A DNA stretch of 64,000 bases from Anaeramoeba ignava BMAN (Eukaryota; Protista; Anaeramoebae), in NCBI GenBank assembly GCA_028826165.1, contig JAPDFW010000011.1, forward strand, positions 780,101 to 844,100, read 5' to 3'. The notes beneath the pieces were generated by a model. That model was not told the origin of the DNA and made no database searches. It saw only the letters and a list, made by a program, of their open reading frames with translations. Shown here piece after piece: positions 1 through 64,000 of the stretch. The number at the start of each line of letters is the position of its first letter. Within the stretch, counting starts at the first letter, position 1. Position numbers and translations under genes: made by a program.

Positions 1-1021
1 TAATATATCAATGGGAAATCCAGATTCAACTAACATTTTAATTGATTCATAATGTTTATTTTTTATTGCTAAATGAATTGCAGAAAATCCTTCAAAATTT
101 GGAGAAAATGGACAATTTTTTATATATTTCTTAAATATTTCCATTCCTTCTAAATCCCCATTTTCTGAAAGAATATGAATTGGTAAATTTCCTAATGAAT
201 CTGTATAACATTTTTCAACTTTATCGTTTGATAATAAAACTTCTAAGCATTTATAACGTTTTAAAGAAGTTGCTAAAAGGAGAGATGTTCTAAATTTTAA
301 AATTTTAAAAAAATGCAAATCAAATATTTAATTATTTATTATTTAATATTTAATTATTTGATATTTAATATTTGATTATTTAATATTTATTATTTTATTA
401 TTCATTATTTGATTATTTGAATATTTGAATATTTAATCCTCAAAAAATAAATTCCAAATTCTATTTAAATTAAACTAAAAAATTTTTTAATTCGTCATCC
501 AAATTTAAATTTAATTTGTAAAAAAAAATTTTTGTTTTATAAGATCAATAAAAATGATCAACAAATTAAAAATTAAATTAAAAAATTAAATTAAAAATTA
601 AATTAAAAAATAAATTAAAAATTAAATTAAAAAATTAAATTAAAAAATTAAATAAATGAAAAATGGAATTAGATCAAAAAATAAAAAATAATTCAAATAA
701 CAATTACAATCCTTTTTTGTTTATTTTGTTGGGATCAACTCCTTTTTCAATTAAAACATCAATTAAATCAATATGATCTAATTCTATTGTATAATGAAGA
801 GGTGAAGATCCAGTTTCTTCAATTTTAAATGCTTTTTCAAATGGTTCATTTAATAAAACTTCAACTAATTTTTTATTGTTTTTTTCTATTGCTTTTTTTA
901 AAGCTTCTTGTGTTCGGATTTCTTGATAAATTTCTATATTTTTTGAAAGTTTAGTCTTAATTTCATCAATATTTCCTTGATCACATAAACTAATAAATTC
1001 ATTCATTACTTCTTCTTCCAT
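1..1021 (-). CDS. Ankyrin-repeat protein, 5' part (runs off window start); exons 1021-708 and 289-<1
   Basis: Exon 1 ends GSSPLHYTIELDHIDLIDVLIEKGVDPNKINKKG. GT donor at 707 and AG acceptor at 291-290 restore the frame (GL-TSLLLATSLKRYKCLEVLLS..GNLPIHILSE..FSAIHLAIK), typical ankyrin repeats. Confidence 0.85.
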
Positions 1022-1179
1022 TTTAAAAAGAAAAGAGAAAGAGAAAAAAAATTTTTGTTTTAAATAAAAAAATTAATAATAAAAAGATGAATAAAAAATT
1101 AAAAAAGAAAAATGAAAAAAAAAATTAATTTATTAATTTATTAATTAATTGTGTTTTGTATTTATAATTTGTATTTTAT

Positions 1180-3257
1180 CTATTTAAGAAATCGGGGTAA
1201 AATTCCTTCTTGATTTTCTGTATCAAAAAATCTCCATTGATTAAAATAAATAGCAAGTGAATAAAAAGAAATTGATTGAAACAAAGAATTAAAATAAACA
1301 AAATAAGTTGCATTAGAAGAAGGGGGAATAATTAAAACCATAAACATTCCAAGAATACCCCCAAAAAAATTGAGATGTTGTGACATAATTGATGCTCCGT
1401 AAGTGTTCTTTAATTTATATGATAAAAGTAATTGTGGAAAGTGACTTAAAACTTGTGAAAGTGGTTTGATCATATTTGTGATCGATTTTGAACTTGGATA
1501 TATTGTTCCTAATGATAATGGAATTATCGGAAAAAGAATCCAAATCAAATATTCTTTTTTGTTTTCGTAAATTGAAAATTGAACCATAAATGTTGAATGT
1601 TGAATCACATTGAAAAGACCATAAAGTACAACAGGATAAGCTTCTATATAATTAATTTAAATATATTGATTTAAATATATTGATTTAAATATATTGATTT
1701 AAATATATTAATTTAAATATATTAATTTAAATATATTGATTTAAATATATGATTTAAATATATATTGATTTAAATATATTGATTTAAATATATTGATTTA
1801 TATATATTGATTTAAATATTGATTTAAATATATTGATTTAAATATATATTGATTTAAATATTAATTTAAATATATTGATTTAAATATTGATTTAAATATA
1901 TTGATTTAAATATATTGATTTAAATATATTAATTTAAATATATTGATTTAAATATATTGATTTAAATATATTGATTTAAATATATATTGATTTAAATATA
2001 TTGATTTAAATATATATTGATTTAAATATATTGATTTAAATATATTGATTTAAATATATTGATTTAAATATATTAATTTAAAAATATTGATTTTAAAATA
2101 TATTGATTTAAATATATTGATTTAAATATATTGATTTAAATATATTGATTTAAATATATTAATTTAAAAATATTGATTTAAATATATTGATTTAAATATA
2201 TTGATTTTAAATATATTGATTTATATATTAATTTAAATATATTGATTTAAATATATTTTGATTTAAATATATTGATTTAAATATATTAATTTAAAATATA
2301 TTGATTTAAATATATTAATTTAAATATTTTGATTTAAATATATTGATTTATATATTAATTTAAATATTGATTTAAATATATTGATTTAAATATATTGATT
2401 TAAATATAAATATTGATTTAAATATTGATTTAAATATATTGATTTAAATATATTGATTTAAATATATTGATTTAAATATATTGATTTAAATATATTGATT
2501 TAAATATATTTTGATTTAAATATTAATTTAAATATATTGATTTAAATATAAATATTGATTTAAATATAAATATTGATTTTAAATATATTTTGATTTAAAT
2601 ATATTGATTTAAATATATTGATTTAAATATTAATTTAAATATATTGATTTAAATATATTGATTTAAATATATTAATTTAAATATATTGATTTAAATATAT
2701 TGATTTAAATATATTGATTTAAATATATTGATTTAAATATATTGATTTAAATATATTGATTTAAATATATTGATTTAAGTATATTAATTTAAATATATTT
2801 TGATTTAAATATATTAATTTAAATATATTGATTTAAATATATTGATTTAAATATATTTTGATTTAAATATATTGATTTAAATATATTGATTTAAATATAT
2901 TTGATTTAAATATATTGATTTAAATATATTTGATTTAAATATATTGATTTAAATATATTTGATTTAAATATTTGATTTAAATATATTGATTTAAATATAT
3001 TGATTTAAATATATTAATTTAAATATATTGATTTAAAATATAATTTTACCTTCATTTAAAAAAGAATTTATTAAAAGAAAACTTGAACCAATTAATTTTA
3101 TAATAATCCCAGTTGTACTAAATCCTTTTACTGATTTATTTTTATAATTTAAAAAAGTTTGAGGTAAATATTGGAAAGCAAATAAAATACTTGCTATAAG
3201 TCCGGAAAAACAAGCAAGTCCTTCTAAAGAAAATTCAAATTTTGAACAAGAACCCAT
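1180..3257 (-). CDS. PQ-loop repeat membrane protein (PQLC/cystinosin-like transporter); exons 3257-3050, 1643-1180
   Basis: Two PQ motifs: AFQYLPQTFLNYKNKSVKGFS and LSHFPQLLLSYKLKNTYGAS. GT at 3049 and AG at 1645-1644 join in frame (NE-E-AYPVVLYGLFNVIQH). Confidence 0.85.
1646..3035. repeat. Intronic minisatellite, ~14-bp unit ATATATTGATTTAA (variant ATATATTAATTTAA)
   Basis: About 100 near-perfect tandem copies fill the whole PQ-loop intron. Confidence 0.95.
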
Positions 3258-3482
3258 TTTTATTATTTATTATTTATTATTTAAATAAAAAATGAAAAAA
3301 AAAAATGAAAAAAAAAATGAAAAAATAAATTCAAATTTAATTTTTTTAATCAAATTTTTGAATAATCAAAGAATTTATTGATTTCAAAAAACAAAAAAAA
3401 ATACCAAAAAGAAAAAATACCAAAATCCAAAATCCAAAATCCAAAATCAAAAAAATCAAAAAAATCAAAAAAATCAAAAAAA

Positions 3483-6011
3483 TCACTTTTTGAAAACTGT
3501 CATAAAAGCTGTATATGATTTTTCCAAATCAAAAGTAAGTTGACGAGCTTGATCTTCATCTAATTCTTCATGAGCTCTCATTTGATCTAAAATCTGTTCC
3601 CATTTTGAAATGAGAATTTTTCCTTGAAAATCTTTATCTAAATCTGAAATCTTATTCAAACTTGTAAGTATATCTTTTAATAATGGTTGAACCTGATCAA
3701 CTGCGAGCATATTCAGTTTCAGTCTTATTTTATAATTTATTTTATAATTTATTTTTAAATCCATTTTTAAATTCATTTTTAAATCCATTTTTAAATTTAT
3801 TTTATAATTTATAAATTTATTTTTAAATTTATTTTTAGATTTATTTTTAAATTTGTTTTTAAATTTATTTTATAATTTATTTTTAAATCTATTTTTAAAT
3901 CCATTTTTAAATTTATTTATAAATTTATTTTTAAATTTATTTTTAAATCTATTTTTAAATTTATTTTATAATTTATTTTTAAATTTATTTTTAATTTATT
4001 TTTAAATTTATTTATAAATTTATTTTAAAATTTATTTTTAAATTTATTTTTAAATTTATTTTTAAATTTATTTTATAATTTATTTTATAATTTATTTTTA
4101 AATTTATTTATAAATTTATTTATAAATTTGTTTTATAATTTATTTTTAAATTTATTTTCAGTCTTATTTTATAATTTATTTTTAAATTTATTTTTAAATT
4201 TATTTTTAAATTTATTTTTAAATTTATTTTTAAATTCATTTTATAATTTATTTTTAAATTTATTTTTAAATTCATTTTATAATTTATTTTTAAATCTATT
4301 TACCCATCCATTGCTGTAATAAAACTAGATACTGCTTCTGCAATAAAAATTCGATCATCTTCTTGTCGATTTAAGTTTTTGAGTCGAAGAGTTATTGGTG
4401 TTCCTGTCTCAATTAAAGTTTGATAAGCATGTGGAAAATTTGACTATTTTTTCAATTTTAATTTTAATTTTAATTTTGATTTTAATTTTAATATTAATTT
4501 TGATTTTGATTTTGATATTGAAATTGAAATTGATTTTGATTTTGAAATTGAAATTGAAATTGATTTTGAAATTGAAATTGAAATTGATATTAATTTTGAT
4601 ATTGATATTGATATTAATTTTAATTTTGATTTAAATATTGATTTTAATTTTGATTTTAATATTAATTTTGAAATTGAAATTGATTTTGATATTGAAATTG
4701 AAATTGATTTTGAAATTGAAATTGATTTTGATATTGAAATTGAAATTGATATTGAAATTGAAATTGAAATTGAAATTGATTTTGAAATTGAAATTGATAT
4801 TGAAATTGAAATTGAAATTGATATTGAAATTGATTTTGATTTTGATTTTGATTTTGAAATTGAAATTGAAATTGAAATTGAAATTGATTTTGAAATTGAA
4901 ATTGATTTTGAAATTGAAATTGAAATTGATATTAATTTTGATATTGATATTGATATTAATTTTGAAATTGATATTGAAATTGAAATTGAAATTGATTTTG
5001 AAATTGAAATTGAAATTGATTTTGAAATTGAAATTGAAATTGATTTTGAAATTGATATTGATTTTGATATTGATTTTGATATTGATTTTGAAATTGATAT
5101 TGAAATTGAAATTGATTTTGATTTTGAAATTGATATTGATATTGATATTGATATTGATTTTGATTTTGATATTGATATTGATTTTTAATTTTGAAATTGA
5201 AATTGAAATTGAAATTGATTTTGATTTTGATATTAAAATTAATTTAAATTTGAAATTGATTTTTAATTTTGAAATTGATTTTTAATTTTGAAATTGATTT
5301 TTAATTTTGATATTGATTTTGAATTTAAATTTTAATTTGAAATTTTACTTTTGAGCTGCTTTTTATTTCTTCGAATTCTGGAGAATTATCTATACCCTTT
5401 ATTGCAGTTTGATATTGCATAATCAAGTCATTACAAGCTTTTGTATACTGCTGAGCCTGTATAACGCCCTTTGAATAAGAATTTTCAAGATGTTCAGTAC
5501 TCATCAAAATAGAGAAAAGATTAGCAAGATCATCGAATTTCTCTCTTTCTTTCAAATCCTTATAGCGCTTGATCTTATGATTTTTATTTTTCGGGACATC
5601 CTCTCTCGGAATGCCGTCGATTCTTCGGGGCTTAGCAATCTGCTGCGGGTTCTGGACATTCGGATTAAATTGTTGCATCCCAGTTTGTCCATATTGCACT
5701 TGCTGTTGCTGTCCATACTGGGTTTGCATTGGGTTCTGTGGATACATCGGGTTGAATCGTGGTTGTCCATACCCCATCCCCTGTTGGTTTATATTCCCAC
5801 TATACATGTTCCCACTCATAGGTCGCGTATTTGTTGTTACTCTTCCGCTCATGTTATTGTATCCACTCATTGTGTTATATCCGCTTTGAACCCCTATTTG
5901 ATTTGTCGGTTGCATCGCTACTTTCGGTTGATTTCTTCCGTAACTTGTATTGGTTCGTGGATATGTATTTTTTGATTGCGGTTTGGGTCGCGGTTGTTGT
6001 GGATATTGCAT
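3483..6011 (-). CDS. VPS28: ESCRT-I subunit Vps28 with N-terminal low-complexity extension; exons 6011-5349, 4443-4304, 3723-3483 (~347 aa)
   Basis: EREKFDDLANLFSILMSTEHLENSY..YTKACNDLIMQY, then IAEAVSSFITAMDG|LKLNMLAVDQVQPLLKDILTSL..DEDQARQLTFDLEKSYTAF. Both introns are GT-AG and frame-consistent. Confidence 0.93.
3726..4300. repeat. Intronic 12-bp repeat TTTATTTTTAAA / TTTATTTTATAA (VPS28 intron 2)
   Basis: Tandem copies visible directly. Confidence 0.9.
4446..5345. repeat. Intronic hexamer repeat (TTGAAA/TTGATA/TTGATT)n (VPS28 intron 1)
   Basis: Tandem hexamers. They produce the spurious ILKLKL ORFs in the track. Confidence 0.92.
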
Positions 6012-6100
6012 AAAATAAAATATAAATGAAAAAAAAAAAAGAAAAAGGAAAAAAAAATTGAAAAAAAAATGAAAAATGAAAAATGAAAAATTAAAAATCT

Positions 6101-6217
6101 TTTTGTTTTTGTTTTTGTTTTTGTTTTTGTTTTTGTTTTTGTTTTTGTTTTTGTTTTTGTTTTTGTTTTTGTTTTTGTTTTTGTTTTTGTTTTTGTTTTT
6201 GTTTTTGTTTTGTTTTT
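6101..6217. repeat. (TTTTTG)n microsatellite upstream of VPS28
   Basis: About 18 perfect hexamer copies. Confidence 0.95.
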
Positions 6218-6414
6218 CAAAGTAAAAATGGATCCAATTCAAAAAAAAAAGAGAAAAAAGAAAAAAAAGAAAAAAGAAAAAAGAAAACAAGACAAAAAAG
6301 TGTAAAAAACATCACTTTTTTTTTTGGTTTGGTCATTAGAATTTGAAGAAAAAAAAAGAAAAAAAGAAAAAAAGAAAAGAATTACGAAAAAAAAAAAAGG
6401 AATTTGTTGGAAAT

Positions 6415-9018
6415 TTAAAGGATTAAACAACAACCTCCACTTTTTGTTTCTGTATTTGCTTGAGGAGCTGAATTCTGTCCAGTAGTTTTTGGTGAAGATT
6501 TTGCTTTTCTTAATTCACGAACTAAGGCTTCAAAACAAATGTTAACATTACTTCCAGTTTTTGCAGATCTTTTTTATTAATTTTAATTTTAATTTTAATT
6601 ATTATTTTAATTTTAATTATAATTTTAATTTCATTTCATGTTAATTTTATTTAATTTTAATTTCATTTAATTTCATTTAATTTTAATTTCATTTCATGTT
6701 AATTTTAATTTATTTCATTTCATGTTAATTTTAATTTTAATTTCATGTTAATTATAATTTTAAATTCATTTTAATTTCATGTTAATTATAATTTTAATTT
6801 CATTTCATGTTAATTTTAATTTTAATTTTAATTTTAATTTTAATTTCATTTAATTTTAATTTTAATTTTAATTATAATTTTAAATTCATTTTAATTTTAA
6901 TGTTAATTTTATTTCATTTCATGTTAATTATAATTTTAATTTCATTTCATGTTAATTATAATTTTAAATTCATTTTAATTTCATGTTAATTATAATTTTA
7001 ATTACGTTTCATAATAAGGACTTGAATATTTTTTTGCAAGAGTTTCTCCTTCTTCAGTTGAAACTAATCTTTCTTCTGCAAGATCTATAATCAAAATACA
7101 AAAAAATTAAACATTACGAATTAAAAAATAAAAATGTTTTGATTTATTTTTTAAAAACCTGATTTATTTGCAACTGTAACAACTGGTACATTCATAAAGT
7201 TCTTTGCTCTTCTGATTGCTTCATGAAGACCTCTTGCTTCAGTATAACTAGCTCTTGAAATGATGCTAAATACAAGAATAAAGCCTTCTCCTAATCGAAT
7301 GTACTAATTTTGATTTCAATTTCATTTTTATTTTTAATTTGAATTTTGATTTTAATTTTATTTTTAATTTCATTTTGATTTCATGTGAAAATAAAAAAAC
7401 ACAAAAAAAACTTTACTTTATCTCGAACTGATCGATACTCTTCTTGACCAGCTGTATCAATAATTTCTAAAGTTGCTGGTTTTTCATCAATAATAACAAC
7501 TTTTTTATAACTTTCCTCTAATAAAAATTAAATATTTATAAAATAAAATGAAAAAACAAACAAAATGAATATAAGATAAAAAAAGAAGAAAAATATCTTT
7601 AAATAATTATTTGTTAATTTTTCATTATTTACCAATTGTTGGATCATAATCTTCAATAAATTTTCCTTGAAGGAAACGAACAGTGATACAAGATTTGCCA
7701 ACTAAATTATAAATAAAATTAATAAATAAAATTAATAAATAAAATTATAAATAAAATTATAAATAAAATTATAAATTAAATTATAAATAAAATTATAAAT
7801 AAAATTATAAATAAAATTATAAATAAAATAATAAATAAAATTATAAATAAAATTATAAATTAAATTATAAATTAAATTATAAATAAAATTATAAATAAAA
7901 TTATAAATTAAAAATTAAATTATAAATTAAATTAAATTATATAAATAAAATTATAAATAAAAATTATAACAAATATAAATAAAATTATAAATTAAAATTA
8001 TAAATAAAATTATAAATTAAAATTATAAATAAAATTATAAATAAAATTATAAATTTAAATTAAAATAAAATTATAAATAAAATTATAAATTAAATTATAA
8101 AATAAATAAATAAATTATAAATAAAATTATAAATAAAATTATAAATAAAATTATAAATTAAATTATAAATTAAATTATAAATAAAATTATTATAAATTAA
8201 AATATAAAATTAAATTATAAATAAAATTATAAATAAAATTATAAATAAAATTATAAATTAAATTATAAATAAAATTATAAATTAAAAATAAATTAAATTA
8301 TAAATTAAAATTATAAATTAAATTATAAATTAAATTATAAATTAAATTATAAATTAAATTATAAATTAAAATTATAAAATAAAATTAAAATAAATTATAA
8401 ATAAATAAAAATTATAAATTAAATTATAAATTAAATTATAAATAATAAAATTATAAATTAAATTATAAATTAAAATTATAAATTAAATTATAAATAAAAA
8501 TTATAAATTAAATTATAAATAAAATTATAAATTAAATTATAAATAAAATTATAAATAAAATTATAAATAAAATTATAAATTAAATTATAAATTAAATTAT
8601 AAATAAAATTAAATTTGATTATAAATTAAATTATAAATTAAAATATAAATAAAATTATAAATTAAATTATAAATTAAATTATAAATTAAATTATAAATTA
8701 AATTATAAATAAAATTATAAATAAAATTATAAATTAAATTATAAATAAAATTATAAATAAAATTATAAATAAAATTATAAATTAAATTATAAATTAAATT
8801 ATAAATAAAATTATAAATAAAATTATAAATTAAATTATAAATAAAATTATAAATTAAATTATAAATAAAATTATAAATAAAATTATAAATTAAATTATAA
8901 ATAAAATTATAAATTAAATTATAAATTAAATTATAAATAGAATTTTTGCAATTTGGTGATTATTTTTACCTGATCCTCCTCCAATAATTACAACTTTATG
9001 AACTTCTTCATCTTCCAT
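6415..9018 (-). CDS. Ras-family small GTPase, 198 aa; exons 9018-8970, 7701-7633, 7517-7417, 7303-7159, 7084-7006, 6568-6415
   Basis: Spliced product: [78 protein letters not shown]. G1-G5 boxes, Ras effector loop YDPTIE and CaaX box are all present. Five GT-AG introns, total 597 nt. Confidence 0.93.
6575..7003. repeat. Intronic repeat (TTTTAA / TTTCATGTTAA units) in Ras intron 5
   Basis: Tandem degenerate copies visible. Confidence 0.8.
7704..8938. repeat. Intronic ~11-bp minisatellite AAATTATAAAT(A/T) in Ras intron 1
   Basis: More than 100 tandem copies, almost purely A/T. Confidence 0.95.
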
Positions 9019-9411
9019 TGTAAAAGTTAAAACAAAAAAAAAAATAGAATTAATTAATAATTTTAAAAGAATGGCAAAAAAAAAACAAAATGAAAAAGAA
9101 AAAAATGAAATAAAAAACAACAAAAAAATGAAAAAAAATGAAAAAAAAATTTTTTTAAATTAAAAAACTTTTTTTTTTTGTTGTTCTCTAAATTATAAAA
9201 TTCAAATTCTTTTTTCCTTTCTTGTTTTCTTTTAATTTTTCTTTTATTTTCTTTAATGATCTTAATTCAAAATTTAATTTAAAATTTTTTTTTTTTTAAT
9301 AATTAATAATTTTTAAAATAAAATGACTAATTAATATTTTTATTTTATTTTTTATTTTTATTTTTATTTTTCATTTTTCCATTTTTTCCTTTTTTTCTTT
9401 TTTTTGGAATT

Positions 9412-12238
9412 ATGAGTGATAAAGAAACTTTTGAAAATATTGAAGAATCGGAATTACCAAATATTTTTGATTTAGTTAAAGCACCAGAACCTGATATAAA
9501 TCTTATTTTAAAAGTAGCAGGATCTGGAGTTGATTTGAATATAAGTGAAGAAGATGTAATTTTATAAATAGAATTATAAATTAAAATTATAAATTAAATT
9601 ATAAATTAAATTATAAATTAAATTATAAATTAAATTATAAATTAAATTATAAATAAAATTATAAATTAAATTATAAATAAAATTATAAATAAAATTATAA
9701 ATTAAATTATAAATAAAATTATAAATTAAAATTATAAATTAAATTATAAATTAAATTATAAAATAAAATTATAAATTAAATTATAAATAAAATTATAAAT
9801 TAAATTATAAATAAAATTAAATAAAATTATAAATAAAATTATAAATAAAATTATAAATAATTAAAATTATAAATTAAATTATAAATTAAATTAAAATATA
9901 TAAAAAAAATATAAATTAAATTATAAATATATAAAATTATAAATTAAATTATAAATAAAATTATAAATTAAATTATAAATTAAAATTATAAATAAAAAAA
10001 ATTAATAAATTAAATTATAAATAAAATTATAAATTAAAATTATAAATTAAAATTATAAATTAAATTATAAATAAAATTATAAATAAATTATAAAATATAA
10101 ATAAAAATAAATAAAAAATTAAAAAATTATAAATTTAAATTATAAATTAAATTATAAATTAAATTATAAATTAAAATTATAAATAAAATTATAAATAAAA
10201 TTATAAATTAAATTATAAATAAAATTATAAATAAAATTATAAATAAAATTATAAATAAAATTATAAATAAAATTATAAATTAAAAATTATAAATTAAAAT
10301 TATAAATAAATTATAAATAAAATTATAATTAAATTATAAATAAAATAAATAAAATTATAAATAAAAATTAATAAAATAAAATAAAATTATAAATAAAATT
10401 ATAAATAAAATTATAAATTAAATTAAATAAAATTATAAATAAAATTATAAATTAAATTATAAATTAAATTATAAATTAAATTATAAAATAATTATATAAA
10501 TTATAAATAAAATTATAAATTAAATTATAAATTATAAAATTAAATTATAAATTAAATTATAAATTAAATTATAAATTAAATTATAAATTAAATTATAAAT
10601 TAAAATTATAAATTAAAATTATAAATTAAAATTATAAAATAAATTATAAAATTAAATTATAAATAAAATTATAAATTAAAATTATAAATAAATTATAAAT
10701 AAAATTATAAATTAAATTATAAATAAAATTATAAATAAAATTATAAAAAAAAAATATAAAATTATAAATAAATTATAAATAAAATTATAAATAAAATTAT
10801 AAATTAAATTATAAATAAAATTATAAATAAAATTATAAATTAAATTATAAATTAAATTATAAATAAAATTATAAATAAAATTATAAATTAAATTATAAAT
10901 TAAATTATAAATAAAATTATAAATAAAATTATAAATAAAATTATAAATTTCTAAATAAATTAAATTATAAATTTCTAAATAAATAAAATTATAAATTTCT
11001 AAATAAATAAAATTATAAATTTCTAAATAAATAAAATTATAAATTTCTAAAATAAATAAAATTATAAATTTCTAAATAAATTAAAATAGACGGGAATGAC
11101 ACCACTCCATTTTGCTTGTGCAAATAACAACGAAGATTTAGTTAAAATCTTAATTCTTCACAACGCCAAAGTACACATCACAAATAAGCAAGGATTTTTT
11201 CCAATAGATATTGCATATCAAAACAAAAATCTGGCGATAGCAAAGCAACTTCTTCAAGAGAAAAACCAGGAAGAAATTGAGCGATTAGGACTGAAAGTTA
11301 ACGATATGAGAGGAGTAGATTTTTCAGCTCGAAATTTCGAACCAGAATTATTACATTATATATCATATTTTATAGCAATTAATATAAAACAAATCATCGA
11401 AAATAATTCGGTAAATTTTGGAGAGATTTGGAACGAAAACCAAATCGACGTTCTCACAGAATGCATCTATAGAAGTTTGGATGAGAACAACTCGGTGATA
11501 GTTCTTAATAAATTCAAGTCACTTCCTAAATTTAAACGTCTTATGTTTGCGGCACTTTATTTTATAATCAAAAAATTTCATACTCTTCCTGATTTTGAAA
11601 AGTATAATATTTTGCATGAAAAACAAGATCCCAGAACTTGGGAAGATATTCTAATCAACGTGAATGAAATGATGCAACTTGTTAATGTTGATAATTGTAT
11701 TCAAATTCTTGGCACTTTTTGTCAAGCAAGATTGAAAATGATTGCAAAATATAAAAAATTTGTTACTGAATCTTTTAATCCTTTTTTTTTAAGGTTTATG
11801 GAAAAGATTAATAAGCTTTGTCGTAATAATTTTGATTTTTTACCAAAAGGAAAAGATGTTGTTATTGCACGTTCTTTAACACACAAAGTAAAAAATTGAA
11901 AAAATTTAGATTAAAAAATTCAATTCAAAAAATTCAATTTAAAAAATTTAAAAAAAATTTATAAATAGAATGTTATTAGTGTTTGGAGCTTCGCAAGAAA
12001 ATATAAACAACATTTTATTGAAGAACAATGCTTTCGTTTTCTTAAAGATTCAGATTTTTCCGAAATTGAAAAAAAAATTTTTAGTGAAAAATTCATTATC
12101 ATTTCAGAATCAGATATTGTCATTTCAATCCAAATGCGTGATTTAACTGTACTTAAATTTGAAGAACAAAAAAATAAAGAAAATCTTGATGAAGAACTTG
12201 CTCAAATAAATACACAACTTCAAATTTCTCAAAAATAA
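9412..12238 (+). CDS. Ankyrin-repeat protein with C-terminal BACK-like helical repeats; exons 9412-9555, 11090-11887, 11969-12238
   Basis: GVDLNISEED|TGMTPLHFACANNNEDLVKILILHNA..GFFPIDIA is ankyrin. VNVDNCIQIL and LTHK|NVISVWSFARKYKQHFIEEQCFRFL resemble BTB/BACK helices. Phase-0 GT-AG introns. Confidence 0.75.
9572..11085. repeat. Intronic ~11-bp minisatellite AAATTATAAAT(A/T), with five AAATTATAAATTTCTAAAT units at the 3' end
   Basis: Tandem copies of the same unit as 7704-8938. Confidence 0.95.
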
Positions 12239-12307
12239 AAACAACAATCATTTAAAAAGAAAGAATTTTTTTTTTTTCTTCTTTGATCTTTAATTAATTT
12301 GATTTGA

Positions 12308-15017
12308 TTAATAAAAATCTTGAATTTGTCTAAGAATCATTTCAACAAATTCTCCATAAATTAAAGTTTGTCCAATTCGATCTTCACTAAAAAAATGTGA
12401 AATTTTCTTCTCATTTTCTTCTGTTTGTTTAAGAACAATAGGTTTAATTTTTTTTCTTAAATAAAATTGAAGAAATTCAATTAAATTTAATATTTTCTGT
12501 TTAAATTCATGATCTAAATCACTTTTTTTGAAATTAAAAGAAATTGGTTCCAATTCATCAAAATTTTGAACAGAAAAAATTTTCATCAACAAATTGCAAG
12601 AAACAAACTTGCCAATGTATATTATAATTTGTTCCGAATTTGTCATTAAATGAATACAATCTTGTTTAAAATGTTTCTTGGAACTAATTATTCTAGTTTC
12701 ATTTAATGTGGATTCTGTTTCATAAAATTGCCAAATAATTGGATAAAGAAAACAAACAGTTTTTTTTGCATGAGAATGATTTAATCTATTAAAGAAATAA
12801 CTTCTTTCATCATTAGAAATTTTTCCAATTCTGAACATTATATTCTTAATTTTTAAATTTTGATAAATTCGAAATTTAATCATTATTTTTGATTTTTGTT
12901 TTTTTTTGATTTTTTTATGATACTTTTGGTAAACAACTTGTAAATAGTGATAATAACTGTAAATATTTTGGGATATTTTCATGAAAAAAACTTGGTGTGA
13001 TCTTTTTTAAATTTATATTTTTGGAAAATTGTTTAAAAATTTCAATTAAAGATTCTTTCAAAAACCAATTAACTTGAAACATTGGTTGTTTTTGAGCAAT
13101 TAAAATTGCTATTATTTTGTTTTGTTTTGTTTTTTTTTTTTTGAATATAAAATTAATAGAATAAATTGGTTATTAATATAATTCTACCTTTCCTAATCCA
13201 TAAATCACAAATCAAAAGAGGTTCAATTTGATTATAAAGATTAAGAATAGAATTTTCAATTGAAATTTTCTTATTCATGATCCGAATTCTTTTTTCGTTA
13301 TTAAATGAATTATAACTTGGATTTTGATTTTAATTTTAATTTTAATTTTAATTTTAATTTTAATTTTAATTTTACAATAAAATGGCTTGAATATAAACAT
13401 TTGTTGAAATTTTTTCATTAATTTCCATTTCAAATAAAAATGAATGATCCTTTTCAATAAAAGGAATAATAACATAATTATCAGAAGTATCAATAACTTT
13501 TGAGTAATTATTCAGAATCTGAAGAGAATTAGTAAATAAATACAAACGTGCTTGAGTTGCGAATTGATGAAGACTTTTTTTCAAATCATTTCGAAATGAT
13601 TTTTCCCAAATTTCATCTTGAATATCCAAATAACGGAATATTTCTCCTTGTGTATTTTTTGCAATTAACGAAATTGTTGGGATGTCGAAATAATTTGAGG
13701 AAAACAAAAAAAAAGAAACTGAAATATTTGTTAATAAACAATCATATGAGAATTCTTCGTAATTTTTTGATTGCATTGGGTCTGGTTGCAAAAATGTAAC
13801 TTCTTTTTCAGGACCCAAATAAGTATTTTTTGGATAAATACGATCAATTCCATATTTTCCTGATTCAGGTTTTTGTGTAAGAAATAATAATATTTTCCCA
13901 CCATTTACTTTCTGTTTCATTTTTAATTTGAAGTTAAATTGAATTAAATTGAATATAATTCTTGGTTATTTTCAATGATTACTAAAATTTCTAAACTTGA
14001 TTCCAAAGCAAATGCAAAAGGAGATGCATTTTGATTAATATTAATATGATTATTATTATTATTATTGAGTATTTGATCCACAAAATTATCAAACATTTTC
14101 ATAATATTTTGTTCGCATTCTTGAATATTAAATAAAAGATCATCACCATTTATTGGGCAAAAAGTCTCGGATAAATCTCGAGCAACACACACTTTTGGTT
14201 GATTTAGTTTACTTGATAAATTGTAAAAACAAACAGAGTTATAATCAAAGGTGACGAATCCAATTCTTGTGTTATCAGTTTTAAAAATTTGTTTATTTTG
14301 CAATATTTTGAATAAATTTTGTGATAAGATTGATACAATTTTTTGTGATACAGATTTTTTAGTAAAATCAATAACAAAAAGATAATTAAACTGATTTTTT
14401 AAGTTTTTTGAATTTTTAAATTCATCGTTATTTGATTCATTGTTTATAAAAGAATCGATAACTTGATTCTGATATTCAGGTCTATTTTTAAGTGAACCAA
14501 ATATATATTCAGGTTGATTTAAGTGATTTTTATATTGGCATATATTACATTTCCAATCAGAAAACCCATCAATTATAGAAAATGGATTTAAAAAAGATCC
14601 ACAATTTTGACATTTTTTAAGATCATTATTTTCATTTATATTTTCATTTGAAGAAACATTTATGATTTTAATTTCTTCATCTAAATTTTTCTAAAAAGAA
14701 AATAAATGATTAAATTTGTTTTTTTTATTTTAATTAAATCAATTACATCATTATTTCCAAAAGGATTTATAGAAATAATAAGTGGTATTTTAATATTTTT
14801 TAATAATTTTTGTGTTGAAGGAATTTTTTGAAATGAACATTCAATAAAATTAGTTTTAAATGAAGAAATATTTTGATATTCAATTGGATGAACAATTTTT
14901 TTTTTGTATTTTTGAATTGCTTTAAAAAAAATAATCAAAAATTAAAAATTAATAAATAATTAAATTAGATTAAAGAAATTAAATTAATTTTAAATTACTT
15001 ATTTGATAATTTTTCAT
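12308..15017 (-). CDS. SEC24: Divergent Sec24-like COPII coat subunit (about 7 exons; short N-terminus)
   Basis: SFQKIPSTQKLLKNIKIPLIISINPF; zinc finger CQNCGSFLNPFSIIDGFSDWKCNIC; YLFVIDFT; TRIGFVTFD..FYNLSSKLNQPK; GGKILLF; YIQAILFYNSFNNEKRIRI; gelsolin-like C-terminus. GT-AG introns join the ORFs. ATG at 15017 is inferred from a 19-nt first exon. Confidence 0.8.
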
Positions 15018-15254
15018 TTTGTTTTTTTTTTTAATTTTTTTAAATTGTTTTTGTTTTTTTTTAATTTTTTTAAATTGTTTTTGTTTTCTGGCAATTAAAG
15101 AAAAAAAAAGAAAAGAAAAATTAAAAAAAATTTTTTTAAATTTCAATTTTTCATTTTTTTTTCATTTTTTTTTTAATTTTAAATTTTTAAATTTTTTCAT
15201 TTTTTTTTTTTGCATCATTTTAAACTACAAAAAAACAAAACAAACAGCTTTACA

Positions 15255-18085
15255 ATGTCATTTGGATGGAAAGTTACACAAGTATTTGGGGATAATTCAT
15301 CACCAGGACCAGTTAATGATTGTGATATTATTTCTGCACTTGAATTTGACACTACTGGCGAATATATTGCAGTTGGAGATAGAGGAGGACGTGTAGTTCT
15401 TTTCCAAAGAGAATCTCCACCAAAATATACTGATGTATTATTGAATAATTCAATAACAAAAAATTATATTTAAATGGGATTAAAAAGTAATTGAATTTTT
15501 TTTTTTTAATTTTTTTAATTTTTTTTTTTGTTTAGGAAATTGAAACTAATAATTCCCGTTTAAGAGGTTTTAAATTTTATAATGAATTTCAAAGTCATGA
15601 ATCTGAATTTGATTATTTAAAAAGCAATGAAATTGAAGAGAAAATTAATTCAATTAAATGGTTAAAACCAAGAAATAATGCAAATTTTTTACTTTCTACA
15701 AATGGTAATTTTTTAAATGAATTTTGATTTTAATTTTATAAATGAATTTTGATTTTGATTTTAATTTTAATATTAATTTTAATTTTGATTTTAATTTTAA
15801 TTTTAAATTTAATATTAATTTTAATTTTAATTTTATAAATGAATTTTGATTTTGATTTTAATTTTAATATTAATTTTAATTTTAATTTTATAAATGAATT
15901 TTAAATTTAATTTTAATTTTAATTTTAATTTTATAAATGAATTTTAATTTTAATTTTAATTTTAATTTTAATTTTAATTTTAATTTTAATTTTAATTTTA
16001 ATTTTAATTTTAATTTTAATTTTAATTTTAATTTTAATTTTAATTTTAATTTTAATTTTAATTTTAATTTTGAATTTTAATTTTAATTTTATTTAGATAA
16101 AACAATTAAACTTTGGAAAATTTATGAAAAGGATACTTTTATTGATAATGAATCTGCATTAAATTTTCAAGAAATTTCATCTCCATCATTTCTTAGAATT
16201 CCAAAAATTTCAAAACAAAAACCAACACCTTCAATTCATTTAAGAAGAGTATATTCACATGCCCATGTTTATGATATTAATTCTATTTCTGTTAATCCTG
16301 ATCAAGAAACTTTTTTGTCTTCTGATGGTCTTCGAATTAATCTTTGGAATCTTGAACTTACAAAAAATGCATTTAGTAAAATTTAATTTCATTTCAATAT
16401 TTAATTTCATTTTAATATTTAATTTCATTTTAATATTTAATTTCATTTTAATATTTAATTTCAATATTTAATTTCATTTCAATATTTAATTTAATTTCAA
16501 TATTTAATTTCAAAATTTAATTTCATTTCAATATTTAATTTCATTTTAATATTTAATTTCAATTTAATATTTAATTTCATTTCAATATTTAATTTCATTT
16601 CAATATTTAATTTCATTTTAATATTTAATTTCATTTTAATATTTAATTTCATTTCAATATTTAATTTCAATATTTTAATATTTAATTTCATTTCAATATT
16701 TAATTTAATTTTAATAATTTAATTTAATTTTAATTTTAAAAAAATTTAATTTTTCATTTTTAATATTTATTTTTTAATATTTAATTTTAATATTTAATTT
16801 CATTTTAATATTTAATTTCAATATTTAATATTTCATTTCATTTCAATATTTAATTTCATTTTAATATTTAATTTAATTCAATATTTAATTTAATTTTAAT
16901 ATTTAAATTAATTTTAAAATTTCTTAGATATTGTTGATATGAAGCCTGAAGATTTAGAAGATTTAACAGAAGTTATTACAGATGCTAAATTTCATCCTAA
17001 TAATTGTGGTTTGTTTTGTTATTCAACTTCTAAAGGAGTTATTAGATTAGGAGATTTAAGAGTATCAAAAACTTCCACTGATTCATCGAAAAGTATTTAA
17101 AAATTAAAATTAAAATTAAAATTAAAAATTAAAATTAAAATAAAAATTAAAATTAAAATTAGTTTTCCATTATGAAGACAATGAAAGTAATTCTTTCTTT
17201 TCAGAAGTTATCAATAGCATATCAGATATTCAATTCTCATTTGACGGGCGTTATGTTGTTTCTCGAGATTTTATGTCTTTAAAAGTAAAATTAGAGAAAA
17301 TAATATTATATTTTTTCAATTAATTTATTTTTTTCTTTAGGTTTGGGATTTGAATATGGAATCAAAACCTGTTGCTATTTTTCATGTTCATGAATTTTTA
17401 ACACCAAAATTTGGATATCTTTATGAAAATGATTATATTATTGATAAATTTGAATGTTCATTTTCACATGATGGAGAGTAAAATATTCAAGTTTTAAAAT
17501 TAAAATTAAAATTAAAATTAAAATTAAAATTAAAATTAAAATCAAAATTCATTTATAAAATTAAAATTATAATTAAAATTCATTTTGAAATTAAAATCAA
17601 AAATTAAAATTAAAATTAAAATTATAATTAAAATTAAAATAAAATTAAAATTAAAATTAAAATTAAAATTAAAATTAAAATTAAAATTAAAATTAAAATT
17701 AAAATTAAAATTAAAATTTAAAATTAAAATTAAAATTAAAATTAAAATTAAAATTCATTTATAAAATTAAAATTATAATTGTTGATATAAAATTATCAGA
17801 CATTTAATAACTGGTTCTTATGGAAATCACTTTTATATCATTGATTGGAAACGAGAAAAAGCAATACTTGTAAATGCTTCACAAAATCCACATTTGAATC
17901 AACAATATTTTGATGCAATTACACCAACAAATAAAAATTCACCAACAACAAGCGCATTAGAATATAACATTCAAAAGGTTGATTATTCAAGAAAAGTTTT
18001 AGCAGTTGGTTGGAATCCGAAAGAACCTATAATTACTTTCGGTGCAACAAACATTTTATACTTGTATGCGGGAAAACCTCTTTAA
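15255..18085 (+). CDS. PPP2R2: PP2A regulatory subunit B (B55/PR55/Cdc55), WD40; exons 15255-15434, 15536-15704, 16097-16375, 16928-17092, 17163-17284, 17341-17477, 17800-18085
   Basis: [29 protein letters not shown]; [22 protein letters not shown]; [11 protein letters not shown]; [41 protein letters not shown]; [13 protein letters not shown]. Confidence 0.95.
15705..16096. repeat. (TTTTAA)n-filled intron 2 of B55
   Basis: Long perfect TTTTAA run, with embedded AATTTTATAAATGAATT copies. Confidence 0.9.
16380..16920. repeat. ~21-bp repeat TTTAATTTCATTT(T/C)AATA in B55 intron 3
   Basis: Tandem copies. They produce the spurious MKLNIE ORFs. Confidence 0.88.
17495..17780. repeat. (AAAATT)n-filled intron 6 of B55
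   Basis: Tandem hexamers, the reverse complement of the intron 2 repeat. Confidence 0.9.
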
Positions 18086-18263
18086 AATAATAAACAAAAA
18101 AAAAAGATAAAATAAATCTTTTTTTTTTTATAAGCAATCATCAAAATTCTTTCTTTCTTTTTTACATTTTTTTTTCTTTAAAAAAAATAAAATTTCTCAA
18201 TTAAATTCTCTTTTATTTTTTATTTTTTTTTTTTTTAATAAAATGAAAATAAAAATTTTAATT

Positions 18264-20009
18264 TTAAAAATCCAAAAGTGAATTTTGTGATTGAAGTCCA
18301 CATTTTCCTCCTTTTTTTGGATCAAATGAATAAGTAAGTACTTTTCCTTCACCAGAAATAAGAACAAAAGAAGTTTCATCAATAATTTTTGATTCAACAG
18401 AATTTTGTTCATTTTTAATAGTTAAATCTTGGTTTAAATCTTGAATTAAATCTTGAATTGGGATTTGATTTGAATTTTGATTTTGATTTTGATTTTGATT
18501 TTGATTTTGATTTTGATTTTGATTTTGGTTTTGATTTTGATTTTGATTTTGATTTTGATTTTGGTTTTGATTTTGATTTTGATTTGAATTTTGATTTTGA
18601 TTTGAATTTTGATTTTGATTTTGATTTTGAATTTGATTTGAATTTTGATTTGAATTTTGATTTGAATTTTGATTTTGAATTTTGATTTTAAATTTTCATC
18701 ATGAATAAAAGCACAAATATAAGGAGAATTACGATCAATAGTTGCATGAGCAAAAGCTCTTCCAAAATCCAATTTTTCAGAAATTAACGAATTAAGTTCA
18801 AGTTTATTTTTCTTTTCTTTTTTAGGAATTTTAAAGACATGAACAGTTTCTCTATTGCTTGTTAAACATAAATAAGAACTTTGTGATGAAAAAGCAATAC
18901 TATAAATTTTAGCATTTGTAGTTCCTCGACGGAACTTAAATTTTCTTTTGCCCAAATTATTTGTTTCAAAAACACGAACAATGGTTCCTTTTTCAGATGT
19001 TGTTGCCAATAAGGTACCTTGTTTATTAAATGCAAATGCAGATATTCCTGATTTATGGCAAATTAATGATTGAAATTCTTTATTATTTTGTGTGTCATAA
19101 AGTTGAATATTTCCTGGATTTTTTGGATCAGGAAAAGCTAAGTATTCGTTTTCATATGCTATTTCACACAATCCTTTTGGATTTTCAACATCAAATATTT
19201 TTAATAACTCTAATTTTGGAATGCTATAAATATATGTTTTTTTAGCTGTCACTATTACTAATTTTGTTCTGCTTTTTTTCAATGCTGTTATGTTGTGAAT
19301 AACTGTTAAATTACTTAGTTTTTTATTTTTTAAATAATTATAAAAGAATAACACTCTTGGTGATAATTCTGGTTGTTCTCCAGCTCCCTAATTTTAATTT
19401 TAATATTATAATGAATTTTAATTTCAAAATAAATTTTAATTTTAATTTTCAATTTTAATTTTAATTTTAATTTTAATTTTAATTTTAATTTTAATTTAAA
19501 TTTAAATTTTAATTTTGATTTTAATTTAAATTTTAATTTAAATTTTAATTTTAATTTCAAAATGAATTTTGATTTTTATTTTAATTTTAATTTTAATTTT
19601 AATTTTTATTTTAATTTTAATTTTAATTTTAATTTCAAAATGAATTTTAATTTCAAAATAAATTTTAATTTTATAATGAATTTTAATTTTAATTTTAATT
19701 TCAATTTCAATTTTAATTTTAATTTTAATTTTAATTTTATAATGAATTTTAATTTTAATTTACAACAAAAGTCACAAATTTATTATTAATTAATTCTACA
19801 ATACCAACATTCTGAATTTTAATATTCTAGTTTATTTATTTTAATTTTATTTTATTATTTTTTAATAATTAATTTTATTTTTTAATTTATACATAAACTT
19901 GTGCACCAGTTTTTGTTCCAACCATAATTCTTGAATAAATTGGATCAATACTTAAATAAAGAATATTTGCATTAATTTTTTTTTTCCTTTGAAATTGTCG
20001 AAGATTCAT
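18264..20009 (-). CDS. ATG18: PROPPIN (Atg18/WIPI family) WD40 protein; exons 20009-19893 (or 19899), 19826-19764, 19387-18264, with an apparent frameshift near 18680
   Basis: VGAGEQPELSPR; CHKSGISAFAFNKQGTLLATTSEKGTIVRVF; FRRG phosphoinositide motif; LTSNRETVHVFK. The C-terminus SFVLISGEGKVLTYSFDPKKGGKCGLQSQNSLLDF* lies in a different frame after an N/Q tract. Confidence 0.88.
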
Positions 20010-20057
20010 TTTGAATTAAAAAAAAATGAAAAAAAAAATGAAAAATATTTTTTCCGA

Positions 20058-20635
20058 ATTTTAATTTTTAATTTTGATTTTAATTTTTGATTTTAATTTC
20101 AATTTTAATTTTAATTTTGATTTTAATTTCAATTTATTTTCGAATTTTAATTTTTAATTTTGATTTTTAATTTTTGATTTTAATTTCAATTTTAATTTTA
20201 ATTTTTGATTTTAATTTCAATTTAATTTTCGAATTTGATTTTAATTTTAATTTCAATTTTAATTTTGATTTTTAATTTTAATTTTAATTTTAATTTTAAT
20301 TTTAATTTTAATTTTAATTTTTCCATTTTAATTTTAATTTTAATTTTAATTTTTGATTTAAATTTTTTAATTTTATTTTTTAATTTTAATTTTTAATTTT
20401 GATTTTAATTTTTGATTTTAATTTCAATTTAATTTTCAATTTTGATTTTAATTTTAATTTTAATTTTAATTTTAATTTTAATTTTAATTTTAATTTTAAT
20501 TTTAATTTTTGAATTTTAATTTTAATTTTTAATTTTAATTTTAATTTTGATTTTAATTTTAAATTTTAATTTTAATTTTAGTTTTAGATTTTAATTTTAA
20601 TTTTAATTTTTAATTTTAATTTTAATTTTAATTTT
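20058..20635. repeat. Intergenic (TTTTAA/TTTTGA)n tract between ATG18 and the SLC12 array
   Basis: Degenerate tandem hexamers. Confidence 0.88.
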
Positions 20636-21063
20636 TTTTTTCTCTTTTTTTGTTTTTTTTAATTTTTTTTTTTCCACTTTTTGTTTGCTTGTTGAAATAA
20701 TAAAGGAAAAATTTTTTTATTTGTTTTTTTTTTTCTTTATTTCTTTTATTAATTTTCTTTATTGAAATAAATAGGGATTTGTATTCGTCATTCTATTTTT
20801 TTTTAATTAAAATTTATTATTTATAATTTATTTTTGTTTTTGGGTTTTTTTTTTTTCTTTTTTGGGATTTTGTATTTAGTTGAGTTTATTATTGATTGAA
20901 TTTATTGATTTTATTGAATTTCCTTCTTCTGAATTTTTAATCCCAAAATAAACCTAAAGATCTAAAATCATTTCACATTTTACCGATTTTTTTTTTTTAC
21001 TTTTTTTTTTACTTTTTTCTTTCTTTATTTTTAATATAATTGATTAAAAATTTCCTTTTAGAA

Positions 21064-24000
21064 ATGGAAACTGAAACAGAAAACGAAAACCAAACAAATA
21101 CCAATTTATATCGAAAAAAACAAAAAGATGCTAAACTAGAATTAGAAACAGATCCTTTAATGAAAAAAAGAATTCCAACAAAAAATAAATTGAAAACATT
21201 TGGAGGAGTTTACTCTCCAGTTTTAGAATGTATTATCAGTTTGATTTTCTTTCTTAGATTTGGTTGGATTTTAGGCGAAGCAGGTTATTTAGAAATGATT
21301 GGGATGTATTTATTTGCAATGGTATCTGTTACATTCACTGTCTTATCAATTTCTGCAATAGCTACAAATGGAAAGATGGGAATTGGTGGAGCTTATTGTA
21401 ATTAATTAATCATTTCTTATTATTATTTTTATCATTTTTTATATAATCGATATTTCCTTATAGTATTTTAAATAATATTTATTATTATTAATTATTATTT
21501 TTGGGATTTTTTTTTTGATTCATAAGTCTTGATTTAAAATTTATTAAAATTGAATTATCCAAAAAAAAAAGCAAATCACAAAAATACAAAACTATATCAA
21601 AAAACAAAAATTTTTTTTTAACATTTATTAATCTAAAATTTAAAAAAAATAAAAATGTAAATAAGATATGGTAAGTAGATCACTTGGACCTGAATTTGGA
21701 TCTGCTATTGGAATTGTTTTTAGTCTTGCTAATATATTCACTTGTGCCTTGCATATTTTTGGATTCAATGATGTACTTATGGATTTATTAGGATGGGATC
21801 CTTCAAACTACAAACTTGTTTTATTAGTTTCAACGATTATTCTTTTTGTGACTTTGTGCTTAATCTTAATTGGTGCTGAAACATTTTCAAAAGCAACAAT
21901 ATTTTTATTGGTTCCTTTAACAGTATCAGTTTCAATTTCTATGATTAGTCTTTTTTTCAGGAAGCCTCATTCTGCCCATGGTTATTCAGGTTGGAGCTTA
22001 AAAACGTTCAGAAAAAACACATTTCCAGATTATGTTCCAGATCCACTGCATTCAATGAAAACAATTGATTTTAGAACCACGCTTGGTGTTTTTTACCCAG
22101 CTTTAACAGGTATTTGTTTTATTTTAATATAAATTGAAATTGAAATTAAAATTAAAATTAATCTTTATTAATATTAAAAGGAATATTGACAGGTGCAAAT
22201 ATGAGTGGAGATTTAAAAAATCCAGGAAAAAGTATTCCAAAAGGAACTTTATTAGCACTTTTAACAGCAGCAATATATTACTTTGTTTTAATAACAACAT
22301 TTGCTTTCACAGTAGAGAGATCAGAACTTCAACAAAACTATTTCATTCTATGTACTGCTTGTTTGGTCCCATATATTGTTCATATTGGGATGCTTTCAGT
22401 TACATTTTCATCAGCACTTGGTGCATTGATAGCAGCCTCAAGAATCATTCAATCACTTGCAGCAGATAACTTCATCCCAATTTTATCATTTCTCAAAAAA
22501 GGTTCAATCAAAGGAAATGAACCAAGAAGAGCTGTAATTTTTGGATGGATTATTGCTCAATTATTGTTATTTATGGGAAATATTAACGCTATTGCACCTT
22601 ATACTTCTCAATTTTTTCTTGCAACTTATGGAATTATCAATTTTGCTTGTTTTATTCATCATGCGTTAGGTGCTCCAAATTTTAGACCAATGTTTGAGAA
22701 ATTCAATTCAATTACTGCATTGATTGGAACAATAACATGTTTTGCAGGAATGTTTTTTGTTGGATATGTTACGTAATTCAAAAAAGAAAAAATTAAAATT
22801 AAATCAAATTAAAATTTAAATTAAACATAAATTAGAGCTATTGTTGCACTTGTTGTTCTTGCATTAGTTTTTATTTATATTAATTATAAAGGAACTCCAT
22901 CACCTTGGGGATATGTTTCTCAATCTTTAATATTTCATCAAGTTAGGAAATATATGCTTAAAATGGATATGAAAAAAGAACATATTAAATTTTGGAGACC
23001 TCAAGTACTTTTAATAACCGATCAACCTCAGCTGTCACTTCCTTTACTTGATTTTATAAATAATCTTAAAAAAGGAGGTCTTTATATTATTGGAAATATT
23101 TTTCATAGTAATTTTAATGAAGATCAAGCAATCCAAAAATTGGAAGAAAGAAGATTATCTCTTTATGAAGTTATCAAATTAACCAAAATCAAAGCATTTC
23201 CTCAAGTTTTATTTTCTAAAACTTTTAGAAAAGGAGCACAAAGTTTAATGCTTAGTTCAGGAATTGGAGAAATGAAACCAAATACAATAATACTTGATAT
23301 TCCAAATTCTTCTACTTTGATTGAAGATATTAATTTAATCAATTCAAATGAAATTGATATAAATGATATTGAAAACAATCCTCAAAAAAGAAAAAACAAA
23401 AAAATCAAATCTAAAAATAAATCTATCAAAAAAAAATTAACTAAAAAAGAAAAAAAACAAATTCATGTTCAATCTCAATTCGATAAGCTTATTGAAACAC
23501 TCGGAAAATCTGATGGAAGGCAAGAAGATGAATCAATTAATTATTATTATTATTCAATGATTGATGCTAAAAAAATTGGAATGAATATTATTCTTACATC
23601 AAATTTCAACAAATTAGATAAAAATGAAATTGTTAAATTTTCCGAAAAAGAAACAAGGCAAAAAAACAATTGATATTTGGTTATTAAATTTTCCACATTC
23701 AGGATTTTTCAATCAAATTTCCCAAAATTATGAACAAGATGATGATATTATTGATCAATTAAGCGATTCAACATCAATTTCATTATTATTTGGATATATA
23801 ATTCATCAAACAGATATTTGGAAAAAACATACAACAATAAGATTATTAACATTTGCACAAAATGAAGGAATGAAATTAGAAACCAAAAAATTTTTAGAAT
23901 TTATTTTATTTTCATTAAGAATAAGAGCAAAGGTTGAAGTTATTATTCCAGAAAATGAAACAAAAGAATTATTTCCAGAAGATGAACAAAGTGAAGGAAA

Positions 24001-24384
24001 CAATAATAACAACAATGAAAACAACAATGAAAACAATAACAATGAAAACAATAACAATGAAAACAATAAGAAAAACAACAAGAAAAAATAATAAGAAAAA
24101 CAACCAATATCAAAGTATATTTGAAAATGAGAATGATAATGAATTTGAAAGTACAATTGAGAATCAACAAAAAGATTTTTCTCAAAAATATTTCTCGAGA
24201 AAACTTAAGTAATGAAAAAATTAATGAATTAATTTTAGAAGAAAGTAAAGAAACTTGTTTGATATTTATTCCTATTGAAGAAGTTATACCAGAAATTATC
24301 AAAGAAGTTCAAATAATATCAAATAATCTTCCTCCAATTACTTTCTTTCATGCTTCAACAAAAGTTGTTACAAATGAAATTTAA
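21064..24384 (+). CDS. Cation-chloride cotransporter, SLC12A9/Vhc1-like, copy 1; exons 21064-21397, 21666-22109, 22181-22772, 22836-24384; frameshifted at ~23643 and ~24080-24200
   Basis: LSISAIATNG..GGAY|YMVSRSLGPEFG; FYPALTG|ILTGANMSGDLKNPGKSIPKGTL; WGYVSQSLIFHQVRKY; EHIKFWRPQ. The last exon is broken across three frames, so this is either a pseudogene or an assembly error. Confidence 0.85.
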
Positions 24385-24592
24385 AAATCATCAATAACAA
24401 AAACAACATCACCTCTTTTTTTTTTTACTAAAAATTAAATTAGGGTTTTTTTTCAATTTGAATTTTCTTTTTAGATTTTTTCAATTTTTTTTTTTGATTA
24501 GAAAAATTTTCTTCTTTTTTTCTTTTTCTAATTAAATAATCAATAAAACTCAATAATAACAAAATTATATTCTTTCTCTTTTTGTATTCTTA

Positions 24593-24605
24593 TATTCGTC
24601 ATTCT
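24593..24605 (+). promoter_or_regulatory. Conserved upstream motif TATTCGTCATTCT (also at 20782, 28766, 33309) containing a CRE-type half site
   Basis: An identical 13-mer lies upstream of SLC12 copies 1-4. Function is inferred only. Confidence 0.35.
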
Positions 24606-25065
24606 TTCTTTTTATTTAATTTAATAAATATAAATCTTGAAATTATTGAGATATTTTGAGGAAGTAATTTTTCTGTTTGTTTGATTTTTGTTTATCAAAA
24701 AAAAAATCATTTTTTTCATTCTTCTCTTTCTTTCTCTTTTCCTCATAAAACAAAAACAAACATAAAAAATAATCAATATGAAATCAAGAAAGTGAATAAA
24801 CATCAATAATGATAATAATAATGTTGATATTGTTGTTTTTAAAAGAAATTTTTTAAAATCAAATCTTTTTTTAAAAACAAACAAAAAAAAAAAAAAAACA
24901 ACGATCTCAAAAATTAGGGAAAAAAAATAAAAAAAATTAGGGAAAAAAAATTAAATAAAAAAAAAAAACCAATAAAAAATTTCAATTATAGACCTTTCGA
25001 CACCACTTAATAAATCAAAAAAAAAAAAGAAAGGAAGAAAAAGAAAACAATCATTTTTCAAATCA

Positions 25066-28000
25066 ATGAAAAAAAGAAATCAAAAAGAAGAAAAAACAAA
25101 TAATGATATTGAACTTGAAACAGTTCCATTAATTGGGAAAAAAAACAAACCAACAAAAAATAAATTAACAACATTTGGTGGAGTTTACGCTCCAGTTTTA
25201 GAAAGTGTTGTGAGTTTGATTTTCTTTCTTAGATTTGGATGGGTTTTGGGTGAGGCTGGTTTGTTAGAAATGCTTGCTATGTTAGCACTTTCTTATATTG
25301 CTGTTGGATTTACTGTTTTATCAATTTCTGCAATTGCTACAAATGGAAGAATGGGTGTTGGTGGTGCTTATTGTAATTATTTATTTATTTCTTTAATTTT
25401 TGTTTTAAATTATTATTGGACTGAATTCCGAATTTAATAATATTTATATTTTAATAATTATTTTCTAATATTATTATTTCCTTTATTTTTTGATAAGAAC
25501 AAAATCAAAATCAAAATCAAAATTAAATTAAAATCAAAAATTAAAATTAAAATTATAAATAAGATATGGTAAGTAGATCTCTTGGTCCTGAATTTGGTGC
25601 TTCAGTTGGAATATTATTTTTCCTTGCAAATATTACAGCTTCTGCTTTTTATTGTCTTGGTTTTACTGAAGCATTTATAGATTTATTGGGATGGGATCAA
25701 TCAAATTCAAAATTAGTTTTATTAATTTCAAGTATTATTCTTTTTATGATTCTTTGTTTAACTTTAATTGGAGCAAGAATGTTTGCAAGAGCAACAATAT
25801 TTTTATTATTTCCTTTAACAATTTCAGTTTCAGTTGCGTTAATTAGTCTTTTTTTCAGAAAACCTCATTCTATCAGTGGTTATTCAGGTTGGAGTTTGGA
25901 AACATTTAAACATAATATTCTTCCAGATTACGTTCCAGATCCATTACATGTAATGAAAACTGTTAATTTTAGAACTGTATTTGGTGTTTTTTTCCCAGCT
26001 TTAACAGGTATTTAATTTATTTATTATTTATTTTAATATAAATTAAAATTAAAATTAAAATTAAAATTTTTAAAATTAATATCAAAAAGGAATATTAGCA
26101 GGAACAAATATGAGTGGAGATTTAAAAAATCCAGGAAAAAGTATTCCAAAAGGAACTTTATTAGCACTTTTAACAGCAGCAATACTTTATTCTACTGAAA
26201 TGTTAACATTAGCTTTCACTATTGAAAGATCAGAACTTCATCATAATTATTTCATTTTAAGTCATGATTGTTTGATTCCATATGTTGTAAGAATAGGAAT
26301 TCTCTCAGTTACATTTTCATCAGGACTTGGGGCTATAATTGGATCATCAAGAATTCTTCAATCACTTGCAGCAGATAATTTAATGCCAATTTTATCATTT
26401 TTCAAAAAAGGTTCAATCAAAGGAAATGAACCAAGAAGAGCTATAATTTTTGGATGGATTATTGCTCAATTATTGCTATTTATGGGGAATATTAATATCA
26501 TTGCACCTTATACTTCTCAATTTTTTCTTGCAACTTATGGAATTATTAATTTAGCTTGTTTTATAAATCGATCAATAGGTGTTCCAAATTTTAGACCAAT
26601 GTTTAAGAAATTTAATAGAATAACTGCATTGATTGGAACAATATCATGTTTTGCAGCAATGTTTTTTGTTGGATATATTACGTAATTCAAAAAATAAAAT
26701 AAAAATCAAATTAAAATTAAATCAAATCAAATTAAATCAAATCAAATTTAAATTAAATTAAATTAAATTAAATTAAATTAAATACAAATTAGATTAAATT
26801 AAATTAAAATTAAAATCAAATCAAATTAAATTAAAATCAAATCAAATTAAATTAAAATTAAATCAAATTAAATTAAATTAAATTAAAATACAAATTAGAG
26901 CTATTGTTGCATTTGTTGTTCTTGCATTAGTTATTATTTATATTAATTATAAAGGAAAACCATCACCTTGGGGATATATTTCTCAATCTTTAATATTTCA
27001 TCAAGTTAGGAAATATATGCTTAAAATGGATAAAAAAAAAGAACATATTAAATTTTGGAGACCTCAATTCCTTTTATTAATTGATCAACCTCATCTTCCA
27101 CTTCCTTTACTTGATTTCCTTAATAACCTTAAAAAAGGAGGTCTTTATATTATTGGAAATATTTTTCATAGCAATTTTAATGAAGATAAAACAATCCAAA
27201 ATTTGGAATCAAGAAAATCAGCTCTTTATGAAGTTATCAAATTAACCAAAATCAAAGCATTTCCTCAAGTTTTATTTTCTAAAACTTTTAGAAAAGGAGC
27301 ACAAAGTTTAATGCTTAGTTCAGGAATTGGAGAAATGAAACCAAATACAATAATACTTGATATTCCAAATTCTTCTACTTTGATTGAAGATATTAATTTA
27401 ATTGATACAAATGAAATTGATATAAATGATATTGAAAACAATCCTCAAAAAAGAAAAAACAAAAAAATCAAATCTAAAAATAAATCTATCAAAAAAAAAT
27501 TAACTAAAAAAGAAAAAAAACAAATTCATGTTCAATCTCAACTCGATAAGCTTATTGAAATATTTGAAACATCAAATGAAAAAAGAAAAGAAGATGAATC
27601 AATTAATTATTATTATTATTCAATGATTGATGCTAAAAAAATTGGAATGAATATTATTCTTACATCAAATTTCAACAAATTAGATAAAAATGAAATTGTT
27701 AAATTTTCGAAAAAGAAACAAGGCAAAAAAACAATTGATATTTGGTTATTAAATTTTCCACATTCAGGATTTTTCAATCAAATTTCCCAAAATTATGAAG
27801 AAGATGATGTTGATATTGTTAATAAAATAAGTGATTCAACATCAATTTCATTATTATTTGGATATATAATTCATCAAACAGATATTTGGAAAAAACATAC
27901 AACAATAAGATTATTAACATTTGCACAAAATGAAGGAATGAAATTAGAAACCAAAAAATTTTTAAAATATATTTTATTTTCATTAAGAATTGAAGCAAAA

Positions 28001-28558
28001 GTTAAAGTTATTATTCCAGAAAATGAAATGAATAATTTCTTTTCAGAAGATGAACAAAGTGAAGGAAACAACAATGAAAACCATAACAATAATAATAACA
28101 ATAACAATAACAATAATAATAACAATAATAACAATAATAACAATAATAATAACAATAAAGAAAACAATCAAAATCAAAATGAAAATCAAAATCAAAATGA
28201 AAATCAAAATCAAATTCAAAATCAAAATCAAAATCAAAATGAAAATCAAAATCAAAATCAAAATCAAAATCAAAATCAAAATCAAAATCAAATTCAAAAT
28301 CAAACAAGATATAAATATGGGAATGAATATGAATATAAATATGAAATTAAAAAGAAAGATGAAATTTTACAAGAAAACTTAAGTAATGAAAAAATTAATG
28401 AATTAATTTTAGAAGAAAGTCAAGGAGCTTGTTTGATATTTATTCCTTTAGAAGAAATTATACCAGAAATTATCAAAGAAGTTCAAACAATATCAAATAA
28501 TCTTCCTCCAATTACTTTCTTTCATGCTTCAACAAAAGTTGTTACAAATGAAATTTAA
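25066..28558 (+). CDS. SLC12A9/Vhc1-like cation-chloride cotransporter, copy 2; exons 25066-25372, 25564-26007, 26090-26681, 26899-28558
   Basis: Same motifs and the same three intron positions as copy 1. The reading frame is intact. Confidence 0.93.
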
Positions 28559-29155
28559 AAATCATCAATAACAAAAACAACATCACCTCTTTTTTTTTTA
28601 CTAAAAATTAAATTAGGGTTTTTTTTCAATTTGGATTTTCTTTTTAGTTTTTTTCGATTTTTTTTTTTGATTAGAAAAATTTTCTTCTTTTTTTCTTTTT
28701 CTAATTAAATAATCGATAAAACTCAATAATAACAAAATTACATTCTTTCTCTTTTTGTATTCTTATATTCGTCATTCTTTCTTTTTGTTTAATTTAATAA
28801 ATATAAATCTTGAAATTATTGAGATATTTTGAGGAAGTAATTTTTCTGTTTGTTTGATTTTTGCTTATCAAAAAAAAAATCATTTTTTTCATTCTTCTCT
28901 TTCTTTCTCTTTTCCTCACAAAACAAAAACAAACATAAAAAATAATCAATATGAAATCGAGAAAGTGAATAAGCATCAATAATAATAATAATGTTGATAT
29001 TGTTGTTTTTAAAAGAAATTTTTTAAAATCAAATCTTTTTTTAAAAACAAACCAAAAAAAAAAAACAATCAACGATCTCAAAAATTAGGGAAAAAAAAAA
29101 ATTAAATAAAAAAAAAGAAAAAAAAAAGAAAAAACAAAAATCATTTTTCAAATCA

Positions 29156-32100
29156 ATGAAAAAAAGAAATCAAAAAGAAGAAAAAACAAATAATGATATT
29201 GAACTTGAAACAGTTCCATTAATTGGGAAAAAAAACAAACCAACAAAAAATAAATTAACAACATTTGGTGGAGTTTACGCTCCAGTTTTAGAAAGTATTG
29301 TGAGTGTGATTTATTTTCTTAGATTTGGATGGGTTTTGGGTGAAGTTGGTTTGTTAGAAATGTTTGCTATGTTAGCACTTGCTTATATTGTTGTTGGATT
29401 TACTGTTTTATCAATTTCTGCAATTGCTACAAATGGAAGAATGGGTGTTGGTGGTGCTTATTGTAATTATTTATTTATTTTTTAATATTTTTTGTTTTAA
29501 ATTATTGTTGGACTGAATTCCGAATTTAATAATATTTATATTTTAATAATTATTTTCTAATATTATTATTTCCTTTATTTTTTGATAAGAACAAATTCAA
29601 AATCAAATTCAAAATCAAATTCAAATTCAAATTCAAAATCAAATTCAAATTCAAAATTAAAATTAAAATCAAATTCAAATTTAAAATCAAAATCAAATTC
29701 AAAATTAAAATCAAAATCAAATTCAAAATTAAAATCAAATTCAAAATCAAAATTCAAATTAAAATTCAAATTTAAAATTAAATTCAAAATTAAAATCAAA
29801 ATCAAAATCAAAATCAAAATCAAATTCAAAATCAAAATCAAAATCAAATTAAAATCAAAATCAAAATTAAAATCAAAATTAAAATTCAAATTTAAAATCA
29901 AATTCAAATTTAAAATCAAATTCAAATTCAAATTCAAATTTAAAATCAAATTGAAAATCAAAATTAGAATTCATTTATAAAATTAAAATCAAAATTAAAA
30001 TCAAAATTAAAATCAAAATCAAATTCAAAATTCAAAATCAAAATCAAAATCAAAATCAAAATTAAAATCAAAATTAAAATCAAAAATTAAAATTTAATTT
30101 ATAAATAAGATATGGTAAGTAGATCTCTTGGTCCTGAATTTGGTGCTTCAGTTGGGATATTATTTTTCCTTGCAAATATTACAGCTTCTGCTTTTTATTG
30201 TCTTGGTTTTACTGAAGCATTTATAGATTTATTGGGATGGGATCAATCAAATTCAAAATTAGTTTTATTAATTTCAAGTATTATTCTTTTTATGAATCTC
30301 TGTTTAACTTTAATTGGAGCAAGAATGTTTTCAAGAGCAACAATATTTTTATTATTTCCTTTAACAATTTCAGTTTCAGTTTCATTAATTAGTCTTTTTT
30401 TCAGAAAACCTCATTCTATTCGTGGTTATTCAGGTTGGAGTTTGGAAACATTTAAACATAATATTCTTCCAGATTATGTTCCAGATCCATTACATGTAAT
30501 GAAAACTGTTAATTTTAGAACTGTATTTGGAATTTTTTTCCCAGCTTTAACAGGTATTTATTTATTTATTGATTATTTATTTTAATATAAATTAAAATTA
30601 AAATTAAAATTAAATTAAAATTAATATTAAAAGGAATATTAGCAGGAACAAATATGAGTGGAGATTTAAAAAATCCAGGAAAAAGTATTCCAAAAGGAAC
30701 TTTATTAGCACTTTTAACAGCAGCAATACTTTATTCTATTGAAATTCTAACATTAGCTTTCACTATTGAAAGATCAGAACTTCAACATTACTATTTCATT
30801 TTAAGTTCTGTTTGTTTGATTCCATATGTTGTAAGAATAGGAATTCTCTCAGTTACATTTTCATCAGCATTTGGAGCATTAATTGGATCATCAAGAATTC
30901 TTCAATCACTTGCAGCAGATAATTTAATGCCAATTTTATCATTTTTCAAAAAAGGTTCAATCAAAGGAAATGAACCAAGAAGAGCTATAATTTTTGGATG
31001 GATTGTGGCGCAGTTATTGTTATTAATGGGGAATATTAATATTATTGCACCTTATACTTCTCAATTTTTCCTTGCAACTTATGGAATTATTAATTTAGCT
31101 TGTTTTATAAATCGATTAATAGGTGTTCCAAATTTTAGACCAATGTTTAAGAAATTTAATAGAATAACTGCATTGATTGGAACAATATCATGTTTTGCAG
31201 CAATGTTTTTTGTTGGATATATTACGTAATTCAAAAAATAAAATAAAAATCAAATTAAAATTAAATTAAATTAAAATAAAATTAAATTAAATCAAATTAA
31301 AATCAAATCAAATTAAATTAAATTAAATTAAATTAAATCAAATCAAATTAAATTAAATTAAATTAAATTAAATACAAATTAGAGCTATTGTTGCATTTGT
31401 TGTTCTTGCATTAGTTATTATTTATATTAATTATAAAGGAAAACCATCACCTTGGGGATATATTTCTCAATCTTTAATATTTCATCAAGTTAGGAAATAT
31501 ATGCTTAAAATGGATAAAAAAAAAGAACATATTAAATTTTGGAGACCTCAATTCCTTTTATTAATTGATCAACCTCATCTTCCACTTCCTTTACTTGATT
31601 TTATAAATAACCTTAAAAAAGGAGGTCTTTATATTATTGGAAATATTTTTCATAGCAATTTTAATGAAGATAAAACAATCCAAAATTTGGAATCAAGAAA
31701 ATCAGCTCTTTATGAAGTTATCAAATTAACCAAAATCAAAGCATTTCCTCAAGTTTTATTTTCTAAAACTTTTAGAAAAGGAGCACAAAGTTTAATGCTT
31801 AGTTCAGGAATTGGAGAAATGAAACCCAATACAATAATACTTGATATTCCAAATTCTTCTACTTTGATTGAAGATATCAATTTAATTGATACAAATGAAA
31901 TTGATATAAATGATATTGAAAACAATCCTCAAAAAAGAAAAACAAAAGAAATCAAATCTAAAAATAAATCTATCAAAAAAAAATTAACTAAAAAAGAAAA
32001 AAAACAAATTCATGTTCAATCTCAACTCGGTAAATTCATTGAAATATTTGAAACATCAAATGAAAAAAGAAAAGAAGATGAATCTGTTAATTATTATTAT

Positions 32101-33063
32101 TATTCAATGATTGATGCTAAAAAAATTGGAATGAATATTATTCTTACATCAAATTTTAACAAATTAGATAAAAATGAAATTGTTAAATTTTCGAAAAAGA
32201 AACAAGGCAAAAAAACAATTGATATTTGGTTATTAAATTTCCCTTATTCAGGATTTTTCAATTCAATTTCCCAAAATTATGAAGAAGATGATGTTGATAT
32301 TGTTAATAAAATAAGTGATTCAACATCAATTTCATTATTATTTGGATATATAATTCATCAAACAGATATTTGGAAAAAACACACAACAATAAGATTATTA
32401 ACATTTGCACAAAATGAAGGAATGAAATTAGAAACCAAAAAATTTTTAAAATTTATTTTATTTTCATTAAGAATTGAAGCAAAAGTTAAAGTTATTATTC
32501 CAGAAAATGAAATGAATAATTTCTTTTCAGAAGATGAACAAAGTGAAGGAAACAACAATGAAAACAATAACAACAATGAAAACAATAACAATAACAATAA
32601 TAATAACAATAATAACAATAACAATAAAGAAAACAATCAAATTCAAAATCAAAATCAAAATCAAAATCAAAATCAAAATGAAAATGAAAATCAAAATCAA
32701 AATGAAAATCAAAATGAAAATCAAATTCAAATTCAAAATCAAAATCAAAATCAAAATCAAAATCAAAATCAAAATCAAAATCAAAATCAAAATCAAAATC
32801 AAAATCAAACAAGATATAAATATGGGAATGAATATGAATATAAATATGAAATTAAAAAGAAAGATGAAATTTTACAAGAAAACTTAAGTAATGAAAAAAT
32901 TAATGAATTAATTTTAGAAGAAAGTCAAGGAGCTTGTTTGATATTTATTCCTTTAGAAGAAATTATACCAGAAATTATCAAAGAAGTTCAAACAATATCA
33001 AATAATCTTCCTCCAATTACTTTCTTTCATTCTTCAACAAAAGTTGTTACAAATGAAATTTAA
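29156..33063 (+). CDS. SLC12A9/Vhc1-like cation-chloride cotransporter, copy 3; exons 29156-29462, 30110-30553, 30634-31225, 31383-33063
   Basis: Near-identical to copy 2 and intact. Confidence 0.93.
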
Positions 33064-33729
33064 GGGTAATCATTAATCATTAATCATCGATAACAAAAAC
33101 AAGAAAAGAAAGAAAAGAAACTTTTTTAAATCTTTTTTTTTATTTAGTTTTTACCAATCCAAACTTTTTTTTAAAGATTGGTTTCAAATAAATAAATTAA
33201 TTAACAAACAAATTAAAATTTAATTTTTTTTAATTGATTTTTCTTATTATGTTTTTTTTTATTATTTTTTTACAATTAATTTATTTGAATTTTTTTCTTT
33301 TTTTTTTGTATTCGTCATTCTTTCTTTTTATTCAATTTAATAAATATAAATCTTGAAATTATTGAGATGATATTTTGGGATTTTTTTTCTTTATTTTGTA
33401 ACAAAAAAAAATTAAAAAAAAACTCAAATGAACTAAATTTCCTTTTTTTTTTTTTCTTATTTTTCTTATTTTTCTTTTTCTTTCTTTTTCTAATTTATAA
33501 TTTATAATTGATTATTTATATGATTTTAAATTATAAAGAAAACCAAAAAATAAATCAATGATTAAAAATCGATTAAAATAGTGATTAAAAGTTACTATTT
33601 TATATTTTCGGGACAAACAACCAAAAAGCAATTTTTTAATAAATTAATTAAGAAATCTAGTCATTTCATTTCCTTAAAAAAATTTGAAAATAGACTTAAA
33701 GTTGTTGTTATCAAAATTAATTATACAAT

Positions 33730-35670
33730 TAAATTGAATTATTTTCATTTGAATTATTAAACTGAATTATTTTATTTGAATTATTTTATTTGAATTATTT
33801 TAATTAAATTATTTTTAATTGAATTATTTTAATTGAATTATTTTATTTGAATTATTTTATTTGAATTATTTTAATTGAATTATTTTAATTGAATTATTTT
33901 AATTGAATTATTTAAATTGAATTATTTAAATTGAATTATTTTAATTGAATTATTTTAATTGAATTATTTTAATTGAATTATTTAAATTGAATTATTTTAT
34001 TTGAATTATTTAATTTGAATTATTTTATTTGAATTATTTTTAATTGAATTATTTTAATTGAATTATTTTTAATTGAATTATTTTTATTTGAATTATTTAA
34101 ATTGAATTATTTTATTTGAATTATTTTAATTGAATTATTTTAATTGATTTATTTTAATTGAATTATTTTTAATTGAATTATTTTAATTAAATTATTTAAA
34201 TTGAATTATTTTTATTTGAATTATTTTAATTGAATTATTTTTAATTAAATTATTTTAATTGATTTATTTAAATTGAATTATTTTTATTTGAATTATTTTA
34301 ATTGAATTATTTTTATTTGAATTATTTTATTTGAATTATTTTATTTGAATTATTTTTAATTTAAATTATTTTATTTGAATTATTTAATTTGAATTATTTT
34401 AATTGAATTATTTTAATTTGAATTATTTTTATTGAATTATTTTATTTGAATTATTTTAATTGAATTATTTTATTTTGAATTATTTTAATTGAATTATTTT
34501 AATTGAATTATTTTAATTGAATTATTTTAATTGAATTATTTTTATTGAATTATTTTATTTGAATTATTTTATTTGAATTATTTTAAATTGATTTATTTTA
34601 ATTGAATTAATTTAATTGAATTATTTTTAATTGAATTATTTTAATTGAATTAATTTAATTAATTATTTTTATTTGAATTATTTTATTTGAATTATTTTAA
34701 TTGAATTATTTTTAATTGAATTATTTTAATTGAATTAATTTAATTGAATTATTTTAATTGGATTATTTTTAATTGAATTATTTTAATTGAATTATTTTAA
34801 TTGAATTATTTTAATTGAATTATTTTAATTGAATTAATTTAATTGAATTATTTTAATTTGAATTATTTTTAATTGAATTATTTTTATTGAATTATTTTTA
34901 TTGAATTATTTTAATTGAATTATTTAAATTGAATTATTTTAATTGAATTATTTTAATTGAATTATTTTAATTGAATTATTTTAATTGAATTAATTTAATT
35001 GAATTATTTAAATTGAATTATTTTAATTGAATTAATTTAATTGAATTATTTTAATTGAATTATTTTAATTGAATTAATTTAATTGAATTATTTAAATTGA
35101 ATTATTTAAATTGAATTATTTTAATTGAATTATTTTATTTTGAATTATTTTAATTGAATTATTTAATTTGAATTAATTTAATTGAATTATTTTAAATTGA
35201 ATTATTTTAATTGAATTATTTTAATTGAATTATTTTTAATTGAATTATTTTAATTGAATTATTTTTATTTTAAATTATTAAACTGAATTATTTAAATTGA
35301 ATTATTTTAATTGATTTATTTTATTTGAATTATTTTAAATTGAATTATTTTAATTAAATTATTTTATTTGAATTATTTAAATTGAATTATTTTAATTGAA
35401 TTATTTTAATTGAATTATTTTAATTAAATTATTTTTAATTGAATTAATTTAATTGAATTATTTTATTTGAATTATTTAAATTGAATTATTAAATTGAATT
35501 AATTTAATTGAATTATTTTAATTGAATTATTTAAATTGAATTATTTAATTGAATTATTTTAAATTGAATTATTTTAATTGAATTAATTTAATTGATTTAT
35601 TTAAATTGAATTATTTAAATTGAATTATTTTAATTGAATTATTTTAATTGAATTATTTTAATTGGATTAT
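33730..35670. repeat. Intergenic ~14-bp minisatellite AATTGAATTATTTT
   Basis: About 1.9 kb of tandem copies between SLC12 copies 3 and 4. Confidence 0.95.
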
Positions 35671-35988
35671 TTATTAGGTTATTGATTGCAAAAAATAGAT
35701 AAAACTTAATTTGATTAATTGAAAGAATTTTAGAGAAATAATTCAATGGAAAGAGATAAACAAAACACAAACAAAATGGATGATAAAATCAAATGAAAAT
35801 TTTAATCAAAAATTTATGATCTAAAAAATTAGGGAAAGAAAGAAAGAAAGAAAAAAATTTTTTTTCTTTTCCTTTATTCTTTTTAAATTAATTAACAAAT
35901 TAATTTATTGACAACAAAAACATTTCAAGAAAATTTAAAACTCAAAAAAGAAAAAAAAAAGAAAAAACAAAAATCATTTTTCAAATCA

Positions 35989-40128
<4,140 letters not shown>

Positions 40129-40270
40129 AAATAATCAACAGAAAAAAAACAAAAACAAGAAAACAAAGAAAACATTTTTTTTTTCAAAATTTTCATTTTT
40201 TTTCTTCTTCTTTTTCTTTTTTTAGTTTATAATTTTTTTTTTCTTTTCCAAATTAGAAAAATTTTCAATA

Positions 40271-41833
40271 ATGAAGAAGCAAAAAAAACAAAATTATTTT
40301 ACTACATCAATAAAAATAATTGAAAAACCAAAAGAAATTACAACAAATCAAAATAATTTAATAACAATAAATAAATTAACAACATTTAATGGAGTTTATT
40401 CACCAGTTTTAGAGAGTATTATAAATTTAGTTGTATTTCTTAGATTTGGATGGATTTTGGGTGAATCTGGATATTTAGAAATGATTACTATGTATATTTT
40501 AGCATTTCTTATTATAACATTAACTGTTTTATCAATTTCTGCAATTGCTACAAATGGAAGAATGGGTGTTGGTGGTGCTTATTGTAATTATTTAATTATT
40601 TATTTTTTAAAATTTTTTATACGAGTTGTTGAATAAAAATTCAATTTGAAATTTAAATTCAAAATCAAATTTAAAATTAAAATTAAAATTAAAATTCAAA
40701 ATCAAAATCAAAATCAAAATCAAAATCAAAATCCAAATTAAAATCAAAATTAAAATTAAAATCAAAATCAAAATCAATTCAAAATTAAAATTAAAATTAA
40801 AATCAAAATTAAAATCAAAATCAAAATCAAAATCAAAATCAAAATCAAAATCAAAATCAAAATCAAAATCAAAATAATTAAAATAAAAATCAAAATCAAA
40901 ATTAAAATCAAAATCAAAATTAAAATCAAAATCAAAATTAAAATTAAAATCAAAATTAAAATTAAAATCAAATTTAAAATTAAAATTAAAATTAAAACTA
41001 AAAATCAAAATTAAAATCAAAATCAAAATCAAAATCAAAATTAAAAAAAAATTAAAATCAAAATATCAAAATTAAAATTTAAAAACAAAAATTGATTTCA
41101 AAAATTAAGTCTTTTCTTCATGTTAATTTATTCAGGTTTAAAAAACATAAATTCAAAATCAAAATCAAAATTAAAATTAAAATCAAAATTAAAATCAAAA
41201 TCAAAATCAAAATTAAAATTAAAATCAAAATCAAAATCAAAATCAAAATTAAAATTAAAATTAATAAAAATTAAAATTAAAATCAAAATCAAAATCAAAA
41301 TTAAAATCAAAATCAAAATCAAAATCAAAATCAAAATCAAAATCAAAATTAAAATTAAAATAATATAAATAAGATATGATAAGTAGATCTCTTGGTCCTG
41401 AATTTGGAGGTGCAGTTGGAATTATCTATTTTGTTGCAAATATTACAGCTTGTGCTTTGCATATACTTGGCTTTACTGAAGTTTTTATGGATTTATTTGG
41501 ATGGGATCAATCCAATTCAAAACTTGTTTTATTAATTTCAAGTGTAACTCTTTTTATTGAATTATGTTTAAGTTTAATTGGAGCAAGAATGTTTTCAAAA
41601 GCAACAATATTTTTATTATTTCCTTTAACAATTTCAATGTTGATTTCATTAATTAGTCTTTTCTTCAGAAAACCACATTCTGTTCATGGTTATTCAGGTT
41701 GGAGTTTTAATAATTTTAAACATAATATTCTTCCAGATTATGTTCCAGATCCATTACATGTAATGAAAACAATTGATTTTAGAACTGTATTTGGAATTTT
41801 TTTCCCAGCTTTAACAGGTATTTATTGATTTAT

Positions 41834-41870
<37 letters not shown>

Positions 41871-41972
41871 TATTTATTTATTTATTTATTGATTTATTTA
41901 TTGATTTATTTATTGATTGATTGACTTATTGATTGATTGATTGATTTATTGATTGATTTATTTATTTATTTG

Positions 41973-42003
<31 letters not shown>

Positions 42004-42458
42004 TATTTATTTATTGATTTATTTATTGATTTATTGATTTATTGATTTATTTATTTATTGATTGATTTGATTGATTGATTGATTGATTTATTTATTTATT
42101 TATTTTGATTTATTTGATTTATTTTTATTTATTTGATTTATTTATTTTTATTTATTTATTTATTGATTTATTGATTTATTGATTGATTTATTGATTGATT
42201 TATTTATTTATTTATTGATTTATTGATTTATTGATCGATTTATTTATTTATTTATTAATTGATTTATTTATTTATTTATTGATTGATTTATTTATTAATT
42301 TATTGATTTATTTATTTATTTATTGATTTATTTATTTATTGATTTATTGATTTATTTATTTATTGATTTATTTATTTATTAATTTATTTATTTATTGATT
42401 GATTTATTTATTTATTTGATTTATTTATTGATTTATTGATTAATTTATTTATTGATTT

Positions 42459-42489
<31 letters not shown>

Positions 42490-44662
42490 TATTGATTAAT
42501 TTATTTATTGATTGATTGATTGATTTATTTATTTATTGATTTATTTATTGATTTATTTATTTATTTATTTATTGATTTATTTATTTATTTATTGATTTAT
42601 TGATTAATTAATATCAAAAAGGAATATTAGCAGGAACAAATATGAGTGGAGATTTAAAAAATCCAGGAAAAAGTATTCCAAAAGGAACTTTAATAGCACT
42701 TTTAACAACAGCAATATATTACTTTGTTTTAATAACAACACTCGCTTTCACAGCAGAAAGATCAAAACTTCAACACTATTATTTCATTTTAAGTTCTTTT
42801 TGTTTTATTCCATATGTTGTAAGAATAGGAATTCTTTCAGTTACATTTTCATCAGGTTTTATAGCTATAGTTGGATCATCAAGAATTCTTCAATCACTTG
42901 CATCAGATAAATTAATTCCAATTTTATCATTTTTCAGAAAAGGTTCAATCAAAGGAAATGAACCAAGAAGAGCTGTAATTTTTGGATGGATTGTCGCTCA
43001 ATTATTGTTATTAATGGGGAATATTAACGCAATTGCACCTTATACTTCTCAATTTTTCCTTGCAACTTATGGAATTATCAATTTTGCTTGTTTTATTCAT
43101 CATTCATTAGGTGCTCCAAATTTTAGACCTACTTTTAAGAAATTTAATTCAATTACTGCATTGATTGGAGCTTTAATATGTTTTGCAGCAATGTTTTTTG
43201 TTGGATATATTACGTAATTCAAAAAATAAAAAAATAATTTTAAATTAAAAAAATTAAATTAAATCAAAATTTATTATAATTTAGAGCTATTGTTGCATTT
43301 GTTGTTTTGGTGTTTTTTGTCATTTATATTTATTATAAAGGAACTCCATCACCTTGGGGATATGTTTCTCAATCCTTAATATTTCATCAAGTTAGAAAAT
43401 ATATGCTTAAAATGGATAAAAAAAAAGAACATATCAAATTTTGGAGACCTCAATTCCTTTTATTAATTGATCAACCTCATCTTTCGCTTCATTTACTCCA
43501 TTTTATTAATAATCTTAAAAAAGGAGGTCTTTATATTATTGGGAATATTTTCCATAGTAATAGTAATGAAAATCAAGCAATCCAAAATTTGGAGTTTCGA
43601 AGGAAATCTCTTTATGAAGTTATCAAATTAACTAAAATCAAAGCATTTCCTCAAGTTTTATTTTCTAAAACTTTTAGAAAAGGAGCACAAAGTTTAATGC
43701 TTAGTTCAGGAATTGGAGAAATGAAACCCAATACAATAATACTCGATATTCCAAATTCTTCTACTTTGATTGAAGATATCACTTTAATTGATTCAGATGA
43801 ATTGGATATAAACGATGCTCAAAAAAATATTGCAAAAGCAAGAATCAATCGTATTTCAATTAATGATGAATATTTCCCTCAATTCAAATCAAAAAAAGAA
43901 AAAAAACAACTTCATATTCAAGCTCAACTTGATAAACTTGTTGAAGGTTTTGAAGAGTCTTACCAAAGAAAAGAAGATGAATCTGTTAATAATTATTATT
44001 ATTCAATGATTGATGCTAAAAAAATTGGAATGAATATTATTCTCACATCAAATTTCAACAAACTAGATAAAAATGAAATTGTTAAATTTTCCAAAAAGAA
44101 ACAAGGCAAAAAAACAATTGATATTTGGTTATTAAATTTCCCTTATTCAGGATTTTTCAATCAAATTTTTCCAAATTATGAAGAAGATGATGTTGATATT
44201 ATCAACAAAATAAGTTCATCAACATCAATTTCATTATTATTTGGATATATAATTCATCAAACAGATATTTGGAAAAAACACACAACAATAAGATTATTAG
44301 CATTTGCACAAAATGAAGGAATGAAAATAGAAACCAAAAAATTTCTAGAATATATTTTATTTTCATTAAGAATTGAAGCAAAAGTTGAAGTTATTATTCC
44401 AGAAAATGGAATTAATGATTTCTTTACAGAAGATGAAAAAAGTGAAGAAAATAATCAAGAAAAATATTTTTTAAATCAAAATTTAAATAATGAAAAAATT
44501 AATCAATTAATTTTACAACAAAGTAAAGAAACTTGTTTGATATTTATTCCTATTGAAGAAATTATACAAGAAATTATCAAAGAAGTTCAAATAATATCAA
44601 ATAATCTTCCTCCAATTACTTTCTTTCATGCATCAACAAAAGTTGTTACAAATGAAATTTAA
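40271..44662 (+). CDS. SLC12A9/Vhc1-like cation-chloride cotransporter, copy 5; exons 40271-40583, 41374-41817, 42622-43213, 43285-44662
   Basis: Same motifs and intron positions, intact, with a distinct N-terminus. Confidence 0.93.
41820..42606. repeat. Mixed (ATTT/ATTG)n microsatellite in intron 2 of SLC12 copy 5
   Basis: About 790 bp of tetramers. Confidence 0.95.
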
Positions 44663-44797
44663 AAATAAAAATGGGAAATTGTGTTTTTTTATTTAGTTTG
44701 TTTTCAAACAAAAACAAAAACAAAAACAAAAACAAAAAAGAAAAAGAAAATGGAAAAGGAAAAGAACAATTGAATAAAAAGGTTGCAAATGATTTGC

Positions 44798-47700
44798 TTA
44801 CATTAAATATAAACGCTTTTTTAATTTTTCTTGTTTAGTTTTTTCCAAATCTTCAAATTCAGATTTTTTCAAATGAAACAAAGAATAAAATTCATTTTCA
44901 GTTAAATATTTTTCGAGAGAATCACGATCCAAATGAATTTTAGAAATCAAAAGCTCAAGTTGTGGAGTTAAAAAGGGAGAAGAAAGAGAAAAAGAAACAT
45001 TTGAATGAGGAGAACTCAAATTTGGATTTGAATCAAAAAGAAACGTTGAAAGAAGCAAAATCTCGAAATAGGAAAACATTGAGTTTGATTGTTTTTCTTT
45101 GATTGTTTGCAGCATTTCAGAGCAATCAATAAGTAGTGAGTCCTGCTCAACAGCAAGAGGTGCTTGCTCACGACTTTTTGGGAACGAACTTGTGTCCCAT
45201 CCATGGAAATGTCTAGAGAATATAATTGGTTCATAGTGAGATTTTATGAAAAAAGTTTGGATCTTGATTTCTTTGGAAACTTGAATTGAAAGTTGTAGAA
45301 GTGCTTTTGTGAGAGAAATATTGCAAAGATGGCCAATCCAAAGTAAAATGAAATCTTGTGTGATTAATAACGCTCCACTTTTATCTGGCAAACATGATTG
45401 GTTCATTTTTTTGACAACTTCAAAATCCAAAATATTTAAATTTTGAGGGTCTCTTTGTACCAAAATTAATAACGGTTTTGGGGGTGTGTTTGGATCAAAA
45501 TTTAGTGGAGTGTAATTGATACTTCCAGACAAATTCGACCAGAAATCAAGGGGTTCATTTCCTTCATTTATGGATATAATGCCGATTGAATCGAGAGTTG
45601 AATTGAGTTTGTTATCTGGGATTGTGGATGTATTTTCTCCAAGAAGCGCAGCAGCAACTCTTTTGCCTGCGAAAACTTGTCCTAATTTGCAATATTTGCC
45701 TATCCAAAGATAATTAGTCTGTTCTGTTTGAAGAACAAAGCAATATCCCGAATTGAGCCACTGCGAAATTGGATCGACTTCAATTACCATGTTTGTCTTT
45801 GTTTGTAGATCTGTTTTGATATGGAAAAGATAGTTGTTTGGGTCGCCTTGACGATGTTCGGTTTTGTGAATGGTGATATTCCCGCCCAAAATATTGACAA
45901 GATGCTTTGGTTCGTTGTATTGTGAAATGATAGTTTTAAGAACCTGTTTTTCGTTGATTAAACTAGGTGGTAAATTTGCTGTTTTGATAATTTGTGCTGC
46001 ATGTGGATGTTTTTGAAGGAAATGATCCCCAATCCAAATATAAACCAAATGATGTTTTTCAAATTGGAGGGAAATGAGATAGGCATTTGAAGAAAAGAAG
46101 TGGCCGATCATATCAGGATCAACATCTGAATAAGTAACTTCGTTATCTAAAGATATTTCAAATAGAGAAGGATTTGGCAATTTGTTTTGGGATGAGAGAA
46201 CGAGTTTTTTTGCGAATTTCCTTTGATTCTGTTGAATTTTTTGGATTTCTTGAATATTTTCAATATTTTCAATATTTTCTTGATTTGGTTGATTTCTTGG
46301 AATTTTTCGATTTTTTTCATCCTGTTTCCATAAATTTGCAATTTGTTTAATATATAATTGTGTTATCAAAGGTTCAGGTTCTTCATCCTGTTTTTTTTGC
46401 AATTTTTCTTCAAATTCACCACCAGATAGAAGAGATCCCTGAACAGCAAATGGATCGAGAGGAAGTTTAGTATCGAAATTACAAAATTTTTCTTTAAAAA
46501 GAACATGTTCCTCATTTTCATAAACAATCATAGAAAAAGATTTTTCTTGTCTAAGAAAAACAATCTTGATAGTATTTGCGAATTTTTTGGCGAATTTTTG
46601 CTGTTTATTTGAAGATCGAGCACCGATCCAAACGAAGACTTCTCTTTGAGTATCAATAACAAAACAGCATGTTGTGTCGAGGATATTTCTTGATGTTTCG
46701 CGGCGTGATGCTTCTTGGACACACTCCACTCGCCGTGCTTTTGATGGTCCGATTCGGTATATCCGAATACGAAGTTCCGCCTCATCAGGATGTGAAACTA
46801 TCCGTTTATCATCCTGCAACCTTTTGGGTGAATGTGGAGATCCGAGTGAATTCCAAAATAGGATTGATTCTTCTGATGTCTCGTTGAATTCTTGGATTTC
46901 TACTATGGATTGTACTGTTGGAGAAATGGATTGTGTTCTTGTTGGTTGATTTCTTTTTAATGATGGTTTGGATTCGTTTTTATTTGTATTTTTTTGATCC
47001 AAATGTAAATTTAGTGCTGTGTTTAAATTCAAATCTAAATCTTCGTTTGTATATATATTTGTATCTATATTTGTATCTGTATTTGTATCTGTATTTGTAT
47101 CTGTATTTGTATCTGTATTTGAGTCTGTATCTGAGTCTGTAATTGTTTCTGTATTTGTGTTTATGTTTATGTTCATATCTGTATTTATATTTGTAGTTTT
47201 AAAATTTGCAAAACTTCTTGAAAATTTTGAATCAAGTTTTTTGAAATTGTTCAAATAAGATTTTTTTTGATTTGGATTTAAATTGTTTAAATTTTTTGGA
47301 TTTGAATTGTTTGAATTTGAATTTGAATTGTTTGAATTTTGATTTAAATTTTTTGGATTTAAATTGTTTGAATTTGGATTTAAATTTTTTGAATTTGAAT
47401 TTGGATTTGGATTTTGTAAGTTTTTTGGTTCTGGAAATTTTAATTTTTTTGGATTTGAATTTTGTAAGTTTTTTGGTTCTGGAAATTTTAATTTTTTTGG
47501 ATTTGAATTTTGTGAATTTGAATTAGGATCTGATTTGATATTGTTTGTATTCTTAGCAATAGACTCGAATTGTCTTAAACGTTGAAAAGATTTAATTCTC
47601 TTAATTTTATTCTGACTATTTGTATAAACAACAGTCTTATTAACTAATGCAGAAACACTAGTATCAGCAAGAGCTAAAATAGCATCCAAAGCTTTAGCCC

Positions 47701-50700
47701 TTTGAACACGAGAAGAACGAATGCCATTCCATTGATACAATTTGCGGTTGATTTTTTGGTTGGATTGCTGAGATTTAATATCGGCAACAAAAACACAATC
47801 ATGGCGCAAAGAAGACGGAGAAAAATCGACTTGTTCAACACGAAGAGCAGGAGTGATGCGGATCAAAATGTTTGTGAGCAAGCTCTGAGAAGATGATTCG
47901 CTGCGGACAATTTCCTTCATCATTTTATCCTTATATTGAAGAACAGGGAGAATTGTGTGTGTTGTGTCTCCCGGTTTTATTGAATCCCACGGTATTCCAT
48001 TGATATATTCATCCAAATATGTGTTTGCTAATTGAGATGATCCTCTTCTAAATACTCTTGGCGATAATCGCGTGTTGGGTTTTGTTTTAACAGAAAATTT
48101 TCGTGGAGAGAATTGTTCTGATTTTTGTTGTTGTCCTCCCACTTCTATTTCTTCAACTTTATTTCCTATTGGTGAAAAAGGATCTATTGTTAATGTGTTT
48201 TCTGTAACAAAACGCAAGCGAGGATTCTGTCCGATTGTGTTCCGAGTTGTGTTTGGATCGTTTATGATTTTTGAAGGATTGACTAGAGTTGATTTTGCGC
48301 GAAATTTGTCTTCTGATATTTGATTTTGATTTTGATTTTGATTTTGATTTTTGATTTTGATTTTTATTTTCATTTTCATTTTCATTTTCATTTTCATTTT
48401 CATTTTCATTTTGAATTTGAATTTGATTTTGATTTTGAATTTGATTTTCATTTTCATTTTTATCTAAATTTTGATTTTGATTTAAATTTTGAATTTGATT
48501 TAAATTTTGATTTTGATTTTGATTTAAATTTAAATTTTGATTTTGATTTTGATTTTCGTTTTTTTGAACATCATCAATAAATGAATTATCATCTTTTTTA
48601 TCATAAATATTTGAGTTTTCATCAATATCATCCTCGGATTCATTAGAAGAATCCTCATCGCGACTACAAAGTAGCAAAAATCTCATGAGTTCAACACCAC
48701 GGATCCAAACCTCCATTTCATTGAGATCCTTAGCAAATAAAACCCAACTTTTGGATGAACCATGGAAATTAATTTGGAAACAACAAATACACTCTTCATG
48801 ACGATTAGGGTCTTGGAAACCGCCTCCAAATGTGCGGAGGATTCTGACTGGATGAACAGAAACAACATCAGCAAGTGATTCTGATTCTTCCGAAGATTTT
48901 GAGTCCTTATCAGAAAGACAAAGAATGCGACCTCCGCGGATCGCAAAATAACGTCTGTCCCATAATTCCTTGCTATTTTGAACTTTTCGCCGAAGGAGAA
49001 AACCCTCGGGTTGAGAGATAATCCGCACACGCTTTTGCGAAGAATGGAATCTCTCCGAATTAATACTTGCAAAATCTTTGTTGTCATGAAAACTCTTGAT
49101 CAATGCTTGAGCCCATTTGATATTGTCAATAAGAGATTCTTTCTGCGCTGAATCGGCGCAGCATATGATGAACCGCTGTTTGAGATGCGATATTTCTAGA
49201 CAATTTTGGATGAGAAGCTCAGTATCATCATCCAAAACACGAAGAACTTGAGTTTCATCATTGATTGATTTTCGTTTTTTTCTAGGAAATAAATACGCGT
49301 AATTGCGAACAGGGATTTGTGGTTTTTCTTGTGTATTTGATTGCTTATAAAATTGTAGAACGGATTTGGATGATTTGTCACTGCGCGGAAATGCCTTGAA
49401 TTTGTCATGCCGAAGAAGATTGGGTCTCACTGTAAATTGTGATATTTGCCACGAATAAAGTGGATCTTGAAGTCTGTTGTTTGCCTCCCAAATACTCATG
49501 AAGGGAAGCTTCAAAACAGACACAACAGGCTTGAAGTCGTTGATCCGTTTTTCCATAAATAAGTATATCTTCGCAGTGTGTGCGAATGCCATAACTGTTC
49601 GGTGAAAACGCAATGCGGGATCGTCCCCACCTTCCTCCCTTCGGAATGAGATTATATCTTTTTCGGGTACAATTCCATACGATGCAAACACAACAAGATC
49701 ATTCATCCGTTTTCCCGTCGCAAATCTTGATGAAGGCTCAATGAATAGTGAGTGAGTCACTAAGTCTCTTTCGTCGCATAATCTTTTTTTGAAAAGCGTG
49801 TGTTTGACATCTCGTACTTTTTGATCCGGTGAAACATGAATAGATTTGACTAAATTTTTCTCCGGAATTTGGATTCGGACCACAAAATCTCTTTCTTGAG
49901 CACCACATTGCAGTGTTTCATAACGATCCATAAGCTCAAGTAAATCGTTTTGTTTGATTTGATAAAAACAAAGTGATTCTGAATCTCGCAAAACAATCGG
50001 CGATCTTTTTTCCGTTTCTGCGCCTGGGAGCACAAGTCGGTACTCGGTAACTTCGCTCTCTTCAAGTATAGGAACAAGTTTTTTGGCCAGAAGACGCTTT
50101 GTCTCCTTCACAGTTGTTTCTGGTGTTACTATCACTGTTTTTGTTGTTTGAAGTGATGGTATAAGCACAAAAAGAAAATATTGTGTATCAAGTGTGCTTT
50201 GATCTGTTTTGCAAAAGTAATTTGCTCGGTTGTAAAAAGACATTGCACGAACAGAGCTTGATGATCGATTAAGTACTTTTAAGGAGAATTCATCTTGCTC
50301 GTTATTTTCTTTTGGATTTTGATTTAAATTTTCTTTTGAATTTTGATTTAAATTTTCTTTTGAATTTTCTTTTGAATTTTCTTTTAAATTTTCTTTTGAA
50401 TTTTCTTTTGAATTTTCATTTAAATTTTCTTTTAAATTTTCATTTGAAGTTTTTTCTAAATTTTCATTTAAATTTTCATTTAAATTTTGATTTAAATTTT
50501 CTTTTGAATTTTGATTTAAATTTTCATTTAAAGTTTTTTCTAAATTTTCATTTGAATTTTCTTTTAAATTTTCATTTGAATTTTCTTTTGAATTTTCTTT
50601 TAAATTTTCTTTTAAATTTTCTTTTAAATTTTCATTTGAATTTTCATTTGAATTTTCATCAAAAGTATCAAAACGATCATCAGTTTCTTTTTTATTCATT

Positions 50701-51698
50701 GTCTCAATTTTCAATGAACCCAATTTTTCGATATACTCTTCGAAATTATTGACATGGATATTACCTTCTTTTCTAGGATTAGAAAGATTAGAAGGATTTA
50801 AATTAGATAAAACTGGGGATCTATAATCCCAAGAAAGTTTCATTCTGAGCTCATTTGGGTCAAGTGCATCTGATTCAACAAAGTGTTGGATCACTTCTCC
50901 CGAAAGTAGAATAGAAGATCTTTGGGTAAGTTTTGGGATTTTTGTCTTATTCATTAAATCCATTGCAGCTTTTATTTGTTGCATCCACTTGTCTCTGTTG
51001 TCATCATTAACGGCATGCAAAAAATTTGAGTCTTGAGGACTATGAATAGCAAAAGCATGTGACATTCCATTTATTTTTTGGTTTAACACTTCTGCTAGTT
51101 CAATTTTATTTGCATGCGATTCGAAAATTTTTTCCTTTAACGTCTTGTCAGAAAATCCTATCAAAACTCCTGTATGTGTAAGTATGAAAAAACCTGTCAC
51201 CCATTTTCCATTTGTATCTTCTTGTCGAATAAGAAGAGAAAGTGTTCCATATATTCTGACGTTATTGATAAAGTCAGTGTTTACTTTTTGTGTCGTTTGT
51301 TTTCTTTGAACGTCGTTTGTTTGTGTTTTTTCAATTTCATTTGTACTTGTTTCTTTTTTTTCATGCGACAGATTTTTAAAAGAAATTTGTTGAATGTGTT
51401 GAATCCATTTTTCTTGAACATTGGCAGTTTTTGCTTCAAATAATAAAATATTTCTATCATCCACAATTCTAAATACAAATCCTTCCCTGTCAAGTTTGAC
51501 TTCTTCAATTTCTTCTACATTTGTTAATGCTATTGTTTTTTTTGATACTGTCGATAGTGCATCTTTAAATATGAAAATAAAACCATCTTTCATTTCAACC
51601 CATCTTTTTTTAAATACTGTGTTTTCTTTTTTTAAGTCTTTTATTAAAAACCATGCAAAAAGTGGTGTTTGTCTTTTTAATTTTAAATAAAGCTCCAT
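44798..51698 (-). CDS. ~2300-aa intronless multidomain protein: PH-PH, two ubiquitin-like domains, PH domain(s), gelsolin/villin repeats, villin headpiece; one apparent frameshift at ~48350
   Basis: PH signatures (FKKRWVEM..QEKWIQHI; NRDKWMQQI; WDRRYFAI..EMEVWIRGV). Ubl-like segments (TKTVIVTPETTVKETK; VSPDQKVRDVKH). Gelsolin motifs (SLRHDCVFVAD..LYQWNG; LDTTCCFVID..VFVWIG; LNSGYCFVL..YLWIG; EGNEPLDFW). Headpiece LEKYLTENEFYSLFHLKKSEFEDLEKTKQEKLKKRLYLM. The two ORFs overlap in an NQ tract with one extra base and no GT donor. Confidence 0.82.
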
Positions 51699-52108
51699 TT
51701 ATTTTTTTTGATTGGAATTTTATTTTTCTTTTTAAAAAAAAAAGCAAAAAGTAAAAAGTAAAAATAATAATGAATAGAAAAAATGAAAAAAAAATTTTTC
51801 ATTTAAATTATTTATATTTTGAAAAAATAATTATAAATTAAATTGTCCAAAAAAATTAATAAATAAAATTTTGCCGGCTAATTAAATAAATATAAATTTA
51901 ATAAATTAAAGAAATTAAAGAAATTAAAGAAATTAAAAATAATTCGAAATTTGATTATTTTTTGTCTTCTTTTTTTTGGAATAAAATTTTTCTTTTTTAC
52001 TTCATTTTAAATTAAGTAAAAAAACCAAAAAAAAAAAAACAATTGAAAAAAAAAAAACAAAGAAAGAAAAAAGTAGCAAAACAAAAATCTCAAAATTAGA
52101 AATTGAGA

Positions 52109-55100
52109 CTAAAATAAATGTAAACGAGGTTCTCTTGGTGGAATTAACCAAATTTGAGCATCTTTCGAAAGAAAATTTTCTTGATTTAATTTTAAGAAAA
52201 AATTTGTTTCTTTATTATTTGGTACGGATAATGTTGTTGATTTTAAAATGAGACGATCCATATCCCAAAATCCTTTAACAGATGTATCATCAGAAAAAGA
52301 TAAAATTCCTTTATTATGAATCTAATTTAAGAAAGAAATTTAATTTTATATTTTATATTTTATATTTTATATTGAATATTTTATATTGAATATTATATAT
52401 TGAATATTTTATATTGAATATTTTATATTGAATATTTAATATTTTATAATATTTTATATTGAATATTTTATATATTGAATATTTTATTTTATATTGAATA
52501 TTTTATATATTTTATATTGAATATTTTATATATTGAATATTTTATATATTTAATATTTTATATTTAATTTTATATATTGGATATTTTATATTTAATATTT
52601 TATATTGAATATTTAATATTTTATAATATTTTATATTGAATATTTTATATATTGAATATTTTATTTTTATATTGAATATTTTATATATTTAATTTTATAT
52701 TTAATATTTTATATTTAATATTTTATATTTAATATTTTATATTTATATTTTATATTGAATATTTTATATTGAATATTTTATATATTTTATATATTTTATA
52801 TTTTTATATTGAATATTTATATATTTTATATTTTATATTGAATATTTTATAATATTTTATATTGAATATTTTATATTGAATATTTTATATTTTATATTTA
52901 ATATTTTATATTGAATATTTATATATTTTATAATATTTTATATTTGAATATTTTTATATATTGAATATTTTATATTTAATATTTTATATATTTAATATTT
53001 TATATTGAATATTTTATATTGAATATTTTATATTTAATATTTTATATTGAATATTATATATTTAATATTTTATATTTTATATTTTATATTGAATATTATT
53101 TTTATTTTAAATTTTTTATTGAATATTATATATATTTTTATATTGAATATTTTATATATTTTTATATTGAATATTTTATATATTTTATATTGAATATTTT
53201 ATAATATTTTATATTGAATATTTTATAATATTTTATATTGAATATTTTTATATTGAATATTTTTATAATATTTTATATTGAATATTTTATATTTAATTTT
53301 ATAATAATTTATATTTTTAATATTTTATATTTTAATATTTTATATTGAATATTTAATTTTATATTTATATTGAATATTTTATATTTAATATTTTATATAT
53401 TTTATATTGAATATTTTTATATTTAATATTTTATATATTTTTATATTGAATATTTTATATTGAATATTTTATTTTATAATATTTTTATATATTTAATTAT
53501 ATATTTAATATTTTATATATTTAATTATATATTGAATATTTTATATATTTAATTATATTTTGAATATTTTATATTGAATATTTAATTTTAGAATATTTTA
53601 TATTGAATATTTAATTTTATAATATTTTATATTGAATATTTTATATATTTAATATTGAATATTTTATATTGAATATTTTATATATTTAATATTTTATATT
53701 GAATATTTTATACGTTTCCATAACTCATTTCTCCAGTATATTGAACATTTTCTGAATTATGATAATGTATTTCTTTTCCCATTGAAATTCCGTCTTTAAA
53801 TATTCCTGTAAATTGTTCTAAAATATCTTCAGGTTCAATATTTTGTTTAATAGATGATAAATTTTTAGATTTTAAAATATATAAAGTTCCATATCCATTT
53901 GGGAGATTATATGACCTAAATTTTAATTTTAATTTTAATTTTAATTTTAATTTTTAATTTTAATTTTAATTTTAATTTTTAATTTTAATTTTTAATTTTT
54001 AATTTTTAATTTTTATTTTTAATAACAAACCATTCTCCAGTATATTTAATATTTTTATTAATAAAAATTCCTCTTCCAGAACGCATTCCATTTTTCCATT
54101 CACCTTCATATTTTTTATCTTCTGAATATTCCATTAATCCTTGTCCATTTTGAAGATCATTTTTCCAAGATCCTTTATATTTCCAATATTTAGTAATAAA
54201 AGTACCAGTTCCTTGTTTCTAAGCATTGAATATTAAAATTATTATAAAATTATTATTAAAATTATTATTATAATTATTATTAAATTTATTATTAAAATTA
54301 TTATTAAAATTATTAATAAATTTAATATTAAATTTATTATTAAAATTATTAAATTTATTATTAAAATTATTATTAAATTTATTATTAAATTTATTATTAA
54401 AATTATTATTAAAATTATTATCAAAATTATTATCAAAATTATTATCAAAATTATTATCAAAATTATTATTAAATTATTATTAAAATTATTATTAAAATTA
54501 TTAAATTTATTATTAAATTTATTATTAAAATTATTATTAAAATTATTATTAAAATTAATATTAAAATTAATATTAAAATTATTATTAAAATTATTATTAA
54601 AATTATTATTAAAATTATTATTAAATTTATTATTAAATTTATTATTAAATTATTATTAAATTATTATTAAAATTATTATCAAAATTATTATTAAAATTAT
54701 TATTAAAATTTATTATTAAAATTATTATCAAATTTATTATTAAAATTATTAAATTTATTATTAAAATTATTATTAAAATTATTATTAAAATTATTATTAA
54801 AATTGTTATTGAAAATTATTATTGAAAATTATTAAAAACATACTTGATCTCGAACCCAAGAACCTTCATAACTATCACCAGTTACATAAATTTGTTTTCC
54901 ATGACCTTCTCTCCTATCATTCCTCCATGAACCTTTATAAAAATTACCTAAAGAATCCTTAAATTCACCAATACCAGAACGCATATTATCTTTAAAACTT
55001 CCTGAATAAAAATCACCATTTGCAAACTTCAAAGTACCTTTCCCTTCAAAAAGATCATTAAGAAACTCTCCCTCATAAATAGAGCCATCAGAAGAAACAA

Positions 55101-57357
55101 GCTTAGCTTTGCCTGACATATTCCCATTTGAAAACGACCCGATAAACTTTGCACCCTTGCGAAAAAGAAAAACACCATTTCCGTTAGGTAAATTATCCTT
55201 AAATTCAGCTTCAACAGAATCTCCAGTAATATAACTCATTTTGCCCTTGCCAACAGCCTTCCCATCCTCAAACTCAGAAACAAGCACTGAGCCATTTGGA
55301 TACAGAATCTCTCCGTGACCTTTGAGAACACCTTCTGTCAAAGAACCTTTCAAAATGACTTTTGAACTGAGACAAAATTCCCCGGTTCGTGTCTCAATAG
55401 ACTTGGTTCCTAGCCGCTTCTCAATGGCTTCAGTGATCTGTTGAACCCAATCCGTCGAGTTCTTTGCCGCCACAGTCATTCTGAGTTCGGGAGTGATGAT
55501 CTCAAATTGGTTCAAATTGAGATGCTTTGAATTTTGGGAATTGAAATTTTTGTCGCATTTGATCCACACAGAATTGAGAGGGATCACGTTATCAATCTTG
55601 AATCGTCGTGTACTGTCGACTTCGGAATAAGTGCTTTGAGATCTTTGTTTGATTGATTTTATTCCACTTTTGATTTTCTTTGTGTTTGCCTCAATTGAAT
55701 CTTTGACAGGCAGTGTTGTATCTTGTTTGATAAGAAAACCCCAAGCAATGATCTCAGTGAAAAGAAACAAATAAATGCATGAATCAGCTGTGTCTGTGTT
55801 TTTTGTGTATTTCTTCATTCTTCCCATTCCTTCCTTCAAAAGTGTGTGTCCTTTGAAAAGCTTTATATCCGGTTCTAGAAGCTTTGTTATCAGGATTCTT
55901 TCTTGCGATGTATCCTGACAAAGTCGGTTGAATTGCTCGCTAAATTGATTTAATACTTCATAGTCTCGAAAACTTTTTTTTGTGTTTTCAACTAATGTCG
56001 CTATGATTCTGTTCAGCTCTTCGTGGAAATTTAACGGAAGCTTCAAACCCTCTGGAAAATTCAATTTTTCTTTTTTCACAAGTTTCTTGATTACGGAATT
56101 TGTCGTTTTTTGGGATGTTAGTCTGCTGTATATCTCAAGTGACTTGACAATTTCATCTGAATTTTGTTTGTGAAGTGATGCTAATTTTTCGAATGAATCT
56201 AAAAAAATATCTCCTATTGTTTGTTGGAAATGCCAGTTTCTTTTCCGATATTGTAGCTTTTTGAAAAGTGTTTCATGAAGCGATAAAATTTGTTCGAAAT
56301 TCGAAAACATTTCCAAGTCTTTTTCTTGAAAAATATCGCTATTGATTTTCAATGTTGAAATGGCAATCGAACTGAAATTTTTAAATTTGTTCATACTCAT
56401 ATCATAAAAAGAGAAAAGATCATCGATAATTTGTGTTCTTAATGTTGTTGGTCCTTTTGCATTTATTCCTTTGCTTACATTCTCAATATCTTGTTGGAAT
56501 GATGTAAATAATGGTGAATAAATGAACTTTGGTAGTATTTCTTCAAATAGTTTTTTTTCAAGTTGTTTTGCTGTTTCATCATAGGTTTCTTTTGTGTATC
56601 CTTGTTTTTCGATTTTTTCAAGAAGTGGTTGTGAAATTTTTTTGTCTATGCTACCCTTTTCTGCTAATATCTTTATCAATTTTAATTTTAATTTTAATTT
56701 ATAAATGAATTTTAAATGAATTTTAATTTTAAATGAATTTTAAATGAATTTTAATTTTAATTTTAATTTAATTTTAATTTGAATTTTAATTTTATAAATG
56801 AATTTTATTTTTACTTGATTGATTTAATTTTAATTTAATTTTAATTTTATTAAAATCTTCTAATTTAATTTTAAATATTCTTATTTTAATTCATATATTT
56901 TTCCCAAAAAATCCAAATAGAATAACAAATATCATCTTGAATAAATTCTTCAAAATAAATTTTCTTCAAATCATCTGCAAAAATTTCTTTTAAATTTGCA
57001 TTTTTTTTCATAAATTCAAATCTTTTAGTTTTTTCTTCACTTGTTAAAATAACTTCTCTTTCTTGAATTTGAATTTCTTTTTTAGGAGAAGTTTCTTTTG
57101 AATTTTGCTTTTTAATTTTTTTAGAAAGGAATTTTTTCAAAGAGAATTTCTTTTTTCCTTTTTATTATTTAATTTAAATTAATTTTAAATTTTGTTTTTG
57201 TATTGAATTTAATTATTGGAAAAAGGAAATTGATCATTTTTTTTAATTTAAAAAAAAAAAGAAAAATTAAAGAAAGAAAAAAAAATTTTTTTTTTGTAAA
57301 AATTTTTTAAAAAAGGAATTCTTATAAAAATTAATTACTTGGTGATTGATTAGACAT
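52109..57357 (-). CDS. RGS-like + RhoGEF(DH)-like + PH + MORN-repeat protein; exons 57357-57339, 57157-~56815 (3' end unresolved), ~56671-54844, 54218-54031, 53915-53714, 52321-52109
   Basis: RGS-like LKEIFAD..YFEEFI..IFWE..EEILPKFIYSPLF. DH-like MFSNFEQILSLHETLF..IGDIFL. PH-like YLFLFTE..FEIITPE..WVQQI. Many MORN repeats (YEGEFLNDLFEGKG; YKGSWRNDRREGHG; YEGEWKNGMRSGRG). All 3' introns are GT-AG and frame-consistent. Confidence 0.8.
52340..53710. repeat. Intronic ~14-bp repeat ATATTGAATATTTT
   Basis: Degenerate tandem copies fill intron 52322-53713. Confidence 0.92.
54230..54836. repeat. Intronic 12-bp repeat AAAATTATTATT
   Basis: Tandem copies fill intron 54219-54843. Confidence 0.92.
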
Positions 57358-57624
57358 TTAAAATTCAAGATTAATAGAAAAATCAAAATAAAAATTTAAA
57401 TAAAAATAATTAAAAAGAAAGAAATTAAAAAAAAAAAATGAATTTTAAATTTTCGTTTTTTTTTTTTTTAAATTAAAAATTAAAAAAAAAAAATGGAAAA
57501 AAAAAAGAAAATTAATCAAAATTTTTTAATCAAAAAATGATCAAAAATGGAAAAAATAATTTAAAGTAAATTTTTAACTTTATGATTTATTTAATTTTAT
57601 TGATTTATTTTATTTTATTTTGTT

Positions 57625-60600
57625 TTATTTCATTAAAACATTCATTCGATTTAAATCAGTTAAAATTTCATTTGGAATTTTAATTGGAATTCTAATTGCA
57701 AAAATAGGAAGACATTTTGCTTTTTCTCTAAGAGATTGAACCATCTTTTTTTTTAAATTTAAAGAATTGAAAAATTTTTGAATTGAAAAATTTTAAATTG
57801 AAAAATTTTAAATTGAAAAATTTTAAATTAAAAACCTTAATTTCTCCTGCTTCTTGAAAAAATAAAAACATTTTATAGATAATTGTCATAAGAGTTAATA
57901 AAACTTCAGGCAAACAACTAAATATAGATTCATGGTAACCAGTAATTTCTTGAAGTAAATAAGTAAGTTGATTTAAATGTGTAGGAATAAATTGTAAATC
58001 TTCAAGTAACTAAAAAAATTAAAATTTCAAATGTAATAAATTTAATAAATATTTTAGATATTTTCAATCAAAAATAATTCTTTTTTATACTTGTAAAGCT
58101 TTTCCATATTCTCCATTAAAATAAAATTCAAAAAAATCAACTAAATTCAAAAGCAATTTAAAGCTTTTCTTCATTTTCTCATCAATTTGAAACTTTTTAT
58201 CTTTTGGATTCTGAATATTATAATAAGAATCAATAATTCTTGCAAACAAAAATATAGAATCAAGCTTTTCGGGCTTTTTGCCACTTAATTCAAGACTAAG
58301 ATATTTGATAAGCATCTCAACAACTCGATGATAATTTCTTGCTCGATGAAATAATATAATTGATTCAATAATTTTCCCTTGATTTTCTAAATTAAAAGCA
58401 CAATTTTCCATAATTTTCATGATACTTTCTTCATTTATCAAAAACATATCATGAAGAATGTTTGATTTGAAATCAAATTCTTGAAAGGAACTTTCCAAAT
58501 TTTGTTCTGAAAACGAAAAAGACCCAAAAATTTGCTCCATATTCGCGACTTGTTGAAGTATTTCATTTAATCCTCTTTGTCTTAGATTTGGATCTTGAAT
58601 CAGGATTAAATAATTCAAAGCTTGTTTTAAATTTTCAGATGGAAATTTCTGAATATAATAATAGATCATTGAATCCATTTTTAGCAAAACATTTTCATCA
58701 ATAATTTCAATTGATTTTGACTGAGAGAATTGAGATTTTGGAGTTTTGTTTTTATTTGGAGTGATAAAGCTCATAAACTTTTTAGCGCTTCCAAATTTTT
58801 TTGAAAATGTAAGATTTCCTGGTGTTGATAGTGTGTGTTTTTGTGTTGATTTTTTCTCTGATTTTGTAAGAATTAAATTGTAATAATTTAATGCGATTGC
58901 AAAATGTATTGCTTCAGTTTCATATTGAAATTTTGAATATAAATAGGCGATTGCGTATTCAAATTGAAGCGTTAAAATTAAAATTCTAAAGTATTTAAAT
59001 GGACTTCCTCCTTCATTGATAAAATGTGATTCTCCAAGTTCTTGAATTGTTTCTTGTATTTGTGATAAGCTAATTCTTGCTCGCCCGCTTTTTTCTTGTT
59101 GATGAAGGATAAATAACTTTAAATTTTTGAATTTTAATTATAAATTTTAAATGAAATGAAATGAAATGAAATGAAATGAAATAAAATTAAATTATATACT
59201 TTATACCAAATCCAATCTTCAATGTTATTTAAAATACTAATTTTATAAACTTCTGTTCCACATAAAATATTGTAAATTGCCTGTTTATAAGGATCATTTG
59301 ATTTTGATAAATTTTTGTATTTTGGTAATGAATTTTGATTTTTGTGTTCATTAGATCTATAAAGAAAAACATAGAATATATTTTTGTAAATTTGAATATG
59401 AATATGAATTTGAATTTTTCATATAAATACATATTAGTTAATAATTGACCAATTTTTTCAATTTCTTTTGTAGTTTGGCTTAAAGAATTAATAATCCTAT
59501 TAATAGAGGAATAATTTCCAGTTCTTAAACATAAATAGATTTGAGGCCATAAAGGAAAATCATCAATAATATCAGAAAGAGAAGAATCCCATTGGTTATC
59601 TTCATGATTAAAAAGTTTTTTATGACAAAAAATTTTCAACATCATTTCAAAAGGAATTTGTGAATCATTATCAGTAATGTTGGAATAATAAGGAACATTT
59701 GAAGATAAAGACACTAAATATTGGATATATTGTTGTTCAAGATAAAGTCTTGAAATTTGAGCAAGTTTTTCCAAATTATTTTTTGATTTTTCTTTTGGAT
59801 TTTTTGGATCTTTTGAATCTGATAAAATCAATCCATTTGAAATTAAAAAATCACACATTTTCCAAATATCTTCAATTTCACGTGAAGTATTCATCTGTTT
59901 GCTCTTTTTTTTCATTTTGAAAGATGAATTTTGTGTTGCTTTTATCATCATTTGAACGATATCAATTTTTTTCGCTGTTTTTTCTTTTCCTTTTTCTATT
60001 TCATTCATTTTTTCAACTACTTGTGAATATTCTATCATTTGTGATGAGAGTTTTAATTTATTGGTATTCTTTTTTTGTGTATTATTGGAAGTGTTGAGTT
60101 GTTCTGTTTCAAGATAAATTGGAGAATCGATGAAGGTTTTTGAATTTTCTTGGAAATTTGTCTTTTACAAAATTTTAATTTTAATTTTAAATTAATTTTA
60201 TAATTAATTTTATAAATAATTTTATAATTAATTTTATAATTAATTTAATAATTAATTTTATAATGAATTTTATAATTAATTTTATAAATTAATTTTATAT
60301 TTAATTTTATAAATAATTTTATAATTAATTTTATATTTAATTTTATAATTAATTTTTAATTAATTTTTTAAAAAATTTTATAAATTAATTTTATAAATAA
60401 TTTTATATTTAATTATAAATAATTTTTATAAATAATTTTATAAATAATTTTATAAATTAATTTTATAAATAATTTTATAATTAATTTTATAAATAATTTT
60501 ATAATTAATTTTATAAATAATTTTATAATTAATTTTATAAATAATTTTATAATTAATTTTATAAATAAATTTTATATTTAATTTTATAAATAATTTTATA

Positions 60601-62543
60601 AATAATTTTTTATAAATAATTTTATAAAATAATTTTTTTATAATTAATTTTATAAATAATTTTTATAATTTAATTTTATAATTAATTTTATAATTAATTT
60701 TATAAATAATTTTATAAATAATTTTATAAATAATTTTATAATTAATTTTATATAATTAATTTTATAAATAATTTTATAAATAATTTTATAAATAAATTTT
60801 TATTTTATAATTAATTTTATAATTATTTTTATAAATTTTTATAATTAATTTTATAAATAATTTTATAAATAATTTTATAATTAATTTTTATAAATAATTT
60901 TTATAAATAATTTTATAATTAATTTTATAAATAATTTAATTTTATAAATAATAATTTTATAATTAATTTTATAAAATGAATTTTATAAAATAATTTTTTA
61001 TAAATAATTTTATAAATAATTTTTATAAATAATTTTTAAATAATTTTATAAATAATTTTATATTTAATTTATATATTTAATTTTATAATTAATTTTTATA
61101 TTTAATTTTATAAATAAATTTTATAAATAATTTTATAAATAATTTTATAAATAATTTTATAAATAATTTTATAAATAATTTTATATTTAATTTTTATAAA
61201 TTAATTTTATAATTAATTTTTATAATTAATTTTATATATAATTTTATAAATAATTTTATAAATAATTTTATAAAATAAATTTATAAATAATTTTATATAT
61301 AATTTTATAATTAATTTTATAAATAATTTTATAAATAATTTTATAAATAATTTTATAAATAATTTTATAATTAATTTTATAAATAATTTTATAATTAATT
61401 TTATAAATAATTTTATAAATAATTTTATAATTAATTTTATAATTAATTTTATAAATAATTTTATAAATAATTTTATAAATAATTTTTAAATAATTTTAAT
61501 TTTAAAATTAATTTTATATTTAATTTTATATTTAATTTTATAAATGAATTTTATAAATAATTTAATAATTAATTTTATATATAATTTTATAAATAATTTT
61601 ATATTTATTTTTATAATTAATTTTTATATTTAATTTTATAAATGTATTTTTATATTTAATTTTATAATTAATTTTATAAATAATTTTTATATTTTTTAAT
61701 TTTATATTTAATTTTTATATATGAATTTTATATTTAATTTTTATAAATAATTTTATATTTAATTTTATAAATAATTTTATAATTAATTTTATAATTAATT
61801 TTATATTTAATTTTATAATTAATTTTATATTTAATTTTATAATTAATTTTATAATTAATTTTATAATTAATTTTATATATAATTTTATAATTAATTTTAT
61901 AATTAATTTTATAAATAATTTTATAATTAATTTTATAATTAATTTTATAATTAATTTTATAAATAATTTTATAAATAATTTTATAATTTTATAAATTTTT
62001 ATAATTAATTTTAAATTAATTTTTAATTTGAATCCTCACTTGCTCATTATCAAATGATTGATTTTGATTAAGCGTATTTGAAAGATGATTAATTATCATT
62101 GGATCTAAATTTGAAGAAATAATTTCATTCCATTCATTTTGAGATTTTTGTGACAAACGATTTTTGACTAAATTTGTTGTTTCTTTTTTAACATCTTGAT
62201 TAACAGAAAAAATCAAATCAAGATGTAAAAAATTCAAATATTCTTCAAAAGTAAAAGAAGAATTAGTTTCATTTCTTCCATTTTGTGCACTTCTTTGTTG
62301 CAAATATTGCAACTTTCTATTCATCCTTTCTTGATCAAATTCTTCAGGAAGAAGTCCATATGCTTTTGCTTTAATTGCTTTTTGCGTTAATGTTTGTTCC
62401 TCAAAATGTACTCTTTGATTTTTCTTCTCTATTTCAACACTTTGATGATGTGTTTGATTTATAAAACGATCAACAAATGGAACTGTTTGATTTATTCCAA
62501 GATTTAATTTTTCTGCTTGATTTAAAAGATTTCCAAAATCCAT
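57625..62543 (-). CDS. NUP93: Nucleoporin Nup93/Nic96; exons 62543-62040, 60161-59431, 59356-59200, 59116-58091, 58009-57836, 57744-57625
   Basis: MDFGNLLNQAEKL; SRLYLEQQY; PLWPQIYLCLRTG; DPYKQAIYNIL; IEDWIWYK; YFRILILTLQFEYAIAYL..EAIHFAIAL; CLPEVLLTLM. Introns are GT-AG and in frame. Confidence 0.9.
60170..62020. repeat. Intronic 12-bp repeat AATTTTATAA(AT/TT) in NUP93 intron 1
   Basis: About 1.85 kb of tandem copies. Confidence 0.94.
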
Positions 62544-62881
62544 TATAAATTTTCTTTAAAAACCGTTTTTTTTTTATAAATGAAAAAAAAATAAAAAAAT
62601 GAAAAAATGAAAAAATGAATTTAAAAAAAAAATTATTTTTTGTTTTAAAAATGAAAAATGAAAAGAAATTTAAACTTATTTTAAGAATGAATAATTTTTG
62701 GTAATGTATTTGTTTGTTAGACTGATTTCGAAACCAAGTCTTGACACAAAAAAAAAAAAAAGGAAAAAAGGAAAGAAAAGAAAGGAAAAAAAACGGTAAA
62801 AGAAAAAAAAGTCAAAAAAAAAAAGGAGATCAAATTGATTGAAAAAAAAAAAATTTTTTTTTGCGAATTATTTTTTTTTCC

Positions 62882-64000
62882 CTAATTATCCTGATCCATA
62901 TCTTGGTCGTCATCTTGGTCGCCTTTATCATCATGATCTTGATCATTTTGGTCATCAGGAGGATGAATAGGGTCTTGATGATGTTGAGGTTCTGGTTGTT
63001 CCTGTTCATCAGCACCCCAACTGAACAATAAATTTGCGGCCAAAGCCTCATTTCTGTCGCAAGCTAACCAAGCTTGTAAAACAGTTGTTCTATCGAAACC
63101 CAAGCCAACAAGTCTTTCAATCTGTTCTTTTTCTTCTTGGGTTACTTGGATAGTATGTTGTCTTTGAGGTCCTTGATTTGGATCTTGATCATCGCCTCCA
63201 AATTGTGGACCATCATCTCCATCGTCAGAAAGTAATTGTATAAATTCTTGTGGATGTTGTGCAATATATTGTACTAAATCTGGGTTTGTTTGACTTAATT
63301 GTGCTAATACTGTTTGGAGTAATGCTGGATTTTCTCGAATTCTTCGTTTGAATTCTTGGAATTGTGGAAGTGATCTTAATGTTTGTAAAGGATTTGTTGT
63401 ATCGTCTTCGTCTCCTCCACCAAAGAGATTAACACCACCACCATCTATTAATTAAAATTATTTATAAATTTAAAATTAAAATTATTTATAAATTTAAAAT
63501 TAAATTTAAAATTATTTATAAAATTAAAATTAAAATTATTTATAAATTTAAAATTAAAATTATTTATAAATTTAAAATTAAAATTTTTATAAATTTAAAA
63601 TTAGAATTATTTATAAATTTAAAATTAAAATTATTTATAAATTTAAAATTATTTATAAATTAAAATTAAAATTATTTATAAATTTAAAATTAAAATTAAA
63701 ATTATTTATAAATTTAAAATTATAATTATTTATAAATTTAAAATTATTTATAAATTTAAAATTATAATTATTTATAAAATTAAAATTATTTATAAATTTA
63801 AAATTATTTATAAATTTAAAATTAAAATTATTTATAAAATTAAAATTAAAAATTATTTTATAAAATTAAAATTATTTATAAATTTTAAAATTATTTTATA
63901 AATTTAAAAATTAAAATTATTTATAAATTTAAAAATTAAAATTATTTATAAAATTATTTATAAATTTAAAAATAAAAATTTTACGTGTGTGCTGGATTTA
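62882..64000 (-). CDS. RAD23: RAD23 ubiquitin shuttle, 3' part; last exon 63444-62882, previous exon >64000-63985
   Basis: XPC-binding domain PLQTLRSLPQFQEFKRRIRENPALLQTVLAQLSQTNPDL..HPQEFIQLL, followed by UBA2 IQVTQEEKEQIERLVGLGFDRTTVLQAWLACDRNEALAANLLF. Confidence 0.93.
63450..63980. repeat. Intronic repeat AAAATTATTTATAAATTT(AAAATT) in RAD23
   Basis: Tandem copies fill intron 63445-63984. Confidence 0.92.

Follow-up and report, generated by a model that had tools for sequence, protein, structure and literature searches.

What makes the long introns of a compact protist genome long? Intron size evolution is usually attributed to transposons or to slow indel drift. We addressed the question in Anaeramoeba ignava BMAN, an anaerobic amoeba with a very AT-rich genome, using a stretch of 64,000 nt on scaffold C2 (the window; all coordinates are positions within it). 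A sequence-only reading had claimed that nearly every long intron here is filled by its own private AT-rich tandem repeat, grown by local amplification of a piece of the ancestral intron. The A. ignava annotation has 32,108 introns. Introns make up 22.5% of the A. ignava genome, with a mode of 76 nt, a median of 102 nt, a mean of 300 nt (three times the median) and a maximum of 4168 nt (PMC11550330). The published annotation drew on RNA-seq mapping; the genome paper and its supplements are silent on intronic tandem repeats, and intron growth by array expansion is a variety absent from that paper.

Tandem arrays fill the long introns of the window

Tandem arrays detected by TRF make up 33.5-34% of the window. 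With a TRF score threshold of at least 400 they still cover 29.6%, whereas dinucleotide-preserving shuffles reach 0.8-5.5%; short head-to-tail units are thus well above chance, as in slippage-type arrays. The units are AT-rich and 4-28 nt long, and the arrays are imperfect (69-98% matches), with variants specific to each locus; TRF recovered every array that the sequence-only reading had listed, at the same coordinates. Among the mapped introns of at least 150 nt, 22 of 24 consist of array over at least 70% of their length, and for all 31 mapped introns combined the array share is 92.7%. An array usually starts no more than 17 nt from the 5' splice site and usually ends no more than 20 nt before the AG. 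The arrays are also biased towards introns: an array share of at least 70% was seen in 18 of 19 intronic low-GC stretches of at least 400 nt and in 2 of 7 intergenic stretches of that kind (Fisher p=0.0018). Unexpanded introns measure 63-82 nt, consistent with the published mode and median. Rfam and tRNA scans of the window gave no matches, so intron-hosted RNA genes do not explain the long introns. These results confirm the observation that nearly all long introns, above roughly 150 nt, are taken up from one splice site to the other by short AT-rich tandem repeats; only the proposed privacy of the repeats fails (see below). The array-bearing introns of the non-SLC12 genes are as follows.

1644..3049, minus strand: PQ-loop gene intron 1, 1406 nt; 14-mer TTAAATCAATATAT (sense), about 98 copies, 99% filled (TRF); laid out as GTAAAATT, array, AG, with PQ-loop Pfam matches on both adjoining exons
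3724..4303, minus strand: VPS28 intron 2, 580 nt, 12-mer array; VPS28 profile positions 65-110 and 112-187 on the adjoining exons
4444..5348, minus strand: VPS28 intron 1, 905 nt, hexamer array (TTTCAA/TTAAAA); VPS28 profile 1-55 upstream and 65-110 downstream
6569..7005, minus strand: last intron of a Ras-like GTPase, 437 nt, array of a 28/34-nt unit; interrupts the conserved motif ETSAK between ET and SAK
7702..8969, minus strand: Ras-like GTPase intron 1, 1268 nt, array of AAATTATAAAT(A/T)
9556..11089, plus strand: ankyrin-repeat gene intron 1, 1534 nt, same 12-mer family as 7702-8969
15705..16096, plus strand: PP2A B55 intron, 392 nt, (AATTTT)n; adjoining exons correspond to human B55 residues 68-117 and 116-213
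16376..16927, plus strand: PP2A B55 intron, 552 nt, 18-mer array; adjoining exons, B55 residues 116-213 and 213-261
17478..17799, plus strand: PP2A B55 intron, 322 nt, (TTAAAA)n; adjoining exons, B55 residues 310-351 and 357-445
19388..19892, minus strand: PROPPIN intron 1, 505 nt, (AAATTA)n
52322..53713, minus strand: MORN/PIP5K-related gene intron 4, 1392 nt, 7/14/28-mer array; exons of public protein P0001 at 53914-53705 and 52321-52112
53916..54030, minus strand: MORN gene intron 3, 115 nt, (AAAATT)n
54219..54843, minus strand: MORN gene intron 2, 625 nt, 12-mer array
56671..56927, minus strand: MORN gene intron 1, about 257 nt with approximate boundaries, AAAATT-based array
60162..62039, minus strand: Nup93/Nic96 gene intron, 1878 nt, 12-mer TTATAAAATTAA (sense); the largest array intron of the window
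63445..63984, minus strand: RAD23-like gene intron, 540 nt, 24-mer array confined to the RAD23-like locus

All 26 mapped introns that were scored for their ends have GT..AG, with a 5' motif of GTAA, GTAT or GTGA. The ends proposed from sequence alone (1644-3049, 3724-4303, 4444-5348, 7702-8969, 9556-11089, 16376-16927 and 52322-53713, as well as those at 37759, 41818, 54219, 60162 and 63984) all fall exactly on GT..AG, and the exon placement proposed with them was reproduced by Pfam/PDB colinearity, with exons queried singly, and by three public NCBI protein models of A. ignava. Removal of the arrays restores the conserved order of the protein in VPS28, Ras, PQ-loop and B55, and the public proteins P0001-P0003, mapped back onto the window, splice across arrays. 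P0003 (PQ-loop gene) maps to 3257-3051 and 1644-1183, while P0002 (ankyrin-repeat gene) has its exon 1 at 9412-9555, and the protein then reads on through exon 2 (from 11090) and exon 3 (11969-12235). In the Ras-like gene, exon 1 (MEDEEVHKVVIIGGGS) ends at GTAAAAAT, the acceptor precedes VGKSC, and Ras profile positions 9-33 follow; an intergenic placement of the array at 7704-8969 was rejected, as it is intron 1 of this gene. The upstream (N-terminal) exon of Nup93, at 62019-62543, had no PDB or Pfam match, and we presume its assignment from splice signals and an N-terminal motif. On this basis of protein colinearity and public annotation for splicing, and of the published hybrid assembly for array length, the array-bearing introns would be ordinary U2-type GT-AG spliceosomal introns, as one part of an explanation that we consider quite probable as a whole.

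Arrays expanded within existing introns

The growth of arrays can be followed in five tandem SLC12 paralogues (c1-c5), which have three intron positions in common.

21398..43284, plus strand: SLC12 paralogues c1-c5
Intron A, c1 to c5: 268, 191, 647, 1019 and 790 nt
Intron B, c1 to c5: 71, 82, 80, 312 and 804 nt
Intron C, c1 to c5: 63, 217, 157, 70 and 71 nt

The length differences come from (AAAATC)n, (TATT)n and (AAATT)n. The copy number of (AAAATC)n among the five paralogues is 0, 10, 82, 155 and 118, and a GTATTTATTTATT seed in c2 and c3 corresponds to about 75 copies of (TATT) in c4 and about 200 in c5. Similarly, two duplicated loci, L012 and L013, have flanks that are 97% identical and arrays of 1151 and 734 nt. 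The proto-repeat is therefore present in unexpanded homologous introns and its copy number varies among homologues (SLC12 introns A-C; L012 versus L013), with paralogous introns counting as non-independent observations. Array expansion inside pre-existing SLC12 introns is directly supported by these data.

To account for this, we propose that introns are inflated in place by the runaway expansion of AT-rich micro- and minisatellites (units of 4-28 nt), driven by replication slippage or by unequal exchange. Within an intron of 60-100 nt, a short proto-repeat would grow to tens or hundreds of copies, until the array fills the space from the 5' splice-site motif (GTAAAAT/GTAATT/GTATTT) to the last bases ahead of the AG, and copy number would evolve more rapidly than point substitutions build up. 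A unit would persist only if it creates no GT or AG, because a GT or AG in an AT-rich context would resemble a real splice site and would be repeated a hundredfold. We regard such in-place inflation of U2-type introns by slippage-type satellites, with splice-signal-free units persisting, as quite probable; the slippage mechanism itself is inferred.

The earlier claim that a piece of the ancestral intron is amplified locally thus held in part. Growth within existing introns is borne out by the SLC12 lengths and seeds, but units are often common to unrelated loci, so that a given seed cannot always be traced to its host intron; arrays also occur beyond coding-region introns, and the PQ-loop intron, absent from the A. 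flamelloides orthologue, gives no support to an ancestral intron in that case. The further claim of a genome-wide process is plausible, given that 12 other A. ignava loci are 28-64% array each (within a 96-kb sample beyond the window, picked because its loci carry one array family) and that the published mean intron length so exceeds the median. Judged from these extra loci, pattern counts and published statistics, intron inflation may extend across the genome.

Repeat units are often shared and also occur outside introns

The proposed privacy of the repeat units fails for three of the seven units tested, while the other four are private or nearly so. The 14-mer of the array at 1646-3041 forms arrays of 0.6-1.8 kb at at least 12 other genome loci and lies in both orientations relative to host genes. 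Two copies of TTAATTTTATAA (array 60181) had 1083 genome matches versus 18 for the reversed control, and the AAATTATAAAT family had 2179 versus 502. The latter family fills two neighboring introns of divergent genes (Ras-like, 7702-8969, and ankyrin, 9556-11089) in the same DNA orientation; the ankyrin array has 86% of its 12-mers in common with the Ras array and none with its reverse complement. Because the AAATTATAAAT family is very common, we did not count this pair as evidence for local copying.

Two large arrays, at 33732-35672 and at roughly 20015-20635, precede start codons and fall outside coding-region introns. The hexamer array (AAATTA)n of the PROPPIN intron extends beyond the start codon on its upstream side, to about 20635, and the other is a long array in the SLC12 cluster.

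33732..35672, no strand assigned: 1.94-kb array of the 14-mer AATTGAATTATTTT, between the SLC12 c3 stop codon and the c4 start codon

This 14-mer is private save for one other match, and its array is either intergenic or part of a 5'-UTR intron. The occurrence of identical arrays of the other 14-mer, that of 1646-3041, at at least 12 unrelated loci is far above what independent local origin predicts and speaks against a purely local origin.

Array units avoid GT and AG on both strands

GT and AG were observed 31 times on the sense strand of the arrays versus 158 expected, and 56 times on the antisense strand versus 518 expected, an equally strong depletion. Units that contain G or C lack GT, AG, AC and CT in 29 of 31 cases (7.0 expected), and G or C appears in array units almost only as TGA or TCA; the TGA context accounts for 72% in arrays against 29.5% in non-array AT-rich DNA. 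Arrays within long ORFs (47046-47513 and 50304-50657, taken as coding) do carry AG and GT. The sense strand of the arrays has a 3.3-fold excess of C over G, but a rule of a nearly G-free sense strand was rejected, as four arrays have sense G (for example, 80 G in 41819-42609), and the absence of GT and AG on both strands is the better rule. This pattern suggests selection against cryptic splice signals. Since the antisense depletion is as strong, however, sense-strand splice selection alone does not explain it.

Origin of the arrays

Transposon insertion as the origin of the arrays is not supported. The absence of transposon ends and target duplications reported from sequence agrees with our finding that in-register direct repeats at the junctions of 26 introns are 0-3 nt long, with none longer. 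There is no space for element termini, flanks are unrelated within a family, and the 13 arrays of the 14-mer family have no conserved termini or common flanks except for one segmental duplication, all of which favors growth over element insertion. A different form of import, which would complement expansion in place more than exclude it, is that arrays were seeded by copying from a genome-wide satellite library and expanded locally afterwards. Possible routes of copying are template switching, ectopic repair synthesis and the re-insertion of circles derived from arrays. We consider this possible, though not the reading to be favored: the 14-mer family recurs among unrelated flanks in both orientations, 12-mer families are 4-60 times commoner than reversed controls, one family sits in one DNA orientation in the adjacent introns of two divergent genes, and strand-symmetric avoidance of GT and AG would suit units that work in either orientation. 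Yet there are no more than a few hundred classes of A/T-only 12-mers, so that units are expected to recur; two arrays of so common a family may have come to lie side by side by chance; junctions or chimeric intermediates were not observed; and the SLC12 series requires no import. The fuller version, in which library units free of splice signals both ways are copied between loci, colonize introns of either strand, then expand, and perhaps even give rise to introns de novo as filler DNA where breaks are repaired, is rather unlikely in our estimation; if true, it would mean that satellites and not transposons drive the size of introns in this lineage, and possibly their number.

That the array introns are themselves new, having arisen from repeat-bearing DNA inserted into exons (as introner-like elements or filler DNA at repaired breaks), appears very unlikely, given the short junction repeats, the variable termini of the 14-mer arrays and the SLC12 introns that predate expansion. 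[quoted passage not shown] Maintenance of the arrays for some function, be it as locus-specific pairing tags, in the timing of transcription or in chromatin phasing, would fit the strong intron bias and the many locus-specific units, and a role of barcode-like satellites in meiotic pairing has been proposed in a 2026 preprint. Copy number, however, differs greatly between near-identical paralogues, units are common to many loci, and the orthologous locus of the sister species is free of arrays, which makes this highly improbable. Nanopore-based assemblies can misjudge the length of repeats, but it is extremely improbable that the arrays or their lengths are assembly artefacts of low-complexity AT-rich sequence, as the arrays are imperfect and carry locus-specific variants, paralogous and duplicated loci retain distinct lengths, the RNA-seq-informed annotation has introns of up to 4168 nt, and public protein models splice across arrays.

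Comparison with other systems

Intron inflation by arrays in A. ignava resembles general slippage of intronic micro- and minisatellites in its head-to-tail units, its growth from proto-repeats and the rapid change of copy number between homologues. It differs in that nearly all long introns of this compact genome (43 Mb) consist mainly of the repeat, with arrays that reach both splice sites and occupy about a third of the sampled sequence. In Dictyostelium discoideum, repeats are reported to exceed 11% of bases and introns are short. The two genomes are alike in their extreme AT content and abundant short repeats, coding poly-N/Q tracts among them, but arrays take up about three times as much of the A. 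ignava sample and are concentrated in introns. The gigantic introns of the Drosophila Y-linked genes kl-3 and kl-5 are likewise simple satellite arrays that are transcribed and spliced out, but they are megabase-sized, heterochromatic and limited to a few testis genes with a special expression program (PMC6508621), whereas the arrays described here measure 0.2-1.9 kb (1878 nt in the largest array intron) and lie in housekeeping genes, apparently genome-wide. Tandem-repeat density is also highest in introns in Daphnia pulex, with stranded motifs, yet repeats form a small share of intron sequence there (PMC3152781), compared with about 90% of long introns in A. ignava, where GT and AG are avoided on both strands. 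Introners and other transposon-generated introns similarly place related sequence in many introns, but the A. ignava arrays have no conserved termini, target-site duplication or common flanks, and those of the paralogues grow inside older introns.

A large share of the DNA of this compact genome has apparently been put into intronic tandem arrays. A. ignava may thus serve as a natural system for the speed of satellite-driven intron inflation, for the limits on satellites given the clear avoidance of GT and AG, and for separating transcription from selection as a source of intron bias. On the practical side, the arrays make it harder to assemble this genome, to map reads to it and to predict its genes.

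The related species A. flamelloides offers a comparison at one orthologue. Its PQ-loop gene has a repeat-free intron of 3.9 kb, which contains no ORF longer than 134 aa and lies at a different position from that of the A. ignava intron, and TRF coverage of A. flamelloides loci is 0-0.7%. At this single locus, the orthologue supports lineage specificity of the arrays.

Tandem arrays in the window and beyond

Array-filled introns are a genuine and striking feature of the Anaeramoeba ignava genome. The arrays are best read as satellites that expanded where they lie, inside ordinary introns, with filtering against units that bear splice signals. Every array listed in the sequence-only reading was recovered in the window by Tandem Repeats Finder (TRF), and non-redundant arrays cover 33.5% of it. 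At a TRF score of at least 400, coverage is 29.6%, with periods of 6-28 nt, compared with 0.8-5.5%, in spurious long periods only, after dinucleotide-preserving shuffling within 500-nt blocks. Twelve additional A. ignava loci are 28-64% array, but these were picked for carrying one array family and are no random sample of the genome. The window is the terminal stretch of an 844,100-bp scaffold (G000:C2:780101-844100) of the BMAN assembly, G000, which comprises 42,843,398 bases in 147 contigs with an N50 of 512,274 bp (PMC11550330, Table S1). A+T has been reported as 80.65% of the genome overall and 91.86% of introns, and the 32,108 introns (mean 300, median 102, mode 76, longest 4,168 nt) make up 22.5% of the genome (PMC11550330). 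That paper and its supplements make no mention of tandem or simple repeats, microsatellites, or low complexity.

Location of the arrays

The originally proposed intron coordinates agree exactly with the exons obtained by mapping three public A. ignava proteins onto the window. Intron 9556-11089 is left out of the ankyrin protein (P0002) and intron 1644-3049 of the PQ-loop protein (P0003), while all four introns of the MORN/PIP5K-related protein (P0001) are array-filled. GT..AG ends are found in 26 of 26 mapped introns, and in intron 1644-3049 the array meets the splice sites (slashes) as ...GAAG/GTAAAATT-[14-mer x 98]-ATATAG/AAGC.... Exon homology was assessed by searching exons singly against Pfam and PDB rather than as a joined gene model. 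The VPS28 Pfam profile falls on three exons (positions 1-55, 65-110, and 112-187) with two arrays between them, the Ras profile on consecutive exons (9-33, 34-67, and 68-114), and a PQ-loop repeat on either side of the 14-mer array of 1644-3049. Five exons match human B55-alpha (residues 68-117, 116-213, 213-261, 310-351, and 357-445), and three of the junctions between them hold an array. Array content is at least 70% in 22 of the 24 mapped introns of at least 150 nt, and arrays account for 92.7% of the 31 mapped introns combined. Among low-GC stretches of at least 400 nt, 18/19 intronic but 2/7 intergenic ones are at least 70% array (Fisher p = 0.0018, indicative only because paralogous introns are non-independent).

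An exclusively intronic location was overstated, as two arrays, the exceptions to this bias, lie just upstream of start codons:

33732-35672, between the SLC12 paralogues c3 and c4
about 20015-20635, upstream of a PROPPIN gene

Both are candidates that may represent 5'-UTR introns; on either side of the first array, the spacer shows homology to the array-free spacers of c2 and c3. A (CAAAAA)20 array with 98% matches (6100-6217) is in spacer, not intron, ~100 nt upstream of the start codon of VPS28, whose N-terminal extension of ~150 residues is Q/P/N/G/M-rich (5560-6010; 41-47% GC, local 19%). Outside the window, a G-protein alpha subunit gene with GPGDSGKST and DVGGQR motifs (locus L010, 4993-7119; G000:C1, about 775-777 kb) has two more array-filled introns made of other units. 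Open reading frames at 44798-48457 (gelsolin and villin headpiece) and 48159-51698 (PH and FERM_f0) are in different frames and overlap across (AAATCA)n at 48314-48556; they are probably a single gene of ~2400 aa with a further array-filled intron near 48316-48619.

Growth in place

Five SLC12 (cation-chloride cotransporter) paralogues, c1-c5, lie head-to-tail at 21040-44662, with DNA identities of 80-95% and three intron positions in common.

Lengths (nt) of the common SLC12 introns
Intron A: c1 268, c2 191, c3 647, c4 1019, c5 790
Intron B: c1 71, c2 82, c3 80, c4 312, c5 804
Intron C: c1 63, c2 217, c3 157, c4 70, c5 71

Short copies of intron B begin with GTATTTATTTATT, a motif present as (TATT)~75 in c4 and at about 200 copies in c5, where a TATT-to-GATT variant is spreading. 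In intron A, (AAAATC)n copies number 0, 10, 82, 155, and 118 in c1-c5. This series, with a motif of the short copies expanded in c4 and c5, upholds the suggestion of the sequence-only reading that amplification was local and within existing introns. Paralogues c2 and c3 have 95% identical spacers but hold arrays that are hundreds of bases apart in length, and L012 and L013, a segmental duplication (G000:C2 670-678 kb and C17 4.5-12.5 kb), have 97% identical flanks around 14-mer-family arrays of 1151 and 734 nt, a difference of 417 nt; copy number therefore outpaces the accumulation of substitutions. The last exon of c1 is split across overlapping open reading frames in different frames (22954-23673 and 23624-24091), and this copy may be a pseudogene or contain an assembly frameshift.

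Insertion of elements would be expected to leave termini or target duplications, and the reported absence of both holds. In-register repeats across both junctions are only 0-3 nt in 26 of 26 introns, and only 0-17 nt separate the GT motif from the array and 0-20 nt the array from AG, so that arrays reach nearly to both splice sites and leave no room for element termini. Among 13 arrays of the 14-mer family, no flank similarity was found except in the L012/L013 duplication.

Comparison at the PQ-loop gene, a single locus, indicates that array inflation there is specific to A. ignava. The A. flamelloides orthologue (P0004; 58% identity, gene span 4.8 kb) has introns near residues 92-98 and at residue 157, whereas the A. 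ignava intron is at 69/70. Its 3.9-kb intron (L021 4280-8188, JANTQA010000060.1) has 20-29% GC, normal for that genome, with no tandem repeats at a TRF score of at least 80 and no open reading frame above 134 aa. Long introns of the sister species thus differ in kind. TRF coverage of the A. flamelloides PQ-loop loci is 0-0.7%, identity between the two strains over the gene is 97.7%, and in a third relative (P0005) the gene is intronless.

Recurrence of repeat units

The description of units as private to each intron was half true, as three recur widely while four others are rare or absent elsewhere:

1646-3041, 14-mer searched as dimer: 118 genome matches, control 0
Array 60181, TTAATTTTATAA x2: 1083 matches, control 18
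Arrays 7704 and 9562, AAATTATAAAT 24-mer: 2179 matches, control 502
Array 33732, AATTGAATTATTTT: a single further match in the genome
Array 16377, 18-mer: elsewhere 2-mismatch variants only
Array 52339, 28-mer: two further loci
Array 63450, 24-mer: no match elsewhere

Recurrence of A/T-only 12-mers is expected from a sequence space of only a few hundred classes; that of the 14-mer, which has one C, is far above this expectation and points either to units being copied from locus to locus or to their having arisen repeatedly from shared precursors. Arrays of its family, 0.6-1.8 kb long with variant units of 12-16 nt, occupy at least 12 other loci, in either orientation relative to host genes. 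In the Ras-like gene and the ankyrin gene, which are divergent, the first intron is filled by the AAATTATAAAT family in identical DNA orientation. Another locus, L017 (4877-7430; G000:C62, about 380.9-383.4 kb), has 7.9 copies of a 322-nt unit, starting inside or beside a tRNA-Gln(CTG) gene, with one intact tRNA only (ARAGORN).

Avoidance of splice signals

On the sense strand of the intronic arrays (15,978 nt), GT occurs 13 times against 87 expected from base composition, and AG 18 times against 71. GT, AG, AC, and CT are all absent from 29 of 31 consensus units containing G or C (7.0 expected from shuffled units), and from 16 of 18 when the 14-mer family is removed. G and C stand in TGA/TCA context in 72% of cases in arrays, compared with 29.5% in non-array AT-rich DNA; C exceeds G 3.3-fold on the sense strand, yet four arrays have G there. 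As the 5' splice motif of window introns comprises little beyond GT followed by A/T, any GT or AG in an AT-rich unit would place a near-consensus site in copy after copy along the array, and selection against units bearing splice signals would explain the sense-strand depletion. The equally strong antisense depletion (GT/AG 56 observed, 518 expected) is left unaccounted for by such selection; use of families in both orientations is a possible reason. Arrays also lie within long open reading frames, which we take as coding (28067-28304, 32569-32809, 47046-47513, and 50304-50657). Unlike intronic arrays, the two in the villin/PH gene (47046-47513 and 50304-50657; 12-48-nt units) do have AG and GT in sense orientation, and (AATCAA)n in the open reading frames of SLC12 c2 and c3 would read poly-Asn-Gln.
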